From assembly GCA_963712305.1 (NCBI GenBank), contig CAVQHI010000001.1, positions 1,077,383 through 1,141,382 of the forward strand: a stretch of DNA of 64,000 nucleotides. Direction: 5' to 3'. This document shows positions 1 to 64,000 of this stretch, piece by piece. Position 1 is the first letter of the stretch. Each line of letters begins with the position of its first letter. Below the pieces are notes generated by a model. The model ran no database searches. It was not told the DNA's origin and saw only the letters and a list, made by a program, of their open reading frames with translations. The position numbers were made by a program, and so were the translations under genes. Origin of the DNA: an uncultured bacterium (GTDB lineage: Bacteria; Bacteroidota; Rhodothermia; Balneolales; DATFMH01).

Positions 1-343
1 TCTGGCGTATTAGCAGATATACCGACCCCAGGATCAGCCCGAAAAAGAGTCCGTACACCGGCTCAGGATAGCGATACATGAGCTTTGGCAGCGGAACAAC
101 GCGAGTAAAAAAGACGAAAGCTGATCCAATACCTGTGATCAAAAACACCAGAAAGCGCCAGTGGAATTCACTTAAAAAATCTCCAAAACGCAATCTCAGA
201 ATAGACTTAACAGCCTTGCCATTGAGACTCTTTATCGCATGAATAAGCCGGGTGTAGATACCAAGTATCAACGCCATTGTCCCACCGCTAACCCCGGGGA
301 TGACGTCAGCACCACCCATCAGAAATCCCTTGATGATCAACAT
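1..343 (-). CDS. DUF368 family membrane protein (putative undecaprenyl-phosphate translocase family); 3' end runs off the window
   Basis: My own translation of the minus strand from the ATG at 343 gives MLIIKGFLMGGADVIPGVSGGTMALILGIYTRLIHAI... This carries the G-x-AD-x-IPGVSGGT signature of DUF368. The frame stays open to position 1. An in-frame TTG at 415 is an alternative start. Confidence 0.7.
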   Translation of the reverse strand, partial: MLIIKGFLMGGADVIPGVSGGTMALILGIYTRLIHAIKSLNGKAVKSILRLRFGDFLSEFHWRFLVFLITGIGSAFVFFTRVVPLPKLMYRYPEPVYGLFFGLILGSVYLLIRQ

Positions 344-553
344 GGGCCCTTCCTTGAGTCGGGTTGAGTCTATTGTGCGCTCTTCGTTGGTTAAAGGGTT
401 CGGTGCCGATTTCAAGAATTCTTAATTTTAAATGTTGAATTTTTAATGGATGGTAAGAGAAAAAATGATGATCTATAATTCAAAGCAAACGATTATCAAC
501 CGCATATCATAACAAATCAATTCAATATTCAAAACTAAAAATTCAAAATTACT

Positions 554-1207
554 TCACTCTTCCCAGCCTTTTTTGCCGATAAGGGGCACGAATCGGAAGT
601 GTTCGAAACGTTCTTCCTCAAACTCTGTTTCTGAGAGCCGTTTAATACGGTACATATGCTGCTTCTCGGAATCACCGACGGGGATGACCAGCCGGCCTCC
701 AATAGTCAGTTGTTGTTTCAGATTGTCCGGTATCAGCGGTGCACCCGCTGTTACCACAATGCCATCGTAAGGTGCGTATGCTGACCATCCAAGGGTACCA
801 TCATCACATTTCAACGTAGGGCGATAACCAAGCTCTTCAAGCAAAAACCGGGCTCTCTCGTATAACCCGCGATGACGCTCCACGCTGTACACGTCGGCAC
901 CCATCTCGCAGAGTACTGCGGCCTGATACCCGGAACCGGTGCCTATTTCCAGAATCTTTGCACCTGGCTTAACCTCCAGCATTTGTGTCTGCACTGCTAC
1001 TGTAAATGGTTGCGATATCGTCTGCCCAAGTTCAATTGGCAATGCCGTATCTTCGTAAGCACGCCTGTGAAGAGCCGAATCGATAAATTTATGGCGGGGC
1101 ACCATATTGATGGCTGTGAGGGCGCGTTCATCACGAATTCCCTTCTCATACAAAGAATTAACGAGTTCCTGGCGTTGACGCTTGAATTTCAAGACCGCTC
1201 CCTCCAT
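554..1207 (-). CDS. pcm: protein-L-isoaspartate O-methyltransferase
   Basis: 217-aa ORF with TISQPFTVA and the SAM-binding motif ILEIGTGSGYQAAVL, both typical of Pcm. Confidence 0.9.
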   Translation of the reverse strand: MEGAVLKFKRQRQELVNSLYEKGIRDERALTAINMVPRHKFIDSALHRRAYEDTALPIELGQTISQPFTVAVQTQMLEVKPGAKILEIGTGSGYQAAVLCEMGADVYSVERHRGLYERARFLLEELGYRPTLKCDDGTLGWSAYAPYDGIVVTAGAPLIPDNLKQQLTIGGRLVIPVGDSEKQHMYRIKRLSETEFEEERFEHFRFVPLIGKKGWEE

Positions 1208-1623
1208 GGTTGGCTAACAATAATGCAACACAAACTTTTGCACTCAGACCAGCCCTGCATTGTTATACTACGTTTATCAATACTGTGATTTGTCATCCTC
1301 ATCTGACTTCATTTCATCCAATCGAATCCATAGCCGGGTTATTGACGCAAATGAATTGTTAGTATCACATCCCCATCATCATACCAGCCGACCTTCACTG
1401 CTCAAATATATCAGTGGCTGCCTTAAGGAACAAAATAGCGGTGGACTTTAGCAAGTTGATCAAGTACAGAATATCCGGATGTTTTTGACAATAAGGATGT
1501 TAGTTTTTTTCTTCGCACGAAACACTGACAGATTCGAATTTGAAACGATAGCCAGACAGGTCCGGTTATCTGTGCAGAATAAGGAATCTTATTATTGACT
1601 TGTTTAAAAAATTAGGAGATAGC

Positions 1624-2256
1624 ATGCACATAGGGATTATAGGTACAGGATCGATGGGTAGTGCACTCGGTCAGCGATGGGCCGATGCTAACCATCAAAT
1701 TTTTTACGGATCGCGTGATCCGGGGCGTGCACGAAGCATGGTTGAGATGATGGGACCCAATGTGCAGGGTGGCTCAATCGCCAACGCCGCTGAATTCGGT
1801 GAAGTAATTTTATTGGCTGTCCCCTGGTCAGGTGTTGATAATATCCTCGATGAAGCCGGAGATCTGGAAGGAAGTGTCATAATTGATTGCACCAATCCTT
1901 TCAAAGAAGACTCCTATGATCTGGCCATCGGAACTACCCAGTCTGCGGCAGAATACATTAACTACAAAGCCAGAAACGCCCAGGTTGTAAAAGCGTTTAA
2001 TACAATATTCGCGATCAACATCGCCAAAGCCGATGATTTTGGAGATCACAAACTGGCGATGTTTTATAGCAGTGATGACGGCTCCGCAAAATCGATCGTT
2101 GTTCAACTTGGTAAAGATATTGGATTCCGGCCTGTTGATTGTGGTCCCCTCAAAAATGCGCGCCATCTCGAGGCCATGGCAGCACTGACTGTAAGCCTGG
2201 GTATTGAACTAGATAAAGGTACCGACTGGGCCTGGGATATTGTTAAGAAATCTTAG
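1624..2256 (+). CDS. NADPH-dependent F420 reductase-like / NAD(P)-binding oxidoreductase
   Basis: N-terminal Rossmann motif IGIIGTGSMGSALG. The length and pattern fit the F420_oxidored/ProC-like family. AGGAG lies 6 nt upstream of the ATG at 1624, so I prefer that start over the TTG at 1600. Confidence 0.7.
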   Translation: MHIGIIGTGSMGSALGQRWADANHQIFYGSRDPGRARSMVEMMGPNVQGGSIANAAEFGEVILLAVPWSGVDNILDEAGDLEGSVIIDCTNPFKEDSYDLAIGTTQSAAEYINYKARNAQVVKAFNTIFAINIAKADDFGDHKLAMFYSSDDGSAKSIVVQLGKDIGFRPVDCGPLKNARHLEAMAALTVSLGIELDKGTDWAWDIVKKS

Positions 2257-2314
2257 ATCTTTAGATTTAAGATTTTAGATCTGCTCCGGCAATTTCTATC
2301 CAACGTTCTTTTCT

Positions 2315-2348
2315 AAAAGCTGCTAATTATATAATAGCAGCTTTTTTT
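2315..2348 (+). terminator. rho-independent terminator
   Basis: 10-bp perfect stem AAAGCTGCTA / TAGCAGCTTT, 9-nt loop, then a T-run. Confidence 0.85.
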
Positions 2349-2487
2349 ATAGATTCATCACTATATATTCAATCAAATGACCATCATTGTTTTGCAAATG
2401 ACCACTGATAATGGCTATCGTGACTGTTTTAGCTTCATGGGCTTTTGTATCTTTTGCGCGGTAACGTTTTGAGCACGAATTCTTTTT

Positions 2488-3942
2488 ATGGCTGAAATAA
2501 ACATTTATAACACTCTGCATCGCCAAAAAGAACCCTTTAAACCATTAAATGAAGGGTTTGTCGGCATTTATGTTTGTGGTCCAACGGTGTATGGTGATCC
2601 GCATCTGGGACACGCAAAAAGCTATGTAGCATTTGATATTGTGGTCCGTTACCTGCGTTATCTGGGATATCATGTCCGCTATGTTCAGAACATTACCGAT
2701 GTGGGGCACCTGACTGACGATGCCGATCAGGGGGAAGACAAACTTGAGAAACAGGCACGCAGCGAACGGCTTGAACCTATGGAAATAGCCGAGAAGTACA
2801 CCTATGCCTATTTCCGTGATATGGATATGCTCGGTGTCCTGAGGCCTGATATCTCCCCTCGGGCATCTGGTCACATACCCGATCAGATCGCAATGATAAA
2901 GCGGTTGATCGACAACGGATTTGCTTATGAAGCAAACGGAAATGTGTATTTCGATATCTCAAAAGACGCCGACTATGGCAAACTGAGTGGTCGAAATATT
3001 GAGGAGATGGTTTCAGGCACCCGTGTTCAGACGGCTGGCGACAAACACAATCCCCAGGATTTTGCGCTCTGGAAAAAAGCCGATCCTGAACACATCATGA
3101 AATGGGATTCACCGTGGAGCGTCGGCTACCCGGGGTGGCATGTTGAGTGCTCAGCTATGTCGACCAAATATCTCGGTGAAACATTCGATATTCACGGTGG
3201 CGGACTTGAAAATCAGTTTCCACATCATGAATGCGAGATCGCTCAGAGTGAAGGTGCCAACAAAAAGGATTTTGTGCGTTACTGGATGCACAACAATATG
3301 GTCACACTCAATGGCCAGAAAATGGGGAAATCGCTGGGTAACGCGATATCGCTGCAACAATTTTTTACCGGTGATCACAAACTCCTGACCCGGGCCTGGA
3401 AACCAGCAGTCATTCGTTTCTTCCTGTTACAGAGCCATTACCGGAGTCCGAGTGATTTTTCCGAAGAAGCACTTTCGGCAGCCGAAGCCGGCATGAATAA
3501 TCTGTTTGTTATCATACAGACAATCATGGCTGCTGATCCGGGATCTGCTAAAGATTTCAATCTGGATGAGTTTCGTTCGGAAGTCGAAGACCGGATGAAT
3601 GACGATTTTAATACGCCGCAAGTTGTTGCCCTGCTTTTTGAAAAGCTTCGTCCACTTCGCAAGGACATTCAAACTGGTAACATACCGGGGAACATATCCG
3701 ATCTCCAATCATTTCTCGGGGATTTTGTTCAAGGAGTTCTGGGAATCTGGCCCGATTCAGAAACTGGTGGCGGGCACTTGAAGGAACAGCTCGATGCGGC
3801 AATGCAAGTCCTTATCGACCTTCGTAATGACGCACGTAAGAATAAAAATTTCGAGTTAGCAGATCGGATACGTGACCGTCTCACTGAAGTAGGAATTACC
3901 CTGGAAGACACCCCGAAAGGCACTATTTATAAAGTCGAATGA
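2488..3942 (+). CDS. cysS: cysteine--tRNA ligase
   Basis: Class I HIGH (HLGHAKSY) and KMSKS (KMGKSLGN) motifs. Also WPGWHVECSAM, which is typical of CysRS. Confidence 0.95.
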   Translation: MAEINIYNTLHRQKEPFKPLNEGFVGIYVCGPTVYGDPHLGHAKSYVAFDIVVRYLRYLGYHVRYVQNITDVGHLTDDADQGEDKLEKQARSERLEPMEIAEKYTYAYFRDMDMLGVLRPDISPRASGHIPDQIAMIKRLIDNGFAYEANGNVYFDISKDADYGKLSGRNIEEMVSGTRVQTAGDKHNPQDFALWKKADPEHIMKWDSPWSVGYPGWHVECSAMSTKYLGETFDIHGGGLENQFPHHECEIAQSEGANKKDFVRYWMHNNMVTLNGQKMGKSLGNAISLQQFFTGDHKLLTRAWKPAVIRFFLLQSHYRSPSDFSEEALSAAEAGMNNLFVIIQTIMAADPGSAKDFNLDEFRSEVEDRMNDDFNTPQVVALLFEKLRPLRKDIQTGNIPGNISDLQSFLGDFVQGVLGIWPDSETGGGHLKEQLDAAMQVLIDLRNDARKNKNFELADRIRDRLTEVGITLEDTPKGTIYKVE

Positions 3943-3951
3943 GGACACTGA

Positions 3952-4998
3952 ATGCCGAATAGTAATTTTTTTGTTTGGAATGGCTCGCCCGTATTATTCA
4001 AATCAGGTGAAGTTCATCTTCCTTTTGCCATTAGTGTTATTGGTCTGATTCTTGCTGTCGTCCTCTACTTCTTCGGATACAGTTATCTTGAAAAGCAGAA
4101 GCTGAAAAAACTATCCCGTAAAGCATCAAAAGATGAAAGAGTAACGTTACCCGGGACCTGGATTGCAGGACTTATCGTCGGAAGTCTCATTGTGGGTCAA
4201 CTTATTACCGTCCCACTTGGATGGTGGGTCATTCATACCTTTGGTCCCGTTACAATCCGTTGGTATGGGTTGATGTTCGCCCTTGCGTTCCTGCTGGGTT
4301 ATTACCTGGGAATCAAGATGTTCCGCGATGCCGGAAAACCGCCCGAACGTCTGGAGACACTGCTAACCTATATCATGATCGGTACGGTAGTTGGAGCACG
4401 TTTGGGACATGTCATCTTCTATGAACCTGACTATTATTTTGCGCATCCATCCGAAATTATCAAGATCTGGCACGGTGGCTTAGCCAGTCACGGCGCGGCA
4501 ATTGGCATTCTGATTGCTATCTGGCTCTATATCCGCAAGTTTCCTGATATGAAATATCTGTGGGTGCTCGACCGTGTGGTTATCCCTGTTGCCATCGGTG
4601 GGGCATTTGTGCGTATGGGAAACTTTTTTAATTCTGAGATCATCGGACATGTGACCCACGTGCCCTGGGCAATCATCTTCCAGCGTGACGACATGCTCCC
4701 CCGGCATCCTTCCATGTTATACGAATCACTTTGCTATCTGATCGGATTTTTCATTCTCTGGTGGATATACAAAAAATATAAAACATCACCCCCGGAAGGT
4801 CTTTTGCTGGGTGTTTTCCTTGTTTATGTATTTACGGGACGCTTTCTGATTGAGTTTACAAAGGTGCGTCAGGCTGATTTCACTGCTAACTGGCCGATCA
4901 CAATGGGACAGTTGCTCAGCATACCGTTCGTGTTGTTTGGCATCTGGTTGCTGGTCATGAAAGTAAAATATCCAAAGAAGATTGAAGCGGATGGATGA
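3952..4998 (+). CDS. lgt: prolipoprotein diacylglyceryl transferase, with a ~90-aa N-terminal two-TM extension
   Basis: Lgt motifs: IRWYGLMFALAFLLGY, GARLGHV, HGGLASHGAAIG, GNFFNSE. Confidence 0.9.
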   Translation: MPNSNFFVWNGSPVLFKSGEVHLPFAISVIGLILAVVLYFFGYSYLEKQKLKKLSRKASKDERVTLPGTWIAGLIVGSLIVGQLITVPLGWWVIHTFGPVTIRWYGLMFALAFLLGYYLGIKMFRDAGKPPERLETLLTYIMIGTVVGARLGHVIFYEPDYYFAHPSEIIKIWHGGLASHGAAIGILIAIWLYIRKFPDMKYLWVLDRVVIPVAIGGAFVRMGNFFNSEIIGHVTHVPWAIIFQRDDMLPRHPSMLYESLCYLIGFFILWWIYKKYKTSPPEGLLLGVFLVYVFTGRFLIEFTKVRQADFTANWPITMGQLLSIPFVLFGIWLLVMKVKYPKKIEADG

Positions 4999-5061
4999 AC
5001 GCTGTGTTTTTGAATGTTATTTAGATACTTAAAACCATAAACCGACAAAGAGGGTACCATT

Positions 5062-6483
5062 ATGGCTGACATTAAGTTTGGCACCGACGGCTGGCGTGCT
5101 GTCATCGCAAAAGATTACACATATGACAATCTGAGTATCGTTACGCAAGCAACAGCACGTTGGATCCGCAAGGATAATGTGACCAATAATGGTGTCATCA
5201 TCGGATACGACGGTCGTTTTGGCGGACGCGATTTTGCTCAACACGTCGCTTCAGTTTTCGCAGCAATGGATATTTCCGTAAGGATGGCTGATCAAATCAC
5301 TCCTACTCCGGCAATTAGCTGGGCAGCACTCGAACATGACGCTGTGGGTATCGTAATCACGGCAAGCCATAATCCACCGAATTATAATGGTTTCAAGATC
5401 AAAGCGCCGTTCGGCGGCCCTGCCACTCCCGATCAGATTGATTCAGTAGAACAAGAGTACGATAATTTTGATGACAGCCTTCAGGTTGAGTCATATGACA
5501 CCTACATGAGACGAGGTGTGGTTCGTGAGATTCCGCTTCGTTCACAGTACATGGATGTCATCCGTAAACGCATCGATCTGGATGCAATTAAAAGTAAAGG
5601 TGTGAAGATTGCGCATGATGCCATGTTCGGTGCCGGTCAGCACATCATAAAGGAACTTATAGGAGATCAGGTACATGAGCTGAGATCAGAATTCAACCCT
5701 GGTTTTCACGGACAGGCTCCGGAACCGATCGAGAAGAACCTGCAAAATCTATCCAAGTATATTACGGATAACAGAATGGCCATTGGTATCGCCAACGACG
5801 GTGACGCTGACCGTGTCGGGCTGTTTGATGAAACCGGCGCTTTTGTCAATTCCCACATCGTACTGGCATTGCTCACCAAGTACATGAGCCAGGACAAGAA
5901 GGAGAAAGGCAGCATCATAAAAACTTTTTCGACTACAGACTTGCTCGACAAACAAGCCGAAAAATACGGACTGGATCTTCAGATAACGCCTATTGGCTTT
6001 AAATACATAGCAGAGAAAATCGTAAATGGCGACGTCCTTGTAGGCGGTGAGGAATCAGGCGGGCTTGCTGTTAAGGGACACATCCCTGAACGTGACGGGA
6101 TCTTCATCGGCCTGCTCATCACCGAGATGATGGTCAAGAAAGGAAAAGCTCTGAGTGAGTTAGTTCAGGAACTGTTTGATGAATTTGGAACCCACTTCCA
6201 ATACCGCGACGACCTTCATACTTCCGACGATAAGAAAAACGCCATGATGAAATGGTGCAAAGACGAAAAAGTCGACGAAATAGCAGGTAAAAAAGTAACC
6301 AAACGAGGTTTCACCGATGGCGTAAAACACTGGCTTGAGGATGGATCATGGCTGCTCGTACGCCCATCCGGAACAGAACCGGTACTGCGCATCTACTCAG
6401 AAAGCGACAATGAAGCAGAAGCGAAGAAACTGGTGGATGCTACCACGGATCTTGTAAACGATCCGAAGATATTGAAGGGGTGA
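5062..6483 (+). CDS. phosphoglucomutase/phosphomannomutase family protein
   Basis: Active-site loop TASHNPPNYNGFK, the metal-binding DGDADR motif and GEESGG. Confidence 0.9.
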   Translation: MADIKFGTDGWRAVIAKDYTYDNLSIVTQATARWIRKDNVTNNGVIIGYDGRFGGRDFAQHVASVFAAMDISVRMADQITPTPAISWAALEHDAVGIVITASHNPPNYNGFKIKAPFGGPATPDQIDSVEQEYDNFDDSLQVESYDTYMRRGVVREIPLRSQYMDVIRKRIDLDAIKSKGVKIAHDAMFGAGQHIIKELIGDQVHELRSEFNPGFHGQAPEPIEKNLQNLSKYITDNRMAIGIANDGDADRVGLFDETGAFVNSHIVLALLTKYMSQDKKEKGSIIKTFSTTDLLDKQAEKYGLDLQITPIGFKYIAEKIVNGDVLVGGEESGGLAVKGHIPERDGIFIGLLITEMMVKKGKALSELVQELFDEFGTHFQYRDDLHTSDDKKNAMMKWCKDEKVDEIAGKKVTKRGFTDGVKHWLEDGSWLLVRPSGTEPVLRIYSESDNEAEAKKLVDATTDLVNDPKILKG

Positions 6484-6565
6484 CGTACGGGTGAACCCCT
6501 GTGTTCACCCAACCCTAGAATTCGTCCCCAGCCCTGATACCCGCCGGGGCGGTCACGGGGAACTG
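6484..6565 (+). repeat. composite REP-like repeat, left copy (hairpin GGGTGAA-N8-TTCACCC plus a conserved 39-nt tail)
   Basis: About 80 nt, roughly 85% identical by eye to 7192-7274 and in the same orientation. It overlaps the 3' end of the RAYT CDS. Confidence 0.8.
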
Positions 6566-7170
6566 CGCCTACGTATCCAATTTCTGGGATTCGATCGAAT
6601 ATAATAACGAATCGAATCCCATTCTTTTTGGCTGTGGATGATGTGCTCATAATAATTGCGATGCCATAATTTACCATCAAATCGAGGCCAGCTTTTATCA
6701 TAGACACCATCAATATATTTCTTGGTCGTCAACGACTTAAATCTCTGCACAACCTCTGACAAGGATAGCTGATCATATTTTCGAGATATATCTTCATTTC
6801 CTTGTTGCCTGGATGATTCGCACTCCGTACGGGCAACCCCCCGTGTTTGCCCCTGTCGTGTATCTTCATCTCCCACCCCTCCCATATCTTTAAGCGGCTC
6901 ATCCCCCAATACAACGATCCCATGAAAATGATCAGGCATAACGACAAATTCATCAATTGAAACTCCAGGATAATAATCTGGAATCTCCATCCATATTCTT
7001 TGGATCATCAATCCGACCTCGCTTAGAAGCATGATTCCACTTTCAATCCGACCAAACAATTTCAACCAATTTCTCACATCAATCGTGACAAAATATGCCC
7101 CCGCTTTTGTATAATCGTACCCATTCAACCGAATCGACCGGCGATGATGTCTACTTGGATCGTAAATCAT
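6553..7170 (-). mobile_element. REP-associated tyrosine transposase (RAYT) / IS200-like Y1 transposase family
   Basis: HUH motif MPDHFHGIVV, catalytic-Tyr region WHRNYYEHII and a C-terminal YIRSNPRNW. The N-terminus (RRSIRLNGYDYTKAGAYFVT) is typical of COG1943 proteins. REP-like hairpins flank the gene. Confidence 0.8.
6825..6853 (+). repeat. REP-like hairpin copy inside the RAYT coding sequence
   Basis: ccgtacGGGCAAccccccgtgtTTGCCCc has the same leader (ccgta[ct]ggg) and the same stem-loop plan as the flanking copies. It sits in the low-complexity insert between the HUH and Tyr motifs. Confidence 0.65.
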
Positions 7171-7191
7171 AATGCGTCTCTCTTTTTTCTT

Positions 7192-7274
7192 CCGTATGGG
7201 CGAATCCCTGTGTTCGCCCTACCCCTGTTGTTCGCCCCAGCCCTGATACCCGCCGGGGCAGTCACGGGGAACTG
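7192..7274 (+). repeat. composite REP-like repeat, right copy
   Basis: ccgtatGGGCGAAtccctgtgTTCGCCC, then a partial half-repeat, then the tail cccagccctgatacccgccggggcagtcacggggaactg. It starts 22 nt upstream of the RAYT start codon. Confidence 0.8.
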
Positions 7275-7385
7275 ACCCTTCATAATATGACCACAAAACC
7301 ACATGCACCTTGCACACCTTTTCACATCCCACCCTGTTAGTTTCCTGTAAAATTCCGGATATTTGTGGCGACCTTTGTAGACCTG

Positions 7386-7413
7386 CCGTATGGGCGAATC
7401 CCCGTATTCGCCC
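7386..7413 (+). repeat. solo REP-like hairpin
   Basis: ccgtatGGGCGAAtccccgtaTTCGCCC, in the same orientation, within the leader of the DegT-family gene. Confidence 0.75.
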
Positions 7414-7456
7414 TGCACAGTGTCTGCTCTTACAGCTTTCAAGTAATTTTTACGAT

Positions 7457-8701
7457 ATGAATGATACATCAACAATTAATGGAGTTCCGTTGCTGGACCT
7501 GAAGGCCCAGTACGAGGGTATCCGCGATGAGGTAAAAGCGGAAATTGAAAAAGTATTGGACAGCCAGTCTTTTGTGCTTGGACCTGCTGTTGATCAGTTT
7601 GAAAATGAGGTTGGCCAATATATCGGCACGCCAAATGCTATAGGTTGTGCATCGGGTTCTGACTCCCTTCTGCTAGCATTGATGGCCATCGATCTGCAAC
7701 CCGGAGATCTGGTTCTCACTTCACCGTACACTTTCTTTGCAACAGGCGGAGCCATAGCCCGGCTGGGTGGCATCCCCGTTTTCACGGATATCAATCCCGA
7801 CGATTATAACCTGAATGCTGACCTGGTTGAACAGTTCCTGACTGGGGACCATCCTCTGTCAAGGCGTTTCAAAGATCACAAAAAACGAATTAAGGCTATT
7901 ATTCCGGTTCATCTGTATGGTCAGTGTGCCGACATGGCACATCTTACTGAAATTGCAGTTCGCCATGATGTAGATCTGATTGAGGATACAGCACAGGCTA
8001 TTGGTTCCAAATTTAAAGGCAGAACGGCGGGAACGATGGGCGACTTCGGCTGCTTCAGTTTCTTTCCAAGTAAAAACCTCGGAGGATATGGAGACGGCGG
8101 ACTCATCTCGACGGATAATTCCGAATATGCCGACAAACTCAGAATCCTGCGCGTCCATGGTTCAAAGCCGAAATATCATCATAAGGTTGTTGGTATTAAC
8201 AGCCGTCTCGATTCTCTTCAGGCCGCTGTACTTAGTGTTAAATTGCGTCACCTCGAAGACTGGCATACGGCCCGTCGTGAAAAAGCAATTAAATATAACC
8301 AACTGTTTGAAGAGGCCGGAATTCGTCTGAATGACCAGGTCCAACGTCCTTCAGATATAAATGATGTTGTTGATTCCAATATTGATAAGCTGTTAACTCC
8401 TGTTGAAGTGTCTGGAAAACCGGAATCAGGTGGCAGACACGTGTATCATCAATATGTCATTCGTACGCTAAGGCGTGATGAGCTCAAGAACGCACTCGAT
8501 TCCGCAGGAATTGGAAACGCCATTTACTACCCCGTACCACTGCATGAGCAGGAATGCTTCACGTACCTGGGTTACCAGGATATCGATTGCCCGAATTCTT
8601 CGGCGGCAGGTAGACAAACGCTTGCACTTCCAATCTATCCTGAACTGACAGATGATCAGCAGGAATATATTGTCGCACATATCGTTAAAGCGCTGAAATA
8701 A
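7457..8701 (+). CDS. DegT/DnrJ/EryC1/StrS family PLP-dependent aminotransferase
   Basis: The conserved N-terminus LLDLKAQY begins just after the ATG at 7457. The PLP-lysine region is FSFFPSKNLGGYGDGG. The upstream part of the 7310 ORF is only translated REP repeats. Confidence 0.85.
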   Translation: MNDTSTINGVPLLDLKAQYEGIRDEVKAEIEKVLDSQSFVLGPAVDQFENEVGQYIGTPNAIGCASGSDSLLLALMAIDLQPGDLVLTSPYTFFATGGAIARLGGIPVFTDINPDDYNLNADLVEQFLTGDHPLSRRFKDHKKRIKAIIPVHLYGQCADMAHLTEIAVRHDVDLIEDTAQAIGSKFKGRTAGTMGDFGCFSFFPSKNLGGYGDGGLISTDNSEYADKLRILRVHGSKPKYHHKVVGINSRLDSLQAAVLSVKLRHLEDWHTARREKAIKYNQLFEEAGIRLNDQVQRPSDINDVVDSNIDKLLTPVEVSGKPESGGRHVYHQYVIRTLRRDELKNALDSAGIGNAIYYPVPLHEQECFTYLGYQDIDCPNSSAAGRQTLALPIYPELTDDQQEYIVAHIVKALK

Positions 8702-8724
8702 TTTTCATTTAAAAACTGAGATTC

Positions 8725-9989
8725 ATGGCAAAACCCCTTTTTACGACCCACACCGGCATGGTTGACATCTTACCGGGAGAAGTTGAAAAATGGCAGCAAC
8801 TCGAACAACTGATAAGGGATACCGCCCGCCGGTTTCATTTCAGGGAAATCAGAACACCTATAATGGAACAGACGGAACTGATTGCCCGTGGTGTAGGACA
8901 ACTAACCGATATCGTCTCAAAGGAAATGTTCGCTTTCGATCGCGGGGATGATCATTACGTGCTTCGTCCGGAGGGAACAGCACCGGTCAGTCGGGCCTAT
9001 ATCGAACATAATCTCAAACAGCGGGGTGGAACACAACAGTTTTTTTATATGGGTCCCATGTTCCGTGCAGAACGACCTCAAAAAGGTCGTCAACGCCAGT
9101 TTCATCAGTTTGGTGCGGAAATAATTGGGAGTCCCGATCCGGCAGCAGATGTGGATGTTATTGCGTTTATGATGGCTGTTTATCGCAAGGTTGGCATTCG
9201 TAATTTCACACTTAAAATTAATTCAGTGGGTGATCCCGAGAGCCGTCAGCGCTATAAAGAAGTATTGCAGGATTACCTGCGGCCCAATCTGTCAAAACTT
9301 TCGGAAGTCTCTCAGCAACGTTTTGAAACCAATCCGATGAGTATCCTCGATTCGAAGGAAGAACAGGACAGGCCGATTGTCGAAGATGCACCGGTAATCA
9401 CCGATTATCTGAATGAAGATTGTCAGGAACACTTTGAACAGGTAAAACAATATTTGTCAGCTCTCAATATCTCATATGAGGTTGATCCAAGACTCGTTCG
9501 GGGACTGGACTACTATACCAAAACCGCTTTCGAACTAATTAGCCCTGATTTGGGGGGACAGGATGCCCTCGGCGCAGGAGGACGTTACGATCTCTTGATC
9601 GAAGAACTGGGTGGACCATCAACTCCTGCTGTTGGTTTGCCGCAGGAATTGAGCGCTTGTTCATAGCCTGCGAAGCAATGGGTATCGAACTCGGTTCAGA
9701 ACCGGCCGTTGACGTGTATCTGGTGACCATAGGCCATAAAGCCCGCAATTGGGCACTTGCTCATCTGAATGATTTTCGGGAGAAAGGTCTGGCATGTACC
9801 ATGGATTACGCTGGACGTTCCATCAAAGCGCAGATGAAAGACGCCAATCGTGAAAATGCACGATTTTCAATCATCATTGGCGATAATGAGCTTGAATCAG
9901 GCAGGTTCACTCTGCGGGATATGGAGCAAAGTGAAGAAGAAAACCTGTCATTCGATGACATTCTCAAACGCGTCGCTCCCACAATGTAA
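8725..9989 (+). pseudogene. hisS: histidine--tRNA ligase, interrupted by a 1-nt deletion in a T-run (or a sequencing error)
   Basis: Class II HisRS motifs are present (RPEGTAPVSRAY, MFRAERPQKGRQRQFHQFG, GGRYD). Frame 1 ends at 9666. The frame that includes 9636 reads F-AAGIERLFIACEAMG and continues through the anticodon-binding domain to 9989. GGTTTGCC at 9634-9641 should be GGTTTTGCC. Confidence 0.9.
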
Positions 9990-10096
9990 TTTTGAATGTT
10001 TAATTATGAATTTTGAATTACCATCACATTAGCGATTAACTGATCAGGTATAACTACTAACTGAGCACTGAACACTCAAATCTCAACACTTATTAA

Positions 10097-11962
10097 ATGA
10101 AACGTTACCGCTTCCTTCTGTTGGCTTCTCTCCTTCTTATTTCTGTCAACGGATTTGCACAGTCCACTCTGCCAATGGCACGAAATATTCAAAAGGCTTA
10201 CGAAAACGGGACACGATCATCGGATGGGACTCCTGGCAAGAGCTACTGGCAAAATAGTGCGGACTATAAGATCAACGTTACATTCTCTCCTGAGACGCGG
10301 CTTCTTTCAGGATCGGAGGAAATTACTTACAACAATGCAAGTCCGGATACCCTACACCAAATCTGGTTCAAGCTTTATCCGAATCTATATAAAGAAGGAT
10401 CACAACGGGGCCAAAACATCAAGCCAGAGGATTTGAGTGATGGCATTCAGATTGGATCACTCTCCATCGATGGCATAACACAGGATGCGGGCGAGGCGCG
10501 CGTTCGCCGGGACCAACATGATCGTTAATATCAAACCACTGGCTCCGGGAAAGAAAATGCATTTCAATATTTCTTTCTCCTACGTTTTGAATAAAACGTC
10601 TCACATTCGAACGGGTGAAGTTGAAAAGGGGTCCTATTTCATCGCCTATTTCTTCCCTCGGATCGCCGTTTATGATGATGTGCATGGCTGGAACAGGATT
10701 CCCTACACGGGCACTCAGGAATTTTACAACGATTTTTGCAATTTCGACACAAGAATCACGGTCCCCAAAGACTATGTCGTCTGGGCTACCGGGACACTGC
10801 AGAATAGCGATAGCGTGTTGGCTTCTAAATATATTCAGCGTATAAAAGAAGCGGAAACAAACGATGGCATCACCACAGTAATCGATAGTACGGATCTGCA
10901 AAGGGAGATATCACAGCGCAAAATCCCACCAATACCTGGCATTTTAACGCGTCTGATGTCACCGACTTCGTGTTTGCAACCAGCGATCATTACATTTGGA
11001 AATCATCGAGCCTGGTCGTTGATCCCAAAACAGGTCAACGCACACGCGTGGATGCAGCCTTTAATCCAAAGCACAAAGACTACTTCGATGTCATCCACTA
11101 TGCTCGTAAGACGGTCGAAGCGATGAGTTACACGTTTCCGAAATGGCCTTATCCTTATCCGCACGAGACGATCTATGATGGACTGGATCAGATGGAATAC
11201 CCCATGATGGTCAATGATAACCCACTTGAAAACAGTGCTGATGCCATCGAACTCACTGATCACGAGATCTTTCATATGATGTTCCCCTTTTATATGGGTA
11301 CCAACGAGACGCGGTATGCCTGGATGGATGAAGGCTGGGCAACGATCGGTGAATGGATCATCTCGCCAATCATCGACTCAACCATCGTCGATGAATACGG
11401 TATGCGTCCATACGATTTTAGTGCCGGCAATGAAGAGGATTTGCCGATCATCACACCAAGTACGCAGGAAAACGGGACCGATTATTACTTGAACTCCTAT
11501 CCCAAACCCGCACTCGGCTATCTCTACGTGAAGGATATGCTCGGCGACAAACTATTTACCAAGGCACTTCATCATTACATAGAAGAGTGGCACGGAAAAC
11601 ATCCCATTCCCTACGACTTCTTCTATAGCATAAACAAAGGCTCCGGAAAGAATCTGAACTGGTTCTGGAACAATTGGTTCTTCGAAAAAGGATATCCTGA
11701 TCTGGCAATCTCAAAAGTTCGTAAGAGAGGCAGCAAATATACTGTAACCGTCGAATCCAAAGGCAACAAAATTGTGCCTGTTGATCTGACTATTACATAC
11801 ACTGACAAAGACACTCAAAAAATTCACCGCGATATTTCCTGCTGGGAAAAAGGTAACAAGATGGTTTCCATCACCTTCAAATCAAACAAAAAAGTCCAGA
11901 ATATCACGCTTGGCGGTAATACGATGCGGATTCTGATCAATCGAACAATGTATATATCATGA
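10097..11962 (+). pseudogene. M1 family metallopeptidase (secreted), split across three ORFs by two frameshifts
   Basis: Signal peptide ...SVNGFA-Q and zinc site HEIFHMMFPFYMGTNETRYAWMDEGWA (HExxH-X18-E). Protein continuity is restored by frame changes near 10505-10514 and 10897-10905. Confidence 0.8.
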
Positions 11963-12212
11963 ATAAATAATGTAAACGTGTGGGTAGTCACAATCACAGA
12001 CTTGCAACATGTTACTGGATACACTTTATTAAAGAGTGTTTTGGTTTTATGTGTTCAGTGATTAGTTGGAATTGACTCGCCACTCTTATTACTGAAAGCA
12101 AATGAAATCTCTTCATTCCGTGTTGTGTTCGAACACTTATGGGTGAAAAAACGTTGCAAAGAAGGCACCATCTAATTCATAATTAAGAATTTAAAACCTA
12201 AATTAATGCGGA

Positions 12213-14047
12213 ATGCCTGAGCATTTTCTAATAGGATTGGGGCTGATATTAATTATCGGGATAGCTGCCCAGTGGATAGCATGGAAAACACATCTGCCTG
12301 CCATCCTTCTTGTTGATTTGTGGAATTGTAGCCGGACCGTCACAGGACTCATTCATCCCGATCAGCTACTTGGAAATACGCTGTTTCCGATTGTATCGCT
12401 GTCTGTAGCGGTAATCCTGTTTGAGGGTGGACTCAGTCTTCGAATTGATGAATTACGTGAGATCGGAGGCGTCATCTTTCGTCTCATTGCCATTGGCATA
12501 TCTATTACCTGGGTTCTTAGTTCACTCTTTGCCTACTTGCTGCTGGATTTTAACGTTTATCTCTCAGTCCTCTTTGGGGCCATCCTGATCGTCACAGGTC
12601 CCACCGTCATAATCCCCTTGCTTCGGCAGGTACGCCCATCCGGACAGGTAGGTTCGATTTTAAAGTGGGAAGGCATCGTCAATGATCCGATCGGTGCCAG
12701 TGTGGCCGTTTTGGTATTAGGTAATCATGGTCAGCGGCACAAACAATGGCGTGGGCGTCGCAGCTGTCGGAGCCATTAAAACGCTAATCTTTGGAGTTGG
12801 TGTTGGATTTGCCGGTGCAGCAATCATGTACTTTTTCCTAAAACGTCACCTGATCCCCATTTCCTGCAAAATCCTATTACATTAATGCTGGTTGTTGCAG
12901 CGTTTATGGGAGCAGATTTGCTTCAGGAAGAATCCGGGTTGTTGGCGGTGACTGTCATGGGTTTCGCCCTAACCAACCAAAAATCGGTGCGGGTAAAGCA
13001 TAGTATAGAGTTCAAGGAAAATCTACGGGTCATCCTGATCTCCCTTCTTTTTATTATTCTCGCGGCCCGACTTCAGCTATCGGACCTCCAACATCTCAAC
13101 TGGTCGATATTGCTTTTCCTGGTACTTTTGATCCTGGTTGTGCGTCCGGCAGCAGTATACGCTTCAACGCTGGGTTCGAAACTGAATTGGAAGGAGCGCC
13201 TGTTCCTGATTGCTATGGCTCCCCGTGGGATTGTTGCTGCAGCCATATCTGCAATTTTCGCATTCCAGCTCGGCTCAGAGGGATATCCGGAAGCCAGTTT
13301 GATGATACCGTATATCTTTGTTGTGATTATCGGAACAGTGACTATTTATGGATTATTGGCTACCCCGCTTGCGCGGAAACTCGGCGTTGCAAAACCCATT
13401 CCAGAGGATTGCTGATTCTCGGTGCACAAAATTGGGTACGCAACGTGGCGCTCGAACTCAAAAAGCTAGGTTTTCGCGTCATCGTTGCCGACACGAACTG
13501 GTATAATATCAGGGAAGCACGAATGAGTGGCCTAAAGACTTACTATGGTAACATTTTGGCAGAATACGCACTCAATGAGATCAACCTTGATGGAATTGGT
13601 CATTTTCTTGCCGTAACACCTAACGACGAGGTCAATTCACTCGCCACACTGCGATTCAGCGAAATTCTCGGGCGGTCTGAGGTATATCAACTCACTTCAG
13701 ATACAGATGGTAAAAAGGGAGAGATGAGCAGCGAACTGAATGGAAGAATCGTTCCGAAAACAACTGAATGATCTGCGTATCAAGACCTTGTTTTCAGATG
13801 GGGCTGAGCTGCGGGCAACTAACCTGACCGAGGAATTTAATTAAAGACGCTCACTACTGGTGGTGCCCAACTCGTCATCCCGCTATTTCTAATTACACAG
13901 GCTGGCGATATCCGCATATTTGCAACGGATAACCCACCCGAACCACAATCAGGTCAACGAATTATAACCATCGCCTTAGAACGTGAAAAAGCTCCGCAAT
14001 GGTTTTTAGAAGAAGCTGAAGCAGAGCAGGAAAGAGGAAACAAATAA
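12213..14047 (+). pseudogene. CPA1-type cation/H+ antiporter with a C-terminal TrkA-N-like domain, carrying about 7 frameshifts
   Basis: Pieces of one protein appear in alternating frames: LPAIL/LLICGIVAGP/VTGLIHPDQ, MVSGTNNGVGV...KRHLIP/DFLQNPITLMLVV, ...ARKLGVAKP/GLLILGAQNW...VIVAD, FRKQLNDLRIKTLFSDGAELRATNLTEEFN/LKTLTTGGAQLVIPLFLIT...RGNK*. Confidence 0.75.
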
Positions 14048-14298
14048 CCCAATCTGGAGCCGATTATTGTTATGCTAAACCGTTATCAATTCCTGTTCGT
14101 TGTAGAAATTCACAAATGACTCTGTCTCCTGTATCCACGCTACACGGGGTCAAAATCTGAAATCAACGATGTAATCTCTTCAAGATCACCATTCGGCTCG
14201 TACGGTGCAAATCCGCCCAATTGCTGATTGGTTAATAGCGTATAAAACTATAGTTCTGAGAATATAAGGGTGATTCACAAAAAGGAAGAATTATTTGA

Positions 14299-16332
14299 TC
14301 AATTAACCGTCGTATCATTGATGATCTTCTCAGCATCAGTGAAGCGATTGGATTTCTGAAGTGCCTCAATCAGGAAAGATCGCAGAATAGTATTATTTGG
14401 ATGTGTCTGGTAAAAGGTATCCCATCGCCTGCATAATTCATCAAGCGTACCAGATTTCTCGGCTATTTTTATGCTCATTCGGTAAGCAGACTCATCGGCC
14501 GGCGATAAACCTTCGATCTTTGCATATGTCAGAGCAGCCTTGTCATACTTCCTCTGTTCATAGTAAATGTTACCCAAGAACTTATTCGCCTCAATAAGTT
14601 TTGGTGCCCACCTGACTGCCAGTTCTGTTAATTCCAAAGCTCTTTTCACATTACCGGATTGATACTCGTGTTCCCCCACCAGGTAATAAAGAACGGCCGA
14701 TCCCTTGTACCGATGAAGTAACTTTTGAAGTACCGGATCAACCTTGGTTTTATCGAAGCTTGTTGTAAAATAATGGAAGACCGTTTCAGCTAATTCGTTT
14801 GTTGTATCAGGCTGCTGTTTTTGCTGGTATTCCCTTGCCAGGCTGTCCAGGTTTACAGATCCTGCAAACTGCTGTTTAAATTTCTTTTGTTCGTCTTCGA
14901 TCTTATGCAGACTGATGACGAGCGCCTTACGAGTCAGCTCAATTGACTCGTTTCCATTTCCGGGATGAACTAATACGGCTAAGCGGTAAAAAACATTCGG
15001 ATTGGTGCTTCCCAAGTCAATGGCTTTACGGTAATTAGTTCGTGAGCTGTCTTCTTGATCGAGGTGTTCGAATATTACTCCAAGGTGATAATATACATCG
15101 GCAACTAATTGGATCTTTCTCAGCTTTCTGTAAGTGCCCAGTGCTTCCATCCATTTACCTGCCTGCTCTTCGGTTTTCGCCTTCATTCTGAGTAGTTGAA
15201 TATTATCAGGCTCTATGGACGTCAAAGAACGAAGCAGTTGCGTGGACTCCAGAAACTTCTCATCTCTGTTATAACTTAAAGCTTTTTTGATGCCATACTT
15301 TACAGTATCACCAGATAATGTAACCAGCGTATCATAAACAGCACGCTCAGCCTCCCTTTGACCTGATTGTTTATACGTATCAGCAATTTTCTGATAAACT
15401 GACAGATCGTCCGGAAACTGCTTTTGCATTTTCCTAAGCACAATCATCTCCCTTTTAAAGCTTCCGTAATGCTCGTTCAGCTTGATCAGAGAACTATAGA
15501 TTTCCTTATTCTCAGGGAATTTTTGCAACAGGCTGTCATATACGACATTGGCCTCATTCATTTTATGCGATGAAGCTAACAGTTCGGCATAGATTACACC
15601 AATTTTAGGATTATCAGGCTCGAGCTTATACAAGATTCTATATTCCTTCAATGTCTCGTCAGCCTTCTTAAGTTTATATAGTGCACTCGCTTTCATGCGA
15701 TGAAGCGAGATATCGTTTGGATGATCCTTTAATAAACTGTCGCCCAGATTTTGAGCATCCTCCCAGCGTTCCTGATTGAGATAGGCCAGCACCAATCCGC
15801 GTTCGGCATTCAAACTGAGTGTATCGTATCGCTGTGCTTTGTACAAGTACGTCACTACCTCATCCCATTTCTTTACATCATTCGCATTCTGTGCCTTTTG
15901 GAGATAAATATTATAAAGACGCTTATTCAACATCTTCTGATCGTAAATCTCCGATTCTCCCTTTTTCCCAATCAGTTTTTCAAATGCACTGAGTGCCTCA
16001 TTCAAACGCTGCTGGCTGTATAAAGAATTTGCTTTTATCCACCTTAATGATGCATCATCCGGGAAGTAATGGAGTCCAAGGTTCGCTGAGTATTCTGCCA
16101 AATCAGACATTTCGGAATTTTGATAGCTGGCCGCAAGTAATACATAGGCTTTCCTTTGCAGCGAATCAGCCTTCAGTGATTGCTCGAGAGAATTGATGGC
16201 AGATTGATAGTTTTTATTATTGAAATACTGCATTCCTTCCTGCAGATATATTTCGCCGGAACCACTTTGAGCATACAGCGAATTACTCCCCAAAAAGAAA
16301 AATCCCAATAAGATCCAGCTAACTTTATACAT
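14299..16332 (-). CDS. secreted tetratricopeptide-repeat (TPR) protein; last gene of the giant-protein operon
   Basis: Signal peptide MYKVSWILLGFFFLGSNSLYA-Q. Many 34-aa TPR-like units run through all 677 aa (for example A..YL..G..Y....Y..A). Confidence 0.8.
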   Translation of the reverse strand: MYKVSWILLGFFFLGSNSLYAQSGSGEIYLQEGMQYFNNKNYQSAINSLEQSLKADSLQRKAYVLLAASYQNSEMSDLAEYSANLGLHYFPDDASLRWIKANSLYSQQRLNEALSAFEKLIGKKGESEIYDQKMLNKRLYNIYLQKAQNANDVKKWDEVVTYLYKAQRYDTLSLNAERGLVLAYLNQERWEDAQNLGDSLLKDHPNDISLHRMKASALYKLKKADETLKEYRILYKLEPDNPKIGVIYAELLASSHKMNEANVVYDSLLQKFPENKEIYSSLIKLNEHYGSFKREMIVLRKMQKQFPDDLSVYQKIADTYKQSGQREAERAVYDTLVTLSGDTVKYGIKKALSYNRDEKFLESTQLLRSLTSIEPDNIQLLRMKAKTEEQAGKWMEALGTYRKLRKIQLVADVYYHLGVIFEHLDQEDSSRTNYRKAIDLGSTNPNVFYRLAVLVHPGNGNESIELTRKALVISLHKIEDEQKKFKQQFAGSVNLDSLAREYQQKQQPDTTNELAETVFHYFTTSFDKTKVDPVLQKLLHRYKGSAVLYYLVGEHEYQSGNVKRALELTELAVRWAPKLIEANKFLGNIYYEQRKYDKAALTYAKIEGLSPADESAYRMSIKIAEKSGTLDELCRRWDTFYQTHPNNTILRSFLIEALQKSNRFTDAEKIINDTTVN

Positions 16333-16368
16333 CCCTTTTTAAACTTACGACATTCAGCGGAATCGATT

Positions 16369-18405
16369 TTATCGCGCTTTGAACTCTACAGGTTCACTAT
16401 TTTTGCTTTCATTTTCTGAAGTATCAACGGCTCTGACAATCAACCACTCCCCGTTTCCAATCCCCCTGTTTCTCAAATTATAATGATTTTGACTGATCAA
16501 TGAATCCGAAACCAGATGATAAACGCCTGTTTGCAGGTTAGATTTATAAATACGGTAACCGGCCATATCATATGTAACGACGGGACTCCATGTCAATACA
16601 AAATTATCCCCGTTCCTCCTGATCCGGACATTGGAAACTCTGCGTGGAGGCTGATGATCGCGAACCCAAACCGTGTCAGATGATACTGCCGAGCTCTTAT
16701 TCCCAGCCGAATCCACAGCTATCATACTGTACAGATACCGATGTCCGAGCTCGATTTGTTCATCCCTCCAGCTTGTTGTTCCCGGATTGAAGTGGCGTGT
16801 TTGTGAACTATCCGTATCTAGTCTCTTTTTTGATAGCTTATAGGTTGTTGCATCGCCGGATGCAGAGTGAGTCCAGATGACATCAATCCAGGCTGCATCA
16901 TGGTTACGGGCACGGAGGTAAGATGGAGGTTTCGGCGGAGTGTTATCTGGAACCTGATAAACGGTAAACAAAGTATCACTCACATTATTGCTGCTGTCAA
17001 GTGCAGCCAGACCATAGCGGTAGTAGGCACCCTCACTGAATCCCAAACCGCCGTTCCCTTTATCTGTAAATACGGTATCACGCATATTGGAAAGATTCAG
17101 TTTGAGAAACCCATCACTTGATGTCTCATTTCCGTTTTGACGCAGAATGATCCAGCTTTTAAAATCACGAGGCATCCTTGAAGGTGTCCACGACAGGTTC
17201 ACTACCGAGTCTTTGTAACTCACCGTGATCCTGCGTGGTGAGGGCGGTGGCGTTACATCCTGGTATAATGCAGAGCCGGGAACACTCTTCGGACTCTCAT
17301 TTCCAGCCGAGTCAACAGCCGAAACACTGTAATAGTAGACATTGCCCTGAACCGCAGTTGTATCGGTGTAACTTTGGTTCTCCGCCGGTAACAGTTGGTT
17401 TGTCATCAACGAGTAGCTGTCCTCCATGTTCTTTTTGCGATACACCCGATACCCTTCCACATCCAGGTCCTTGCTGCTTGGCCAGCTAACCAACATCCCC
17501 TTTTGTCCCGCCACTGCTCCAACGGCACTGATGACATTTGGTGGCACATTATCGATAACATTGTAATCCAACACCTCGCTGGGTTCACTTTCCTGGCCCG
17601 TGATTGAAACGGCCCGGACGAAAAAGTGGGCGGTCACTCCGGATCTGTCCACATTGAAGGTATATTGGAATTGCTGCTTGTCTGTCTGCCTTAATATGAT
17701 GTCGGGATCGTTAATGAGCTGAATATTCCCGTTATTATCCTTCTGATATACATTAAACCGAATTACATGATCATCATTTTGAAGATTGAATGACGCATAT
17801 TTCCATTTCAGCGTTATCAGATTGCCTTTATTTTTAGCAGACAGATCAGTGGACGTCGTCATCACGTGTGGCTTAAGCGTTACCTTTTTGTCCAGGATCT
17901 TTCCCGTGGGATTCCCGATATCATTCACAAACTCTATGTGGTAGGTAACTGTGGAACCTATTGATGCAGTAGAATCGATATAAAGCCGTCCCAAAGCCTG
18001 TGCAACTTCGGGAAACGTAAACGAATACAATCTTCCTTCAACAGGATGTGATCTCAACTTCAGAAACAAACTTTGCGGTGTATAAGCCTGCATCGCTTCT
18101 TGCAACACATCATATTGATCACCTAGAACGCCTTTCAACATTGCCGGATAGGCTACTGAAAGAATCGGCTCATCATTGAGCTTTTTGAGAGAATCCGATC
18201 CCTGATCTTTCCGGTAAATATTGAAACCATGTCCCGGCGGAGGCAGCATCGTATGATAAATATAGACTGCCTTTCCCCGTATAGCAATGCGCATTTGAGG
18301 CGAACTGTTATCCTGAGATTTGGCTGGTTTTATCTGACCCATAACCATCAAACAGCATGCACCGCAAAAGACGGCTAAAAACTTCCTGAATCCTCCAGAT
18401 CTCAT
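16369..18405 (-). CDS. secreted fibronectin type III repeat protein
   Basis: Signal-peptide-like N-terminus. At least 5 FN3-like modules are bounded by D-x-(T/V)-P-P-x-P linkers and end in Y.Y.v.AvD.sGNeS-type strands. The ATG lies 2 nt after the giant gene's stop codon. Confidence 0.8.
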   Translation of the reverse strand: MRSGGFRKFLAVFCGACCLMVMGQIKPAKSQDNSSPQMRIAIRGKAVYIYHTMLPPPGHGFNIYRKDQGSDSLKKLNDEPILSVAYPAMLKGVLGDQYDVLQEAMQAYTPQSLFLKLRSHPVEGRLYSFTFPEVAQALGRLYIDSTASIGSTVTYHIEFVNDIGNPTGKILDKKVTLKPHVMTTSTDLSAKNKGNLITLKWKYASFNLQNDDHVIRFNVYQKDNNGNIQLINDPDIILRQTDKQQFQYTFNVDRSGVTAHFFVRAVSITGQESEPSEVLDYNVIDNVPPNVISAVGAVAGQKGMLVSWPSSKDLDVEGYRVYRKKNMEDSYSLMTNQLLPAENQSYTDTTAVQGNVYYYSVSAVDSAGNESPKSVPGSALYQDVTPPPSPRRITVSYKDSVVNLSWTPSRMPRDFKSWIILRQNGNETSSDGFLKLNLSNMRDTVFTDKGNGGLGFSEGAYYRYGLAALDSSNNVSDTLFTVYQVPDNTPPKPPSYLRARNHDAAWIDVIWTHSASGDATTYKLSKKRLDTDSSQTRHFNPGTTSWRDEQIELGHRYLYSMIAVDSAGNKSSAVSSDTVWVRDHQPPRRVSNVRIRRNGDNFVLTWSPVVTYDMAGYRIYKSNLQTGVYHLVSDSLISQNHYNLRNRGIGNGEWLIVRAVDTSENESKNSEPVEFKAR

Positions 18406-18407
18406 TA

Positions 18408-21400
18408 TTAATTCCCAAATGAACTGTTAATATTATAATTATACACCGGTTTATTAACCTGTACTTTCTCGCTTTGGGCACCGCTCAGCCAAACTACCCG
18501 GGTCAACCCATTTCCATTAGTGATACGAATCCCCACTTCAAGATTTCGATAAAGTGTAATCATATACGGATACACGCCATAACTGAATGTTATTTCTATT
18601 GAGGTCGACTGTCCGGCTGGCACCAGGTCCGTAATTGCAACCAGGTCGTGCCATTGCCCCGAGCTTTCGTTACCGACTGTAGTAACCTTATACTCAACCC
18701 GGCGAATACCCGATTGCGGATCTTTGATGTTGCTCACAGTCAACCGGGCCCGTTTATTAGACAAGCTGCTAAGGTTCACCGTTGGTTTGGCCGGTATACT
18801 TTTATCAATGACAACAGGACCGGTTACCGCTGCGGTTGAATTCATGTTCTGTTTATTAAATGTGCGATAATGGACGTAGTAGGTTCCTGATGACAACTGA
18901 TCGTTTGACACATCTAACTCAGTTGCTGGTAAGTTTCCCGGCCACTGAATATCGCCCTTAGCCGCCTGTTGCCATACATAAATTCCGAATTCCCCTCCAA
19001 GCCCCGGTTGCAATTCATCAGTTGGACTGTCGGGCCAGGTTTTAATCGTTGGCTCCCCGGTTGCGGTCTGACCGATAGCGTACTCACGTCCTTTGATATC
19101 AGACTCAAGGTCTACCGATGGCTTTGTCACATACAGGCGAATGACGTCAGGCATTATCATCGCAGCAACTTTGGGTTTATATGGCGAGGTCGGATCATGA
19201 ATGACTACCGGTCCGAAACGATCGGATTTGCCATATAAGCCGGCATTATTTTGGGCCCTGACGAAGAAATAAAGCGAATCTTTAAAATTCAGTTTACCTC
19301 CTCTTAACTGTACCATTTGATTCTTTGTAGAATCAAGAGACATTGCATCTGAGAAAGCGGCACTGGTATCAGGATTATTCGTAATTACATATTGATAATT
19401 GTAGATGCCCGATTCACTATCTCTTGCCGGCGACCACTTGAGAGTGTAACTGGGTGTTGCGCTGCTGTAAGTGTACGTTGGTCCCTCCATTTGAGGCCTG
19501 TGTTGTACTACAGGAGTAGCCTGCCTATTACCGAATCCGTACACCTGGTATCCACCGCTGACAGGCTGATAAATATACACGGGTTGAATATCAGGAGCAG
19601 AAGGAGCCGTTCCATCATACATGACACCCGACTGTACATGCTTTTCCCTGCTTCGCAGTCCCTCGGAGTTCGTTGAACGAACGCTAACATAAACCGGGTG
19701 ATCGCTACTTAACCTCAGATCATTGGCCGTAATATGATATCTCACATTTGCCATTCCACCGTTATTGCCGCCGCTGCTCAATCGTTGTCCGTGAGCGTCA
19801 GTCCATTGCACGACATTCTGTCCCCCGGGATATGTTCCGATAGCATATTCAACCGATGCAATATCAGATTCCATATCGATCGTCGTGACATCAAACTCAA
19901 TCCTGTCTCTGTCATGAGACATGTATACATATTGCAACCCGGTATTGCTGTTACTGCCGGAGCCGCCAGAACCGTTATAGTTCGTTCCATTTGGCAGATT
20001 ACTACTCGTTGACATACTCAACTGGGCACCCGTAGTTGTTTTGGTCAAATCACCCACAAATCTCTGCGTTTTGTGATATGGGAATGTGACATATGGTGTT
20101 GACGGAGCTGTGTTATCATGATTAATAACATTCTGAGTGTTAGTTACAGAAGGTTCTGGCGATCCGGGGTCAACTGGAACGTCCACCGATGCCACTCTTG
20201 AAATAGTATTTCCTGCTGGTCCCCTCGCACGAACAATTACGCGATAATGTCCGGTTTTCTGTGATGAGGTCCTCTTGAAGGCATAGTAATCCAGATGATC
20301 CTCCGATCCCGCAGTAACCAAATTGCTTGAAAAGATCGATGTTCCGGTCCCCGGTTCAACCAGGATGCTATTTTCAACGACATCGCCGGTCGGATGAGAG
20401 CTGCTCCAGTTAATCTTCATATCATTTCGATAATCATCCTGATCATATTGCATCGTGATGTTATTCACCACTGGAGGTGCAAGCTGTTGATCAAGCTGGT
20501 TCATCTCCTCTTCGATACCGGCGGCTGCAGAATCACCCATCACTGATTTGCGCCAGTTAGCATACACGTCCATCATTCCATACAAGGTGGCCGTCATATT
20601 TGCTTTGATACTGTATATCGTATCCTCAAGCTCGGTGAAACGTTTATGCTTTTGCTTCAGATCGTTTTTGATCGTGTTATAATACTGGATGAGTGAGTCC
20701 GCCATCATCCTGGAATTGCTTTTCAGTGAATCGGCGCCATCCTTAACCGTTTTATACCAAAGCTCCTGGGCCGTGGTCCGGAACATATTTTTAAATGCCC
20801 CGGGATTATTGTTTGCCAGTGCCTGTCTCATTGCGTCTGCTGTCTGGCTCGAATCCGATGTCGCTTGTTGGTTATCGCGTGTCAGATGGTGGATGAAATA
20901 ACGACGCATTCTTGCAACTTTTATGGCCGTACTTTTATAGTCATCTTTGATCTGGCCATTACTGTTGGACATCGTATTAGTGATGTCGTCGATTGCAGAG
21001 TTTATCGATCCATGTAAGCCAGAGATTTGATTACCCACACTTTGTGCCCCATAATAGAGCTGCCATCTCCGATTGATGCGATAACTGTAAAAGTTGTTGT
21101 ACTCATGCTCCATATCGAGATAAGACTTCGCAACATCGTTTAGAGTCGGGCCCAAATACAATGTTATGGCAGGCAATACATGCAGTTCTCCGCCAGCCAT
21201 AAAACTTGTTCCCTGCGTTGTAATTGTAGCCCTTCCTGAAAGTGACTGATCGATTCCGGAAATCATAGTATAAACCGTATCAATCACACTCCGATACTGC
21301 TGGTCGAGCTGCGCGATGCTCTGTTTGTAATTTGCCAGATTATCGCTGTTTTGATTTGCAAGATCAGTATTTACCGAGAATGAGGGCGCACTGCCACTAC

Positions 21401-24400
21401 TCCAGTCGGTGTTTACATTCTGAATAGGCGACGATATTTGATCAGCAAAACTTTGCTCTTCGGTTTCCCACTGAATAGCCTTAGCCTTTGTATTCCTGAG
21501 TCGTTTGATGACGGGGGTTGCCTTTTGAACAAGATCCTCCGTTTCATTTTCAAGAACACTCTGATAAAGCTGGAATACTCCCGATGAAGTATAGTGATTG
21601 TTGAAATTGGTTACGATTTGTTTCACCTGCCTGAATGCACCCGGAGCAGGTTGTGTGAAATAACCCTGCTTTTGCGGCGTAATATCCTTTTCGTTATCAA
21701 TCCAACGCTGCATGATGTTCTGTCGTTGATAATTATCTTTTGTCAACAGTTGCAAGCCGGCAGCCATTAATTCCTGTTGCGTCAACTCTGGCAACTGAGG
21801 CGTGTTTATCGCATCCTGGACAGCATCACCGGCCTCATTCGCTTTGTTCTGCATGTCCTCGGCTTCTTTCCGTGCCTTGTCGACAAGTTCATCATAACGC
21901 TTGTTCCTTCCTGTGCCACCGTCAAATTTCCCGTTACGCAGGGATACCCAGACTCCTACCGTGCCGTTGAACACAAATGCTACCTGAACATGGGCACTTG
22001 CCGCTGCATAAAGGAGATAATTCCTGTGTTCCTTGATAAAGGCACCCTTAGCCGTGGCATCCAATTTTGCCAATCCACCCACAACGGAGGCATGAATTCC
22101 TATCTCGGCATAAGCCCCAAACAGATCTTTGCTTTTAACCCAGAAGACCTGCGCGTCAAATCCACTTTTGATAGTGATAATCTTGAAGTCAAAACCACTG
22201 TGGACACCGACATCGAAGTAAAAGCCGTCCTGGCATACGATAATCTTTGTGCTGGCCTCGGCCAATTTTAATAAACTCAGATCCCCATTACCTTTAAACG
22301 CCCATGTTACTGAGTTATCAGATTTCAACACGGCTTTAAAGCTGACCTCTAATTTCCCGGTTATAGCTTCATGTGCATTGATGGCAACAAAACCGTCCGC
22401 ATTTATATTTATCTGGTTTCCGCCATTCACGTCACTCAGTCGAATGCTGAGGCTGAACCCTCCTTTCATGCTCATTCTGCCTTCTTTTCCATCCTGTTTA
22501 AGCACAATGGCATGAGCGTCAATGAGCACATTTGTATCCGTGATAACAGCCAGTGCACTGCCTTCCGCAGCATATGCCCCCGTTGATCCGGCGATGCCCA
22601 TATCTACATTAACAATGACTGCAAATGTGTAGTTTTGGTTACCGCTCCAGGGTGGCGTATAGTTCATCCCCTGGTCGCTCGACTGACTTGCAACAGTCTC
22701 ATATCCGGTTAGGTCTATTACTTCCTGTATATCCCGGGAACTCGCATTGTAGAAGAAACCGCCGCCAATACCGGTCATGGTAATAACCCCCGGAACAACA
22801 GGAACCGTGGCTTTTACTTTCACAAATACACCGAATTTCAGTTTTTGATTCAGGGTCGATATCTCTCCGAATGCAGCAATTTCAGAGGTACTCTGTCCTA
22901 TACTGAACGATCCATCACCAGCCACCTTCAGCAGGATTCCATTATCCCCGGAGTCGAATTGCATATCGGCATTTATATTTGCGTGGTCCCCGAATGTCAA
23001 AGATGCTTTCTGGATTGCAAAATGGACTCCGTTATCATCGGTCGTTTGATAGAAATAGATGTGCTGTACACTACCGCTTATGCTTCCAATCGTAATGGAT
23101 AATGCACTATTCGTGTTCTGTCCCGGGCCAAAATCAAGATAGTTGCTCACATTGATCGTCTCCTCCTGAGCATCATCTATGTCGTGTGGATCATCATTAG
23201 CTCCACTGTTGTTTTTACGAACGGTGATTGTGCCCGATTCTTTATAAGTGAATTTCCCGACTTCAATCTGAACCTTGTCTCCTAACGTCTTCAAATGTCC
23301 GCCCGTGAAATCACCAATTGAGGCAACCCCGGTTTCGTCGATGATCATGTTTGCGAAGCTAAATCCGCCGTCAATATCACTCATATTAAGACTGGCACTT
23401 CCATCGAACTTCAATCCGAAGTTCGATGCATCTGGTATTGAAATGTTGCTGACCCCGATGTCGAAAAACTGACGGTTGAAATCCAGGTTCGAGTTGGGTT
23501 CAACATGCCACGTTGTATGCCCATCCTGGTACTCAAAACCATGTTGCCCGGATACAGAACCGATATGAATCGTGCTGTTTCCGCTGGACGGATTCTTTAC
23601 TGTCAAATCGGCCGACGTGTAGAAGCTGGTCTGACTCATATCCTGTAAATCCATGTTTATTCCGGCGTCGGTCAACGTAATAGTCGCAAAATCTCCAAGG
23701 TCATATGATGGATGTTGTGACAGATCAAACTCCGGACCCTGCGTCGTAACATTTCCATCTTTATCCACCGCAACAGTAAAGTTTGAACTGTCGCTGATTG
23801 GAGCAGGCAGCGTAACTTCCCCCTGTGCCTGAAGTTTAAGGGATGAGTTTTGCATTAATAACTTCAAAGAAGTCAGGGATGCATAATTGCCCAAAATAGG
23901 CTGCGGTTGATTCAGGAACTCGAGACCTGCATTCTGAATGGATACATCGCCGTTTGATCCGATACTCAGATTCTTGAAAGAAAAATCGCGGTCGAGTGCG
24001 TGCAGGTTCCCGCCCATCGTAAGGGTCAACACATTCTGCTGGTAGTTAAGATCCAGGCTATCAAGCCTCATGTGCGCAAACCCGTTTAGGATGTCAACAT
24101 CCTGAGGCGTCAGAGCATGCGTATCAATCTGGTTCACCGATACACCGCCGGTTCCTATTCTCAGATTTTGGATACTCAGCTCAAATTCATCACCCAAAAG
24201 TTCCGGAGCCTGCAGCCGTCCGTCAATGACCATCGCAAGTTCCTGCGGTGATACGGCAATGGTCAGACCATCGACCTTCATTCTGAGCCAGTGGTCTCCA
24301 ACCCCATATTCATCACCAAGCTGCTGTGCGTTACTGGCGAAGTTCCACTTGTCGTTCGTGATATCATAACCGGCGGAAAAATGGAGTCGTCGCATCTTTT

Positions 24401-27400
24401 GAGTAACTGTATCGACCAGCATCTTGCTGTAAAACTCACCAGACAGATTGATTTCTTTCTGGTTACCCATTTTCACCTGAGCACCATCCACCGACATAAC
24501 GAACCCACTGTCCGGAAGGAAACTGTGCGAGACAAGAGGATGTTGCGGCACTTGAGCAGGTAATGAATGCGAATATTCACCAGCTTCAATTGTTGCCTTC
24601 TCAAAACCATCGGGACCAAGGGTAACCTCGTTTATGGCTACAGGTACGTCATTAAGAGATTGAGGCAACAGAATTTTCAGTGAAGCGGTCAGCTTGAACG
24701 GTTCGCTCGATTTTTTGGCATACTTAAGGGCTGTAATTGATAACGGGACCTGCATCAATGGTTTCAGATCTATCGGATTCTGTGTCAGATCGGCCTGAAT
24801 CTGACCTCCCATGATCTGGAAGGAACTGTTCACATCAACATCCTGGAATGTGACATCGATAACCGGCGGATTTGCATTATCCAACCCGGCAAGCACCAGT
24901 TTTACCGACTTGTTGGCCTTGGTTGACAGCCGCATTCCGCCTTGAATAGATTGCGATTGAACATTCAGAGGTTGATTGGGCCCGTCCCTAAGCACAAGGT
25001 AAGCAACATCCCTGGTCGGCAGCCCTAAAGTATCCGGCAGAGGAACTGCAGCCACAATGTTATCCATATGGAAACCCTGCTGGTCGTAGTAGGCTACACG
25101 TTCAGTCTGTCCATTCTGTTCCACTTTATTAATGTCAGCACGTCCCGATGTCACCTGTACCGGTGCAAGGCTCATGCGCATATTATGGAACTGCACCTGG
25201 TAATCGTCACCGTTCTCGCCGCCAAACCGCATTGCCACCGTACTCTGACCATTGACCAGCATGCCGTCTTTGTCGATGGTTACTTGCTGGGGCATCACAA
25301 AACGAACTCCCGGATCAACAGAAATAGGTGAGTTAGGATCGACGACGGTCCATTTCAAAGGATTGAAGCCGACTTCCATGCCAAAACTATCCTGGAACTG
25401 AATATTGCCGGATGATATGGTACCATCAGAGAGATTTAGGGCCAGGTTATTGAAGTTTGCCTGAACTGTTGCACCATCGGCATTCAGCGTTCCTCCCCCT
25501 GTCAGCACAAAACCGTTATTGGTGATGGCAGCCTGCTGAACGGTAAACTTGAGTAAAGAATCTGTTGATGGGTAGTACCATATAAAGGGACCGGGAATAT
25601 TTATGTTACCCGAAAGCACCTGTCCGTTGAGAACATCCAGCATTAGATTTCCTGATGCTGTCACTGGAGTCGTATTCTGGGTCTTCACGGTAGCCGTTGC
25701 TGAACCCTGCATGATCAGTGTCTGTTGATTTCCACTAAAACCAAACTGGAGCTGTGAACTTCCAAAACTCAAACTCAGCGGACCCATAACCAGTTGACCG
25801 CAGGGAGTGAAGTTGTCAACCGTGCCGGTGAGCCCGCCGAGTTTGTTGAGGCGTACTGCAAACGTTTTTTCCGGGCAGTTTTGATTCGGAGAGACAAAGA
25901 AATCAGGCTCCTGCAGCTTGCCTGATAATTCGATATCGTAATCCTGAGTACCATCCGGAGCCCGTCCAAGGTTACCTGCTATTTGTTGTAGAATGAGTCC
26001 TGTATGCGAACTCAGAGGCAGATTTATCCCATTTTCAAAAGTGTATGGATCAAGCTGTCCCTCAAGAATTCCATTATTGAAACCAATATCACTCAGCGTC
26101 GCCGAGGCGTGTGCCAGTCCGGGTGATGTCTGGGCAAAACCCGGGAATGTCAATTTGAAATCAAGATGAGGGATCAAACCGACCAGATCACCCGGACTGA
26201 ATGAGAACCAGTGTAGTGTGTCCTTCCGTGTTCGGAAAGCCAGTGGTTTCAGATGAAATGCCCCGACATCAAATCCAGTCAGGTTCAACGGCGGTGTTGA
26301 ACTGTCGTTTATCTCCTGTTGCGGAATGATGATGCCGATACCACTCTTAATCTGTACATTTCGCAACGGAACCGTAATAGGATCACCTTCATCCGGAGCC
26401 AACGTGAAATGGACATTGATATCAGCCAAATAGCTTAATCCCTGCTGTTTCGACCAGTTTAGATTGAGTTGGTCAATCTTATCGACGGCAACTTTGAAAT
26501 TTCCCATTTCGAGTTTGGGAAGTGTCGCGTTTGCCTGGCTGTTGAATTGTGTCACAGTCATCTGATCCTGGGTCCAATGGAGTCCAAGACTCGCAGATGC
26601 TGCCGCCTCTCCGTTCAGAGCATTGACGTGGAAATCTGCATTCATATCGAACGAGAACTGTGAATTGGCAGGATCTGTCGCAGGAATATCAAGATCTCCG
26701 GAGATTGAGTTAACATTAAGTGCCACCCGTGATTGATCTTCAAGAGGCAGCTCTGCATTCATGTCAGATAAATCCACCTGCGAGTGGAGATGGCCATTTA
26801 ACCCGGCTGCAATAGTAATGTGTCCATTATCTCCAAGACTATGATCAAGCAGAGCGATTTCTGATTTTAACTGCAGTTCGGGAGAACCGCCATTATTACC
26901 AGGGTCGCTAAACAAGACCTGGTACACCTTTGCGGGAACACCTAACCGGTTCAGGTCAAAAGCGGCATTATCTTCGGGAACATCTACACTGATCGTGCCA
27001 CTCATCACATCACCGGTCGAGGGATTAATGTCCACATTATTCAGATTGACATCTAATTGGGGTGCCTGTGCCAGGTTGCCTTGTAAGGCTGGAAATACTA
27101 ACGGTAAGGATGCCCCCGGTTTTTTTGTAATTCGCAACGTGCCATCCGGCTGCCGCTGCGTTTGTACCAGCAGAGTGTCGTTTCGTTTAATTTGCAGATA
27201 AGCGATCGATTCAAGCGGCAAAGGTATTCGTTCAGGCAGAAACTGGTTTCCGAAAAATGCCGGATCGGGAAAGAAGCCGTTGGTCGTTGCGTAACCGACA
27301 CGCTGACCCTTCCAGTCTAAATCGACTTCTCCGTTCTTAATTCCGAACGGCTGTAATGCGATAGCGAAATCATCCGAAAACTGTGCCCTCAAGCTGTCCA

Positions 27401-30400
27401 GTTGCCACTGATCATAATGCAATTCAGCCTTGGATGATCCGGTAGCATGAAGACCAAGCGTATCAATTTGAAGAGTACCTTTCAGCGAGGCCATAAGTCC
27501 GGGGTTCAGTGACAGAGTGCCTGGAAGCGGTTGTGTGTGAAAAGAAAGATTCTGGCTGTTGTCGATTCCTGCCTCGAGTGCAAAACCACTGTCGATAATC
27601 ACACGGCCACTTTTTACATCAAATGTTTTCCAGTCGAGAACCAGGTTATCAAAGGTCGAGCCAATTTGTTGGTTTCCAACCTTCAGCGTTTGCCGACCGT
27701 CGATATATAGTCCATCTTTGGTGATCTTCGCCCTGTTGATATGAAAGACCATAACCGGGTTATCCTTTGGGATGTTCCAATCGAACGGATGATTCATCTC
27801 GAAGTCGACTTTAGAAAACTCTCCAGTCATCAGATCGATTGCTACCTGACCGGTCACAGATTGATTATCTCCTAAATCCAGAGTAGCAGTACTGCTCAAT
27901 ATCGCCTGTTGTTGACCATCTTTCACATTGAAGTTTATATCGGCCTGATTAATAGCAGCGGTATACGGACCAATTGCTATCGGACAATCAGGTGCGACGT
28001 TTGAGATGTTACCCGTAAGTGTACCGTCCTGATGAAGTGCCAATGTCGCCTGACCCAGATCTGTCTGATGAGGTGGATCACAAGTGAATGGTTCACCCAG
28101 CAATAAACTTGCAGAGAGTTTTACATTACAGTCGACTTCCGGCTGATCCCCTAATGCGATACCAATGTTTCCACCAAGTTTGTGAAGAATTAAGGCATAA
28201 TCTCCTCCCAGAGGGATTTTGCAGTTGTCCAGCACTGTGCCCTTCAAGGCTCCTGTCAGTTGCCCATCTTTGAAACCGGCATCGGACACGGTATAGTCTC
28301 CGGTTTTCAAGCAAGATGGAAATGTGTCAGGAAGATCATCGAATCCAAACGTGAAACTGAAATCCAGATTCCAATCATCATCCTTCCACTGGTCACGGTT
28401 AAAAAACGGGAAGTTTACTTTAGGAAGATGCAGTGATACCGGCTTGATGTGGATACCATCGAAATGCAGCACCGGTATTCCAGCAAAATCGTCCGATGTG
28501 AGGTTAATATCAGGAAACTGCATCCCTTTGTCAGACGAAAGCTTCAGTCCTTTCAGCTCTGGCAGCGACAACGGAGTCAAGCCGGTAATAGCCGGCCAGG
28601 CATCGAAACTGAATCCGAAATCCCATTTCGATTGTGATGATGAGGATGGATTGTAACCAAGATGATCAAGGTTGATCTTATCCAGTCCAAGTGACATCAC
28701 ACCGAGATTAAGAGTTGGATTGGGGATTTTGCAGTCTGGTATCAATTTGCCGACCGAAACGCCTTTACTGTCTCCCAGGCGGATGGTTGTTAGTCCGCCG
28801 CAATAATCGCTGGTATTCTCTTTGAGTTTGAATCCAATCTGGCTTTGAATTGCCAGGTTGTAGTGTCCTTTTCCTCCCTTTAGCGGATAATGAATATCGC
28901 CCGTAAGATTGAGCATCTTGAACCTCAGCAGCTTCGATTGAGGAACAGGGTAAAAAACCTTTGAATCCCGGCAATCTATCGCGGCCATCACTGTATCCTC
29001 GCGAAATCCAAGCAACGGGATATCGCAAGTTAGTTCACCGCTAAACAGGCTCACCTGACCCGATGCCATCAAATCTGCTTCAGGAAACTGTACAGATAAA
29101 GTGTTGACCTCGAGTTTTACCGGATCCTGACCGTAGGCGAAGATAGGCCCACCTTCATTTCCGGCTTCAATCTTGCCTGACAATCCCTGGGAGTTAATCT
29201 GTAATTTCCCCTTACTTTTATATGTTTTACCATCGGGACCAACAATATCAGCAGTGGCTGTCATCCCACTGCCCAGATCCCAGCTAAGCTTATTCAGATG
29301 GATCAGATTATTTGACGGGACAAGATCCTCAGGCAGTGAAAAATGGCCGGCTACGACCTGTCCACCTAGTACAACCGGCGGATTCATAGATCCTTTCTGA
29401 ATCGAAAGATTTCTCACATCCACTTTGACGATAACAGGCTCAGGTTCGGTTGTAAACCGGAGGAGAAGAGTTGCGGTCCCATTCAATATATAATTACTGG
29501 TCAGTTCCTTATAATTCAGATTTTTCAAATTTACCAAGTCAGCAAAACCGGGTATCAACGGAATATTTTTCAGATTTTTTAAAGATTGAGATAGCTGGTT
29601 TTCTGAATTATTCAGTCCGAAAATGAATGTCTGGATCTGGCTTTTCCCGCTATCTTTAAACGGAATCAATCCTTCCGGATCGGTGGCTGTTATTTGCCAC
29701 GCATACTGATGACCTTCTTCCAGAGGCAGGTTATTGGGGGTGTAGCTGTAAGTAGTCTGATTGTTCAGTACGTGATCGGCCGTCGGTCGGTTGCTGTTGA
29801 TCGCCTGAAGTGGAGTTTGCCCGTCAACGATTTCCACGATCTTCAGGTGATAATCGATTGGTAATCCCTGTCCTGTTACAACCGGTGTCCATGCAAATAC
29901 GGGTATTTTCTGAGTAACATTCGATTCATTGGAAGGACTCACCAGAATAGGCGGCTGCGGCAGTCTCACAGTAAACACGGCAATCCCGGGGACTACACCT
30001 ACAGCCCCCGTCTCTCCTTGTGGGATAGCTCTGATCTCCATGCGATAGGTTCCCTCCGGAATGTTGCCCCCCTGGACGACCTGTCTTTTAATTTTCTTAT
30101 CAAGGTTATTTAGAACATCTGAGATAGATTTAGGAAAGGATACATCATCAAAAAAGGAGGAAAACGTGTACATGCCCGGTGTATACTGGACCGGATCGGA
30201 AGTCATATCTATAAGATTATCTCCATTTCGCGATAGCTTCATCTCAAAACGAAAACTTTTCGGTAACTGAGAAGCATTGGAATACATGAACTGAACCCGG
30301 TATAAACCTACCCGAAATTTCTTTTCCAGCACTCCCAAATATGGCGATGAGATCTGAGATGGAATACCAATTATCTGAACCTGGCTTGTACCCTGTGCCT

Positions 30401-30500
30401 GCACGGAAGTTGTCGACACTACACTCAAAAATCCCACAAACAGGACTAATCCTGTCAGGGTTTGTAATATTTTTTTTATCGTAATTCTCATTCTCCTCAT
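18408..30500 (-). CDS. giant (4,030 aa) secreted modular protein of unknown function
   Basis: A single uninterrupted 12,093-nt ORF. GAGG lies about 9 nt upstream of the ATG. Signal peptide ...VVSTTSVQA-QG. From N to C: Ig/FN3-like N-terminal modules, about 2,300 aa of beta-rich sequence, a Gly/Ala/Val-rich segment, a ~480-aa helical Q/N/K/E-rich segment, and five C-terminal Ig/FN3-like modules. Confidence 0.9.
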   Translation of the reverse strand: MRRMRITIKKILQTLTGLVLFVGFLSVVSTTSVQAQGTSQVQIIGIPSQISSPYLGVLEKKFRVGLYRVQFMYSNASQLPKSFRFEMKLSRNGDNLIDMTSDPVQYTPGMYTFSSFFDDVSFPKSISDVLNNLDKKIKRQVVQGGNIPEGTYRMEIRAIPQGETGAVGVVPGIAVFTVRLPQPPILVSPSNESNVTQKIPVFAWTPVVTGQGLPIDYHLKIVEIVDGQTPLQAINSNRPTADHVLNNQTTYSYTPNNLPLEEGHQYAWQITATDPEGLIPFKDSGKSQIQTFIFGLNNSENQLSQSLKNLKNIPLIPGFADLVNLKNLNYKELTSNYILNGTATLLLRFTTEPEPVIVKVDVRNLSIQKGSMNPPVVLGGQVVAGHFSLPEDLVPSNNLIHLNKLSWDLGSGMTATADIVGPDGKTYKSKGKLQINSQGLSGKIEAGNEGGPIFAYGQDPVKLEVNTLSVQFPEADLMASGQVSLFSGELTCDIPLLGFREDTVMAAIDCRDSKVFYPVPQSKLLRFKMLNLTGDIHYPLKGGKGHYNLAIQSQIGFKLKENTSDYCGGLTTIRLGDSKGVSVGKLIPDCKIPNPTLNLGVMSLGLDKINLDHLGYNPSSSSQSKWDFGFSFDAWPAITGLTPLSLPELKGLKLSSDKGMQFPDINLTSDDFAGIPVLHFDGIHIKPVSLHLPKVNFPFFNRDQWKDDDWNLDFSFTFGFDDLPDTFPSCLKTGDYTVSDAGFKDGQLTGALKGTVLDNCKIPLGGDYALILHKLGGNIGIALGDQPEVDCNVKLSASLLLGEPFTCDPPHQTDLGQATLALHQDGTLTGNISNVAPDCPIAIGPYTAAINQADINFNVKDGQQQAILSSTATLDLGDNQSVTGQVAIDLMTGEFSKVDFEMNHPFDWNIPKDNPVMVFHINRAKITKDGLYIDGRQTLKVGNQQIGSTFDNLVLDWKTFDVKSGRVIIDSGFALEAGIDNSQNLSFHTQPLPGTLSLNPGLMASLKGTLQIDTLGLHATGSSKAELHYDQWQLDSLRAQFSDDFAIALQPFGIKNGEVDLDWKGQRVGYATTNGFFPDPAFFGNQFLPERIPLPLESIAYLQIKRNDTLLVQTQRQPDGTLRITKKPGASLPLVFPALQGNLAQAPQLDVNLNNVDINPSTGDVMSGTISVDVPEDNAAFDLNRLGVPAKVYQVLFSDPGNNGGSPELQLKSEIALLDHSLGDNGHITIAAGLNGHLHSQVDLSDMNAELPLEDQSRVALNVNSISGDLDIPATDPANSQFSFDMNADFHVNALNGEAAASASLGLHWTQDQMTVTQFNSQANATLPKLEMGNFKVAVDKIDQLNLNWSKQQGLSYLADINVHFTLAPDEGDPITVPLRNVQIKSGIGIIIPQQEINDSSTPPLNLTGFDVGAFHLKPLAFRTRKDTLHWFSFSPGDLVGLIPHLDFKLTFPGFAQTSPGLAHASATLSDIGFNNGILEGQLDPYTFENGINLPLSSHTGLILQQIAGNLGRAPDGTQDYDIELSGKLQEPDFFVSPNQNCPEKTFAVRLNKLGGLTGTVDNFTPCGQLVMGPLSLSFGSSQLQFGFSGNQQTLIMQGSATATVKTQNTTPVTASGNLMLDVLNGQVLSGNINIPGPFIWYYPSTDSLLKFTVQQAAITNNGFVLTGGGTLNADGATVQANFNNLALNLSDGTISSGNIQFQDSFGMEVGFNPLKWTVVDPNSPISVDPGVRFVMPQQVTIDKDGMLVNGQSTVAMRFGGENGDDYQVQFHNMRMSLAPVQVTSGRADINKVEQNGQTERVAYYDQQGFHMDNIVAAVPLPDTLGLPTRDVAYLVLRDGPNQPLNVQSQSIQGGMRLSTKANKSVKLVLAGLDNANPPVIDVTFQDVDVNSSFQIMGGQIQADLTQNPIDLKPLMQVPLSITALKYAKKSSEPFKLTASLKILLPQSLNDVPVAINEVTLGPDGFEKATIEAGEYSHSLPAQVPQHPLVSHSFLPDSGFVMSVDGAQVKMGNQKEINLSGEFYSKMLVDTVTQKMRRLHFSAGYDITNDKWNFASNAQQLGDEYGVGDHWLRMKVDGLTIAVSPQELAMVIDGRLQAPELLGDEFELSIQNLRIGTGGVSVNQIDTHALTPQDVDILNGFAHMRLDSLDLNYQQNVLTLTMGGNLHALDRDFSFKNLSIGSNGDVSIQNAGLEFLNQPQPILGNYASLTSLKLLMQNSSLKLQAQGEVTLPAPISDSSNFTVAVDKDGNVTTQGPEFDLSQHPSYDLGDFATITLTDAGINMDLQDMSQTSFYTSADLTVKNPSSGNSTIHIGSVSGQHGFEYQDGHTTWHVEPNSNLDFNRQFFDIGVSNISIPDASNFGLKFDGSASLNMSDIDGGFSFANMIIDETGVASIGDFTGGHLKTLGDKVQIEVGKFTYKESGTITVRKNNSGANDDPHDIDDAQEETINVSNYLDFGPGQNTNSALSITIGSISGSVQHIYFYQTTDDNGVHFAIQKASLTFGDHANINADMQFDSGDNGILLKVAGDGSFSIGQSTSEIAAFGEISTLNQKLKFGVFVKVKATVPVVPGVITMTGIGGGFFYNASSRDIQEVIDLTGYETVASQSSDQGMNYTPPWSGNQNYTFAVIVNVDMGIAGSTGAYAAEGSALAVITDTNVLIDAHAIVLKQDGKEGRMSMKGGFSLSIRLSDVNGGNQININADGFVAINAHEAITGKLEVSFKAVLKSDNSVTWAFKGNGDLSLLKLAEASTKIIVCQDGFYFDVGVHSGFDFKIITIKSGFDAQVFWVKSKDLFGAYAEIGIHASVVGGLAKLDATAKGAFIKEHRNYLLYAAASAHVQVAFVFNGTVGVWVSLRNGKFDGGTGRNKRYDELVDKARKEAEDMQNKANEAGDAVQDAINTPQLPELTQQELMAAGLQLLTKDNYQRQNIMQRWIDNEKDITPQKQGYFTQPAPGAFRQVKQIVTNFNNHYTSSGVFQLYQSVLENETEDLVQKATPVIKRLRNTKAKAIQWETEEQSFADQISSPIQNVNTDWSSGSAPSFSVNTDLANQNSDNLANYKQSIAQLDQQYRSVIDTVYTMISGIDQSLSGRATITTQGTSFMAGGELHVLPAITLYLGPTLNDVAKSYLDMEHEYNNFYSYRINRRWQLYYGAQSVGNQISGLHGSINSAIDDITNTMSNSNGQIKDDYKSTAIKVARMRRYFIHHLTRDNQQATSDSSQTADAMRQALANNNPGAFKNMFRTTAQELWYKTVKDGADSLKSNSRMMADSLIQYYNTIKNDLKQKHKRFTELEDTIYSIKANMTATLYGMMDVYANWRKSVMGDSAAAGIEEEMNQLDQQLAPPVVNNITMQYDQDDYRNDMKINWSSSHPTGDVVENSILVEPGTGTSIFSSNLVTAGSEDHLDYYAFKRTSSQKTGHYRVIVRARGPAGNTISRVASVDVPVDPGSPEPSVTNTQNVINHDNTAPSTPYVTFPYHKTQRFVGDLTKTTTGAQLSMSTSSNLPNGTNYNGSGGSGSNSNTGLQYVYMSHDRDRIEFDVTTIDMESDIASVEYAIGTYPGGQNVVQWTDAHGQRLSSGGNNGGMANVRYHITANDLRLSSDHPVYVSVRSTNSEGLRSREKHVQSGVMYDGTAPSAPDIQPVYIYQPVSGGYQVYGFGNRQATPVVQHRPQMEGPTYTYSSATPSYTLKWSPARDSESGIYNYQYVITNNPDTSAAFSDAMSLDSTKNQMVQLRGGKLNFKDSLYFFVRAQNNAGLYGKSDRFGPVVIHDPTSPYKPKVAAMIMPDVIRLYVTKPSVDLESDIKGREYAIGQTATGEPTIKTWPDSPTDELQPGLGGEFGIYVWQQAAKGDIQWPGNLPATELDVSNDQLSSGTYYVHYRTFNKQNMNSTAAVTGPVVIDKSIPAKPTVNLSSLSNKRARLTVSNIKDPQSGIRRVEYKVTTVGNESSGQWHDLVAITDLVPAGQSTSIEITFSYGVYPYMITLYRNLEVGIRITNGNGLTRVVWLSGAQSEKVQVNKPVYNYNINSSFGN

Positions 30501-30544
30501 TTCACTGCCTCTGATTTAGGCTCCATATTTTTGGGGAAATTCAT

Positions 30545-32299
30545 CTAAAATCGATGCCGGTATTGAAATCTTCCCTGAAGTTCTTTGAAATTCTGACCTC
30601 GCCCCTGCAGTGCTTCATTATCCAGGAAACGGACAGATAAATTGAATGTATCTTTGCTCGTCAGCCGGTATGAAGCCGAGCCGTTACCCATGATTTGTGC
30701 CATCTTCATATTTCCGGCAGTCACGTTCACACTGGGTGTAGTCTTGTTTGTGTTATATCCCCCATTCAATGAAAGTGTCAGTTTGTTCTGAAGCATGGAA
30801 TAACTCAGGCCAGTGTTAAAACCAATGTTATTGATATCCACTGAACTGGAGTGGTTTTTCATGTAGTTGACCGACGCATTGACTCCCATCCCGCTCGGCA
30901 GCGATACGCTATATGACATCATCCCGTTAATTGTGCTGGACCCAAAGTTCGAAGGAACATTAGCATTTGGCTGAGAAGACTGGTCAAGACTGGTTTTAAG
31001 GTTCAGATACGACAGACTCAGCGAGATCGTATGCATTAATGCTCCTGCCTGCATAGACAGGGTCGGCTGCACCATTATGTTATTGGAAACCTGTGTTTGC
31101 CCCAGGCCTGCCGTCAAAGAATCGGCAACCCCGGCCGTAGGATTTATCTTATGAATAAAAAGGTTGTAAGAGGTATTGACCGTGAAAAAATTGGAAAACT
31201 GGGTTTGAAGATTGCTACCAAGCTGAGTCGTTTTTTGGGTGGTCAGACGGGTTCCGTTGAGATTATCCCGGCCAATAGAAAGGTTGTTGGACATCACGAC
31301 ACGGCCACCGGCGAGTTTAAATTTAGGGGCGATACTAACCGTCTGCTGATCATCCCGTATCTGACTGACTCCAAGTGATGTAAAACCGGGTTGAATACGT
31401 TCCAGTCCCAGGCTGAGGGCAAATACATCTAGATCAAGAGCGGCCTTGGCATTTCCCGCATAATTCACTCTCGACCCTGTTCGCGGTTTGAATAATTTTG
31501 ATATAAATGGGGGAACCCCCGCACTTGATAGATCCAGCATTTTAGCATTTAAATCACGAGTATAAACCGAAACCGTAACCTGACTACTTATATTGAAAGC
31601 ACCTTTAAACATGGATATTCCAAAATCCGGAGTCAGTTGAAGGTTCTCTTGCGGTGTATCCACTGCCGTTGTATCCAACGAATTCTTATCATCAATGGCA
31701 TAGAGAGCATTGATGTAAAAATGACTCTTCTCCTCATCTCCAAAACCGATTTTCCCAGCCATCATCCACTGACGATAGGCAATTTGTCCTAAGCCAACAT
31801 TTGGTCCCGGCCTGACGGCACGCTGTGATCGCCCGCCGGTAAGTTCCAGATGAAAAGTACCCGGTGTGAGCTTAAGATAACCGCCCCGTATGGTTGCTCC
31901 GCTCAGACTGTATTTCCCCATCTGTGGACTTACGTCACCGACCTCAAGATGAAGCCAGTGCCAGTTTCCGTTAAAACCAAACCGATTCATGCTTTGCCGG
32001 AACCGGGAATTGTCAGATGAGTAGAGAAGATTCAGACCTGAATGAATCCCAAACAGTGAAAAGGAAACATTAGCATTTGCACGGGCAAGGAGCCCCGGCT
32101 GACGGCCATTAATTCCGTAGGCCTGGTACGCTTGTGTTGTAAACCCAACCGATCCGCCCGCCGTAAAAGGCTGAATATTCGTATCCCCTATACTGCCTGT
32201 GCTGATTTGAGCATCTGCCGTGTTTACAACAAAAAAGCATACCCCGAACATCAGCATTGCCAATGCTACAAGGTTAATCCTTATTTTTATTCGAATCAT
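30545..32299 (-). CDS. putative outer-membrane beta-barrel protein (584 aa from the ATG at 32299)
   Basis: Signal peptide MIRIKIRINLVALAMLMFGVCFFVVNTADA-Q with AAGGTGAGG just upstream. The sequence is rich in G/S/N/T/Y, shows alternating-hydrophobic strand patterns, and ends in C-terminal ...FQYRHRF (the terminal aromatic typical of OMPs). Confidence 0.6.
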   Translation of the reverse strand: MIRIKIRINLVALAMLMFGVCFFVVNTADAQISTGSIGDTNIQPFTAGGSVGFTTQAYQAYGINGRQPGLLARANANVSFSLFGIHSGLNLLYSSDNSRFRQSMNRFGFNGNWHWLHLEVGDVSPQMGKYSLSGATIRGGYLKLTPGTFHLELTGGRSQRAVRPGPNVGLGQIAYRQWMMAGKIGFGDEEKSHFYINALYAIDDKNSLDTTAVDTPQENLQLTPDFGISMFKGAFNISSQVTVSVYTRDLNAKMLDLSSAGVPPFISKLFKPRTGSRVNYAGNAKAALDLDVFALSLGLERIQPGFTSLGVSQIRDDQQTVSIAPKFKLAGGRVVMSNNLSIGRDNLNGTRLTTQKTTQLGSNLQTQFSNFFTVNTSYNLFIHKINPTAGVADSLTAGLGQTQVSNNIMVQPTLSMQAGALMHTISLSLSYLNLKTSLDQSSQPNANVPSNFGSSTINGMMSYSVSLPSGMGVNASVNYMKNHSSSVDINNIGFNTGLSYSMLQNKLTLSLNGGYNTNKTTPSVNVTAGNMKMAQIMGNGSASYRLTSKDTFNLSVRFLDNEALQGRGQNFKELQGRFQYRHRF

Positions 32300-32418
32300 A
32301 AACCTCACCTTCTCACACTCACGCCACAACCTCACAACAAATAACCCCAACCATTTTAATCCCACATAAACAGATCGTGTTCATTACCGGGGTTGTCATA
32401 AAAGTCCAGACTCTTCTA

Positions 32419-32967
32419 TTATTTAAGGCCCACCATGACCGCAGAGCTCGATATCTCTTTTCGTGAATCTCGATTTACCGGAATTACGGCCACTACATAC
32501 AGCATCTTAAAACCACCACTCTTTTGGAGGGCCAAATTTGGGACCCACCGATCGTCAGGAAACCAATGAGCATCAGGAAACCATTCATCACCCGGCAAGT
32601 AACTATCATCAGGAAGGTAGGTGCCGGATGGGAAATAGGTACCACTTGGGAAAAACGGGCTCTCACCGGAAATCTCGAATGAACGACTTTTGTAGCTTTT
32701 AACAATTTTACCCTTTTGAACAATTGATGTTACCAGTATGCATTTAACCGATTCTTGGATATCAGCCTTTACATATATGCTTCTTTCGACCAGTTGCTGG
32801 AGTTTGGAACCATCCATCTTTTGCCGGGGAAGCTGCATCTTAACAGCCATTTTTAGCTGACCGTACTGGGCATTTGCATTACATGTAAAAATCAGCAATA
32901 AAACGTTTAAAACCACTGCACAAATATTCCAGCACCGAATATTTTGTCCCTCTTTTTGAGCCTTCAT
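32419..32967 (-). CDS. small secreted protein with six tandem aromatic hexapeptide repeats
   Basis: AAGGAAAAGG lies upstream of the ATG at 32967. Signal peptide ...LLIFTCNANA-Q. Repeat block: FPSGTY FPSGTY LPDDSY LPGDEW FPDAHW FPDDRW. Confidence 0.6.
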   Translation of the reverse strand: MKAQKEGQNIRCWNICAVVLNVLLLIFTCNANAQYGQLKMAVKMQLPRQKMDGSKLQQLVERSIYVKADIQESVKCILVTSIVQKGKIVKSYKSRSFEISGESPFFPSGTYFPSGTYLPDDSYLPGDEWFPDAHWFPDDRWVPNLALQKSGGFKMLYVVAVIPVNRDSRKEISSSAVMVGLK

Positions 32968-33726
32968 TTTCACCTTTTCCTTATGAATAATTCCAATTAT
33001 GAACAGTCTATAAATTCACGTTGATGACGTATTATTTTTCGAAAGCATTAAATAAGTATTCTCCATTTTTATCATTAAAATGATCCATACGTTTCATCTA
33101 AATTTTACTTTTAAAAAGGTATTAAACCCTAACACTTTTTATCTTTAAACACATAATATGCTATGATTTGTCGTGTAATCATGGTTCATACAGAAGTCAG
33201 AATAGTAAACCAGATCTATCTTAATATCTGAGAAAACCGGGGTGAACCAATTGCGCAACACACTCCTCTATTACTGACTTCAACCAACCATTTTTATTTC
33301 TATTAGGCCACAACTAGAAATAAAGGTCAAAAATTAAACTTAAATATTCAGTGTGGATATATACCGTATTTTTAGATAAGAACTGTGCAAATGCACACTT
33401 TTATAATAGTCATGTAGGAAATAAATATGATACCAACTGATATTATATAATATTTACTAAATCTAATAGTATGATAATATTTTCATGACCTTTCTCATGA
33501 CTTTATATTTAATATTCCTAATAGTTATATACATGCATATAAAGTATATTACGCTCAAGTGAAAAAAATTTTTTGGGGAAAATTTTAATTTGTTTGGGTG
33601 AAAATACCGAGACCTCATTAGACAGCAATCTAAATTTTACGTGATTACGCTTATTGATTTCTTTGAGTCAAACAGACTATCCTCTTAAATACATTAGTGC
33701 AACTTTTTGGGGTTAGAAAAGGGGTT

Positions 33727-33984
33727 ATGAATACAAAACTAACATTGAAACCCGGTCAACGGGGAACAAAAAAGCTACTTAAGAAGTATGGCAACAGGCT
33801 CATTTGTGTGCGCTATCGCTACGATGAGGAAAAAAAGTTGCGATATAAAACTGTGGAGTTAATCGTCGATGTTTCGGAATGGGAGCCGAAAGAAGATGCG
33901 ATTAAAGATGAATCCATTCATCCTGAAATAGAAGAATTCAGCATTCCAGAAAAAAAGAAAACGTTCGACGGTAATTCTAAATAA
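33727..33984 (+). CDS. small basic conserved hypothetical protein (85 aa)
   Basis: MNTKLTLKPGQRGTKKLLKKYGNRLICVRYRYDEEKKLRYKTVELIV... I recall similar small proteins (KPGQRGTKKL...VCVRYRYD...KTVELIV) in unrelated bacteria but cannot name the family. It is the only credible ORF in the AT-rich gap. Confidence 0.45.
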   Translation: MNTKLTLKPGQRGTKKLLKKYGNRLICVRYRYDEEKKLRYKTVELIVDVSEWEPKEDAIKDESIHPEIEEFSIPEKKKTFDGNSK

Positions 33985-34479
33985 TCCGGATTTGTGGTTA
34001 TTTGTTTATAAAATTGTAAACATTTATAGCTATTTACGGATTATTTTCAGATCATATGTAAACTTATTGATTCGTTAATCTGTTTCCTGGGATTATTAGT
34101 CTAATTTCAAGATTACAGTAACGATACGTAATCTTGTCTATCGAGTATTAATTACTCAACAAACTATTTGCTCACCTATGTACAAAGCTTACCAGACAAC
34201 AAAATAATGCACTTCATTCTGGAAGCGCTATTATAAACAAAAATAGTATATAGCTTAACAAAAGCTGTTTGGGGCATTCGGCTTACATTGTAGTCGAAAG
34301 CTAATATTAACATTTACCCAGTTTATGGGGACATTGGATTAGCGCAAAACTTATAAAAACGTATTGATCAAAAAATTTACGAGTCTCATTCGGTTATTTG
34401 TCATTTGAGCATTTCTTTAGCCCTATCCACGACAATTGGCCGATCACCTGATTTTTTCAATCTGTAACCATTGAAGCAT

Positions 34480-36036
34480 ATGTCTAATGCAGGATTAATA
34501 AAGCAACTCATAGACAAACGTACAGAAGCCCGCATGGGTGGTGGTGAAAAGCGAATTGATGCACAGCATACAAAAGGAAAGCTGACCGCTCGCGAACGCA
34601 TAAATTTACTGCTTGATGATGGAAGCTTCGAAGAATATGATATGTTTGTCACACATCGGTGCACCAACTTTGGAATGGAGGATAAAAAATTCCTGACAGA
34701 TGGTGTTGTAACCGGTCGCGGAACAGTCGATGGACGACTGGTATATGTCTTCTCACAAGATTTTACCATTTTTGGAGGATCTCTGTCCGAAACCTTTGCC
34801 GAAAAAATTGTCAAGGTGATGGACCAGGCGATGAAAGTCGGAGCACCGATTATTGGATTTAACGATAGCGGAGGCGCTCGTATCCAGGAAGGTGTTACCA
34901 GTCTTGCTGGGTATGCCGACATTTTCGAACGTAACATACTGGCATCCGGAGTGATACCACAAATTTCGGCGATCTTCGGTCCATGCGCTGGCGGAGCGGT
35001 ATATTCTCCTGCACTGACTGATTTTACGATTATGACCGACAAGACCAGTTATATGTTTGTCACTGGTCCAAAAGTCGCCAAAACCGTTACGGGAGAAGAC
35101 ATTAATGAAGAAGAACTGGGTGGAGCAACGGTACACGCAACCAAATCTGGCGTAACCCATTTCGTTGCTGATAATGAAGAAGAAGGCATCCTGTTGATCC
35201 GGAAGCTTCTGAGTTATCTGCCGCAAAACAACCTCGAAGATCCACCTGTCATCAAATGCAATGATCCCATAGACCGGATTGATGATACGCTCAATGAAAT
35301 TGTACCCGAGAATCCCAATGTGCCATATGATGTCACAGACGTGATTCAGACGATTGTCGACGAAGGTGAATTTCTTGAAGTCCATCGCAGATACGCTCGT
35401 AACATCGTCATTGGTTTTTCCCGGTTCAACGGCATGCCTGTCGGAATCGTCGCAAATCAACCCAAGTTTCTGGCCGGTGTCCTGGATATTGACGGATCAC
35501 GAAAAGCTGCACGATTTGTCCGTTTTTGTGATGCATTCAATATCCCACTTGTCACCCTCGTGGATGTTCCTGGTTTTCTGCCGGGAAGTGCTCAGGAATA
35601 CGGCGGCATTATTATGCATGGCGCCAAGCTGCTTTTTGCATTCGGTGAAGCCACGGTTCCAAAGATAACTGTCATTCTTCGCAAAGCGTATGGCGGTGCA
35701 TATGACGTCATGAGTTCCAAACACTTACGTGGTGACATTAATTATGCATGGCCATCGGCAGAAATAGCTGTGATGGGACCCAAAGGTGCTATGGAAGTCC
35801 TCTACGCCAAAGAAATAAATAGCAAAGCACCGGAAGAAGCAGCCAGCTTTCTTGCTGAAAAAGAAAAAGAATACCGTGATATGTTTGCCAATCCCTACAT
35901 AGCCGCACGTTATGGTTATATAGACGATATCATAGAACCAAGATACACGAGATTCCGCATCATTCGTGCCCTGCAGACACTGGCTACAAAGAAGCTGGTC
36001 AATCCGCCTAAGAAGCACTGTAACATCCCACTCTAA
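34480..36036 (+). CDS. methylmalonyl-CoA decarboxylase alpha subunit / acyl-CoA carboxyltransferase
   Basis: Carboxyl-transferase family sequence throughout ([43 protein letters not shown]). Confidence 0.9.
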
Positions 36037-36047
36037 CGGAGATCACA

Positions 36048-36407
36048 ATGATAAATCTGCTTGTATTTGATTTCAGCCTGATCACCGAAAGTGAGATTAT
36101 GATGACATTCGTGGGTATGTCAGTCGTCTTTTTTGTCCTATTCCTACTCTACGTAGTGTTTAGCACTATTCCCAAACTGCTGAACTTACGGCTTCTTGAT
36201 TTTAAAAAAGCTGTCTATAAAAATGAAGAAAAGAAGGGAAAGGTAGAACTGACCGGTGAAATTAACGCGGCCATAAGCATGGCCTTGTACCTGTATCTGG
36301 AGGAACAACACGACGACGAAGATATGGTCCTGACCCAGGAGAAAGTCTCACGTATCTACTCACCCTGGAGTTCCAAAATTTACGGTGTCATGCAATCCCA
36401 GCAATAA
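36048..36407 (+). CDS. OadG-family small membrane subunit of the Na+-translocating decarboxylase
   Basis: One N-terminal TM helix (FVGMSVVFFVLFLLYVVF) and a position between the carboxyltransferase and BCCP genes. Confidence 0.6.
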   Translation: MINLLVFDFSLITESEIMMTFVGMSVVFFVLFLLYVVFSTIPKLLNLRLLDFKKAVYKNEEKKGKVELTGEINAAISMALYLYLEEQHDDEDMVLTQEKVSRIYSPWSSKIYGVMQSQQ

Positions 36408-36417
36408 AGAAACTGCT

Positions 36418-36837
36418 ATGAAAGACTTTAAATTTGTTATTAATGGTAATCAATACTCAGTAACGATCAATAATATTGAAGACAACATTGCCGAGATTGA
36501 TGTAAACGGATCATCATATAAGGTAAAATTACAAAAGGAAATTAAAACTCCTAAAACACCGAAATTGATCCGTACGGCTCTTCCTTCCAAACAGGAAAAT
36601 AAACCTCTGACCCGTTCAGGAAAACTAACTGTCATCAAAGCACCTCTTCCCGGAAATATCCTTCAGTTAATGGTTCATGAAGGTGATACGGTTAAAAAAG
36701 AACAGAAGCTGATGGTACTTGAAGCCATGAAGATGGAGAATCTGATCCTGGCTGAAACAGACGGTGTAATCAAACGCATTGCCGCCCATGTTGGTGATGT
36801 TGTATCTCAGGATCAGGTATTAGTTGAAATTGAGTAG
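36418..36837 (+). CDS. biotin carboxyl carrier subunit
   Basis: Biotinylation motif LEAMKMEN near the C-terminus. The ATG at 36418 is preferred over the 36385 start. Confidence 0.85.
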   Translation: MKDFKFVINGNQYSVTINNIEDNIAEIDVNGSSYKVKLQKEIKTPKTPKLIRTALPSKQENKPLTRSGKLTVIKAPLPGNILQLMVHEGDTVKKEQKLMVLEAMKMENLILAETDGVIKRIAAHVGDVVSQDQVLVEIE

Positions 36838-36846
36838 AGGTGAATA

Positions 36847-37983
36847 ATGGAAGGGTTACTAAAATTTCTTGAATACACTGGCTTTGCCAACATCACCTAT
36901 GGCAATGCCATAATGATTGTTGTTGGGTGTATTTTCATTTTTCTTGCCATTCGATACGAATATGAGCCACTCTTGCTGGTTCCTATCGGTTTTGGCATAA
37001 TCATCGGTAATATCCCTTACCTTCAAAATGCCGGTTTACAACTTGGCATTTATGAACCGGGAAGTGTGATGAATTACCTGTACTATGGCGTGCTCAAGGG
37101 GGTTTATCCACCCTTGATATTTCTGGGTATCGGCGCAATGACCGACTTCTCGACCTTGATATCGAATCCGAAATTGATCCTGCTCGGTGCGGCTGCACAG
37201 ATTGGTATCTTCCTCACATTCCTTGGTGCAATCGCATTAGGTTTCACTCAGGCTGAGGCTGGCTCAATTGGTATCATTGGTGGCGCAGATGGTCCGACGG
37301 CTATATTTCTTACATCCAGACTGGCACCACAACTGATTGGTTCGATCGCCATCGCGGCCTACTCGTATATGGCGCTCGTTCCGGTAATTCAGCCACCCAT
37401 CATGCGACTACTGACTACCGATAAAGAACGACGAATCAAGATGAAGCCACCTCGTGCCGTTTCCAAGACTGAGAAAATCCTGTTCCCTATTATCGGCTTC
37501 CTGCTGACAGCATTCATTGCACCAAGCGCTATGCCGCTTCTGGGAATGCTTTTCTTCGGTAATTTGCTCAAAGAGTCGATGGTAACAAAACGTCTGGCAG
37601 ATACCGCCCGCACCACTTTTATCGATATCGTTACAATACTGTTGGGTGTTACTGTCGGTGCATCAACTCAGGCATCAACATTTCTGACACAACAGTCTAT
37701 AATGATTTTTGTGCTCGGCGCTTTGTCATTTATGATAGCAACGGCTGCCGGTATTTCATTTGCCAAATTTATGAATCTTTTCCTCTCGAAAGAAAATAAA
37801 ATCAATCCGCTTATTGGATCTGCAGGTGTTTCCGCCGTACCCGACAGTGCACGGGTATCTCAAACCGAAGGGTTGAGAGTCGACTCGAGTAATCACCTTC
37901 TTATGCATGCCATGGCTCCAAACGTAGCGGGCGTTATCGGTTCAGCTATAGCGGCCGGTATCTTAATGAGCTTCTTGATGTAA
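36847..37983 (+). CDS. sodium ion-translocating decarboxylase beta subunit
   Basis: Polytopic membrane protein with OadB/MmdB-like motifs (GIGAMTDF, GAAAQIGIF, IIGGADGPTAIF, GSAGVSAVP). Confidence 0.9.
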   Translation: MEGLLKFLEYTGFANITYGNAIMIVVGCIFIFLAIRYEYEPLLLVPIGFGIIIGNIPYLQNAGLQLGIYEPGSVMNYLYYGVLKGVYPPLIFLGIGAMTDFSTLISNPKLILLGAAAQIGIFLTFLGAIALGFTQAEAGSIGIIGGADGPTAIFLTSRLAPQLIGSIAIAAYSYMALVPVIQPPIMRLLTTDKERRIKMKPPRAVSKTEKILFPIIGFLLTAFIAPSAMPLLGMLFFGNLLKESMVTKRLADTARTTFIDIVTILLGVTVGASTQASTFLTQQSIMIFVLGALSFMIATAAGISFAKFMNLFLSKENKINPLIGSAGVSAVPDSARVSQTEGLRVDSSNHLLMHAMAPNVAGVIGSAIAAGILMSFLM

Positions 37984-38036
37984 ATCGTTACTAATCGTTT
38001 GTTACCCATATGGTTGTGCCTTAAAGTACGAATAAT

Positions 38037-38075
38037 AGGTCCGGTAGAAGTTATGTTTTGCCGGACCTTTTTTTC
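38037..38075 (+). terminator. rho-independent terminator of the decarboxylase operon
   Basis: Stem AGGTCCGG / CCGGACCT followed by T7. Confidence 0.85.
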
Positions 38076-38212
38076 ATTCTGAATACGCGAGGATTTTTAA
38101 AAATAATAACGTTAACACTCCCAATCACGGGCAACCTTTGTTTGATGTTTCAAAAATTTATACTAAGATAACGCAATCGAATCCTTAGCGTGTGACGTAA
38201 AAAATTAAAAAA

Positions 38213-39604
38213 ATGGCAAAAAATAATCAGTCAGCTAGCCTTGATCATTCACAAGGCAGTCTGTCTTATCTTATTCTGATCAGCATTGTAGCTGCAATTG
38301 GAGGGTTATTATTCGGTTTTGACACAGCGGTTATCTCCGGAGCTAATGCTTATATAAAGACTCAATTCTCGCTCTCGTCCATCATGGAAGGCTGGATGGT
38401 TAGTTCCGTCCTTGTTGGATGTACAATTGGCGCTGGTATTGCAGGTACTCTAAGTGATCGTTTCGGGCGCAAGAAAACGATGCTCCTGACGGCTATCCTG
38501 TTCACTGCTGGTGGCCTTGGACAGGCATTGGCAGTAGATCTCGAAATACTGATTATCTTCCGCATTATATGTGGTATGGGTATCGGGATGGCATCAATGC
38601 TCTCTCCTATGTACATCGCCGAAGTGTCACCACCACACCTTCGTGGTCGCCTCGTATCGCTTCAACAGTTGGCCATCGTAACTGGTATCCTGGTAGCCTA
38701 TTTATCTAACTCGATTATTGCTCACACCGAGCTGACTGATGCTCTCAAATGGCGCTGGATGCTTGGAGCAGAGGTCATTCCGGCCGCCATCTACTTTTTC
38801 TTATTGTTCTTTGTTCCTGAGAGCCCACGCTGGCTTACCAAATTTGGCGACATGGAAAAAGCACGTTCCATCATAGCCCGTATTGCCGGTTCAGAAATTG
38901 CCAATAAGGAAATTGCAGAGATCAAAAAATCTCTGCAACAGGAAAAAGGAAAGTTCTCAGAGCTCTTCAAGCCGGGTATCAGGATGGCACTCATTATTGG
39001 CGTATCATTGGCAATCCTGCAACAGTTTGTCGGAATCAACACCGTCATTTATTACGCGCCGATTATTTTCAAAAAGACAGGATTTGGTGCTGCAAGTGCA
39101 CTTGGAGCCACTGTCTGGGTCGGTGCCATCAACTTTCTTTTCACGCTTGTTGCCATTTGGCTGATCGATAAGATCGGACGTAAGGCATTACTGCTTTATG
39201 GAGCCGTAGGAATGGGTATCTCCCTCTTCATGATTGGTCTTTTATTTAAGATGCAAGCTTTTGGCGGTCCATGGATACTCATCTTTATCCTGATGTACAT
39301 CGCCTGTTTTGCTGCTTCGTTCGGTCCCGTCGTGTGGGTTATGATCTCAGAAATTTATCCCAATAAAATCAGAGGACGTGCCGCCTCGGTAGCCACCATG
39401 TCAAACTGGGTTTCAAATTTCTTTGTCACCCTGCTATTCCCGGTCATGCTAGATGGATTGGGTGAACCAATCAGCTTTTGGATCTTCTTTGCATGGTGTA
39501 TTGTCTCCTTTATCTTCGTCTATCGTTTCGTCCCTGAAACGAAAGGTAAGTCTCTTGAAGAAATCGAGAAATCATGGGATGTGGTTTCATTTGAGGGAAA
39601 GTGA
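38213..39604 (+). CDS. sugar porter family MFS transporter
   Basis: Motifs GRKKTMLL, PESPRWL and PETKGKSLEEIE, with 12 predicted TM segments. Confidence 0.9.
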   Translation: MAKNNQSASLDHSQGSLSYLILISIVAAIGGLLFGFDTAVISGANAYIKTQFSLSSIMEGWMVSSVLVGCTIGAGIAGTLSDRFGRKKTMLLTAILFTAGGLGQALAVDLEILIIFRIICGMGIGMASMLSPMYIAEVSPPHLRGRLVSLQQLAIVTGILVAYLSNSIIAHTELTDALKWRWMLGAEVIPAAIYFFLLFFVPESPRWLTKFGDMEKARSIIARIAGSEIANKEIAEIKKSLQQEKGKFSELFKPGIRMALIIGVSLAILQQFVGINTVIYYAPIIFKKTGFGAASALGATVWVGAINFLFTLVAIWLIDKIGRKALLLYGAVGMGISLFMIGLLFKMQAFGGPWILIFILMYIACFAASFGPVVWVMISEIYPNKIRGRAASVATMSNWVSNFFVTLLFPVMLDGLGEPISFWIFFAWCIVSFIFVYRFVPETKGKSLEEIEKSWDVVSFEGK

Positions 39605-39978
39605 AGAATAAGCAGAGTTCCAATAATAACGGCAACTGGTTTAATCTGGTCATTCTGGACGTACTGGTCACCGGTTTGGTAGTGATCAGTACTTTCTGGA
39701 TGCCACCGCTTCTGCATTATTTATTATATGGCTACAGTGGACTCCTGCTCATCATGCGTGCTCTTACTCTGATCAATAATGGATTAGGCACACCGATGAT
39801 CAAAAAAGAACAACAGGTGCCCGACTGGTTCTACCATGTAAACTACTTCATATGCACGGCTATTTTTTTTATCACTATGGAGTACGTGTTGGGAGGTATG
39901 TGGGCTGTAATATGGCTTCTTTCCTGGATATCAACTCTAAAATCTTCCCGGACTGCAACCAGTTCAAAAAGAGGCTGA
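39601..39978 (+). CDS. hypothetical small membrane protein
   Basis: The GTG start overlaps the upstream stop (GTGA). It has 3-4 hydrophobic helices and I recognise no family. Confidence 0.35.
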   Translation: MKNKQSSNNNGNWFNLVILDVLVTGLVVISTFWMPPLLHYLLYGYSGLLLIMRALTLINNGLGTPMIKKEQQVPDWFYHVNYFICTAIFFITMEYVLGGMWAVIWLLSWISTLKSSRTATSSKRG

Positions 39979-40010
39979 TTATAATATCATCTTAAGAGAT
40001 TTGTCGGTAG

Positions 40011-40045
40011 GTATTCACGCTTACGTGAATACTCGTATTTCATTT
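40011..40045 (+). terminator. possible terminator hairpin
   Basis: Perfect 9-bp stem GTATTCACG / CGTGAATAC with loop CTTA, followed by a moderately T-rich tail. Confidence 0.5.
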
Positions 40046-40214
40046 GCTGTAATCTATTACTAATCTTACTTCTACACTGGGAAATTGAACCGGTGTGACA
40101 GCTTCGGATGGATGCACGTCCCAGCAAAATAATTCAGTAATTTAACTATAAGGCGCTATTCATTTCAGATATTAGATGTCTGGATGCCGATCTAACATTA
40201 CCCCCTTTATTACC

Positions 40215-41477
40215 ATGAGAACTCTTGCCAAAAGATTCAATTCAAGAATTTTAGTTTTCGCCTTATTCATTACAACTGTTTCAGCAACTCAGGTCTTCTC
40301 GCAGGATACATCGATCGATTTACGGAACTGGGGAATTGGCCTTAATACCGGATTCGCCTTGTCCAGCATGAATGTAAAAACAAAGGCACTGCCTTTTTAT
40401 GGTTTCCACCTTCGCTACTCGGCGAATCCAACTCTTGCAATTACGGGTAACTTTGATTTTGGACGCTTTGAGAGTGCTAAAGGTGCCCGTGGCCAATATG
40501 CCTATCACTTCACTAACAATTACTTTCAATATTACCTGGCTACGCAAACCAATATTTTCCGCCTTCTCAGTATGAATGAAATTGCAAAAACAATGAGTTG
40601 GTTTGTCGAGATAGGCGCCGGACAGATTTACAGTGATGTCAAAACTTCCATCAATAGATCAGTACCGGGAGCCAGCAAATATCAAGGTACTGACGGAAAT
40701 TATCTTACTACTTTTGTCACATTAGGAAATGGATTTCGATTCAATATAAGTCCACGGTTTGATTTTGACCTGGGGTATCACTTTTTCTATACAAATAGCG
40801 GGTATCTCGATGGATACATTTCTCCAGGCCACTTGGTTAACAAAGATTATTATCACTACCTCCAGGCTGGAATTACTATCAAACTTGGCAAAAAATCCCT
40901 TGGTGATGCTGACTGGGTTCGCCGTGAAACACTCATTTCTGAACATTTCAGGAATCTCAATGACCGCATTGATAACCTCTCTGATGAAATGGGTGAGTTG
41001 CGACATGTGATCAGTGCCAATGTCGACTCGATTAAAGCTAATCATCAGCAAATTGCGCAACTGTCTGATAGCGTCGGCAAGCTCAGCAAGAAAGTACACC
41101 TGAAGAGAATGGCGCATGGTTTTGGCATCGATTTCGACACTAGCATCTTGTTCAATTTCAATTCATCAAAATTGCAGCCGCAAGCTGTCGTTTTATTGAG
41201 AAATTTGACAACAACCCTCCAAAAAAACCCTGAAATAAATGTCATCGTCTCAGGCTACGCCGACTCTATAGGATCGAACGAATACAACCAGAATCTTTCC
41301 AAACGCAGAGCCTGGAGTGTTGCAAACTATTTCAAAAACCATGGCATCCAGGCTGATCGGGTAACTGTTGATGCCTTTGGGGAGAAAGAACCGGTGGATT
41401 CGAACAGGGATTTAGGCGGACGCATTGAAAATAGACGTGTAGTTATTACATTGGTAGAACCTGATAATCATCAATGA
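40215..41477 (+). CDS. OmpA family outer-membrane protein (N-terminal barrel, coiled coil, C-terminal OmpA domain)
   Basis: Signal peptide ...SATQVFS-Q. The C-terminal peptidoglycan-binding region reads SGYADSIGSNEYNQNLSKRRAWSVANY...ENRRVVI. Confidence 0.85.
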   Translation: MRTLAKRFNSRILVFALFITTVSATQVFSQDTSIDLRNWGIGLNTGFALSSMNVKTKALPFYGFHLRYSANPTLAITGNFDFGRFESAKGARGQYAYHFTNNYFQYYLATQTNIFRLLSMNEIAKTMSWFVEIGAGQIYSDVKTSINRSVPGASKYQGTDGNYLTTFVTLGNGFRFNISPRFDFDLGYHFFYTNSGYLDGYISPGHLVNKDYYHYLQAGITIKLGKKSLGDADWVRRETLISEHFRNLNDRIDNLSDEMGELRHVISANVDSIKANHQQIAQLSDSVGKLSKKVHLKRMAHGFGIDFDTSILFNFNSSKLQPQAVVLLRNLTTTLQKNPEINVIVSGYADSIGSNEYNQNLSKRRAWSVANYFKNHGIQADRVTVDAFGEKEPVDSNRDLGGRIENRRVVITLVEPDNHQ

Positions 41478-41507
41478 GGCTATTTTCGATAATGAATCGA
41501 TGCTGCT

Positions 41508-41960
41508 ATGAACAAAAATAATATTATTCTGTGGCCGGCTGTTTTGCTAGTAATGGCCGTTTTTTTGTACACGGGTTGCTCTGGCAGCCAAAATGTTTCT
41601 CATAGTGGAGGAAAAACACGTCTTTACCATGCAAGCCTGGATACTGTCATTAATACAGCCAGAGATGCTGCAAGCGACGCAGCCTTTGATGTTCAAAGCG
41701 GTGTCTGGAATAACGACAACAAATTCACCTTTACCATGGTGAAACGTAATCTTGCACAAAATGCCGACGGTGCGATACAGACCTACCAGTTTCATTTGAT
41801 CGTTGAGAATAAAGGCGATAACACAGTTCTCGTAACATATGATGAAGGGATGCATCCTCTCGGCTACTCGGTTACAGTTGATCCATCTCTTGGTTACCGC
41901 AGACAATATTTTGCGGCACTTGATGCACGTATGAAAAATATAGCCGGTGCAGTACAATAA
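41508..41960 (+). CDS. hypothetical lipoprotein
   Basis: Signal peptide with a lipobox-like FLYTGC. No family recognised. Confidence 0.4.
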   Translation: MNKNNIILWPAVLLVMAVFLYTGCSGSQNVSHSGGKTRLYHASLDTVINTARDAASDAAFDVQSGVWNNDNKFTFTMVKRNLAQNADGAIQTYQFHLIVENKGDNTVLVTYDEGMHPLGYSVTVDPSLGYRRQYFAALDARMKNIAGAVQ

Positions 41961-42070
41961 TTTGACCACTTTTGGTGAATCCGGAGCTTTTCTATTTTCT
42001 GACGTTGTGATATAGTACAAAATGCATTAATGTTACGGCGCACATTGAGTTTGAAATCAACATCAATTTC

Positions 42071-43081
42071 ATGAAGATACTTGTAACGGGCGGCGCCGGA
42101 TTCATCGGAAGTCATACCTGTGTTCAATTACTTGAAGCAGGATATGAGGTTATCGTCGTTGATAATCTTATCAATAGCAAAGAAGAATCCATAAGACGAG
42201 TCCAGGATATCACCGGCAAGAACCTGGAATTCCAAAAAGTCGATTTACTGGATCGTGATCAGCTTGACCAGATTTTCAGTGATAATAAAATTGATTCGGT
42301 TATCCACTTTGCCGGACTCAAAGCCGTCGGAGAATCAGTATCCATTCCGCTTCGATATTATCACAATAACATCACAGGAACACTTATCCTTTGTGACGTG
42401 ATGGCAGCTCACGGTGTCAAAAACATCGTATTCAGTTCTTCAGCTACTGTATATGGCGATCCTGCCTCTGTTCCTATCACAGAAGATTTTCCTTTGTCGG
42501 CAACCAATCCGTACGGCCGGACCAAACTTTTTATCGAGGAAATTTTAAAGGATTTGTGGAAAAGCGATCATTCCTGGAATATCGCGCTCCTTCGGTATTT
42601 CAACCCGGTCGGGGCACATGAAAGCGGACGTATCGGTGAAGATCCGGCTGGGATTCCAAACAACCTGATGCCGTATATTTCACAGGTTGCGATTGGAAAA
42701 CGTGATCGGCTCTCTGTTTTCGGCAACGATTATCCTACTCATGATGGTACCGGTGTTCGCGATTATATCCATGTGAGAGACCTTGCAAATGGACATTTGA
42801 AAGCACTCGAAAAACTGGTGGAAAACCCTGGTATCGTCACCTATAACCTGGGGACCGGTCACGGTTACAGTGTACTTGATGTTATAAAGGCTTTTGAAAA
42901 AGCATCCGGCAGAAAAGTATCCTATGAGATAGTTGACCGACGGCCTGGTGACGTTGCGCAGTGTTATGCCGATCCCGCAAAAGCAGAAAAGGAACTCGGA
43001 TGGAAAGCCACACGAGGCATTGAACAAATGTGTGCCGATACATGGCGCTGGCAATCAAACAATCCAAACGGATTCGAATAG
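42071..43081 (+). CDS. galE: UDP-glucose 4-epimerase
   Basis: GGAGFIGSH, the YGRTK (YxxxK) catalytic motif, and GalE-like sequence over the full length. Confidence 0.95.
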
Positions 43082-43123
43082 AGACCACTTTTTTTACTTC
43101 CAATCCTAAAAACTGGTATTGCT

Positions 43124-43348
43124 ATGGAACAAAAAGTCCTTTTTGAACTTGCTCAAAAAGTTAAAGATCTCTGCATCAAGGCGGTCAGTGAAGGATTTGA
43201 AGAAGCCGGTATTTCAGGTTTGTGCCGTGAAGGAGCAATCGAATATGCCACAGACAGCGCACGGTCCTTAGACATTGATAAGATCCTGACAACTTTTTTG
43301 AGTGCCCATCCGGAACTCCTGGGTCCTGAAAAACAGAACTCAAAGTGA
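43124..43348 (+). CDS. hypothetical protein (74 aa)
   Basis: This ORF is coupled to the next gene through a GTGA overlap. No family recognised. Confidence 0.4.
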   Translation: MEQKVLFELAQKVKDLCIKAVSEGFEEAGISGLCREGAIEYATDSARSLDIDKILTTFLSAHPELLGPEKQNSK

Positions 43349-43557
43349 TTCGTAAGGTCATCGGATTTCATAAAGATGAAGAAGATGATTGGGTTGCCGA
43401 CCTGGACTGCGGACACACCCGGCATGTCCGGCATAATCCACCTTGGATGATCAGAGAATGGGTTATAACAGAAAAAGGCCGACGCCAACATCTGGGCATG
43501 GAGCTCAATTGCAAAAAATGTGACGAAGAACCCACCGAAAAATCCATCGTACTATAA
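43345..43557 (+). CDS. DUF3565 domain protein
   Basis: GFHKDEEDDWVADLDCGHTRHVRHNPPW...ELNCKKC matches my recollection of the DUF3565 pattern (Cys/His zinc-like ligands). Confidence 0.55.
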   Translation: MIRKVIGFHKDEEDDWVADLDCGHTRHVRHNPPWMIREWVITEKGRRQHLGMELNCKKCDEEPTEKSIVL

Positions 43558-43618
43558 TAATTGTACGATCAATAAGTTTTGATATCTATTATATTACTAC
43601 TTGACCAATAAGTTATTT

Positions 43619-44212
43619 ATGAATGAATTCATTCGAAAGAACAGAAAAAAAATCATTGAATGGAGCCTATGGATAGGTATTCCTCTTATTCTTTACACTA
43701 CCGGCTGGTACACAGAGGTGATTGGAAGATTGCAGCAAGTCATTCTTTATTCCGGACTTTTCCAGGCTCATCCTGTTGAGAATGTGTCCAGTCAGCCGCC
43801 GGCTGATTTAAATATGGCTATGGTTTCCATGAGCGGGGATCAGGTCAATCTTCAGCAGTTTCGCGGGAAAGTGATATTCATCAATTTCTGGGCAAGTTGG
43901 TGTCCGCCGTGTGTTGCTGAAATGCCAACGATATTGAAACTTAGCAAAGAGATATCTGATCCTAATGTCCAATTTATACTGCTAAATCTTGATCAGGATC
44001 GCCAAAAGGCCAAAGATTTCATTAAACGCAAAGAGATAACCTTACCCGTCTACCAACCCATGAGCCGTATCCCTGCTGAACTTTCATCATCAACCATTCC
44101 GGCTACATTCATTATCGACAAATCCGGGAGAATTGCTTTGCGTCGAAAGGGAATGGCTGAATATGATACTAAAGCAATTCGTTCATTACTCCAAAAGCTG
44201 GCGGATAAATAG
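43619..44212 (+). CDS. TlpA-family thiol:disulfide oxidoreductase
   Basis: N-terminal TM anchor and a thioredoxin fold with the WASWCPPC active site. Confidence 0.85.
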   Translation: MNEFIRKNRKKIIEWSLWIGIPLILYTTGWYTEVIGRLQQVILYSGLFQAHPVENVSSQPPADLNMAMVSMSGDQVNLQQFRGKVIFINFWASWCPPCVAEMPTILKLSKEISDPNVQFILLNLDQDRQKAKDFIKRKEITLPVYQPMSRIPAELSSSTIPATFIIDKSGRIALRRKGMAEYDTKAIRSLLQKLADK

Positions 44213-44362
44213 CATAACAAATCCACATCCCCTCTATCCCCGAAGATGAATAATTTGTAAAGATTATAATTTTTACGTGAGTTCGAAGTGATAGATGAGC
44301 ACTTACACGCATTATCATCTCAAAAGTGTACGCCGCTTAAAACGCGTTATTAAGAGACTACG

Positions 44363-44569
44363 TTAATTACCTCGGGAACTGACCAGGACAACTATACCTA
44401 AAATGAATACACTGCCTGAGATAACAAGCGGCCAGATCGAGGCGCTTTGAATGGTTACGGTTGATCCCAGGGCATGTACGCTGCTTGAATTATTTATGTA
44501 ATGGTAGCCTGTAATTAATACAGCTATCAAGCCACCAATAGAAAATATTGATCCTATTACTTTCTTCAT
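44363..44569 (-). CDS. hypothetical small membrane protein (68 aa, 2 TM)
   Basis: Two hydrophobic helices. It lies directly downstream of the lmo0937-like micro-ORF. Confidence 0.4.
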   Translation of the reverse strand: MKKVIGSIFSIGGLIAVLITGYHYINNSSSVHALGSTVTIQSASIWPLVISGSVFILGIVVLVSSRGN

Positions 44570-44619
44570 TGTAGAGTATGAGGGGTTTGTGAATTATTAA
44601 AAAAATGGGATTCGTACAC

Positions 44620-44769
44620 CTATACAGGTCTTCTTCCTTGTATGACACGAATAACGACTACAACAAGAGCGATAATCAGCAAGATGTGTATGAATCCTCC
44701 CATGGTATATCCGGATATAAATCCCAATAACCATAAAATCAGCAGGATCACAAAGATTGTCCAAAGCAT
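44620..44769 (-). CDS. lmo0937 family small membrane protein (49 aa; below the ORF-track cutoff)
   Basis: My own translation gives MLWTIFVILLILWLLGFISGYTMGGFIHILLIIALVVVVIRVIQGRRPV*, which matches the widespread lmo0937-type pattern. Confidence 0.7.
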   Translation of the reverse strand: MLWTIFVILLILWLLGFISGYTMGGFIHILLIIALVVVVIRVIQGRRPV

Positions 44770-45171
44770 CGTGGTCTCCATTAAAATGTGTTAGATAAAC
44801 GAATAGCTATCTGACTTATCTAACAGGTGTTCAAAAGTTATTGATATTGTTAACCCACGAATGATTTATGAAGAAACGATTTTTCCTTTAAAAAACAAAC
44901 AATTACCGGATTAATAAAACCTAATTTTGGGAGATAGTTATCATTTGCACTCCGTTATAATAACATTTTTCAAAAATTACAGACTCTTATATCCAAAAGT
45001 TATTAAGTACTGTCGTTTGATGCTGATGTACTCATACGTTCTTTTGATAGCCGAAAATGGCAAAAAAAATTGCACCTGACCCGTCATTTGTTCATTTTGT
45101 AAAAAAGGCTGGACATCGATTACCTGTCATAAAATTCCTGCTTTTTCAGACATAGGAGGTGATTGAGTTCT

Positions 45172-46683
45172 ATGGATGCCAATCTGCAAATCAAGGCCCA
45201 GCCTACCGTCATAGGATCGATATCCGATTTCACTTATAAGTGGTGTATTAACGCTGATTTCAGTGAAGATGACGCTGTGCGCCTGACTCTCGCTGTCACC
45301 GAGCTGGTTACGGATATCGTATTATTCGCATTTCCCGACGACGAGGGAGGAGAATTCCAGATTTCTTTTCACCATGGCTTGTCAAACGCAATAATCACGA
45401 TTCACGAACTTGGTGAACCGTTTGATCCTGATCGTCACATCTACAATCGCGATAAAGCTGTTCAGGAATCGAATTTTGACGGCGCAGGACTCGAACTTGT
45501 TCGTCATCTGGTTGATGATTTTCAATTTATTAACCTGGGCAAAGCAGGAAAGCAATTCAGGCTGGAGAAATGCATTACAGCTCCGCCAGCCGTCGATCTG
45601 TTCACTGACGAGCCGGTGCAAGTGAAGATCGAAGAACCCATCGAGGGACTGTATACAGTAAAACCGCTCACCCTTGATGACGCTGAGGACGTCGCAAAGC
45701 TGATCTACAGAACTTATGGATATTCGTATCCTCACGATGATCTTTATTACCCGCACAGAATAGAACAGTCGCTGGCACGAAAGGATAAATTCGGAGTGAT
45801 CGTCCATGATCAAAACGGAGAACCTGTTGGATATTTTGCCGTGATCCGTTCTACTAATTCGGCAATCGGTGAAGTTGGGGAGGCAGTCGTTGCCCCACGT
45901 CACCGCCGTCGAGGCATTATGACAAAAATGCTTGATGCGTTGATTTCACTGTCAAAGGATAATAATATCCTTGGCCTTTTTGGATTGGCGGTCACCGTCC
46001 ATGATATCAGCCAGCGCGTTAACCTGAAAATGGGGTTTACAACGACAGCCCTGCTGCTAGCCGAATCACCTGTCATTCGTTATAAAGAAATTAACGAACA
46101 TTATCCCCAGCCTATTTCTGAAATAGTTGATTACCTGCTACTGCAGGATGTTCCCAAAAAGCACATATATGTTCCTCCTGTTTATCAAAAACTGTTTTCC
46201 AGAATTTATAAGGAGTTGGATCTGCCAATTGCTTTTTGTCCTGTACCTGCAATTGATATGAACCCTGTCAAATCTGATATTGAACTATTGGTCAGTTTTG
46301 AGGACCGGCACGCTACGATCGTAATTCGAAAATTTGGCCAGGACTTTCCAGACATAATAACTGAAGCGGTACTCAACCTTCACAAAAACGAACTGAACGT
46401 CCTGTATGTCGATCTGCCATTACATGATTCTGCTACTCCGGGCTTTGCGTCCCGGTTGCAACGCGCGGGTTTTGTACTTTCGGGATTACTGCCTCTCTTT
46501 CATCACGAGCATGATTATTTACGCATGCAGCGTGTTATGATCCCTATTGATCTCTCACTGCTCAACATTCAGTCCGAGATAGGTCAATGTATTATCAAAA
46601 TCATAAGTCAGGAATTGAAATGGAATTTCAAAGAAACAACAATAAACTCACAGTCAGACCAATCCGCGACTTCAATTTGCTGA
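45172..46683 (+). CDS. RsbW-like HATPase (anti-sigma regulatory kinase) fused to a GNAT acetyltransferase and a ~200-aa C-terminal domain
   Basis: AGGAGGTGAT lies 8 nt upstream of the ATG at 45172. The N-terminus reads LAVTELVTDIV...GAGLELVRHLVDDF (HATPase_c_2-like). The middle section reads GYFAVIRS...VVAPRHRRRGIMTKMLDAL (GNAT acetyl-CoA loop). Confidence 0.65.
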   Translation: MDANLQIKAQPTVIGSISDFTYKWCINADFSEDDAVRLTLAVTELVTDIVLFAFPDDEGGEFQISFHHGLSNAIITIHELGEPFDPDRHIYNRDKAVQESNFDGAGLELVRHLVDDFQFINLGKAGKQFRLEKCITAPPAVDLFTDEPVQVKIEEPIEGLYTVKPLTLDDAEDVAKLIYRTYGYSYPHDDLYYPHRIEQSLARKDKFGVIVHDQNGEPVGYFAVIRSTNSAIGEVGEAVVAPRHRRRGIMTKMLDALISLSKDNNILGLFGLAVTVHDISQRVNLKMGFTTTALLLAESPVIRYKEINEHYPQPISEIVDYLLLQDVPKKHIYVPPVYQKLFSRIYKELDLPIAFCPVPAIDMNPVKSDIELLVSFEDRHATIVIRKFGQDFPDIITEAVLNLHKNELNVLYVDLPLHDSATPGFASRLQRAGFVLSGLLPLFHHEHDYLRMQRVMIPIDLSLLNIQSEIGQCIIKIISQELKWNFKETTINSQSDQSATSIC

Positions 46684-46979
46684 CTGTTCGATCCATTCGA
46701 CCTCGTATGAGTGGTATAACACACATGGTTGTCGACTTACGCCGGTCTAAAATCGTTGACAGCGAGGCATTGATATACCTGTTTAATCTCAGCAAAAGCG
46801 GTGTTGATATTACGCTACTGCAACCGCCTCCTGTCTATTTTGAGGCGTTACGCATTCTTGAACTGGATCGGGACCCTGTCTTTCGACGCATTAATGTAAT
46901 ACGACGAAAAAAGGCGAAAGTCAGCCGCATTAGAATCAGAAATCAATCTACCGATATTGATGAAGTTTCATCAAAATGA
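46620..46979 (+). CDS. STAS-domain anti-sigma-factor antagonist-like protein
   Basis: LTVRPIRDFNLLTVRSIRPRM...HMVVDLRRSKIVDSEALIYLFNL fits the STAS pattern. The ORF overlaps the upstream gene by 64 nt. Confidence 0.55.
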   Translation: MEFQRNNNKLTVRPIRDFNLLTVRSIRPRMSGITHMVVDLRRSKIVDSEALIYLFNLSKSGVDITLLQPPPVYFEALRILELDRDPVFRRINVIRRKKAKVSRIRIRNQSTDIDEVSSK

Positions 46980-47012
46980 CCTGGTACTGTTTTCAAAGAA
47001 ACTAAACCGATT

Positions 47013-47621
47013 ATGGAAAATCTACTATCTACAACCGCCATCCCAATCGAGACCAATCGTTCCATTTGGGACCGCGTGTTTACTGTACATCCTCTGGTTG
47101 TCATTGGCACAAAAGATGAATCCGGAGTTTACAATCTGGCTCCAAAACACATGGCCATGCCCCTGGGTTGGCACAACTTCTTTACGTTTGTATGTTGTCC
47201 CGGACATACCACCTATCAAAACATCAAACGTGAACAGGAATTTACGGTGAGTTACCCGCAACCTGGTCACCTTGTACACGCCGCCCTGGCAGCCACTCCA
47301 CGTTGCGAAGATGACCAAAAGCCTGGGTTAGCAAGCTTGGAGCAACTGACTGCAGAAGAAGTGGATGCAACCTTTCTGAAAGATAGTTACCTGTATTTTG
47401 AGTGCCGTCTACATTCAATTCTAGACGACTTTGGCGAAAACAGCCTGATCATAGGACATATTATCGCGGCCTATGCCAACAAAACGGCCCTTCGTTTTCA
47501 TGATCAGGATGATCATGAATTGATCCATAAAAATCCTATCCTCGCCTATCTGAATCCCGGCAGATATACTGTAATATCTTCAAGCCAAAGTTTTCCATTT
47601 CCGAAAGGTTTCAAACGATAG
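47013..47621 (+). CDS. flavin reductase-like (FMN-binding split-barrel) family protein
   Basis: The length and the N-terminal pattern (VVIGTKDESGVYNLAPKHMAMPLG) resemble the flavin reductase domain. Confidence 0.55.
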   Translation: MENLLSTTAIPIETNRSIWDRVFTVHPLVVIGTKDESGVYNLAPKHMAMPLGWHNFFTFVCCPGHTTYQNIKREQEFTVSYPQPGHLVHAALAATPRCEDDQKPGLASLEQLTAEEVDATFLKDSYLYFECRLHSILDDFGENSLIIGHIIAAYANKTALRFHDQDDHELIHKNPILAYLNPGRYTVISSSQSFPFPKGFKR

Positions 47622-47632
47622 TTAACCGACAT

Positions 47633-48838
47633 ATGCAGAGTATCTCACCCCGTAAAATCCTTCGTGCTGCTCATGAAAAGGAAGATCAGTTTCTGGAACT
47701 GTTACAAAACCTTGTTCAGATAGAAACCCCATCAAACAGGCCTGAAACGCAAATACCCCTCTTTAATCTTCTTTCTGATGAATTCCGGAAGCTTCACTTT
47801 ACCGCCAATTTTTTTCCCGGTAAAAGCAGTGGTGGACAATTATTAGTTCGATGTCAAAATCGAAAAAAACATGCGCCTGTTCAGCTTTTAATTGGACATT
47901 GCGATACCGTCTGGCCTGTCGGGACAATCTCTGAAATGCCAATCCATCGCAAGCAAAACAGCTTGTACGGCCCCGGGGTATTTGATATGAAAGCGGGACT
48001 CGCTATGATGGTCATGGCTGTAAAAATCTTACTGGAATTCGATATCAAGCTGGATGTCGAGCCAGTTATACTCATCAATTCTGATGAAGAAATCAGCAGC
48101 AGGGATTCACGGCATATGATTGAGCGGCTGGCAAAAAAGGCTGAACGCGTCTGGGTTATGGAGCCTGCTCTCGGACAGGAGGGTAAGCTTAAGACAGCTC
48201 GCAAAGGTATCGGGGATTTCACCATTGTAATTCACGGGAAATCGGCACATGCAGGTCTTGACCCGGAAAAGGGATCTAACGCGATCCTCGAATTAACATT
48301 TATTATCCAAAAGCTGTATGAAATGAATGATCCTGAACGTGGTGTCACCATTAATGTTGGTACAATTGATGGGGGAATCAGTACCAATATCGTGGCGCCT
48401 GTCAGCAGAGCCCGGGTCGATGTGCGCGTACCTGATGAATTGACTGCACGGGAGATCGAACGGAAAATCAGGAACTTGAAACCATCGAAAAACGGCATCA
48501 AAATTGACGTAACCGGCTCGATCGATCATCCTCCGATGGAGCGTAATGAACGGAATCAACTTTTGTGGAAGCTTGCCAGGAAACAGGGCGAAGTACTTGG
48601 TCTCAATATTGAAGAAACAACTTCGGGAGGTGGCTCCGACGGCAATTTCACAAGCGTGATTACAGCAACTCTGGACGGGTTGGGAGCCGTTGGATCAGGG
48701 GCTCATGCTAAACATGAACACATCGATATCCACCGTACACTTAACCGGATAGCCATGCTCGCCATGCTTCTTTCCCAGCCAACCCAATTTAAACCTGTCC
48801 GGCCCAGCCTGGTGCATCAGGAGGCCGGGGAAAATTAA
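47633..48838 (+). CDS. M20 family metallopeptidase (carboxypeptidase G2-like)
   Basis: GHCDTVWP, GPGVFDMKAG, NSDEEISS, and HGKSAHAG in the dimerisation-domain region. Confidence 0.85.
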   Translation: MQSISPRKILRAAHEKEDQFLELLQNLVQIETPSNRPETQIPLFNLLSDEFRKLHFTANFFPGKSSGGQLLVRCQNRKKHAPVQLLIGHCDTVWPVGTISEMPIHRKQNSLYGPGVFDMKAGLAMMVMAVKILLEFDIKLDVEPVILINSDEEISSRDSRHMIERLAKKAERVWVMEPALGQEGKLKTARKGIGDFTIVIHGKSAHAGLDPEKGSNAILELTFIIQKLYEMNDPERGVTINVGTIDGGISTNIVAPVSRARVDVRVPDELTAREIERKIRNLKPSKNGIKIDVTGSIDHPPMERNERNQLLWKLARKQGEVLGLNIEETTSGGGSDGNFTSVITATLDGLGAVGSGAHAKHEHIDIHRTLNRIAMLAMLLSQPTQFKPVRPSLVHQEAGEN

Positions 48839-48924
48839 TATCAAACGTTTTCAGCAATCTGCAAATTGTCAGATACACAATTATCAGAATATTTACCGAT
48901 CATTACGCAGTTGAATAGCATTCC

Positions 48925-49395
48925 ATGAAAAACGCTACTGATACTATTTCCAGGCTCGAAAAACTTATTATCGACACAATTCCCGTTACACGCCATCTTC
49001 AATTTCATCTTCACCTGGATGAATATGACCAGCCTGTTCTGGAAGTCCCTCTGCTACCGAATATCAACCACCTGGGTACTGCGTTTGGTGGAAGTCTGAG
49101 TATGCTTTGTACCATTGATGGCTGGGGATGCATGTACCTTTTGCTTGAAAAATATAAGCTGGAAGCTGATATCCTGATCCAGAAAAATATAATGACTTTT
49201 CTGTCGCAGGTCGAAGATGATTTTTATGTCGGCTGTAAGCTGCCGGCTCCGGAAGAACTTGATATATTTGTCCGCACATTCAACCGATTTAGAAAAGCGC
49301 GGTTACCCATCACATGTTATGTGCAGGAGAAGAACAAATCAGAAATTGCCGCACAATTTCATGGAGTTTACGCGGCAATCAGGCCCGAAACATGA
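48925..49395 (+). CDS. YiiD C-terminal-like putative thioesterase
   Basis: NHLGTAFGGSLSMLCTIDGWG and the overall ~155-aa hot-dog-like pattern. Confidence 0.5.
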   Translation: MKNATDTISRLEKLIIDTIPVTRHLQFHLHLDEYDQPVLEVPLLPNINHLGTAFGGSLSMLCTIDGWGCMYLLLEKYKLEADILIQKNIMTFLSQVEDDFYVGCKLPAPEELDIFVRTFNRFRKARLPITCYVQEKNKSEIAAQFHGVYAAIRPET

Positions 49396-49456
49396 AACGA
49401 GCAGAGATGCTATCCCTGCTCATTTCATTGTTGTCACTGTAATAGCCACCATTCGG

Positions 49457-50821
49457 TTATTGCGGATGTATAGAAATACCCACTAATAAAATGCTCGTCG
49501 ACAATTCATTTTGTACTTCAGTTCCGGGAACGGTTGTGATCGGGCTCATTGGACTCATCCATGTGCCTTTCACTTTGTTCTTGAATCCATATTGAAAACC
49601 AAGGGTACCAGTAAGCATTCGGCTGAGCTGATATGAAAATCCTGCGCCGAGGTGGTGTTGTACAATTGCCGGAGCAGCAACATTGTAAAACGAGTCCATT
49701 TGTCGAACAGGATTTGTGTTATATGCATAACCCAGCCTGACAGGTAACTTGTCTGTAACTTTATACTGAATACCTGCTGCCAGAATACTAATGCTTCTCC
49801 ATCCGAAACCGGCAACCGCGCCCGTCGAGGTAAAACCGGATTCTTTAAAGCCACGGGTATGACCATAGTCCACATACCTGTAATCAACAGCGAGTACGAG
49901 TCGATCAGTACCGGTATAACCTGCTCCTACTGTTATCATTTGAGGGCAATCCATCTTGAAACTGAAATCGCGCGCAGCGCCTGTTTCATCTTTCGACTTG
50001 AATTTCAGGCGATTAAAACGCTGTGTGCTGCGATATCCAACTCCCATGTGGAATCCAGGGAGAATGTCGTGCAGCATAGCACCGGCGTTGAATCCAAAGC
50101 CAAAAGCTGAAGCAGTTGGTCCGTTCGGATACGACGGATACCCATTCCCGTTTGCATCATCAGGATTAGCGGCCGGAAAAGGATTGACTTCCAGACTTGA
50201 GAGATTGAACAACGGAGCCAAACCAAATGATACATGATCTCCAACCTTATACGCTACGGTTGGTGCTACCTGGATCATCATCAGCTGACTGCTAATCGCT
50301 CCAAATCCCATACCATTTGGAGGCTGGGGTGTGGTCAGCGGGTTGGTTGCAACACTTTTATAATCAACACCAAAACCGCCTATAGCACAAACGCTTAGCC
50401 CATAACTCAGATCCGAGTTTTGGGGCTTAAAAACGAGTCCCAACGATGGAATAGGAAATGGACCAGCTGTGCTCTTTGTTGTTCCATATAACCGTTGCTG
50501 CGGGAATCCGGGTTGTAATGCACCGGGTTCAACCCCTGAGATAAGGTTTGTTTTTGGAAACATAAGTTGCAAGCTGGCATCGAACTGAGATGATGTCAGC
50601 CATGCGATACCTGACGGGTTCCAGTGCATGGCGCTGCTGGCATCAAGCGGTACGGCTGATCCAGCTCCGCCCATGGCCTCGTCAACTGCTGAAACACCGT
50701 TCATCACATGACCCGATTGAGCAAAAACCACGCCCTGAATGGACAACGAGAATAGCAAAATCAGTAATGGCTTGAATAGTCCTTTATAATTATTCTTTGA
50801 TTTTCGTATTAACTCCTTCAT
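49457..50821 (-). CDS. FadL/OMPP1/TodX family outer-membrane transport protein
   Basis: Signal peptide ...IQGVVFA-Q, the N-terminal hatch region GGAGSAVPLDASSAMHWNPSGIAWL, and beta-barrel strand periodicity. Confidence 0.8.
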   Translation of the reverse strand: MKELIRKSKNNYKGLFKPLLILLFSLSIQGVVFAQSGHVMNGVSAVDEAMGGAGSAVPLDASSAMHWNPSGIAWLTSSQFDASLQLMFPKTNLISGVEPGALQPGFPQQRLYGTTKSTAGPFPIPSLGLVFKPQNSDLSYGLSVCAIGGFGVDYKSVATNPLTTPQPPNGMGFGAISSQLMMIQVAPTVAYKVGDHVSFGLAPLFNLSSLEVNPFPAANPDDANGNGYPSYPNGPTASAFGFGFNAGAMLHDILPGFHMGVGYRSTQRFNRLKFKSKDETGAARDFSFKMDCPQMITVGAGYTGTDRLVLAVDYRYVDYGHTRGFKESGFTSTGAVAGFGWRSISILAAGIQYKVTDKLPVRLGYAYNTNPVRQMDSFYNVAAPAIVQHHLGAGFSYQLSRMLTGTLGFQYGFKNKVKGTWMSPMSPITTVPGTEVQNELSTSILLVGISIHPQ

Positions 50822-51117
50822 ATAACCCTCTTTCTTTTACTTTTTGTGGTTTACCAACCTTCTTTATAAGTCGTTTAGATTGATAATTGAAGTATTGGCA
50901 TAAAAATTTAAGACAATGAACTCTTAAATTATTGCCTAATGATTCGACGATGTTTCTTCATTTTGAAGGTTGCTCATCTCTAAGTCAGCAACGTACTTCT
51001 CCTCTGTCATCTCATCATTACACGGCAGGAATTGACCTGCCGTCAACGAAGGCAGGTCAATGTCAAACAATCATGTATTTAAAAGAACACCTTAACCTAA
51101 AGGCTCAGGGAGCATTT

Positions 51118-51630
51118 TTATGTGAAGATAATCTGCGCTCCGGCCGATTTCTCATAAAACTGTCCCACGGAAATGATATCGTGCACCTGGGGACAGAAGT
51201 CGTCTTTGGTTAAGTGGAACATATCGACGGTGGCCTTGCACGCATAGAGCTCGGCACCGGTATCGTGTATCATTTCAATAAACTCTCGAACCGGAGGAAT
51301 ATCGAGCTTTTCCATTTCTTTTTTCATCTTGCCCGTTGCAAATGACGACATGCCCGGGATACCACCTAATAAAGTCGGGATATGCATGGCAGGATTCCCA
51401 ACTGTTGCAACCTTGAGACTGTCCATTCGCTTATCAATAACAGCCTCGAGTCCGAAGAACGTAAAAAATATCGATGCTTCGATACCCTCCATACGGGCGC
51501 CATTAGCCATAATCAGACCGGGATATACACCTTCAAACGATCCTTTAGAAATAATAATCGATACTCTTTCTATCGGCTCAGGCTTTTCCTGCTTTTGTAA
51601 CTTCTCTACTGTCTTTGCTTCCATAATCAT
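51118..51630 (-). CDS. DsrE/DsrF/DrsH-like family protein
   Basis: IIISKGSFEGVYPGLIMANGA...FFTFFGL...LYACKATVDMF matches the COG2210-type DsrE-like pattern. Confidence 0.7.
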   Translation of the reverse strand: MIMEAKTVEKLQKQEKPEPIERVSIIISKGSFEGVYPGLIMANGARMEGIEASIFFTFFGLEAVIDKRMDSLKVATVGNPAMHIPTLLGGIPGMSSFATGKMKKEMEKLDIPPVREFIEMIHDTGAELYACKATVDMFHLTKDDFCPQVHDIISVGQFYEKSAGAQIIFT

Positions 51631-51643
51631 ACTCCAAGATTAA

Positions 51644-51961
51644 TCAGATGCATCCTGTTGGTTTTGGGATACCCGCTATGCGAGCCGCTTTCTTAGCCGG
51701 TCCCTTTGGAAACAATTCATACAATTCCTTTATAGGAACACCACTCTCTTTGGTCAGGCGACGGATTGACGGAGCATCCCCTTTTTCCAGGTATTCCTTA
51801 CGCATGAGGTTCACTACAGCCCAATGGCGATCCGTTAGATCACCAATTCCTTCTTCATGGGCCAATTCCCGTGCAATGTCCTCGGACCAGTCTGAAGGAT
51901 CCTTGAGGTAACCATCATCATCCAGTTCGATCTTTTTTCCCAATAATTCAACTGTCGACAT
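51644..51961 (-). CDS. TusE/DsrC/DsvC family sulfur-relay protein
   Basis: GGAG lies upstream of the ATG at 51961. The sequence includes HWAVVNLMRKEY and the C-terminal arm ...PKPTGCI, which has a single penultimate Cys. Confidence 0.8.
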   Translation of the reverse strand: MSTVELLGKKIELDDDGYLKDPSDWSEDIARELAHEEGIGDLTDRHWAVVNLMRKEYLEKGDAPSIRRLTKESGVPIKELYELFPKGPAKKAARIAGIPKPTGCI

Positions 51962-51989
51962 AATTAACTCCTTAAATTGATCGATTTTC

Positions 51990-52658
51990 TTAATCCCGGG
52001 AAGCTGGGTTTGCATGAGCTTCCGGTTGGCGCATCACAGCCTTTAATATAAGAAAAATGAGGGCAATCGCCCTTTTTACTTCCGGAGATCGTAGTTCTTT
52101 GAACAGACTGCGAAGACTTACCTCCTCTTTGTCAAACTGAGACCAGTCAGTAATCCGGATATTGTCGAGAACAATCGAAAGCCTTTTCCCTGCTGCATGA
52201 ACCTCCTGCTCATCAACAGTTTGCAAAATTGCACTAAGTTCTTCTGAGCTTGAACGCAGAAGGGTAAAATATCCCTTACAATCCCATTCATTGAGTTGAG
52301 CAGTCAGATCGATGATAATCTGGCGCAGTATGGGTGAAGTATCTTCCAGAAAAGCCATACCACTTTCCATTTGCAGAACCACTTTGTTGATATTTCGCAG
52401 GTTCCGTGCCAAGTTCCATACCAATTGCTGCAGCTCGTCACCATTGATGACATCCGAATACTCTGCAAGTCCGTTCACAGCAGCTTTATATGCATCGTTG
52501 CCAACCCGCAAGAGGTCGGCCTCAAGATCCTCACGCGCCACACGCTTCTCTCGCTGATACTCCAATTCTTCCAGGATACGATCCATCTTAGTATTCAACA
52601 CATCAATCTGTCGCTGAATGCTATCGACAGGCAACTCGAGTAACTCGTGATCTTTCAT
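51990..52658 (-). CDS. DUF1641 domain protein
   Basis: The C-terminal SLRSLFKELRSPEVKRAIALIFLILKAV resembles DUF1641. There is an ATGA overlap with the upstream oxidoreductase gene. Confidence 0.6.
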   Translation of the reverse strand: MKDHELLELPVDSIQRQIDVLNTKMDRILEELEYQREKRVAREDLEADLLRVGNDAYKAAVNGLAEYSDVINGDELQQLVWNLARNLRNINKVVLQMESGMAFLEDTSPILRQIIIDLTAQLNEWDCKGYFTLLRSSSEELSAILQTVDEQEVHAAGKRLSIVLDNIRITDWSQFDKEEVSLRSLFKELRSPEVKRAIALIFLILKAVMRQPEAHANPASRD

Positions 52659-53890
52659 AGCACCATCCTCTTCCCTGCCATAGACATATGCGATTCTATC
52701 GGGAGCTCTTTACCCTTAAGTAAAGCATGCCAGTAAACCCAGCGAAACATGAGCTTACCATAGTGGTTCATTTTTGTTTCTTCCAACAGGCTGAATGGTC
52801 CAACACCGGGCATTGGAAATTGGCCTGGAAGGGGCTCGGTATCGTAGTTGAAATCGATCAGGATACCATTTCCAAATCCCGACTCGATGAAACAGTTGGC
52901 ATGGCCGTCGAATTTTGCCGTCATCTCGCGGCCTTCGATGGCATTCATGAAATTCTCTGTGAGAATATCGGCCTCAAAATGGACCACGGATCCGGCTTTT
53001 GAAGTGGGAAGGCTGGCAGCGTCGCCAATCACAAATACATTTTCGAATTTTTCGGAACGCAGGGTATATTTATCAGTCGGAACGAAATTTAATTCATCCC
53101 CCATATTGCTGCGAGCTATTGCCTCATCCCCCATATTGGTTGGAATCGTGACGAGAACATCGAACGGTACTTCCCGATCATCCCAGGAAACAAGCTTTTT
53201 TTCTTCGTTATCTACTCTGCCGGTGTTAAAATCACTGGTCAGATGAATGCGTTTTCGATCGAGAAAATCACCGAGAACCTTCGATGCAACGGGTTTGGTA
53301 AATGCCCCTGGCAAGGGGGTCACGTAATGAATTTCCACCTTGTCACGCATTCCCCGCTCCGTAAAAAACCAATCAGCCAGGAACAAAAATTCCAATGGAG
53401 CGACCGGACATTTGATGGGCATCTCCACCACATTTACCACAAGTTTTCCGCCTTGCCAATGTCTAAAGAAGTCAGCCAAAGCTGTCGCCCCTTCGACAGT
53501 ATAAAAATCGAATATAGACTTATGCCACAGATCACCCATCAATCCTTCAGTTTCTTCAGGATGAACCTGAGTTCCCGTTGCTACAATCAGGTAATCATAG
53601 TCGAGGACCTGTCCATTCATCAAAAGGACGCGGTTCTTTTCAGGCTCGATGTGGTCTATTTTGGAAATGATGGAACGCGTACCTGGAGGGAAAAAATCTC
53701 GTTTGGGTTTAACCACATCGCGTCGGGTATAAATACCAAAGGGAATAAACAGGAAACCGGGTTGATAATAATGCGTCTCGTGCTGATCAACAATCGTTAT
53801 CTGCCACTTCTGCTTATCGAGCAACTCGCTAAGTTTGTTCAACATGATGGTGCCTCCGGTTCCGGCACCTAATATTACCAGCTTTCTCAT
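52655..53890 (-). CDS. NAD(P)/FAD-dependent oxidoreductase, sulfide:quinone oxidoreductase-like
   Basis: KLVILGAGTGGT dinucleotide-binding motif, YYQPGFLF, LIVATG, VFVIGDAA. This architecture is typical of SQR-related flavoproteins. Confidence 0.75.
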   Translation of the reverse strand: MRKLVILGAGTGGTIMLNKLSELLDKQKWQITIVDQHETHYYQPGFLFIPFGIYTRRDVVKPKRDFFPPGTRSIISKIDHIEPEKNRVLLMNGQVLDYDYLIVATGTQVHPEETEGLMGDLWHKSIFDFYTVEGATALADFFRHWQGGKLVVNVVEMPIKCPVAPLEFLFLADWFFTERGMRDKVEIHYVTPLPGAFTKPVASKVLGDFLDRKRIHLTSDFNTGRVDNEEKKLVSWDDREVPFDVLVTIPTNMGDEAIARSNMGDELNFVPTDKYTLRSEKFENVFVIGDAASLPTSKAGSVVHFEADILTENFMNAIEGREMTAKFDGHANCFIESGFGNGILIDFNYDTEPLPGQFPMPGVGPFSLLEETKMNHYGKLMFRWVYWHALLKGKELPIESHMSMAGKRMVL

Positions 53891-54253
53891 TGCGGGCCTC
53901 CGTTGTATGAGCTGGAATCAAATAGATTTGCACCTTTTCATCCGAAGATTTAAGCCTTCAGACGATCCATGGTATCAGTATATAGATATTCTTGACTAGA
54001 CAGTGACTACAATATTACTGTATGGTTATACTTTCTCCTATATTTTAAGAGTTGAATATCTTAAATACAAACTTTTCGATATACATTTTTTGTCTATTTC
54101 CAATTAGATAAAGACAAAAGAAACGACTGCTGAAAACTAATTTGAGAATTACAAAAAAAATGCTTCTATCCCCCGTTCGGATGGAATCTACATCCCATAT
54201 TTTCTGTTAGGTTTTTTGACTCGCTAAAACATTGGCAGACATAGAAAAAAGAA

Positions 54254-55540
54254 ATGTCGAAAATAAAAGACGGGAAAATCGGACTTTGGTCTATCGTATC
54301 TATTGGAATTGGTGGTATGGTTGGCGGTGGAATATTTGCCGTTTTGGGACTTGCTGTCCAGTTGGCCCATGGTGGTACAGAGATCGCATTTTTTATAGCG
54401 GGTATGGTTGCTTTATTAACAACCTACTCCTATTCAAAACTGGCGGTACATATTCCCAGCCAGGGAGGAACTGTAAAATTTCTGGACAAAGCATTCGGCA
54501 TAGACCTCTTCACCGGTGGGATTAACAGCCTTCTGTGGATTAGCTATGTGGTTATGTTGTCACTATATGCATATGCATTTGGCAGTTACGGCGCCACATT
54601 CTTTGGATCCCAAAGCGGTTGGGTCAAACATATCATTATCAGTCTGGGGATTATCATTCCGATGATATTGAACATGTTGTCTGCAAATATCATCGGAAAA
54701 GCGGAAACGTACATTGTAGGCATCAAGGTTACCATCCTTCTGCTCTTTGTTGCTGTCGGGATCTTCGGAGTCGATACCGCTAACCTCGCTCCTTCAGCAT
54801 GGACTCCTCCCATTCACCTTGTTGCCGGAGGCATGATTATTTTCCTGGCGTACGAGGGATTTGAACTCATCGCAAATACTGCAGAAGATGCCAGAGATTA
54901 CAAGAAGACGCTTCCGCGTGCTTTCTTCATATCAGTCGGATTTGTGATCGTTATATATATACTTGTCGCCGTTGTATCGGTTGGATCACTGCCAGTGCAA
55001 AAGATTGTCGATGCCAAAGATTATGCTCTTGCTGCAGCGGCTAGACCTTTTTTCGGTCACGCCGGCTTTATCATGATTTCCATTGCTGCTGTGCTCTCTA
55101 CGTTTTCGGCTATCAACGCCACGATGTACGGGTCGGCACGACTCAGCTTCACCATTGCCAAAGAAGGTGAGCTGCCCGAATTTCTCGAAGATAAAGTCTG
55201 GAACAAACCCATTGAAGGATTATTGATCACCTCCGGTTTGACATTGTTACTTGCCAATCTTGCGGATTTGTCAAGCATATCGATGATGGGAAGTGCCGGT
55301 TTCCTAATTATTTTCGGCACTGTCAACGCTGCAAATGTTAAGCTGGCTAAAAAGACCGAAAGCCGGTCATGGATATCGGTCATCGGGATAATTGCCTGTG
55401 CACTCGCCCTGTTGGCTCTCATATGGCAGACAGCCACTACCAATCCTTCGCACCTATGGGTCTTAGCCGGCATGCTTGCACTGTCCTTCGGCATAGAACT
55501 TATCTATCGTCAGTACCGTAAGCACGAAATTAAACTTTAG
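54254..55540 (+). CDS. APC family amino acid permease
   Basis: 12-TM protein with an N-terminal GIGGMVGGGIF(A)VLG motif. Confidence 0.8.
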   Translation: MSKIKDGKIGLWSIVSIGIGGMVGGGIFAVLGLAVQLAHGGTEIAFFIAGMVALLTTYSYSKLAVHIPSQGGTVKFLDKAFGIDLFTGGINSLLWISYVVMLSLYAYAFGSYGATFFGSQSGWVKHIIISLGIIIPMILNMLSANIIGKAETYIVGIKVTILLLFVAVGIFGVDTANLAPSAWTPPIHLVAGGMIIFLAYEGFELIANTAEDARDYKKTLPRAFFISVGFVIVIYILVAVVSVGSLPVQKIVDAKDYALAAAARPFFGHAGFIMISIAAVLSTFSAINATMYGSARLSFTIAKEGELPEFLEDKVWNKPIEGLLITSGLTLLLANLADLSSISMMGSAGFLIIFGTVNAANVKLAKKTESRSWISVIGIIACALALLALIWQTATTNPSHLWVLAGMLALSFGIELIYRQYRKHEIKL

Positions 55541-55617
55541 TTTACCATTTGCAGGCTTTGACAAAACATTTTGCCCCCTTGATCCGTTTGACAGCCATCC
55601 GCTAACGAACAGAGCAT

Positions 55618-56646
55618 GTGCCTGTGACACGACCGCTACAAATTTGCATCATTGTCAGTTGTCTTGTTCTCCTTGAATGTTCATGCATTTATGGGCAGAA
55701 CTCCAAAACCGGTCGGTATTACTATATCGGTGCTGTCGGAAATAAACCGGCCCAGATGGATGTGACTTTTGACGGCGATCAAATCAGTGGTCATCTTTAT
55801 TTCGTTAACGGCAGCTCGCCACTTAAAGTTGATGGATCGATCGGGAAGAACAATCACATCAAGATCGTCACAAAGGGTCCCCGGGAAATGTCAGGTAACA
55901 TGAAAGGGAAGACGGCCAGGGATCATGTCGAAATCAATGGAGAGTGGGATCCCCTGATTTCTAACAGAGATCAAAAATTTCACTTTATTAAAGTTGCGGA
56001 ATACCTGAAATCCAACATCCAGCAAGGTACGCTCATATCCCTTTCAGCCATCTATCCGTACTTTATCTTTAATAATCGTACCGGCCATCAAATTAATGCT
56101 AAACTACAGGACAGCGTTCTCGACCGTCAGCGCATATTTTTGAAAGACGGTCAGCAAATGAACAGTAATGGATCGAAAACCTCTGTCGGCTGGGAACAAA
56201 AAATCACGTATGAGATAACATATTTTTCTACTGATTTAATTAGCATTGCAGGCAATATCTACCTTTACACGGGCGGAGCACATGGTATGACTAACCCGCT
56301 GACAAACAACTTTTACGTTAATAGAGGACACGTCCGGCAACTTCAACTGGGTGATCTTTTTCGTCCCGGATCTACATATGAAGAATATATTTCCCGGTTG
56401 TGCCTGAGCAACCTTAATAAAAAAGGAGCAACCTGGATCAAAAATGGCGAAGTGTCTCATTTAGCCGGGCCAGATCTTCGGCATTTCACTATTTCACCTC
56501 ACGGTCTGACTTTTTACTTTCCACCCTACATGGTAGGACCTTATTCAGATGGATCATTCACTGTAAACATTCCATTTGATTCTTTGAAAGATTATCTGGA
56601 CAAAGACGGCCCACTACAGGATTTACTTTCGGTACCTCGCGATTAA
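55618..56646 (+). CDS. DUF3298/DUF4163 domain protein (secreted)
   Basis: Signal peptide ...CIYG-Q. YTGGAHGM and FYFPPYMVGPYSDGSFTVNIPF are typical of DUF3298. Confidence 0.7.
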   Translation: MPVTRPLQICIIVSCLVLLECSCIYGQNSKTGRYYYIGAVGNKPAQMDVTFDGDQISGHLYFVNGSSPLKVDGSIGKNNHIKIVTKGPREMSGNMKGKTARDHVEINGEWDPLISNRDQKFHFIKVAEYLKSNIQQGTLISLSAIYPYFIFNNRTGHQINAKLQDSVLDRQRIFLKDGQQMNSNGSKTSVGWEQKITYEITYFSTDLISIAGNIYLYTGGAHGMTNPLTNNFYVNRGHVRQLQLGDLFRPGSTYEEYISRLCLSNLNKKGATWIKNGEVSHLAGPDLRHFTISPHGLTFYFPPYMVGPYSDGSFTVNIPFDSLKDYLDKDGPLQDLLSVPRD

Positions 56647-56784
56647 ATAAATATCATCGGAAATTTCGTTTTACGGATTCTGGATAGAAAAAAATGGATA
56701 CAAAATTTGTAGTTATCTCTTTCTGTTATCATCTCACCTATTTTGTATCTTTGAGCTTAAGGCAAAATCAATAAAGCCGGTTAC

Positions 56785-58284
56785 ATGTCTGACAAACCTC
56801 ATGATTATTGCGGCATCTTTGGGATATTCAATCATCCGGAAGCCGCTATCCAAACTTATTACGGTTTACATTCACTACAGCATCGTGGTCAGGAGTCAGC
56901 CGGGATCGTCGTTTCCCGATATGACGAAAACAGGGATGCACGTGTAATGCCCATGCACAGAGATTTTGGGCTCGTGCTCAATGTCTTCAACGATCGCAAG
57001 ATCCTTACTGACATGCTGAGAGGTGATTCAGCGATTGGCCATAACCGCTATTCAACAAGCGGAGCATCTGATAACCCGGCAAATATCCAGCCGTTTCGGG
57101 TCCACTATCGAAAAGGGAACCTGGCTATTGCCCATAACGGAAACCTGACTAATGCCCGGATTCTCCGTCAGAAATTTCAGGACGATGGCGTACTTTTTCA
57201 GAGTACCGCGGATACCGAACTGATCCTGCACCTGATCTCCCACAGCCGGGAAGAGAAGCAAATCGATCAGATCATGGATGCATTAAATCAGATTGAAGGT
57301 GCCTACTGTCTTGTGATCCTGACAGATGACAAGCTGGTGGCTGTTCGCGATCCAAATGGATTCCGTCCCCTCGCACTCGGCAAACAGGATGATTCATGGA
57401 TTGTTGCCAGTGAGACATGTGCATTTGACATCACGGAAACCAAATTTGTTCGCGAAATTGAACCGGGAGAAGTAGTCATCATTGACCGAAATGCCGTTGA
57501 GTCAGGCGAGGTGAATTCTTACTATCTAAGCAGAAAACCGAGTACGCCCGTCAGCCAATGCATCTTTGAATATGTTTATTTTGCACGGCCGGACAGCCGT
57601 ATCTACGGCGAGAATGTCGATAAAGTTCGCCGTAAAATCGGGAAATATCTCGCAAAGGAACATCCGATTCCGAACCTGGTAAAAACGGGGAGTGATAAAT
57701 CTCCTATCGTTATATCAGTGCCTGACTCAAGTAATACGGCTGCCATTGGATACGCAAGTGAGAGCCAGAAGATGGGCTACGATTGTAAGTTTGAGATTGG
57801 GCTGATCCGTAATCATTATGTTGGCCGTACTTTTATAGCTCCCGGCCAGAGTTCGCGTGAACAGAAAGTTCGTACGAAGTTCAACACCGTTCGCGGCGTA
57901 TTGGAAGGAAGATCAGTGATCATCGTCGATGACTCCATCGTCCGCGGTACCACATCCAAATACCTGGTAGATATGATCAGGCGGGCCAATCCTTTGGAAA
58001 TTCACTTTATGGTCAGCTCACCTCCTATCACTCATCCCTGTTTTTACGGTATGGACTTCCCGAGTCCCGATGAATTGATCGCCAACCAGTACCAGGGAGA
58101 TATTGACAGGATAGCCAAAGTGCTTGGTGTCGACAGTCTTCACTATCTATCTCCGGAAGGGCTCGTGGCTGCTGTTAAAGAAGCAAACCCGGGCAGGCAT
58201 GATTATTGTACGGCCTGCTTCACCGGCAATTACCCGGTACCTGTCATTTCGGACGTTCAAAAAGAGGAGAATGAGTTGATCTGA
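56785..58284 (+). CDS. purF: amidophosphoribosyltransferase
   Basis: N-terminal nucleophile CGIFGIF, plus HNRYSTSG, the PRPP loop VIIVDDSIVRGTT, and C-terminal Fe-S cysteines. Confidence 0.95.
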   Translation: MSDKPHDYCGIFGIFNHPEAAIQTYYGLHSLQHRGQESAGIVVSRYDENRDARVMPMHRDFGLVLNVFNDRKILTDMLRGDSAIGHNRYSTSGASDNPANIQPFRVHYRKGNLAIAHNGNLTNARILRQKFQDDGVLFQSTADTELILHLISHSREEKQIDQIMDALNQIEGAYCLVILTDDKLVAVRDPNGFRPLALGKQDDSWIVASETCAFDITETKFVREIEPGEVVIIDRNAVESGEVNSYYLSRKPSTPVSQCIFEYVYFARPDSRIYGENVDKVRRKIGKYLAKEHPIPNLVKTGSDKSPIVISVPDSSNTAAIGYASESQKMGYDCKFEIGLIRNHYVGRTFIAPGQSSREQKVRTKFNTVRGVLEGRSVIIVDDSIVRGTTSKYLVDMIRRANPLEIHFMVSSPPITHPCFYGMDFPSPDELIANQYQGDIDRIAKVLGVDSLHYLSPEGLVAAVKEANPGRHDYCTACFTGNYPVPVISDVQKEENELI

Positions 58285-58895
58285 TGAAGATCACCCAGGC
58301 CAAGTTCATAACAAGTGCAACCACGCTGGAACAATGTCCCGCTCCCGATCTGGCTGAAATATGCTTTGCCGGCAGGTCAAATGTGGGTAAGTCCTCGTTG
58401 ATCAATGCACTCTGCAACCATAAAAACCTGGCAAGAATCAGTAACCGTCCGGGCAAAACGCGTCTTCTCAATTTCTTTCTGATTAACAACGGCCTTTTTT
58501 ATCTCGTTGATCTTCCCGGGTACGGATATGCCCGGGTGTCCCAGAAAGAACGCCAGATCTGGGATCGTAATATTCAACAGTATCTGCTCGAACGATCGTC
58601 ATTATCCCTTATTATTCAGCTCGTTGACAGTCGTCACGAGCCGACAGATTTGGATAAAGACCTCTTTTTCTGGATGGCATCGAATCAGCTTCCTTTCGCC
58701 ATTGTGCTGACCAAAGCTGATAAGCTGTCCAAAAACAAACAACAAAAGAGCCTCGCATTAGTCAGACGAGAAGTACAGGAAATGAATATTGAAGTACCCC
58801 TGTTACTGACTTCCTCTGAAACCAAACAAGGTCTGGACGAATTGTCCGAGCTTATTCACGAATTCACCAACATCGAACACCCTCAAAAACCATAA
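58284..58895 (+). CDS. engB: ribosome biogenesis GTP-binding protein YsxC/EngB
   Basis: GRSNVGKSSLINAL (G1), DLPGYGYA (G3), LTKADK (G4). The start overlaps the purF stop by 1 nt (TGATG). Confidence 0.9.
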   Translation: MKITQAKFITSATTLEQCPAPDLAEICFAGRSNVGKSSLINALCNHKNLARISNRPGKTRLLNFFLINNGLFYLVDLPGYGYARVSQKERQIWDRNIQQYLLERSSLSLIIQLVDSRHEPTDLDKDLFFWMASNQLPFAIVLTKADKLSKNKQQKSLALVRREVQEMNIEVPLLLTSSETKQGLDELSELIHEFTNIEHPQKP

Positions 58896-58898
58896 ATT

Positions 58899-60485
58899 AT
58901 GCCCTATAAAGCTTTACTTCTTGATAATGTCGATGCTGTCTGCGAAAAAGTGTTCCGGGAACGGGGCTTTGAAGCAGTCAATGCTCCCAAATTAAAAGGT
59001 GAGGAACTCGTCAGTGAGATTGGCAAGTATGACGCCATCGTTGTCCGGAGTGCAACGAAAGTAACCCGCGACCTCATTAAAGCTGCACATAACCTGAAAG
59101 TGGTTGGCCGGGCCGGAGTCGGGGTAGATAATATTGATATTGAAGCGGCCACGGAAGCCGGTATCCTGGTTATGAATACGCCCGATGGCAACACGATTTC
59201 AACGGCGGAACACACATGCGGCATGATACTCGCACTTGCCCGCAACATTCCAAACGCCGTCGATTCCATTAAAAACAGCCGCTGGGACCGGAAAAAATAC
59301 ATGGGTACTGAGATTCATGGAAAGACACTGGGTATCATAGGATTAGGGAAAATCGGATCAGCCGTCGCCGAACGCATGAAAGCTTTTGGTGTAAATATTC
59401 TCGCTTTCGACCCATTTACCACCCATGAACGTGCGGCCGAGCTTGGCATTACACTCAAAGATCTTGACGAAGTTCTGGCTAATGCCGACTTCCTGACCGT
59501 TCATACACCGCTCACCGACCAAACACGCGGACTCATTTCGATGAAAAATGCCGGCAAATTGAAAAAGGGCGTTCGACTCGTTAACTGTGCCCGTGGCGGT
59601 ATCATTGAAGAAGCTGACATCCCTTCCCTGCTTGATGAGGGAATCGTTGGCGGCATAGCTGTCGATGTATATAGCCAGGAACCGCCATCCGACGAACTGT
59701 ATGCGACGTTGAAGGATCCACGCATCGTCAGTACTCCACACCTTGGCGCTTCCACGGAAGAAGCACAGGAAAAAGTGGCCGAACAAGTCGCCGAACAAAT
59801 TGCAGACGCCCTGGAACAAGTCGGATTCAAAGGCAGCCTGAATGGCAAATCCATCGCGTTGAGCACCAATCATGAAGTACAGCCATTCCTTAAGCTTGCT
59901 GAACAACTCGGCAAATTCGTGCGCCAGGTAGCCCCTGCACATACGAAACAACTCTCCATCGAGTATACAGGAACCTGCTCCAAGCATTCTGAAGTGTTGA
60001 CGGATTCGACACTCAAAGGATATCTTGATGGTCAGGTAGAAGATGTGAACCTGATTAATGCACGTTTCCTTGCCGAACATCGCGGATTGGCAATTCAGGA
60101 GACCACACAAAAATCAACCAAAACGTACTCTGATCTGATCACTATTTCGTTCAATGGTGCAGACACGCCATACAAGCGCATCTCCGCAACGCTCTACGGT
60201 GAAAAGGATTATCGTGTTGTCGAAATCGACAGTTTCCCGATCGAAATCAAACTCGAAGGCGAAATTATCATTTATAGGAATGTCGACCGCCCGGGTATGC
60301 TAGCGGCTGTCAGCGCGGCTCTTGCCAGCAACAAGATCAACATCGCAGCACTGAGCCTGGGTCGTAATCAAAAAGGATCCAATGCGATCACTGCTGTATC
60401 GGTAGACAAGAAACTAAGTGAGTCTGAGCTTGAACCTATTACCAAGCTGGAAGGTGTGGAGACAGTACGCTATATAAGTATCTGA
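58899..60485 (+). CDS. serA: D-3-phosphoglycerate dehydrogenase (long form with ASB and ACT domains)
   Basis: GIIGLGKIGSAVA NAD-binding motif, the catalytic region NCARGG...PHLGAST, and a C-terminal ACT-like domain. Confidence 0.95.
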   Translation: MPYKALLLDNVDAVCEKVFRERGFEAVNAPKLKGEELVSEIGKYDAIVVRSATKVTRDLIKAAHNLKVVGRAGVGVDNIDIEAATEAGILVMNTPDGNTISTAEHTCGMILALARNIPNAVDSIKNSRWDRKKYMGTEIHGKTLGIIGLGKIGSAVAERMKAFGVNILAFDPFTTHERAAELGITLKDLDEVLANADFLTVHTPLTDQTRGLISMKNAGKLKKGVRLVNCARGGIIEEADIPSLLDEGIVGGIAVDVYSQEPPSDELYATLKDPRIVSTPHLGASTEEAQEKVAEQVAEQIADALEQVGFKGSLNGKSIALSTNHEVQPFLKLAEQLGKFVRQVAPAHTKQLSIEYTGTCSKHSEVLTDSTLKGYLDGQVEDVNLINARFLAEHRGLAIQETTQKSTKTYSDLITISFNGADTPYKRISATLYGEKDYRVVEIDSFPIEIKLEGEIIIYRNVDRPGMLAAVSAALASNKINIAALSLGRNQKGSNAITAVSVDKKLSESELEPITKLEGVETVRYISI

Positions 60486-60509
60486 TAACTACGCCGCTTA
60501 TATATTTAA

Positions 60510-60541
60510 CCCCGGCAGAGAAATTCTGTCGGGTTTTTTTA
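60510..60541 (+). terminator. rho-independent terminator of serA
   Basis: Stem CCCGGCAG / CTGTCGGG (one G-U pair), 7-nt loop, T7 run. Confidence 0.85.
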
Positions 60542-60800
60542 TGTCCCGATGAGTTATCAGCACGTAACACAATGCTGGCTCGATATAAGCTCCTCCTATC
60601 GACATCTCATAGAATAGAACACTGATGCGGATTCACACTGACAAGAATTCTAATTAGCCCTAAGGCTGTCCAAAAGGCATCAGTGATAAAGCTGAAGCCT
60701 AATTTATTTAGGGGTTCTAATATATCACACTGGAAAACAACCCCCTTCTCCCCTTAGGGAATAGTGGATACATACTGGGTATAATTCACCGACTTCTCAA

Positions 60801-60929
60801 TGTCATTCCGATCCTGAAGTGTCGGGAAAGGAATCTATCCAGGCTGCGATCCAGGCATATATTCAGTACCATTTTTAGCGTTTCCGGACAGGTTGGATTT
60901 CTCGGTCCCGCAGCCTCGGGAAAATGACA
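60801..60929. repeat. MITE/REP-like imperfect inverted-repeat element
   Basis: The left arm (TGTCATTCCGATCCTGAAGTGTCGGGAAAGGAATC...) resembles the reverse complement of the right arm (TGTCATTTTCCCGAGGCTGCGGGACCGAGAAATCC...). The termini are of the TGTCATT / AATGACA type. Confidence 0.5.
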
Positions 60930-60997
60930 CTGGTGGGGTATTTTAATTGCTTCGAACGCTTATTCCGAACTCACCTTCATACCCCATCAGCAACCGG

Positions 60998-62704
60998 TTA
61001 CTGGTTTTCGACTTTCATTTTTGGTATGGCGGTCATTCCCTGCAGCAGCGTTGCAAATAAAACCACTCCGAGGCAGCCAATCACGTTAAGCCATAGAAAG
61101 GAAACCACATCCAATATATAAATGTAAATCACGACGCATTCCGTGATCAAGGCAGCCAGAAATACGGGGGTTGCCTTGATTTTTTTTACGTAAAATGCCA
61201 CTACAAAAACTCCCAGAATGGTGCCGTAAAATATCGATCCCAGGATATTTACCGCCTCGATAAGACTTCCCATCCTATGAGCAAACTGTGCAACCCCAAT
61301 ACAAAAGATACCCCAGCCCAATGTACACCACCGCGAAACATTCAGGTAGTGCTTGTCAGAGGCATTTTGCTTAAATAAACGTTTATAAATATCTACAATA
61401 GTCGTGGATGCCAGAGCATTCAGTGCAGATGAAATGGATCCCCACGCGGCCAGGAAGATAACGGCAATAAGCAGACCAATCAGCCCGTGAGGCAATTTAT
61501 TAAGTACGTAATAAAGAAAAATATAATTGGTATCATTCGTATCGGCTAACGGATCTGCTTTTTGGATCACCGCTTTTGCTTTATCCCGGATTTTATCACT
61601 TTGCTGCTGTGATTGTTCCAGTTCATTACTCCAATAGGTTTCCTGAGTGGCATCCATTTCATCCATAGCCTGAATCATATGATGCACCTGACTCTGTTTG
61701 GTAGCAGATAGTTGATCATATTGTTGCTGAACCTGCCTTAGTTCCCCGGCATAAGACGTTTCATAAACCTGCTCAATTTGTGCTTTATTAAACAAGACGG
61801 GAGAGTCATAGAACTGATAAAAAGCAAACAATAAAGCACCGATAAGCAATATCAAAAATTGCATCGGCACTTTTACAAAGCCATTCATCAGAAGCCCGGT
61901 ACGGCTTTCAGCTACCGAACGGCCGGTAAGATATCGCCCCACCTGCGACTGATCCGTTCCGAAATAGGACAGCGCCAGAAAGAAACCTCCTATAACACCG
62001 CTCCAGATGTTATACTTATCGTGCCAGTCAAAATCTGTTACGATCACATTCAGCTTACCCAATTTTCCCGATACGTGCAGCGCATCACTGAAACTCACAC
62101 CCGACGGTAACAGTTTCAATACCAGGAAACCTGCCAGAAACATGCCAGCTGAAATGATAAAAAATTGATGCTTCTGTGTATAAGCTACCGCTTTGGCACC
62201 GCCTGTCACGGTATAAATGATGAGCAATCCTCCCATAAAGATATTGGTCCAGTAAATATTCCATCCAAGCAGGGAAGACAAAATGATAGAAGGTGCATAA
62301 ATGCTGATGCCGGTAGCAAGTCCGCGCTGCAATAAAAAAAAGAACGAAGTGAGAACACGGGTTTTTACATCAAAACGACTTTCTAAAAATTCATAAGCGG
62401 TAAATACTTTCAGCTTGTGGAAAGCAGGAACAAAAGTGATGCACAGAACTACCATAGCAAGAGGCAATCCGAAATAATATTGTATAAAACGCATACCATC
62501 GGTGTAAGCCTGACCCGGACCGGATAGAAAAGTGACGGCACTAGCCTGTGTGCCCATTATGGAAAACAGGATCAAAAACCACGACATAGACCGGTTATCC
62601 AGGTAATAGGAATCCATGTCATGCTGTCCACGCCCACGGATCACACCATAGAGAATAATGCCGGCAAGAGTGACAACAAGGACTACCCAGTCAATAATGC
62701 TCAT
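60998..62704 (-). CDS. sodium:solute symporter family transporter with a ~90-aa helical insertion
   Basis: SSF-type polytopic protein. I prefer the ATG at 62704 (MSIIDWVVLVV...), which overlaps the stop of the upstream micro-ORF. A Q/E-rich insert spans ...ELRQVQQQYDQLSATKQ...QQSDKIRDKAKAV. Confidence 0.8.
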   Translation of the reverse strand: MSIIDWVVLVVTLAGIILYGVIRGRGQHDMDSYYLDNRSMSWFLILFSIMGTQASAVTFLSGPGQAYTDGMRFIQYYFGLPLAMVVLCITFVPAFHKLKVFTAYEFLESRFDVKTRVLTSFFFLLQRGLATGISIYAPSIILSSLLGWNIYWTNIFMGGLLIIYTVTGGAKAVAYTQKHQFFIISAGMFLAGFLVLKLLPSGVSFSDALHVSGKLGKLNVIVTDFDWHDKYNIWSGVIGGFFLALSYFGTDQSQVGRYLTGRSVAESRTGLLMNGFVKVPMQFLILLIGALLFAFYQFYDSPVLFNKAQIEQVYETSYAGELRQVQQQYDQLSATKQSQVHHMIQAMDEMDATQETYWSNELEQSQQQSDKIRDKAKAVIQKADPLADTNDTNYIFLYYVLNKLPHGLIGLLIAVIFLAAWGSISSALNALASTTIVDIYKRLFKQNASDKHYLNVSRWCTLGWGIFCIGVAQFAHRMGSLIEAVNILGSIFYGTILGVFVVAFYVKKIKATPVFLAALITECVVIYIYILDVVSFLWLNVIGCLGVVLFATLLQGMTAIPKMKVENQ

Positions 62705-62832
62705 GAGTAATAACCGGTGAATAGGTAAAAGAAAATAATTAGCGATATAAGCCAAATAAGAACAGCTGTATAAAACTTCCACCACGCACCAAACAGAGGA
62801 GGGCGTTCTTCTTTTGCAGGTCGTTTATTCAT
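62701..62832 (-). CDS. 43-aa single-TM micro-protein, translationally coupled to the symporter
   Basis: My own translation gives MNKRPAKEERPPLFGAWWKFYTAVLIWLISLIIFFYLFTGYYS*. Its TGA stop overlaps the symporter's ATG (ATGA). Confidence 0.5.
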   Translation of the reverse strand: MNKRPAKEERPPLFGAWWKFYTAVLIWLISLIIFFYLFTGYYS

Positions 62833-62974
62833 AGGCTTTTTATTTTCTGGTATATCTAATTAGACACAACTCATATCCATTAGTCAAAAGACAGAATACA
62901 GGAGTCCTCCTGACTTCTGACTCTTGTATTCTATATTCCTATAATCATGGCTCTAACATTAAAACTTGCAGTTA

Positions 62975-64000
62975 TTAATCTTTCTTCTTTGCGATAAGAT
63001 TTGCAAAGAAACGAAAAGCACCGGGAACACCGGCTGGTAACTCGCGAAAGAAATCGAGCCCGGTATAGACGTATTTCCCTTTTCCATAGTCGCATATAAT
63101 CAGCGAACCATCTAACGGAGATTCACCCGGATCATGCATGGACAAAGGCTTACGGTAATGTGAATCAACATCTCCGACAAAGTACACTCCTCTTTCCTGT
63201 ATCCATCCATCGAAATCTTTTTCCGAGAGCTTATTAGGTATATTAAGCACCGGATCATCGGGCAGCAGGAATTTGACATACGCCGTTTCATCGGTTACCC
63301 GGTTTGTGGTCACTTTAAACGGATAGGGTCCCAGGTCGTTGCTAACCAGCCCAAAATTTTTATTGTATTGCTCTACCAATGTACCACCGTTCTTTACAAA
63401 CTGCATGAGTCGGTCGTGCACCGATTTCAGCCGGATGCGCGTATTATAAGCCCGGATACCGACCACTATGGCATCAAATTGCTGCAACGTCGTGTAGCTC
63501 AGGTCATTATCGCTCAGCAATGTCACTTCATAGCCGATCTGCTGTAATGCCTGAGGTACTTTATCGCCGGCTCCCATGATATACCCTATATGATGTCCCG
63601 ATGTGACAAGCGGCACGGCAACCAACTTTGCTGCTGCAACTGGAAATACAGTGATAGCAGGGATATAATCATGATTGATCTCTTTTATCCCCCGGTCATA
63701 ATCTTTCCCATTTACCTTCAAATGAACCGTAAGTGATCCCCTTGAAGAGGATTGAATCGCCTGTGTGGGCATCACTGCGAAACGGATGACGGCTTTATCA
63801 CCGGTATGCTCCAATGAAAAAGGCTGGTCATTATTTTGAACAGAAAATCCAGCCGGCACGTCTAAGTGAACGATTCCTCTTACGTCCTCTTTGTAGCTCG
63901 CGATGTTTATTTCTATTTGCCGCGACTTTTGCGAGGTAAAGACATAAACTCCATTTTCAACATTGGCAGTTACTGGAGGTGCTACTGCCAGGGGATCCCG
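62975..64000 (-). CDS. C-terminal part of a large PIG-L/LmbE-family deacetylase-like protein (5' end off the window)
   Basis: The frame stays open from 64000 (RDPLAVAPPVTANVENG...). GYIMGAGDKVPQALQQIGYEVTLL...IVVGIRAYNT...YGKGKYVYTGLDFFRELPAGVPGAFRFFANLI matches my recollection of the C-terminal domain of Bacteroidota PIG-L family proteins. Confidence 0.55.
   Translation of the reverse strand, partial: RDPLAVAPPVTANVENGVYVFTSQKSRQIEINIASYKEDVRGIVHLDVPAGFSVQNNDQPFSLEHTGDKAVIRFAVMPTQAIQSSSRGSLTVHLKVNGKDYDRGIKEINHDYIPAITVFPVAAAKLVAVPLVTSGHHIGYIMGAGDKVPQALQQIGYEVTLLSDNDLSYTTLQQFDAIVVGIRAYNTRIRLKSVHDRLMQFVKNGGTLVEQYNKNFGLVSNDLGPYPFKVTTNRVTDETAYVKFLLPDDPVLNIPNKLSEKDFDGWIQERGVYFVGDVDSHYRKPLSMHDPGESPLDGSLIICDYGKGKYVYTGLDFFRELPAGVPGAFRFFANLIAKKKD

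Follow-up and report, generated by a model that had tools for sequence, protein, structure and literature searches.

Among the systems of REP-associated tyrosine transposases (TnpA-REP, or RAYT) described so far, the closest to the locus presented here is that of TnpA-Y1 subclass 2.4, defined by Quentin, Siguier, Chandler and Fichant in 2018 (PMC6006769), which equals RAYT group 4 of Bertels et al. 2017. Proteins of this subclass have a median length of 194 aa and carry a variable insert between beta3 and alphaC, and their REPs were described as 'long', the foot of the stem having three G-C pairs, and as 'double-foot', with the ends 5' GT[AG]G ... C[TC]AC 3' (PMC6006769). [quoted passage not shown] For group 4, a median of 14 occurrences of the flanking 16-mers and a slow, congruent evolution were reported (Bertels et al. 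2017). In E. coli, the arrangement of a REP, a linker and an inverted REP (iREP) is known as a BIME (PMC3333891).

The locus studied here, which lies in a 64-kb window (the whole stretch of DNA that was analysed), is very probably a REPtron, composed of a single-copy, chromosomally fixed TnpA-REP gene of subclass 2.4 (RAYT group 4) together with its cognate REP hairpins. A preliminary description had proposed a RAYT-type Y1/HUH gene accompanied by REP-like hairpins, all of them in one orientation and in this respect unlike REPINs. The identity of the gene was borne out by its match to REP_Tyr_transpos, its best profile match in the PDB, its predicted Y1 HUH fold and its position in a phylogenetic tree. 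The claimed oddity, on the other hand, fails, and the layout has already been published for subclass 2.4, so that the locus is an ordinary but well-preserved example.

The RAYT gene and its protein

The single copy of the RAYT gene in the genome is an open reading frame of 205 aa (Table 1). Its HUH motif, H81-F-H83, was located from the sequence and the family alignment, and W169-H170 make up the W-motif. A family-profile alignment to the E. coli TnpA-REP structure 4ER8, together with Table 1 of PMC6006769, gave Y190 as the catalytic tyrosine and N194 as a metal ligand, both within the motif YIRSNP. The peptide NYYEHII, formerly read as the catalytic-tyrosine motif, belongs instead to the W-motif region. 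In the same alignment, residues W169, E175, H176, Y190 and N194 correspond to W94, E100, H101, Y115 and N119 of 4ER8, and the two positions that contact GTAG in the E. coli protein, Q95 and R104, are both His in RAYT.

REP_Tyr_transpos, an NCBIfam model, matches the protein with E=4.4e-15, against E=5.3e-4 for the IS200 model. As the domain is split by a long insert, neither of them, nor Pfam Y1_Tnp, reaches its curated cut-off. A total of 7,974 homologues was found at E<=1e-3, typically with 45-50% identity and several of them labelled RayT, the nearest ones coming from Cyanobacteria, Chloroflexi, Calditrichota and Bacteroidota. A family profile was needed to search the PDB because a single-sequence phmmer search found nothing relevant there, and the top match of that profile was TnpA-REP 4ER8. 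The AlphaFold model of RAYT has a mean pLDDT of 79, with a core above 90 and a linker at about residues 90-135 that is predicted to be disordered (pLDDT 41-52). The best 30 PDB fold matches of this model are all Y1 HUH transposases, so the fold search gives no separation of RAYT from IS200 transposases; among these matches, 4ER8 ranks first both by query TM-score (0.49) and by identity (19%). In a maximum-likelihood tree, built without the reference sequences of PMC6006769 itself, RAYT groups with the genes of two other species of its genus, G003 and G002 (98/93), inside the family with RayT-annotated members (99/98) and far from the genome's own IS200 TnpAs and eight other Y1-type genes.

In the family alignment the core is conserved, and the stretch that separates the HUH and Tyr motifs, where residues ~90-135 of RAYT fall, is a variable block. 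Family members often show in this block the peptide VGAGPRACP and the peptide GQxxGxAPT, in some cases in tandem, which back-translation of family members predicts to be REP hairpins in two orientations. Of 79 homologous loci sampled across many phyla, 47 contain within the gene hairpins with a GT[AG]G foot. The consensus of the family is NHxH, WQ and YIxxNP, whereas RAYT reads DHFH, WH and YIRSNP; the catalytic residues (H, H, Y and N) are kept, and three non-catalytic motif positions deviate, partly in common with same-genus orthologues. With the caveat of these slightly deviant motifs, the protein is filed in subclass 2.4.

Hairpins at the locus and across the genome

The interval between two housekeeping genes, a phosphoglucomutase-family gene (PGM) and a DegT-family aminotransferase gene, measures 976 nt and comprises, from the PGM stop codon to the DegT start, REP-A, a linker, iREP-A', the RAYT gene on the minus strand with REP-B inside it, REP-C, a second linker, iREP-C' and REP-D (Table 1). 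REP-A, with a predicted fold of an 8-bp hairpin, abuts the PGM stop codon (6481-6483), REP-C is upstream of RAYT, 22 nt from its start codon, and REP-D lies 46 nt upstream of the DegT start. The pattern CGTAY-GGGYRA-N-TYRCCC has four matches in the window, all on the + strand, where none is expected (100 shuffles). The hairpins listed in the preliminary description, including the solo one at 7387-7413, were all recovered, but that list lacked the fourth, in-gene hairpin, REP-B, which corresponds to exactly nine codons, in frame, that encode G107-T115 (GQTRGVART) between the HUH and Tyr motifs.

The open reading frame is bracketed by two composite repeats, as had been claimed, which are direct repeats of 92 nt with 80% identity. 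Their 39-nt tails (6527-6565 and 7236-7274) were rightly called almost identical, with 38 of 39 positions in common, and have no other occurrence in the 5.34-Mb genome. These tails hold inverted hairpins, decayed in this genome and with perfect counterparts in sister genomes, and each composite is therefore a REP-linker-iREP doublet; it is on this point that the single orientation attributed to all hairpins breaks down. As an inverted repeat, iREP-A' is 70-71% complementary to other REPs. It overlaps the RAYT stop codon, a TGA (6553-6555) that sits in its loop, and encodes the last ~6 codons of the gene. In this regard, the left repeat does supply the stop codon, as first proposed, but not ~13 codons: it provides ~7 (IRRRSSP) up to position 6575, and 4 up to 6565.

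The two doublets fold as separate hairpins whose halves are not complementary to each other, and the composites as a whole do not exceed shuffles in stability (z = -0.6 and -1.7), with no long hairpin of the REPIN type. All six REPs between 6484 and 7413 have a GGG/CCC stem base, the feet there being GTAC or GTAT. A scan of the locus for terminators and promoters gave nothing above shuffles, and the hairpins have no T-tract. Single bases of the hairpins call for some caution, as small differences in their C-runs may stem from the assembly.

Table 1. Features of the RAYT locus, in positions of the window; bits and E-values are those of covariance model R1.
Feature	Position	Strand	Sequence or composition	Basis and remarks
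Left composite repeat	6484..6575	+	REP-A + linker + iREP-A'	BIME-like doublet
REP-A	6484..6510	+	foot CGTAC, hairpin GGGTGAAC-CCCTGT-GTTCACCC	pattern match; 43.4 bits, E=1e-6
3' half-site	6513..6529	+	CCCTAGAATTCGTCCCC	decayed extra loop + 3' arm in left-doublet linker; read from sequence
iREP-A'	6546..6573	minus	CGTAG-GCGCAGTT-CCCCGT-GACCGCCCC	decayed inverted REP; 24.1 bits, E=0.056
RAYT / TnpA-REP gene	6553..7170	minus		205-aa ORF
REP-B	6826..6852	+		in-gene hairpin; pattern match; 44.0 bits
Right composite repeat	7193..7284	+	REP-C + linker + iREP-C'	BIME-like doublet
REP-C	7193..7219	+	CGTAT-GGGCGAAT-CCCTGT-GTTCGCCC	pattern match; 41.7 bits; predicted fold a hairpin
3' half-site	7222..7238	+	CCCCTGTTGTTCGCCCC	loop + 3' arm of REP-C repeated
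iREP-C'	7255..7283	minus	GGTCAGTT-CCCCGT-GACTGCCC	inverted REP, foot decayed; 36.4 bits, E=5e-5
REP-D	7387..7413	+	CGTAT-GGGCGAAT-CCCCGT-ATTCGCCC	solo hairpin; pattern match; 39.7 bits; fold z = -3.2

A covariance model, R1, built from the REP copies of this same genome (G000), detected 36 sites in it at E<1e-3, with five at the RAYT locus and 31 dispersed over two large contigs, so that the motif proposed for a genome-wide count is indeed present elsewhere. The dispersed master REP can be written as (C)GTAG-GGGTAATC-CCCCGT-GATTACCC-CTAC; most of the dispersed copies have GTAG as their foot, roughly half carry a second, complementary foot, CTAC, and in at least 14 a 22-nt core is identical. 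They lie almost all outside long open frames, and their distribution between the GC-skew leading and lagging strands, 20 vs 11, is non-significant (own binomial estimate, p ~0.15). No inverted partner was detected with R1 near any of them, even at E<1, and they are therefore singletons and not REPINs. The stem type of REPs A, C and D, GGGYGAAY, is absent among the dispersed copies in the three species that have the gene, and what these locus REPs have in common with the dispersed master is only the foot, the GGG/CCC base and the CCCYGT loop. Genome-wide, 16 of the 36 REPs are followed by polar 3' half-site arrays, in which an extra loop and 3' arm appear on one side. Some REPs are carried by larger repeats, for which Rfam gave no match.

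Other Y1 genes of the genome comprise five 2.6-like, three 2.1-like or unassigned and about nine IS200 genes. The dispersed GGGTAATC REPs as the property of one of them was an idea that was rejected, as none of these genes adjoins an R1 match.

Conservation and turnover in three species

The RAYT gene occupies the same PGM-RAYT-DegT site in three species, G000, G003 and G002. Its protein is about 63-66% identical to the G003 copy and about 43-47% to that of G002, the lower figure of each pair being the one obtained by BLASTP. When G000 and 40 relatives were searched with R1, matches at E<=1e-4 appeared in only 3 of the 41 genomes (33 in G000, 20 in G003 and 11 in G002), which are exactly the three with RAYT at that site; the same-genus G001 has neither a RAYT gene at this locus nor REPs. 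Since this co-occurrence is confined to one clade, it represents one evolutionary event, and it fits a cognate pair of gene and REPs but is no proof of it, given the single clade and a model made from G000 copies.

A comparison of the hairpins revealed which parts of the locus are maintained. Perfect counterparts of iREP-A' lie over the RAYT stop codon in both G003 and G002, with the form GTAGGGGCAATC-CCCCGT-GATTGCCCCTAC, and the element over the 3' end of the gene in these two species reads GTAG-GGGCAAT(C/T)-CCCYGT-GAYTGCCC-CTAC; the RAYT stop is within a REP loop in all three species. Upstream of the gene, at the place equivalent to iREP-C', G002 has a perfect GTAG-GGGCAGTT-CCCTGT-GACTGCCCC. 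REP-B is found at the same position in G003, where it encodes GQTRGYART. At the positions of REP-A and REP-D, G003 has the compensated stems GGGCGAAC...GTTCGCCC and GGGTGAAT...GTTCACCC, respectively, so that stem position 4 of REP-A is T-A in G000 and C-G in G003, and the reverse for REP-D. Such compensated changes in the stems of orthologous flanking REPs argue that the hairpin itself is under selection. Altogether, hairpin positions, stem pairing and the location of the stop codon in a REP loop are conserved across the species, whereas the stem sequence, the integrity of the iREPs and the middle region of the RAYT protein drift.

The gene is being maintained, with an open reading frame intact in the three species and a dN/dS of 0.14-0.40 (dS being saturated where G000 is compared), and the dN of RAYT is 5-30 times that of the neighbouring genes. 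The G002 RAYT is the most divergent, yet the neighbouring genes make G002 and G003 the closest pair, which suggests that an allele was replaced or that the middle part of the G002 protein changed at a faster pace. The genes of the three species are ~80% identical at the DNA level, and the master variants GGGTAATC, GGGCAATC and GGATAATC are common to all of them. Three dispersed sites were examined: C1:415644 is shared with G003, each of the three species has a REP in the C2:70958 region, and C1:1248683 is peculiar to G000. Comparison of these sites with G003 and G002 yielded no clean empty site because the intergenic DNA is too diverged and carries other repeats. Given the low copy number, the master variants present in three species and the two shared sites out of three, there is no sign of recent mobility, and the REP family seems to be an old one that moves slowly, and not one with recent activity.

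Proposed mechanism, alternatives and comparison with known systems

By homology with the E. coli, S. maltophilia and Marinomonas TnpA-REP enzymes (PMC3333891, PMC8266576), the HUH enzyme, as a dimer, would bind single-stranded DNA strand-specifically, at the folded hairpin and the GTAN foot on its 5' side. Y190 would cleave near the hairpin with a metal held by H81, H83 and N194, and the ensuing strand transfer would copy or rearrange REPs in trans, the RAYT gene itself staying in place. Such an action in trans would explain why 31 'double-foot' REPs, mostly extragenic, are dispersed in the genome.

The alternative that has to be weighed most carefully is that of a relic or domesticated locus, where RAYT is kept for a host function or by inertia and no longer multiplies REPs, the hairpins being old fossils that serve the host, for instance in mRNA stability or DNA structuring. 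Much of what has been described is compatible with this possibility: the dispersed copies are only 31, their master sequences are identical in species whose gene DNA is only ~80% identical, orthologous intergenic sites carry REPs (C1:415644 is common to G000 and G003, and the C2:70958 region to the three species), the iREPs of the locus are decaying in G000, His replaces both residues that contact GTAG, and RAYT accumulates dN much faster than its neighbours. It is nevertheless rather unlikely, because the catalytic residues are intact and the frame has been kept in three species with a dN/dS below 1, the 22-nt core remains identical in at least 14 dispersed copies when neutral DNA would have drifted, at least one site (C1:1248683) is G000-specific, and the polar half-site arrays suggest a continuing local rearrangement.

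Two further explanations fare worse. Both end hairpins of IS608 and of ISDra2 are on the same strand, and REP-A and REP-C, which are likewise on one strand and bracket the gene, could be taken for the subterminal end hairpins of an autonomous insertion sequence of the IS200/IS605 type, the more so as the fold search does not discriminate between RAYT and IS200 transposases. This interpretation is effectively refuted by a gene that is single-copy, keeps one chromosomal position across three species, has no tnpB and shows a Tyr motif YIxxNP instead of Y---Q. Moreover, the true IS200 copies of the genome are multi-copy, encode proteins of 145-151 aa, reach 135-140 bits with Pfam Y1_Tnp, compared with 17-23 for RAYT, and form a separate long branch of the tree. 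The hairpins could also be ordinary regulatory elements of the host (terminators, attenuators or protein-binding sites) with no functional tie to RAYT, as the contact of REP-A with the PGM stop codon and the position of REP-D just upstream of DegT might indicate, and REPs of other bacteria do influence mRNA stability and termination (PMC3733652). That they have nothing to do with RAYT is very improbable, in view of the absence of T-tracts and of any terminator-like site in the scan, the location in three species of one hairpin within the RAYT frame and another over its stop codon, and the restriction of the hairpin family, among the 41 genomes searched, to those with a RAYT gene. In addition, a GTAN foot with a GGG stem is the published type of RAYT substrate (PMC6006769, PMC8266576).

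The placement of the hairpins upstream of the start codon, in the in-frame linker and with the stop codon in a loop, conserved in three species, raises the idea that RAYT may read its own gene as a substrate, in a sort of autoregulation or self-limiting cleavage. A separate idea is that the 3' half-site arrays may be footprints of strand transfer. We regard both as a long shot. If the second is true, the half-site arrays would provide a sequence read-out of REP multiplication in subclass 2.4. What is new here is a cleanly resolved REPtron of this subclass that can be compared across three species and shows which of its parts are kept and which drift. The locus may help studies of REP recognition by RAYTs, and the general picture of such systems is unchanged.

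In comparison with subclass 2.4, RAYT has the expected size of about 200 aa, an insert between the HUH and Tyr motifs that is peripheral to the predicted fold (residues ~90-135) and no C-terminal tail domain. Its REPs are 'long' and 'double-foot' (GTAG...CTAC), with one of them in frame in the gene, their copy number is low and the distribution across phyla is patchy. The differences lie in the motifs (DHFH, WH and YIRSNP take the place of NH[IFV]H, WQ and YIxNNP) and in the REPs beside the gene, a stem subtype unseen among the dispersed copies. In contrast to group 4, RAYT evolves in this genus much faster than its neighbours and its gene tree disagrees with theirs.

The E. coli REPtron (tnpA-REP/yafM; Ton-Hoang 2012, PMC3333891; 4ER8) offers a parallel for a single-copy fixed gene bordered by REP-linker-iREP doublets, which does not transpose as a unit and has a 5' foot of the GTAG type, alignable catalytic HUH, Tyr and Asn residues and cognate REPs dispersed in the genome (31 sites here, at E<1e-3). 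On the other hand, the E. coli TnpA-REP, of subclass 2.2, ends in a C-terminal tail that RAYT lacks, there is no intragenic REP in E. coli, and its REPs are ~600 bulged imperfect palindromes, in contrast to ~36 with perfect 8-bp stems here. The REPIN-RAYT system of Pseudomonas (Bertels and Rainey 2011, PMC3116915) similarly combines a single-copy RAYT with cognate, vertically inherited short palindromic repeats. REPINs, however, are inverted pairs of REPs that fold into one long hairpin and reach hundreds of copies, whereas inverted doublets occur here at the RAYT locus only and the dispersed copies are singletons, for a total of ~36 REPs. Finally, the IS200/IS605 elements IS608 and ISDra2 resemble this system in the Y1 HUH fold of the enzyme, which acts on single-stranded DNA and recognises subterminal hairpins that have a guide tetranucleotide on their 5' side. 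They differ from it as multi-copy insertion sequences with distinct left and right ends, a TnpA of ~150 aa, a Y---Q motif and often tnpB, in contrast to a single-copy, fixed gene whose product of 205 aa has the motif YIxxNP.

Half-site arrays beside the REPs and a second hairpin class

Throughout the genome under study (G000), REPs are trailed on one side by arrays of additional 'loop plus 3' arm' copies, as exemplified by GATTACCC-cta-CCCCGTGATTACC. At least one additional copy of the REP's own 3' arm lies within 76 nt downstream in 16 of the 36 REPs of G000, and the additional 3' arm copies around them number 28 downstream versus 5 upstream, with 5' arm copies amounting to 4 downstream and 2 upstream. 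In the same-genus genome G003, REP-A (in G000 the hairpin abutting the stop codon of the phosphoglucomutase-family gene, PGM) is followed by five decayed copies in tandem, the array region occupying positions 2215-2300 of its locus L002. No description of this polarity was found in the literature compared.

A second, minor class of double-foot hairpin, GTAG-GGG(C/T)GATTCGCGAATC(G/A)CCC-CTAC, is present in six copies in G000. The same hairpin constitutes the in-frame REP within the RAYT of G002, another genome of the genus, where it encodes GRGDSRIAPT, and it is absent inside the RAYT of G000.

Features detected in G000
Feature	Position	Remark
Half-site	6513-6529	in window, REP-adjoining
Half-site	7222-7238	in window, REP-adjoining
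Minor-class hairpin	C1:250086	outside window
Minor-class hairpin	C1:965630	outside window
Minor-class hairpin	C2:1393761	outside window
Minor-class hairpin	C2:1532088	outside window
Minor-class hairpin	C2:1729624	outside window
Minor-class hairpin	C4:13237	outside window
Non-IS200 Y1	C1:1168546	outside window
Non-IS200 Y1	C2:1343192	outside window
Non-IS200 Y1	C1:1649575	outside window
Non-IS200 Y1	C1:666274	outside window
Non-IS200 Y1	C1:2090132	outside window
Non-IS200 Y1	C4:267774	outside window
Non-IS200 Y1	C1:2132943	outside window
Non-IS200 Y1	C5:56684	outside window
~344-nt repeat, tandem duplication	C1:329646-330405 (L032)	copies at C1:329646/329992, 92.5% identity

Divergence of RAYT and its neighbours

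Comparison of window positions 5062-8701 with L002 of G003 and L005 of G002 revealed that RAYT evolves far faster than the neighbouring genes, with whose trees its own is in conflict. Identities for G003-G002, G000-G003 and G000-G002 are 96.5%, 93.0% and 92.4% for PGM, and 92.9%, 85.7% and 84.4% for the DegT-family aminotransferase; the RAYT of G000 shares 63% with that of G003 and only 43% with that of G002, whose middle part looks replaced.

Contigs, other Y1 genes and an intergenic repeat

R1-model REPs number 0 on the small contigs C3, C4 and C5, which lie outside the window and together measure 0.88 Mb, versus about 5 expected by length. All three may represent distinct replicons or DNA gained recently. 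GC skew is monotonic in C1 and likewise in C2, a pattern that would fit one chromosome with a replichore in each of the two contigs.

Besides RAYT and about nine IS200 copies or fragments, G000 encodes eight non-IS200 Y1 HUH genes, none of the eight with R1-type REPs nearby; five are similar to subclass 2.6 (NHVH, WQ, YIH[DQN]NP, ~182 aa) and three are 2.1-like or unassigned.

An intergenic family outside the window, with a unit of ~344 nt, comprises the tandem duplication and about 20 further partial copies across G000, some containing a REP. The repeat has neither an Rfam match nor a long ORF and holds inverted motifs of the TGTCATCC...GGATC type, which are reminiscent of a MITE.

Follow-up and report, generated by a model that had tools for sequence, protein, structure and literature searches.

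We report here a four-gene envelope module of an uncultured member of the Balneolales. Its most likely role is to bring a giant, beta-rich protein to the cell surface, to anchor it there, or both. The four genes encode an outer-membrane beta-barrel, the giant protein, a multi-FN3 protein and a TPR protein, and lie in a window of 64,000 nucleotides, this being the whole stretch of DNA analysed. The module matches no described secretion or envelope system, and no description of it was found in the literature. An earlier note on this DNA had spoken of a "fibre or bridge" and of a "surface" system; both terms are used here as inferred descriptions of the giant protein.

Five ORFs, all co-directional on the minus strand, were called at 14299-32967 of the window (Table 1), with spacers of 119, 44, 2 and 36 nt between them. 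In each of the five products the only TM-like segment is a hydrophobic stretch at the N-terminus, with A/S-Q behind it. The sizes, spacers and signal peptides listed in the earlier note were thereby all verified, as was its view that every product is exported and none is a polytopic membrane protein. A motif scan of the five proteins found no RTX, LPXTG or CXXCH motifs, and the cluster encodes neither a lipoprotein nor an energy source. The locus is flanked by an oxaloacetate decarboxylase operon and by a gene for a Na+/H+ exchanger, the latter being the convergent downstream gene that had been pointed out before. The upstream gap, previously described as AT-rich and 1.4 kb long, does have this size (~1.4 kb) and composition (37% GC) but is not empty: it holds a 95-aa plus-strand ORF (33697-33984), and its DNA is ~76% identical in the closest relative, locus L016. 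Rfam and tRNA scans of the window gave no matches, and sigma-70 promoter and terminator scans gave hits at chance level only, the promoter models being ones that do not cover FCB-type promoters.

Table 1. Genes of the locus and segments of the giant protein, with positions in the window
Feature	Position	Strand	Extent	Remarks
TPR protein	14299-16332	-	677 aa	
Multi-FN3 protein	16369-18405	-	678 aa	gene callers' start gives 641 aa
Giant protein	18408-30500	-	4,030 aa	
Outer-membrane beta-barrel	30545-32299	-	584 aa	570 or 606 aa from other starts; gene callers: 570 aa, start 32257
Small ORF	32419-32967	-	182 aa	signal-peptide-like N-terminus, FPSGTY-type repeats
Giant: signal peptide	30396..30500	-	aa 1-35	...SVQA|QGT; sole TM-like segment of the giant protein
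Giant: N-terminal "head"	29601..30395	-	aa 36-300	two beta-sandwich/FN3-like domains (AF2 secondary structure; Foldseek to FN3 tandems)
Giant: body module A	26850..28943	-	aa ~520-1217	beta-rich, long antiparallel hairpins; strands 10-19 aa, pLDDT 70-88 (AF2)
Giant: body module A'	24666..26747	-	aa ~1252-1945	beta-rich, ancient duplicate of module A (hhalign windows)
Giant: Gly/aromatic-rich beta domain	21891..23063	-	aa ~2480-2870	invariant GGGFFYN at aa 2579-2585
Giant: charged, Pro-poor segment	20451..21890	-	aa ~2871-3350	basis: composition
Giant: C-terminal array	18411..20450	-	aa ~3351-4030	about five Ig/FN3-like domains

Comparison with related loci indicates that the conserved unit consists of the barrel, giant, FN3 and TPR genes. 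In four genomes, the ORF that comes after the barrel homologue measures 3,927, 4,040, 5,083 and 4,024 aa, respectively. The order barrel-giant-FN3-TPR is kept in loci L006, L007, L011, L014 and L015, and is permuted to giant-FN3-TPR-barrel in L008 and L018 and to giant-FN3-barrel in six metagenome loci. A metagenome scan that used a tightened, less divergent alignment as query yielded 62 loci, 50 of them testable for pairing; the barrel was paired with a giant or head-bearing protein in 48 of these 50, L049 being counted by hand among the 48 because its genes overlap. The pairing of barrel and giant persists through permutation of gene order, and their co-occurrence across genomes, which had been set as a check in the earlier note, takes the form of strong conserved synteny. 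Barrel, giant and FN3 protein are found together across Balneolales and Rhodothermales, and giant-family proteins are also present in Ignavibacteria. In the closest relative, L016, the neighbourhood is the same and the barrel is 75% identical, against 49% for the giant protein, which is thus the faster to diverge.

The 182-aa ORF stands outside this conserved module and is either lineage-specific or spurious. No homologue of it was found in 14 related genome loci or in the 62 metagenome loci, the stretch that carries it has no counterpart in L016, its exact sequence was absent from the protein collection searched, and it had no Pfam or NCBIfam match. The five-gene unit put forward previously is therefore not upheld, four of its genes being conserved in synteny and the small repeat protein having to be dropped as a member.

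The giant ORF is intact, and the same protein was called on independent assemblies. Its homologues are collinear with it at 30-49% identity. With a cutoff of E<=1e-3 they form a closed family of ~235 clusters; of the 150 listed, nearly all have lengths of 3,800-6,400 aa. A homologue search that returned no protein above ~1,700 aa gave, with the N-terminal part as query, 7 fragments only. Profile searches gave no Pfam or NCBIfam match for the giant protein itself, and across the family the Pfam and PDB matches were to FN3/Ig domains only. Larger relatives carry additional Ig-like copies, as is often the case in surface proteins. A giant-FN3 fusion ORF seen in locus L013 was rejected as an artefact of a masked N run. 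The A|Q junction that ends the signal peptide is kept across the family, which fits the Q-rule for signal peptidase I substrates of Bacteroidetes (PMC5837995); all homologues likewise carry SPI signal peptides, with Q as the +1 residue, and lack a lipobox.

The head that follows is among the best-conserved parts of the protein. Just after the signal peptide it bears the signature (I/V)P..L.SP(Y/F)..(D/E).E.N, present in 63 of 97 members against a background of 5%. In the body, the duplication that gave modules A and A' reached an hhalign probability of 99.8% and was visible only by profile-profile windows, blastp of the giant protein against itself finding no repeats. An AF2 model of aa 1-1100 (pLDDT 69, from a 6-sequence alignment) gives a partial view of the 2,500-aa body; Foldseek searches of this model against PDB and BFVD returned no global match, only FN3 and low-TM teneurin/ROS1 structures. 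The body strands are amphipathic, with a mean KD of 1.64 on one face against -0.83 on the other. The Gly/aromatic-rich domain has invariant columns in an alignment of 12 full-length members; it showed no hhalign match to the barrel family, and the amphipathic-strand score of aa 2560-2870 did not discriminate a membrane-embedded beta domain. The charged segment that comes after it is probably alpha-helical: its PDB profile matches, all sub-threshold, were to helical bundles and coiled coils, and its Chou-Fasman estimate was weak on a crude measure by which the all-helical TPR protein scored only 0.04. Assignment of the C-terminal array is based on internal repeats at aa 3458-4000, titin FN3 matches and fn3/Ig Pfam matches in family members. 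The C-termini of the family are heterogeneous Ig tails, and no T9SS C-terminal domain (Por_Secre_tail, TIGR04183) was matched on that of the giant protein in Pfam or NCBIfam.

The neighbouring 584-aa protein has a Sec signal peptide ending in ADA|Q and a C-terminus of ...YRHRF. Its AF2 model, built on an alignment with 61 homologues, is a barrel of 26 strands (pLDDT 88.4, pTM 0.76), in agreement with the earlier beta-barrel call. Short periplasmic turns of 2-5 aa alternate with loops of up to 29 aa, and the model has neither a plug nor a periplasmic domain. There was no sequence match in Pfam, NCBIfam or PDB, and those of its 137 homologues that are named are annotated "hypothetical" and carry no functional annotation. 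The top PDB match by Foldseek was MtrB (6r2q_B, E 1e-10, TMq 0.51, 10% identity), followed by SlpA (TMq 0.33), FimD/PapC (TMq 0.23-0.43) and LptD (TMq 0.24-0.27). In each of the closest folds, MtrB, the ushers and LptD, the lumen houses or conducts a partner protein. To our knowledge, barrels this wide are always plugged, whether by LptE, by MtrA or by an usher plug domain.

The labels previously given to the two remaining partners were confirmed by Pfam. The 678-aa protein matched fn3 (E 1.3e-12). Wherever a genome or metagenome locus extends beyond the giant gene, a homologue, 31-40% identical, comes directly after it, and gene annotation of L018 also places a 665-aa fn3 protein there. These homologues have A|Q signal peptides and no lipobox. 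The TPR protein matched TPR_19/16/14 (E 1e-24 to 1e-26) and is presumed to be a periplasmic chaperone or scaffold. Its gene follows the FN3 gene in L006, L007, L008, L011, L014 and L015, a short TPR-like protein of 236 aa takes its place in L018, and it is either missing or no longer recognisable in mid-size systems and the six giant-FN3-barrel loci.

Paralogous barrel systems have a cargo of ~2,000 aa. The head is the only part that these cargos share with the giant protein (39% identity over the N-terminal ~300 aa); one marginal match of 130 aa (E 0.005) aside, their bodies are unrelated to its own. We propose that the head is a recognition or plug module for the barrel, and that the giant protein is presumably the cargo. 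Our preferred reading, which we hold to be only slightly short of an even chance, is a Sec-dependent, barrel-mediated pathway of export or anchoring that recognises its cargo via the conserved head. Once exported by Sec and cleaved at A|Q, the giant protein would be held in the periplasm by the TPR protein, and its two-domain head would dock on or inside the cognate barrel. The head might then act as a leading secretion signal, like the TPS domain in two-partner secretion, or stay in place as a plug or stopper, comparable to LapA-LapE, LptE-LptD and MtrA-MtrB. Through the wide lumen, the narrow body of beta-hairpins, the helical segment and the tail of Ig/FN3 domains would reach the surface, where the protein may act in adhesion or as a coat or fibre; the FN3 protein would serve as a co-exported partner or as a second plug. 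Extended to the whole family, this may be a new pathway by which FCB-group bacteria (Balneolales, Rhodothermales, Ignavibacteria) export or anchor proteins, one in which a plug-less 26-strand barrel translocates or holds Sec-exported cargos of 2,000-6,400 aa, recognised by a head with ...P.SP(Y/F)..(D/E).E.N and helped by multi-FN3 and periplasmic TPR proteins, a broader claim that we make more tentatively. In this reading the barrel would have no relationship to Omp85, ushers, secretins, TolC or SprA, a point put forward just as cautiously.

Several described systems share parts of this scheme, and two-partner secretion (FhaC/FHA, ShlB/ShlA) resembles it in a Sec-dependent, very large beta-rich cargo encoded beside a dedicated barrel, in a conserved N-terminal module of ~250-300 aa that follows the signal peptide and precedes a variable body, and in encoding no ATPase. 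TpsB, however, has 16 strands and two POTRA domains, whereas the barrel studied here has 26 strands and no POTRA/Omp85 signature; no match to the TpsB profiles (ShlB/POTRA_2/Bac_surface_Ag) was obtained in Pfam or NCBIfam at E<=0.1, and the model lacks a periplasmic domain. The TPS domain is beta-helical while the head is made of two FN3-like sandwiches, the bodies differ in the same way (beta-helix versus long hairpins), and no TPS domain (Haemagg_act, NPNL/NPNGI) was found in the giant protein and 11 other family members. The present module has two further conserved partners, the FN3 and TPR proteins.

MtrB-MtrA-MtrC and LptD-LptE are 26-strand barrels with a wide lumen filled by a partner, and the barrel described here likewise has 26 strands and a wide lumen. 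It nevertheless has no sequence relationship to them (no MtrB_PioB, LptD or OstA matches). Unlike the MtrB complex, none of the five proteins contains a haem-binding CXXCH and, unlike LptD, the barrel has no N-terminal jellyroll and no LptE-like lipoprotein in its cluster; its partner is a protein of 4,030 aa. Chaperone-usher systems (FimD/PapC) are similar in that a 24-strand barrel passes folded Ig-like domains, with a periplasmic helper and Ig/FN3-like substrates, but the usher plug and N- and C-terminal domains, a PapD-like chaperone, pilin subunits and a PF00577 match are all lacking here, the structural similarity to FimD/PapC is that of barrels in general, and the cargo, instead of being a polymer, consists of one giant chain. 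As in LapA-LapE, a giant adhesin-like protein could be held by its N-terminal module in an outer-membrane channel. LapA, however, contains RTX repeats and is secreted by a T1SS with an ABC/MFP pair and the TolC-like LapE, whereas a Sec signal peptide and a beta-barrel channel are found here; no GGxGxD, no HemolysinCabind match and no ABC/MFP genes alongside were detected. Pfam and NCBIfam searches also returned no Autotransporter or IAT_beta (T5a/T5e) match in the giant protein or sampled family members, and no T9SS C-terminal sorting domain, SprB repeats or PorP/SprF-type barrel. The statement that the locus bears no hallmarks of described systems thus stood up for SprB and the T9SS C-terminal domain, TamA/TamB, TpsA/TpsB, T1SS adhesins, ushers and autotransporters, every one of these tests being negative.

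Four other explanations were weighed against barrel-mediated export or anchoring via the head. The first is a surface lattice or sheath, in which the giant and FN3 proteins form an S-layer-like coat tethered via the barrel, as with Deinococcus SlpA, the barrel being an anchor and not a translocon and export taking another route. SlpA is indeed the second-best Foldseek match of the barrel, the giant protein has a probable helical segment and Ig arrays, and giant, FN3 protein and barrel are kept together. We nonetheless consider it unlikely: the SlpA match is weak, Pfam and NCBIfam found no SLH or S-layer domains, and the giant protein has no other export signal, neither a T9SS C-terminal domain nor a T1SS signal.

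The giant protein could instead be a TamB/AsmA-like bridge, moving lipids or other hydrophobic cargo along an amphipathic beta-groove, with the barrel as its TamA-like outer-membrane partner. As in TAM, a barrel gene adjoins that of a long amphipathic beta-sheet protein; the body has long continuous beta-hairpins with one hydrophobic and one polar strand face, and its GRAVY and LIVFM content are indistinguishable from those of E. coli TamB, from which strand amphipathicity does not separate it either. The amphipathic strands and TamB-like composition leave some room for a groove or bridge architecture. Against it, hhalign gave 0.2% for the giant family with E. coli TamB and 0.1% for the barrel family with TamA, no DUF490/AsmA Pfam match was obtained, and the 26-strand barrel lacks POTRA domains. 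The giant protein is ~three times longer than its TAM counterpart and begins with a cleavable A|Q peptide and two FN3-like domains, not with a membrane anchor leading into a groove; judging from the size of TamB, its ~2,500 aa of sheet would exceed the width of the periplasm about two-fold. With a C-terminal Ig array and rapid divergence that resemble those of a surface protein, we regard a bridge as quite unlikely.

A looser association, in which the barrel is a large porin or uptake channel of the usual kind and shares its regulation with a giant, adhesin-like protein that is exported by a general pathway, would agree with the porins and TonB-dependent transporters that Foldseek also matched to the barrel. 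This appears very doubtful, as the pairing (48/50 loci) outlasts both the shuffling of gene order and a change of cargo, a plug-less 26-strand free pore would be hazardous, and the giant protein has no recognisable signal for T9SS, T1SS or T2SS-independent routes. An RHS/teneurin-like encapsulation, with the hairpins wrapped as a YD-shell cocoon carrying a toxin, is highly improbable: teneurin YD-shell structures are among the Foldseek matches (E 2e-7 to 5e-5) but with a TM of 0.08-0.10 and low probability, no RHS_repeat/YD match was found in Pfam or NCBIfam for the giant protein or sampled family members, and the protein ends in a conserved Ig array instead of a variable toxin domain, with no immunity gene present.

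Should barrel-mediated export or anchoring via the head be correct, it would add a route by which giant surface proteins are secreted or anchored, made from families without described relatives. It would also assign a function to no fewer than 235 clusters of giant proteins and 137 barrels; those of them that are named carry no functional annotation. It would further represent a second, independent invention of the scheme of a dedicated barrel plus an N-terminal targeting domain, and a new "type" of secretion system that parallels two-partner secretion without being homologous to it. It raises the question of how a plug-less 26-strand barrel would handle a 450-kDa substrate with no encoded energy source. 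The head and its motif are a candidate portable export tag. The giant clusters and barrels come from bacteria of hypersaline, soda-lake and sediment metagenomes, and cultured hosts are available in Rhodohalobacter barkolensis, R. halophilus and Natronogracilivirga saccharolytica.

The five minus-strand ORFs that the earlier note had claimed were all present (see table), separated by 36, 2, 44 and 119 nt when read from 14299 to 32967. The AT-rich upstream region (37% GC at 32001-34000 against about 45% elsewhere) and the convergent downstream gene, which encodes a Na+/H+ exchanger, were likewise found. As had been proposed, A/S-Q followed a hydrophobic segment at the N-terminus of all five products, and none showed a TM-like window beyond this single segment. 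An A|Q junction was present in every homologue inspected, and signal peptidase I substrates in Bacteroidetes follow a Q-rule, with a high Q-value also given for Ignavibacterium (PMC5837995); this recurrence and fit argue for signal peptides that are probably cleaved, rather than signal anchors. Motif searches of the five products found no CXXCH and, in agreement with the earlier note, neither RTX nor LPXTG motifs. The TPR and FN3 assignments were borne out by Pfam/NCBIfam matches (TPR, E 2e-26; fn3, E 1e-12), while no match of the giant, the barrel or the small ORF rose above noise in the same searches, and PDB sequence searches were empty. The window stems from a genome assembled out of metagenome data, and its giant protein was called on the sister ENA contig L001, on a Logan contig and on an NCBI contig of 2.4 Mb; homologues that bear names put it in Balneolales.

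Genes of the locus and its divergent neighbour (nucleotide positions), and regions of the giant protein (aa)
Feature	Position	Strand	Details
TPR protein ORF	14299-16332	-	677 aa
FN3 protein ORF	16369-18405	-	678 aa
Giant ORF	18408-30500	-	4,030 aa
Barrel ORF	30545-32299	-	584 aa
Small ORF	32419-32967	-	182 aa
Decarboxylase operon	34471-37983	+	carboxyltransferase, OAD gamma, biotinyl carrier, OAD beta
Giant: signal peptide	aa 1-35
Giant: head	aa 36-300		two FN3-like sandwiches
Giant: beta body	aa ~310-2870		long antiparallel hairpins; strands 10-19 aa; pLDDT 70-88 in modelled part
Giant: ancient internal duplication inside body	aa 520-1217 and 1252-1945		hhalign probability up to 99.8%
Giant: conserved Gly/aromatic-rich domain	aa ~2480-2870		invariant GGGFFYN
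Giant: Pro-poor stretch	aa ~2870-3350		probably helical
Giant: Ig/FN3 domains	aa ~3350-4030		about five

Homologues of the barrel numbered 137 at E<=1e-3, all named ones being annotated 'hypothetical', and came from Rhodohalobacter, Halalkalibaculum, Natronogracilivirga, Fodinibius, Cyclonatronaceae and Rhodothermales MAGs. A giant ORF (3,927, 4,040, 5,083 and 4,024 aa) followed the barrel in each of the four genomes examined, and these giants were collinear with the window giant at 30-49% identity across their full length. A genome scan seeded with the middle part of the giant recovered entire clusters, with the order barrel-giant-FN3-TPR at five loci (L006, L007, L011 from R. halophilus, L014 and L015) and permuted orders at L008 (giant-FN3-TPR-barrel) and at the 70%-GC locus L018 (giant-FN3-short TPR-like protein of 236 aa-barrel); the order giant-FN3-barrel was found at 6 metagenome loci. 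The barrel profile retrieved 62 metagenome loci, 50 of which had sufficient flank for a pairing test: a giant or head-bearing ORF lay directly 3' of the barrel in 42 and in permuted position in 6 (L049 being reassigned by hand because of overlapping genes), the two exceptions being L056, whose contig starts at the barrel, and L080, a 26%-identical outlier. Barrel and giant homologues co-occur in conserved synteny across other genomes and metagenomes, a check that the earlier note had proposed. Its five-gene unit held for the barrel, giant, FN3 and TPR genes, which are conserved together; the small ORF had no homologue in any locus and lies inside a ~1.1 kb stretch without counterpart in the closest relative, L016, so the unit comprises four genes, not five. 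The small ORF does have the signal-peptide-like N-terminus and repeats (FPSGTY / LPDDSY / FPD..W) of a small repeat protein, but falls outside the conserved unit and could be either spurious or an insertion specific to its lineage.

The giants form a closed family: in a full HMMER scan, aa 1501-2700 matched 235 clusters at E<=1e-3, of which 150 were listed, nearly all of them 3,800-6,400 aa long. One named member belongs to Melioribacteraceae (Ignavibacteria) and further members come from high-GC genomes. The body, modelled in part, had no global structural match (TM-scores to teneurin and ROS1 of about 0.1).

The head is among the best-conserved parts of the family. Just past the cleavage site it bears the signature (I/V)P..L.SP(Y/F)..(D/E).E.N, the core of which 63 of the 97 full-length members contain, compared with 5% of control windows. 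L048, L049, L050 and L076 carry paralogous systems in which a ~2,000-aa protein takes the place of the giant after the barrel, with an FN3-like protein of ~700 aa next in line. These mid-size proteins share with the giant only the N-terminal ~300 aa (39% identity), apart from a marginal 130-aa match (E 0.005), and their different bodies contain CarboxypepD_reg domains. An N-terminal module that stays with the barrel as the body is exchanged behaves as expected of a targeting or docking domain.

An AlphaFold2 model of the 584-aa protein, with 61 homologues in the input, predicted the claimed beta-barrel, with 26 strands (pLDDT 88.4, pTM 0.76) and no plug, POTRA or periplasmic domain. Its DSSP string alternates between turns of 2-5 residues and loops that span 2-29, mostly 7-15, residues, the usual outer-membrane topology in this predicted fold, and the chain ends in ...YRHRF. 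The top Foldseek match was MtrB (E 1e-10, TMq 0.51); Deinococcus SlpA, the FimD/PapC ushers and LptD came next, and all of these are wide barrels that hold a partner protein in the lumen or pass it through. Identity to these matches was about 10% without any family profile match, and we therefore regard the likeness as resemblance, not membership. A 26-strand pore without a plug would be hazardous (cf. LptD-LptE, MtrB-MtrA and the usher plug), which by analogy points to a partner protein filling the lumen.

Among known systems, two-partner secretion is closest in logic (Sec export, dedicated barrel, N-terminal targeting domain, very large beta-rich cargo), whereas MtrB, LptD and the ushers are closest in barrel fold. 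Membership of two-partner secretion (barrel and giant), TAM, autotransporters, T9SS/SprB, T1SS adhesins, chaperone-usher, Mtr, Lpt and RHS systems was examined by HMM searches, by comparing profiles or folds, or by looking for motifs, with negative results in all nine cases; the earlier note had likewise recognised no hallmarks of described systems, and our literature search found no description of the cluster. It is a real, conserved and uncharacterised cluster, in which two protein families that lack described relatives are joined by FN3 and TPR accessories. The function proposed for it below is a deduction, and the giant's body is modelled in part only.

Tentatively, and with slightly less than even confidence, we propose a four-protein pathway that would bring the giant to the cell surface via its head. 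The four proteins would leave the cytoplasm via Sec; beyond this, we infer each step. The TPR protein would chaperone the giant in the periplasm, and the head would engage its cognate barrel, whether it leads the way as a secretion signal or stays behind as a stopper or plug. Through the wide lumen, the narrow beta body and Ig tail could then reach the surface, with the FN3 protein as a co-exported partner or alternative plug. Surface exposure fits the faster divergence of the giant than of the barrel (49% against 75% identity to L016) and the extra Ig-like copies in larger relatives. A less probable functional variant, hard to tell apart from this proposal, is a surface lattice anchored by the barrel, as with SlpA. 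We disfavour a TamB-like bridge formed by the giant: its strands have one hydrophobic face and it equals TamB in GRAVY and in LIVFM content, but profile comparisons were negative, a cleavable signal peptide precedes an FN3 head, the barrel is non-Omp85 and the giant is about two-fold too long for the periplasm. Mere co-location of barrel and giant is unlikely since their linkage is permutation-proof, and next to nothing speaks for an RHS-like cocoon.

Further observations concern the giant family and related loci. Full-length giant-family members (P0132-P0280) terminated in F, W or Y in 35 of 97 cases, against 8.7% aromatic composition, often after alternating motifs (...NLNLTF and ...QFNF are examples); this resembles an outer-membrane beta-signal or donor strand and is not universal, the window giant ending in ...SSFGN. 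At the permuted loci L053 (11812-14190) and L055 (6427-10176), the post-barrel gene encodes another fibre-like surface protein, one with an ASH/DUF1573/HYDIN-type Ig array and the other with collagen triple-helix repeats and a Peptidase_S74 intramolecular chaperone domain. At L012 a 706-aa FN3-like gene lies directly upstream of a giant gene, and the partial 822-aa ORF before it could represent the last part of a mid-size cargo; at L040 an FN3-like match lies ~3 kb upstream of a barrel-giant pair. These loci hint at tandem arrays, possibly with shared barrels. An apparent 4,360-aa giant-FN3 fusion ORF at L013 (around 16400-16580) was rejected as an artefact of a masked N run in the GTDB record.

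The 'empty' AT-rich gap holds a basic 95-aa ORF at 33697-33984 (+), VQLFGVRKGVMNTKL..., without family assignment; it is also called on L001, and the stretch has about 76% DNA identity in L016, which has an 83-aa gene call at the equivalent position. Beyond it lies the divergent Na+-translocating oxaloacetate/methylmalonyl-CoA decarboxylase operon, followed by an MFS sugar transporter gene, a neighbourhood also found in L016. On the other side, the exchanger (12213-14044, +) is in three frames in the window against a single 614-aa gene on L001, and the M1 peptidase upstream of it (10097-11962, +) is in three overlapping ORFs against 624 aa in L001, reflecting either frameshift errors in the window's assembly or real pseudogenes. 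Over 28.5 kb (8000-41000 apart from 8495-11992) the window and L001 differ by 13 indels and share 99.86% identity, whereas 8495-11992 is only 93% identical, which suggests a strain-variable or recombined segment adjoining the operon.

Follow-up and report, generated by a model that had tools for sequence, protein, structure and literature searches.

Several described envelope systems pair a very large or elongated beta-rich protein with an outer-membrane barrel. Proteins of the TamB/AsmA kind carry an N-terminal, uncleaved inner-membrane anchor and have an Omp85-type partner with POTRA domains (TamA/TamL), and TPS and chaperone-usher systems couple very large secreted proteins to dedicated barrels. 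In Bacteroidota, giant surface adhesins of the SprB/RemA type are T9SS cargo. Here we describe a giant gene and its neighbors in a window of 64,000 nucleotides (the whole stretch of DNA that was analyzed, from an uncultured bacterium of the Balneolales). Its product is a member of a family of giant secreted proteins, conserved but so far without a name, in bacteria of the FCB group (the Fibrobacterota-Chlorobiota-Bacteroidota superphylum); we infer its function below. The features of the locus are as follows (window coordinates; residues are those of the giant protein).

18408..30500, minus strand: giant gene, an intact ORF with an ATG start, 4,030 aa
30396..30500, minus strand: residues 1-35, putative Sec signal peptide read from the sequence, with probable cleavage at VQA↓QG (A35↓Q36)
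29601..30395, minus strand: residues 36-300, N-terminal domain pair, weakly Ig-like at ~181-296
22821..29600, minus strand: residues 301-2560, all-beta repeat body in four parts (the next four lines)
Residues 301-594: body lead-in
26520..28718, minus strand: residues 595-1327, module 1, 25% identical to module 2
24321..26519, minus strand: residues 1328-2060, module 2, 25% identical to module 1
Residues 2061-2560: degenerate partial module
21912..22820, minus strand: residues 2561-2863, amphipathic block (GGGFFY, two short helices, then strands)
20481..21911, minus strand: residues 2864-3340, helical segment, heptad-like at ~3052-3089, 3146-3192 and 3268-3318
18411..20480, minus strand: residues 3341-4030, FN3-like tail of about five modules
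30545..32257, minus strand: partner gene 1, beta-rich protein of 570 aa, signal peptide present, C-terminus ...HRF
16369..18405, minus strand: partner gene 2, an FN3-array protein, 678 aa when started at the ATG that provides it with a signal peptide
14299..16332, minus strand: partner gene 3, a 677-aa TPR protein with a signal peptide
10022..33440, no strand assigned: 23.4-kb segment holding these genes, absent from a syntenic relative

The giant gene is real. Two further assemblies encode an identical protein (three assemblies in total), so we rejected an assembly artefact. The mature protein has a computed mass of ~435 kDa and a pI of 5.1. A first-pass annotation, made from the sequence, had divided it into a signal peptide, Ig/FN3-like modules, a long beta-rich body, a Gly-rich segment, a helical region and an Ig/FN3 tail. 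This segment map holds in broad terms, with the same boundaries recurring in colinear order across the family, and the architecture is indeed as unusual as had been claimed: in neither the window protein nor 23 relatives does a Pfam or NCBIfam family extend over the body, the Gly-rich block or the helical block. When the giant protein was searched against Pfam, NCBIfam and PDB sequences, nothing but Ig/FN3 was recognized, and the PDB sequence search with the whole protein gave no match. The interpretation offered with the map (an envelope-spanning bridge like TamB/AsmA, or a surface fiber) is partly supported, a possible surface fiber being compatible with our results.

As membership, the TamB/AsmA-like bridge fails. 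The giant has a VQA↓QG cleavage site in place of an uncleaved inner-membrane anchor, and its barrel-like neighbor lacks the Omp85 or POTRA signal of a TamA/TamL partner (hhalign probability of 0.2% against E. coli TamA). The window protein and 23 relatives have no Pfam or NCBIfam match to AsmA, AsmA_2, TamB (DUF490), DUF748 or DUF3971, and family profiles aligned to E. coli TamB by hhalign gave a probability of <1%, a weak test in that the target was a single sequence; E. coli LptD likewise gave <1%. Moreover, relatives have 2 to 5 modules, so that the length of the giant is not tied to how wide the periplasm is. It may still work like TamB/AsmA: the best structural analogues of the predicted model are lipid-handling beta-sheets (the ApoB-100 belt and full-length LptD), although this likeness is local, with TM-scores of 0.3 or below.

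Membership of other known classes is not supported either. For a TPS exoprotein (TpsA), there are no Haemagg_act, Fil_haemagg or ShlB matches and no beta-helix among the Foldseek matches. For an autotransporter or inverse autotransporter, there is no Autotransporter or IAT_beta match, and the 15-strand block is internal, not terminal. For T9SS cargo, neither the window protein nor its relatives match Por_Secre_tail or TIGR04183. For a uniform Ig, cadherin or BIg adhesin, the Ig/FN3 signal is limited to ~181-296 and the last 690 residues. Among known secretion signals, we found no T9SS C-terminal domain, TPS domain, autotransporter domain or T1SS signal in the giant, and it has no conserved C-terminal sorting signal (C-terminal sequences vary among relatives).

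At the N-terminus, 86% of 85 full-length relatives share the residue after the putative cleavage site, Q36, in agreement with the signal peptide originally assigned to residues 1-35, which is thus probably cleavable. Of the two Ig/FN3-like modules that had been proposed for residues 36-300, the second stands in part: ~181-296 gives sub-threshold Ig_Rha78A_N/fn3 matches, both in the window protein itself and among several of its relatives. The first half gives none, and a PDB sequence search with the N-terminal profile was also empty. The tail is the one part that qualifies as FN3: the family profile matches titin FN3 arrays at E 2.6e-14, the tail also aligns to itself, and Pfam fn3 matches some relatives with E down to 2.4e-10 (the window protein alone is below the Pfam cut-off). 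The number of five modules comes from reading the sequence, in agreement with a 'D/E-S-(G/D)-I..(E)Y' motif that occurs there five times.

For structure prediction by AlphaFold2 (AF2), the model of residues 1861-3060 is the only one with a usable alignment (pLDDT 76, pTM only 0.44); a first run on residues 2451-3650, with a two-sequence alignment and pLDDT 31, serves as a secondary-structure hint only. Both runs begin helices at residue 2867. Residues 2863-3340 contain 32% Q/N/K/E/Y, and a crude heptad score of the segment is above that of shuffles, so the helical, Q/N/K/E/Y-rich region is well placed. The word 'stalk' applies to it loosely, since the helices are broken into several segments and conservation within the giant protein is lowest here.

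The body is repetitive, with two 733-aa modules at its center. These seem to be composed of shorter degenerate units of perhaps 70-80 aa; ungapped profile autocorrelation found no clean short period, so hhalign offsets are the one line of evidence for this sub-unit. In the AF2 model, residues 1861-2584 (724 residues) are 60% strand, with 52 strands and a pLDDT of ~80, and the rest of the body is homologous to this part through the internal repeats, in line with the beta-rich residues 300-2570 of the first-pass annotation. By extrapolation from these 52 strands, the whole body may have ~170. In many body strands one face is hydrophobic and the other polar, far more so than in shuffled controls. 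The recurring C(K/P)IP-type motifs noticed earlier are real, and five Cys pairs (492/510, 567/590, 730/760, 807/839 and 1542/1567) are conserved in 72-98% of relatives.

The modelled part is predicted to form an extended ribbon of beta-sheet, for which no known adhesin or transporter fold is a match: a continuous antiparallel beta-meander with amphipathic strands, which may be open, taco-shaped or closed, followed by helices. Foldseek places it nearest to the ApoB-100 beta-belt, LptD and large barrels, none of them above TM 0.3. ApoB-100 and LptD make up the twelve best PDB matches (E 7e-9 to 1.4e-6), and full-length LptD outscores barrel-only LptD by about four orders of magnitude; with TM values of 0.3 or below and rmsd of 19-50 A, the likeness is local only. 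There are no TamB or AsmA-type entries among the 50 matches listed, no Ig, cadherin or beta-helix proteins among the matches for this part (so that it is no uniform adhesin repeat fold), and nothing but low-TM noise from the viral library.

These neighbors raise the possibility, which we consider unlikely, of a lipid-handling groove or belt, in which the amphipathic sheet would shield a continuous hydrophobic face and carry or cover lipids, LPS or other hydrophobic molecules while docked on the partner barrel, in the way of bridge-like lipid-transfer proteins (TamB/AsmA, Lpt) or of the ApoB-100 belt. The ApoB-100 and LptD matches, the advantage of full-length over barrel-only LptD, the two-faced strands of the body and of the Gly-rich block (12 of 15 there), and a dedicated putative outer-membrane barrel next door all fit such a role. 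However, the TM and rmsd values just given are poor, AsmA, TamB, OstA and LptD families are unmatched with hhalign against TamB and LptD below 1%, the putatively cleavable signal would leave no inner-membrane anchor, and a 2.5-fold variation in length is ill-suited to a periplasm of fixed width. A beta-sandwich or barrel would also show alternating hydrophobicity.

The Gly/Ala/Val-rich segment, given as residues 2570-2860 in the earlier map, is well founded: G+A+V make up 32% there vs 22% in the whole protein, and it holds a distinct run of about 15 strands. A conserved GGGFFY motif lies at residues 2579-2584. AF2 predicts 15 or 16 consecutive strands of 10-16 residues (13 aa on average), connected by tight turns that span 2-6 residues on either side (median loop, 3 residues). 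The hydrophobicity difference between strand faces is 3.21, vs 1.35 +/- 0.26 after shuffling within strands, and most strands combine a strongly hydrophobic face (e.g. FVVVMIG, IGLVFAL, FAAIIAV and FGVVVL) with a polar one.

Such a run of two-faced strands would suit self-anchoring, in which residues ~2573-2863 form an integral outer-membrane barrel in the manner of intimin or autotransporters, one flank (either the body or the helices with the FN3 tail) being exposed and the other periplasmic, while the neighboring barrel serves another role. The face difference speaks for it, as do the position of part of the block among the better-conserved stretches of the giant (residues 2551-2600 and 2751-2900) and the porins and ushers among the Foldseek matches. 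Nevertheless, we regard it as quite improbable: there is no autotransporter, IAT_beta or OMP match in Pfam, the best TM to a 16-strand porin is 0.30, the block is internal and lacks a terminal aromatic beta-signal, and its turns are short on both sides, whereas typical bacterial outer-membrane proteins have long outer loops.

Using an index-free HMMER search with a profile of the internal repeat, we were able to identify 239 relatives (representatives), 193 of them at E<=1e-30; an orphan gene is therefore rejected. Members of the family occur in Balneolales, Rhodothermales, Ignavibacteriaceae (Ignavibacteria) and Bacteroidota MAGs. A word-indexed homology search gave 1 match with residues 2451-3400 and 0 with either a two-module profile or a three-sequence C-terminal profile, and this 1 vs 239 indicates that 'orphan' repetitive giants can be search artefacts. 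A scan of genome collections found only two 5-kb MAG fragments, and a metagenome scan found nothing. Most relatives are ~4,000 aa and colinear, and some have 3-5 modules and reach 6,400 aa; across the family the module number is 2 to 5, protein lengths step by ~730 aa and total length varies 2.5-fold. The shared order of N-terminal domain, 733-aa modules, amphipathic block, helices and FN3 tail, with partner genes adjacent, marks a new family. Literature searches found no description of it, and the sources that name a member label it 'hypothetical protein'.

The partners travel with the giant gene. Counting each locus once (L007 duplicates L006), the FN3 and barrel-like partners lie beside it in all 8 distinct loci, and the TPR gene in 7 of 8, i.e. 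in every locus with enough flank (in L008 the contig ends inside the gene at the FN3 position). The giant protein carries a putative signal peptide, and so do those of its partners that were examined. The 570-aa partner looks like an outer-membrane barrel of no classified type, judging by its sequence pattern. Homology among the barrel-like partners is clear from hmmsearch (E 1e-77 to 5e-97), and 7 of 8 end in Phe (the L012 protein does not). This partner has no Pfam or NCBIfam family, a PDB sequence search with its profile was empty, and hhalign showed no relation to any part of the giant protein. In the syntenic relative, a stretch of 1.6 kb that holds a cytochrome c gene takes the place of the 23.4-kb segment. 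No tRNA was found near this island, and scans for promoters, terminators and the Bacteroidetes-type -7 motif gave chance-level results.

Export signals and dispensability bear on a further reading, a scaffold or envelope tether that would stay in the periplasm throughout and, somewhat like tethers of the OmpM/SlpA type, use the partner barrel to connect the outer membrane with peptidoglycan or the inner membrane. All components have Sec signals and no recognizable signal for outer-membrane translocation, Deinococcus SlpA (a barrel plus coiled coil) is among the Foldseek matches, and the helical segment has heptad character. Against this, no SLH, OmpA, LysM or other peptidoglycan-binding domain was found, a body of ~170 strands would, if extended, be far longer than the periplasm is wide, lengths differ between relatives, and the cassette is dispensable, being missing from the syntenic relative. 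We consider a tether very unlikely.

The reading that we favor, though with somewhat less than an even chance of being right, is that the giant is the large subunit of a conserved four-gene FCB envelope cassette that builds a cell-surface fiber or sheet. All four proteins, whose signal peptides are visible in the sequence, would be exported by Sec; the dedicated barrel would hold the giant at the outer membrane or pass it through, the TPR protein would act as periplasmic scaffold or chaperone, and the partner FN3 protein would pair with the giant's FN3 tail. The body would fold into a long antiparallel beta-meander ribbon, stapled by disulfides if the conserved Cys pairs form them, its length set by the count of 733-aa modules (2 to 5). 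The amphipathic 15-strand block and the helical segment may be the junction or anchor between body and FN3 tail, and the product would be a fiber or sheet tens of nanometres long. Variable length would favor a fiber or spacer over a bridge across a fixed gap, and co-inheritance with a barrel and a TPR protein would be analogous to other outer-membrane export or anchoring pairs. On the other side, the best structural analogues, ApoB-100 and LptD, handle lipids and are not fibers, which counts against a fiber. It also counts against this reading that no known secretion signal was found in the giant, that the partner is likened to a barrel by its sequence pattern, with no match to a family or solved structure, and that the model covers residues 1861-3060 at a pTM of only 0.44. 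A bolder reading is a so far unrecognized FCB envelope machine, in which a Sec-exported, half-megadalton amphipathic beta-ribbon would dock on its own novel outer-membrane barrel, project from the cell and form an extracellular hydrophobic conduit or membrane belt with module-tuned reach; we hold this to be distinctly unlikely. Such a conduit or belt would be the bacterial counterpart of ApoB-100 or of lipid-transfer proteins of the bridge-like kind, but at work outside the periplasm.

A 12-kb gene and three partners are kept in at least 239 sequence clusters from several FCB lineages, and two of the four cassette proteins match no curated family or solved structure. If the giant proves to be a fiber or a lipid-handling ribbon that depends on its dedicated barrel, this would be a new route by which very large proteins come to lie on the outer membrane or to cross it, one that is independent of T9SS, TPS, autotransporter and usher systems, and also a new large beta-architecture.

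Set beside known systems, the ApoB-100 beta-belt is the top Foldseek match (E 7e-9 over 1,411 aligned columns), and both proteins are, as far as the model goes, very long amphipathic antiparallel beta-meanders; TM is 0.10 and identity 8%, though, and the giant lacks a vitellogenin-type N-terminal domain, so that the likeness is an analogy with no evidence of homology. With LptD and the Lpt bridge (full-length LptD, Foldseek E 1.4e-8), it shares a long antiparallel sheet plus a large barrel-like sheet, and it is encoded with a large putative outer-membrane barrel. It differs in TM (0.18 or below), in having no OstA/LptD family matches, and in a body that is about ten times larger, modular, and joined to helical and FN3 parts. 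Like TamB/AsmA with TamA/TamL, it is an elongated repetitive beta protein encoded beside a (here putative) outer-membrane barrel, but with a cleavable signal, variable length and a partner without POTRA/Omp85. TPS (FHA/FhaC) and chaperone-usher systems resemble it in coupling a very large secreted protein to a dedicated barrel, and ushers appear among the Foldseek matches; the giant has no TPS domain or beta-helix repeats, there are no Omp85 or usher family matches, and those systems have no counterpart of the TPR and FN3 partners. Finally, it is like SprB/RemA-type T9SS cargo in being very large, secreted, acidic and Ig/FN3-bearing in an FCB-group bacterium, and unlike it in having no Por_Secre_tail and a body that is not an array of known adhesin repeats.

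The giant gene (18408..30500, minus strand) is a single uninterrupted frame with an ATG start that encodes 4,030 aa. Two further public assemblies, one an ENA contig of 138 kb and the other a Logan contig of 24.5 kb, encode an identical protein, which rules out an assembly accident as the source of the long frame. Housekeeping genes of the window fall in clusters (at least 90% identity) that contain proteins named as Balneolales. Among 5.8 billion clusters, word-indexed searching recovered a single partial relative, P0001 of a Bacteroidota MAG, which matches residues 2701-4013 at 29% identity, whereas index-free HMMER with a two-module profile against 1.84 billion representatives retrieved 239 proteins at E<=1e-3 (193 at E<=1e-30), so the gene is not an orphan. 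The word-indexed searches gave 1, 0 and 0 relatives and missed the query's own cluster; k-mer-seeded searches can make divergent, repetitive giants look like orphans. Named members (from Ignavibacteriaceae, Rhodothermales and Bacteroidota MAGs) are all called 'hypothetical protein', and Pfam scans of 23 diverse members gave nothing beyond Ig_Rha78A_N, fn3 and a single marginal match to Ig_J_second. Literature searches turned up no description of the giant family or its gene neighborhood.

The body of the protein (residues 301-2560) holds two copies of a 733-aa module (595-1327 and 1328-2060; 25% identical) and a third, partial copy (2219-2388). Profile-profile comparison of family alignments also matches residues 301-594 (the lead-in) and 2061-2560 (beyond module 2) to the module, and finds no relation of the Gly-rich block (about 2570-2863) or the helical block (2863-3340) to the body. 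By the same kind of comparison the module aligns to itself at offsets of about 63-81, 203, 286, 371, 456, 594 and 659 residues, and each module may consist of some ten degenerate units of about 70-80 aa; we propose the unit only tentatively, because ungapped autocorrelation found no clean short period. Most relatives are 3,800-4,400 aa long with two modules at matching coordinates, all segments of the window protein recur in them in unchanged order, and the 85 full-length members share 22-50% identity with it. Larger relatives have three modules (about 4,700-4,930 aa), four (about 5,390 aa) or five (6,250-6,400 aa), i.e. protein length steps by one module. Differences of whole 733-aa modules among P0033, P0035, P0039, P0071 and other members (2-5 copies; 4,000 to 6,400 aa) suggest that the gene has repeatedly undergone internal unequal recombination.

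The residue ranges of the segment map in the first-pass annotation were largely borne out by composition, AlphaFold2 strands and helices, and the family profile. The signal peptide (1-35) is Sec-like and ends VQA/QG, with Q36 kept in 86% of the 85 aligned full-length relatives. G+A+V make up 32% of the Gly/Ala/Val-rich segment (2570-2862; 22% in the whole protein), and Q/N/K/E/Y 32% of the segment proposed to be helical (2863-3340; 24% overall), where modelled helices start at 2867. The family profile matches titin FN3 arrays at the Ig/FN3 tail (3341-4030; E 2.6e-14), which also self-repeats. The reported Cys-containing motifs are genuine: five Cys pairs are kept in 72-98% of relatives, which in an exported protein suggests disulfide staples. 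The weakest element of the map is the pair of Ig/FN3 modules placed at 36-300, of which only about 181-296 is Ig-like (sub-threshold matches) and 36-180 matches nothing.

An AlphaFold2 model of residues 1861-3060 (24-sequence family alignment, mean pLDDT 76, pTM 0.44) has unbroken strands to residue 2584, two short helices, about 15 long strands at 2626-2863 (mean 13 residues, median loop 3) and then long helices from 2867; an earlier low-confidence run put the helix end at about 3340 and strands beyond 3345. The long-range arrangement of the modelled sheet is uncertain at this pTM. Foldseek of this model against PDB gave 29 matches at E<=1e-3, led by ApoB-100 (7e-9) and full-length LptD (1.4e-8 to 1.5e-6), with barrel-only LptD constructs at just 5e-4 to 1e-3 and the 30-strand Deinococcus SlpA/SDBC barrel, FimD/PapC ushers, MtrB and porins lower in the list. 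Since all TM-scores are at most 0.3 (rmsd 19-50 A), the resemblance is a local one, to the geometry that long antiparallel meanders have in common, and there is no global fold match. This gives real though only local support to the idea that the giant sheet is a lipid-handling groove or belt, which we consider unlikely. Ig, cadherin, BIg and beta-helix proteins are absent from the list, so the uniform adhesin repeat that the first-pass annotation had named as counter-evidence was not seen. The 15-strand block is strikingly amphipathic (face hydrophobicity difference 3.21 vs 1.35 +/- 0.26 in within-strand shuffles), the body strands less so (2.31 vs 1.58 +/- 0.21). That residues 2573-2863 form an internal membrane-embedded barrel seems quite improbable to us.

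We compared eight distinct loci with enough flank: the window (together with L003/L004), L006, L008, L009, L010, L011, L012 and L013 (L007 is a second copy of L006 and was not counted). A gene at the position of the FN3-array partner follows the giant gene in all eight (640-700 aa where complete; cut by the contig end and assigned from position alone in L008, and with faint Ig-type matches only in L011). All eight also have a 516-662-aa protein without a Pfam family, and seven have a TPR protein (255-707 aa), the L008 contig ending too early to show one. The no-Pfam partners are mutually homologous (24-41% identity; hmmsearch E 1e-77 to 5e-97), beta-rich and carry signal peptides, and 7/8 end in Phe (...HRF/HSF/YRF). 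This combination is the usual appearance of outer-membrane barrels, and these partners look like such barrels; Pfam, NCBIfam and PDB searches gave no match for them. Balneolales-type loci start with the barrel gene, which elsewhere lies after or before the TPR gene. In the window the four genes of this cassette are tightly packed on one strand (gaps of 44, 2 and 36 nt), and all four proteins carry Sec-type signals. In L012, a distant locus, and as a single instance, a Peptidase_S74 gene (1035-2159) directly precedes the giant gene and overlaps it by 4 nt; Peptidase_S74 is the intramolecular chaperone/autoprotease type of phage tail spikes and fibres.

The cassette lies in a 23.4-kb segment (window 10022-33440) between hisS and a carboxyltransferase operon.

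Features around the cassette in the window
12213-12779, 12885-13415 and 13187-13771: examples of split ORFs, from comparison with L003
32419-32973, minus strand: 182/184-aa ORF upstream of the cassette, with a hydrophobic segment at the N-terminus and a repeat rich in aromatic residues, Pro and Asp, FPSGTYFPSGTYLPDDSYLPGDEWFPDAHWFPDDRWVP; not conserved beside the cassette at the other loci
34471-37983, plus strand: sodium-pumping decarboxylase-type operon (carboxyltransferase, OAD_gamma, biotinyl carrier, OAD_beta), syntenic in the relative

At the same site the syntenic relative L005 (77% nucleotide identity to the window) has just 1.6 kb (3299-4934) with a gene for a 300-aa cytochrome c, so the cassette is accessory in the window's lineage. 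With no flanking tRNA and GC near that of the remaining window, the segment bears no obvious mobile-element signature. Upstream of the cassette, 32001-34000 is AT-rich (GC 0.37 vs about 0.45), includes a non-coding gap of about 470 nt and is likely a regulatory region; promoter motif scans there did no better than chance. L003 is otherwise near-identical to the window (3 mismatches across 14.3-40.5 kb), but differs by 27 indels and many mismatches at 8495-14270, and two genes that are whole in L003, for an M1 aminopeptidase (624 aa) and a Na+/H+ exchanger (614 aa), are fragmented in the window. Errors of sequencing or assembly, a mixture of strains, or gene decay could each account for these differences.

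We infer that the giant protein would be an exported envelope or surface structure that depends for its placement on its partners (barrel, TPR and FN3), with a length set by module number. The 724 modelled residues of the body hold 52 strands, a density that would give roughly 170 over all its 2,260 residues. If extended, the body would measure several tens of nanometres, beyond the width of the periplasm, and each added module would lengthen it. This length and the range of 2-5 modules favour a surface fibre or sheet over a periplasm-spanning bridge, and the former is our tentative preference; a purely periplasmic tether we hold to be very doubtful.

Searches with family models, comparison of profiles and the content of partner genes gave no support for membership of the giant protein in TamB/AsmA, in TPS, autotransporters or T9SS cargo, or in the Lpt family, and no known secretion or envelope system among those compared fitted the gene set. 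The first-pass interpretation is partly supported: it holds in that the protein is not a uniform adhesin repeat (Foldseek), and fails as to TamB/AsmA membership. The likeness of the model to ApoB-100 and to LptD is one of sheet geometry, an analogy. The cassette is put together from well-known kinds of component (barrel, TPR, FN3, giant beta protein), and a full-length structure could yet place it among known bridge or export systems as a distant variant. What is new is that two of the four proteins, including the product of a 12-kb gene, lie outside all curated families and solved folds tested.

Follow-up and report, generated by a model that had tools for sequence, protein, structure and literature searches.

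Short extended peptides bind in the grooves of TPR domains, and the TPRs of kinesin light chains belong to the Pfam classes TPR_12 and TPR_10. Trp-acidic and Tyr-acidic motifs are described as ligands of these kinesin light-chain domains (PMC6214655). A second described system is that of the kinase-linked ECF sigma factors, which lack an anti-sigma factor and form an established class that includes ECF43 and others (PMC7826278). Kinase-sigma pairs include PknT/EcfP and PknS/EcfK (PMC7826278, PMC13147305; PknS/EcfK in PMC13147305). The protein family described here is compared with both systems below. The present locus lies in a 64,000-nucleotide stretch of DNA from an uncultured bacterium (GCA_963712305.1; hereafter, the window), in which a small repeat protein heads an operon of the order repeat protein, barrel (584 aa), giant (4030 aa), FN3 protein (678 aa) and TPR protein (677 aa). 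The coordinates of these genes, and of the parts of the repeat protein, are collected in Table 1.

Table 1. Features of the repeat-protein reading frame and of the giant-protein operon, in window coordinates.
Feature	Coordinates	Strand	Remarks
Exported repeat protein CDS, 182 aa	32422..32967	(-)	ATG at 32967; stop codon 32419-32421
Alternative start of the repeat-protein ORF	32973		GTG; gives 184 aa
Sec-type signal peptide, residues 1-33	32869..32967	(-)	MKAQKEGQNIR / hydrophobic core / ANA-Q; read from sequence
N-terminal half of the predicted alpha/beta domain, residues 34-105	32653..32868	(-)	beta-alpha-beta-beta-beta; HMM and AlphaFold2
Six hexapeptide units, residues 106-141	32545..32652	(-)	Translation
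Seventh, degenerate unit VPNLAL	32527..32544	(-)	Pro at position 2 kept, aromatic residue lost
C-terminal domain part, residues 148-182	32422..32526	(-)	Predicted strands MLYVVAVIP and SSAVMVGL; HMM and AlphaFold2
584-aa outer-membrane beta-barrel candidate	30545..32299	(-)	Next downstream gene, 119 nt gap
4030-aa giant exported protein	18408..30500	(-)	No significant Pfam match
678-aa FN3-repeat exported protein	16369..18405	(-)	Pfam fn3, E = 1.3e-12
677-aa exported TPR protein, last operon gene	14299..16332	(-)	Matches to several TPR families of Pfam, the lowest E being 2e-26

The minus strand from 32419 to 32973 holds a single clean open frame, and the remaining two frames on that strand are closed. 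The hexamer coding score of this ORF is +0.10 in frame; the two shifted frames score -0.74 and -1.03, and values on the opposite strand are negative as well. The in-frame score falls at about the 30th percentile among the 150-250-aa ORFs of the genome, a modest value that lies within the coding range. A first-pass annotation had described six [F/L]-P-x-x-x-[Y/W] repeats in the product, and translation bears this out. The array reads FPSGTY-FPSGTY-LPDDSY-LPGDEW-FPDAHW-FPDDRW, preceded by ...SPF and followed by VPNLAL..., with Phe or Leu at position 1, Pro at position 2 of all six units and Tyr or Trp at position 6 of all six. Its composition includes 7 acidic, 1 basic, 10 aromatic and 6 Pro residues. 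In agreement with the same annotation, units 1 and 2 encode one peptide with different codons: 5 of 18 bases differ, in three codons and all synonymously, with Ser, for example, encoded by AGT in one and TCC in the other. Because a Tandem Repeats Finder run detected no repeat of 18 bp in the DNA of the array, the periodicity lies at the level of the peptide, and the synonymous differences together with the missing DNA-level repeat uphold the proposed selection on the peptide. A six-frame translation of the whole 5.34-Mb genome contains no other run of at least three such units, so the array is far beyond chance. The hexapeptide array is therefore real, unique in its genome and kept at the peptide level. 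The 182-aa protein also carries the Sec-type signal expected of a secreted product. Its ANA-Q site falls in the same alignment column as the AQA-Q, AHA-Q and AYA-Q sites of related proteins, and cleavage probably occurs between ANA and Q, which would leave a mature protein of about 149 aa.

The distribution of the protein is sparse. A word-index search of 5.8 billion proteins returned no match to the window protein, and when 40 relatives from the order were searched at the protein level, no orthologue of the repeat ORF emerged, only its own copy. In three genomes of the same genus, no DNA match to the gene region is present and the upstream DNA alone matches. One of them (G003) keeps the flanking genes, including a small basic upstream ORF; the whole operon is missing, and unrelated genes occupy its expected place. 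A phmmer search with the window protein against 1.84 billion representative proteins returned nine relatives of the same architecture, the best of them with E = 1.2e-8. Five of the nine are proteins of 177-197 aa that share an identical layout along their entire length, three are lipoproteins of 347-361 aa that carry two such modules, and the ninth, an archaeal protein of 794 aa, combines a PQQ-type propeller and a PGF-CTERM anchor with the array FPGDMW-FPGDTW-FPGDSW-FPGDHW-FPGDSW. The best full-length relative (P0003, 186 aa) matches over residues 23-178 with E = 3.2e-8. A profile search added 20 further clusters, among them "hypothetical proteins" of Pseudooceanicola marinus and of an Arenimonas species. 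Profile searches of genomes were run on two samples, each of 400 other genomes. Five genomes of the phylum sample hold the family, as do 21 of the sample from the class Rhodothermia, where 10 of 143 genera are represented. In total, about 60 relatives were collected from Rhodothermia, Proteobacteria (Alpha- and Gammaproteobacteria) and metagenomes.

Homology was assessed with HMMs built from the other members only, with the window protein, the signal peptide and the repeats left out. Against these repeat-free models, the N-terminal part of the window protein scores 31.4 bits (E = 8e-12) and the C-terminal part 10.6 bits (E = 2.4e-5), and for neither part did any of 1000 shuffles score as high. 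Membership in the family is therefore independent of the low-complexity repeat. The window protein has the export signal, the N-terminal half, at least three phased units and the C-terminal strands that define the family. Judged by these similarities, it is a member of a conserved, sparsely distributed, exported and undescribed family. The expectation that the ORF would be conserved in relatives thus stands in part: an orthologue is absent from the 40 relatives of the order, and the family is conserved across phyla.

Members share a common layout, in which an export signal is followed by a small alpha/beta domain, 3-9 repeat units and closing strands. The export signals are Sec-type, a lipoprotein Cys or a twin-arginine RRxF[LI] motif. 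By our own reading of the 22-member alignment, 10 proteins carry a Tat-like RR signal, and export by this route implies that the domain is folded. The segment before the array comprises about 70 residues with the predicted order beta-alpha-beta-beta-beta, and hydrophobic strands of the type LFVVAV...AVVVF end the proteins. Across 158 units the consensus is [FLVI]-P-[G/D]-[DESN]-x-[YFW]. Position 1 is F in 52%, L in 23%, V in 11% and I in 7% of units; position 2 is P in 100%, by construction of the count; position 3 is G in 77% and D in 9%; position 4 is D in 53%, E in 13%, S in 13% and N in 9%; position 5 is variable, with M in 37%; and position 6 is Y in 33%, F in 31% and W in 23%. No array of the family has diverged further than that of the window, with Gly at position 3 in one of six units against 77% in the family as a whole. 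Despite this loss of Gly, Pro is retained, as are the aromatic residues at their positions and an acidic overall composition. Array length varies between relatives by whole units, as shown by two proteins (P0015 and P0017) that are 59% identical and are separated by a single 18-residue gap, exactly three units. Near-perfect arrays occur in Rhodothermia (IPGDAF five times, FPGDEL five times, FPGDSY four times), a pattern that points to ongoing expansion and homogenisation.

This composition raises the question of metal binding, in which calcium would be held by Asp/Glu, or copper or silver by Met and the aromatic residues, and the protein would serve as a periplasmic buffer or sensor. Such a role would account for the frequency of Asp/Glu at position 4 (66% of units) and of Met at position 5 (37%), and an RcnB-family gene lies two genes downstream of one member (P0013). 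We consider it very improbable, given that the window array and most Rhodothermia arrays are devoid of Met, that no His or Cys is conserved and that metal-resistance genes do not recur in the neighbourhoods.

The window protein was modelled with AlphaFold2. Using a 22-sequence alignment, the model has a mean pLDDT of 76 and a pTM of 0.66; on the window sequence alone, the pLDDT is 40. Block-mean pLDDT values are ~77-93 in the parts that flank the array and 46-71 in the array itself, where neither strands nor a beta-helix is predicted by AlphaFold2. The values are ~83-93 for residues 34-105 and ~81-91 for residues 148-182, which include predicted strands at 155-163 and 172-181. Based on this confidence pattern, the N- and C-terminal parts are likely to contact one another. 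We read the model as one compact alpha/beta domain into which the array would be inserted as a loop, and the two C-terminal strands would close the fold. A Foldseek comparison of the 22-sequence model with the PDB gave TM values of ~0.3 or less and E values of at least 0.009, and the fold is therefore unassigned.

The low AlphaFold2 confidence in the array, the presence of Pro-Gly at positions 2-3 in 77% of the 158 units and the variation in length by whole units are features that an elastic spacer would also display. Such a spacer would resemble the beta-spiral of elastin (VPGVG) or glutenin (PGQGQQ): its Pro-Gly turns would have no specific ligand, and would only hold the domain halves at a given distance or serve as an entropic spring for them. 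This explanation appears quite unlikely. The N- and C-terminal segments are predicted as one compact domain, and the array would therefore be a closed loop rather than a linker between separate modules. In addition, positions 1, 4 and 6 are conserved like the Pro-Gly pair, which a mere spacer does not need, and the window array is mostly without Gly yet keeps its aromatic and acidic positions.

The operon of the window was compared with barrel loci of the relatives, 13 of 40 of which have a homologue of the barrel gene. In the window, a terminator scan found no terminator-like site between the repeat ORF and the barrel gene. In relatives with a readable downstream gene, a giant gene with the same N-terminal motif lies directly after the barrel. 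The homologue of the window TPR gene, in relatives, lies directly upstream of the barrel gene. The 677-aa TPR protein of the window carries a signal peptide, as read from its sequence, and its C-terminal motif FLIEALQKSNR is also present in the upstream TPR proteins of three relatives (L005, L008 and L019). It appears that the TPR gene has simply changed place between the window operon and those of the relatives. At nine barrel loci in relatives, no phased Pro-aromatic repeat gene is present upstream of the barrel. Non-coding DNA occupies this position next to the closest barrel (G004, 70% identity), and the other relatives have either the TPR homologue (the three loci named above) or unrelated genes. 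Because the barrel/giant operons of the relatives are without the repeat gene, the repeat protein falls outside the conserved core and cannot count as a fixed partner. The giant operon has thus a conserved core (barrel, giant, FN3 and TPR), from which the repeat protein can now be separated as a lineage-specific add-on. The closest family member (P0003, from a Rubricoccaceae MAG) has no giant gene within 10 kb.

One further locus bears on this association. In a genome of the same order and another family (G537, C6), a 206-aa member with the array YPDSVF-YPDSVF-FPGSSY-YPDSVF lies ~240 nt downstream of the FN3 gene of a homologous operon. This operon comprises a barrel of 35-40% identity, a 1971-aa giant-like protein and the FN3 protein, and the N-terminus of the 1971-aa protein is 39.5% identical to that of the 4030-aa giant. 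By a rough estimate, about 0.02 cases of such adjacency are expected by chance over the Balneolales loci. The placement of a member as the immediate same-strand neighbour of this operon is therefore unlikely by chance; the case nevertheless stands alone. The view of the repeat protein as a dedicated accessory of the barrel/giant operon survives weakly, with the nine loci that lack the gene on one side and the G537 member on the other.

The G537 locus also bears on whether the window copy is a decaying, non-functional or unexpressed remnant that lies beside the operon by chance. This would be in line with the lack of an orthologue in close relatives, with an array that is the most diverged in the family, with a coding score at only the ~30th percentile and with the presence of an apparently split kinase (C2:1099407-1101543) in the same assembly. 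We give this account hardly any credence. All 182 codons read in an unbroken frame; none of the signal peptide, the array and the two halves of the domain is missing, and each matches the family; units 1 and 2 differ only synonymously; and a second genome places a member in a homologous operon.

The strongest association of the family, previously unreported, is with kinase-linked ECF sigma modules. The recurrent neighbours of members are a PF07638 ECF sigma factor and, adjoining it, a Pkinase-TPR protein (for example at L042, L045, L055, L046, G136 and G241). Local HMMs of the neighbouring sigma factor and kinase were built and scanned against 40 member loci, fetched with +/-10 kb; reading frames at one high-GC locus (L046) were chosen by third-position GC. 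In the window genome, these HMMs score two true pairs at 227-257 bits and all other ECF sigma factors at 25 bits or less. At 17 of the 40 loci, a PF07638 sigma factor with its Ser/Thr kinase lies within +/-10 kb of the member; at a further locus, the kinase is found where the contig ends. No sigma factor is present at 23 of the 40, several of which are on short contigs. Most genomes have 1-5 PF07638 sigma factors (20 in one), so a random locus would lie near one in ~1-9% of cases. Even at 9%, the binomial P for 17 of 40 loci is 2e-8. With the loci collapsed to ~13 arrangements, 9 of them positive, P is 2e-7; this grouping is our own judgement, relatedness among loci is incompletely controlled and no correction for phylogeny is included. 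In these kinases, the catalytic domain is followed by a sole transmembrane helix (residues 368-431) and by ~430 residues of TPR with matches to Pfam TPR_12 and TPR_10. The kinase domain has to lie in the cytoplasm, and this topology would place the TPR half in the periplasm.

The arrangement of these genes differs among loci. At L042, the member, the sigma factor and the kinase are on the same strand, with the member 65 nt upstream of the sigma gene. Operons of the member and of the sigma/kinase pair are divergent at L045, L046, L063 and L088 and convergent at L061. In the Balneolales genome G537, the sigma/kinase pair is divergent from the barrel gene, with ~220 nt between them, so that all the elements (sigma factor, kinase, barrel, giant-like protein, FN3 protein and a family member) come together at a single locus. 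The window copy has no PF07638 sigma/kinase pair within ~10 kb. The two pairs of its genome are at C2:1.10 Mb and C2:1.98 Mb, the window being at C1:1.11 Mb, and the kinase at the first of these positions (the C2 kinase mentioned above) looks split by a frameshift. The kinase at the second position spans C2:1974336-1976846, and residues ~390-837 make up its predicted periplasmic half. No shared promoter motif is visible upstream of the sigma genes, the start codons of which are uncertain, and a comparison of the 677-aa operon TPR protein with the TPR regions of the kinases revealed no specific similarity.

The first-pass annotation had suggested that the array could bind the barrel, peptidoglycan or a glycan. 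The recurrent neighbours instead point to periplasmic TPR-bearing signalling kinases. Many members are, in addition, divergent from the sigma/kinase genes and stand alongside lipoproteins or proteins with OmpA, PKD or PD40 domains, and a divergent layout with envelope genes is the usual layout of an ECF regulon. Members could accordingly be regulon targets, that is, stress-induced exported envelope proteins with a loop that binds peptidoglycan, a glycan or a lipid; aromatic ladders in other systems bind sugars and choline. We find this somewhat unlikely. Carbohydrate- or wall-binding families gave no matches, the same-strand member 65 nt upstream of its sigma/kinase genes resembles a signalling component more than it does a target, and the charge of the window array (7 acidic residues, 1 basic) is atypical of glycan-binding aromatic platforms.

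We return to the sensor kinases and propose, tentatively and with somewhat less than even confidence, that the repeat protein is an exported adaptor, the acidic-aromatic array of which would bind a partner in the periplasm as a multivalent peptide ligand. The array would form an exposed loop rich in turns, on which a short linear motif, aromatic plus acidic, would be presented to this partner in several copies. TPR domains would be the most plausible receptors, and in most lineages the receptor would be the sensor domain of the kinase. In the window genome, it could be either the 677-aa exported TPR protein of the operon or one of the two unlinked kinases. The repeat protein would then be an accessory or signalling adaptor of envelope systems and not a structural part of the giant machine. 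The acidic-x-aromatic pattern of the units and their neighbourhood suggest, by analogy, that the array may be a ligand or co-sensor of the neighbouring TPR sensor, a step whose plausibility ranges from slight to tentative. A broader form of the proposal holds that the family could be the missing extracytoplasmic partner, a co-sensor or modulator, of the Ser/Thr kinases whose phosphorylation of ECF sigma factors activates them, and that in Balneolales the adaptor may link this system, or a free-standing TPR protein, to the barrel/giant machine; taken as a whole, we regard it as unlikely.

Several observations run against the adaptor model. The window gene is near no sigma/kinase pair, its array is the most degenerate in the family and the operon TPR protein is without specific similarity to the kinase TPRs. 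More generally, 23 of the 40 loci are without a sigma factor, proximity to an ECF sigma factor may mean only regulon membership and the low AlphaFold2 confidence of the array suits a disordered linker equally well.

What is claimed as new here is the protein family and its type of repeat; the mechanism remains a proposal. "Hypothetical proteins" from Rhodothermia to Alpha- and Gammaproteobacteria gain a name and a testable role, and the same repeat is found in an archaeal surface protein. We know of no signal that is sensed by the kinase-linked ECF sigma factors of the ECF43 type. A small exported protein with tandem motifs beside the kinases is a candidate partner for their periplasmic TPR sensor domains. 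Finally, the G537 locus suggests that giant operons can be wired to sigma/kinase signalling.

The family and its repeat were compared with described families. At a threshold of E <= 0.1, any given Pfam family matches at most one of the 22 members, and NCBIfam gave no match for the window protein or for the repeat modules. A sequence profile search of the PDB returned chance matches only, to short Pro-Asp peptides, and full-text literature searches with motif strings (FPGDMY, WFPGD and similar) returned nothing relevant. With the Foldseek comparison to the PDB equally negative, the initial impression that no described family has this repeat is confirmed: within these searches, family and repeat type match nothing described, and novelty is claimed at both levels. 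Choline- and cell-wall-binding repeats (such as PF01473), which the annotation had named as a possible known home for the array, were rejected, there being no Pfam or NCBIfam match and the period being 6 instead of ~20. A peptide natural-product precursor with repeated cores was also considered and set aside; members are marked for export and contain a folded domain, and their neighbourhoods show no recurrent maturation enzymes.

Among the known repeats, the left-handed beta-helix Hexapep (PF00132) has a six-residue period and a fixed hydrophobic position in common with the array. However, its consensus, [LIV]-[GAED]-x-x-[STAV]-x, is without the Pro and without the aromatic pair, and its fold needs units in threes, whereas the 22 members have no Pfam match to it and carry 3-9 units in any number. 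The domain itself recalls PepSY (PF13670) in its small size, its export and the packing of a helix against a beta-sheet. PepSY differs in being without a repeat insert; one member alone of the 22 (P0009) matches it, at 16.4 bits against a cut-off of 24.3 (E = 0.009), and Foldseek lends no support. Elastin (VPGVG) and high-molecular-weight glutenin (PGQGQQ) also have short tandem units with a fixed Pro-Gly, a variable number of units and low predicted order. These arrays are long, uncharged structural polymers of eukaryotes; in contrast, the family array has 3-9 units, is strongly acidic, has paired aromatic residues and would be a loop of a small bacterial periplasmic domain.

The neighbourhood of the family has the layout of the kinase-linked ECF systems, in that a PF07638 sigma factor stands next to a Hanks-type kinase and an anti-sigma factor is absent. 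Descriptions of these systems do not include the repeat protein; the papers searched describe the pairing of kinase and sigma factor, and no mention of such a partner was found in them. For the array, the closest likeness in mechanism is to the ligands of kinesin light chains, in which an aromatic residue is flanked by acidic residues within an extended peptide, sometimes in tandem. Those ligands are eukaryotic and belong to another compartment, and the likeness is one of mechanism by analogy, not of homology. Compared to the kinesin light-chain motifs, the family array is a strict six-residue tandem with an invariant Pro, set inside a folded domain.

In a genome of the same order but of another family (G537), the genes for an ECF sigma factor (PF07638) and a TPR-repeat Ser/Thr kinase lie divergent from a homologous barrel gene, across a gap of ~220 nt (coordinates of all features are collected in the table). 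The barrel gene is followed by the genes for a 1971-aa giant-like protein and for a protein with FN3 repeats. A physical link between giant-protein operons and sigma-phosphorylation signalling can thus exist. The operon gene order is permuted between the window and the relatives' barrel loci (L005, L008 and L019), where the TPR partner gene is located directly upstream of the barrel gene. A C-terminal motif is common to the TPR proteins of the window (FLIEALQKSNR) and of the relatives (LIEALHKSDR and similar). The small basic ORF near the operon is retained in same-genus genomes, one of which (G003) is without the entire giant operon and has an 83-aa counterpart with a near-identical N-terminus and DNA that is ~75% identical.

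Positions of the operon-associated and neighbouring features
Feature	Location	Remarks
Exported TPR partner gene	window 14299-16332	final operon gene
Small basic ORF	window 33697-33984	in AT-rich gap
L085 + L091	G537:C6:167347-181417	sigma, kinase, barrel, giant-like and FN3 genes
Lipoprotein with collagen-like GPQGPEGPQGP stretch	L061 5297-6163 (G136:C4)	
Large lipoprotein, 716 aa	L061 9130-11277 (G136:C4)	two repeat modules; adjoins sigma and kinase pair
Large lipoprotein, 772 aa	L063 8235-10550 (G241:C11)	FPDDQW-FPDDQW-FPGDQW; adjoins sigma and kinase pair
LemA-family gene	L031 8602-9162 (Pseudooceanicola genome)	Pfam (precomputed match)
Putative LemA-family gene	L063 6665-7240 (G241)	N-terminal sequence only
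Putative LemA-family gene	L059 13678-14262 (G319)	N-terminal sequence only

The number of PF07638-type sigma factors differs widely among genomes: at E <= 1e-25, 20 are present in G502 (Rhodothermales) versus 2-5 in each of the search's other four genomes, relative to which the kinase-linked sigma class is greatly expanded. On contig C11 of G241, three sigma and kinase pairs are found inside 20 kb. In the window's own genome, one of the two sigma-linked kinases (C2:1099407-1101543) is divided between two overlapping ORFs (1099407-1101188 and 1101148-1101543), which suggests a frameshift; the gene may be a pseudogene, or the assembly may contain an indel here.

Other genes also accompany members of the repeat-protein family. 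In the L061 cluster, the collagen-like lipoprotein gene occurs together with a repeat protein and a sigma and kinase pair. Three unrelated loci have a LemA-family gene beside or close to a member of the family, with Pfam confirmation for the Pseudooceanicola gene only and assignment by N-terminal sequence for the other two.

Larger proteins carry the hexapeptide repeats as well. The C-terminal repeats of the 716-aa lipoprotein resemble, by eye, TolB/PD40 units. Five FPGDxW units and a two-unit copy are present in P0010, a 794-aa relative from the protein scan. This surface protein contains a beta-propeller of the PQQ type and has a PGF-CTERM as its anchor; judged by the anchor, its source is probably archaeal. 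With such a surface protein carrying the array, the repeats can thus occur beyond the small-protein family, as a portable module.
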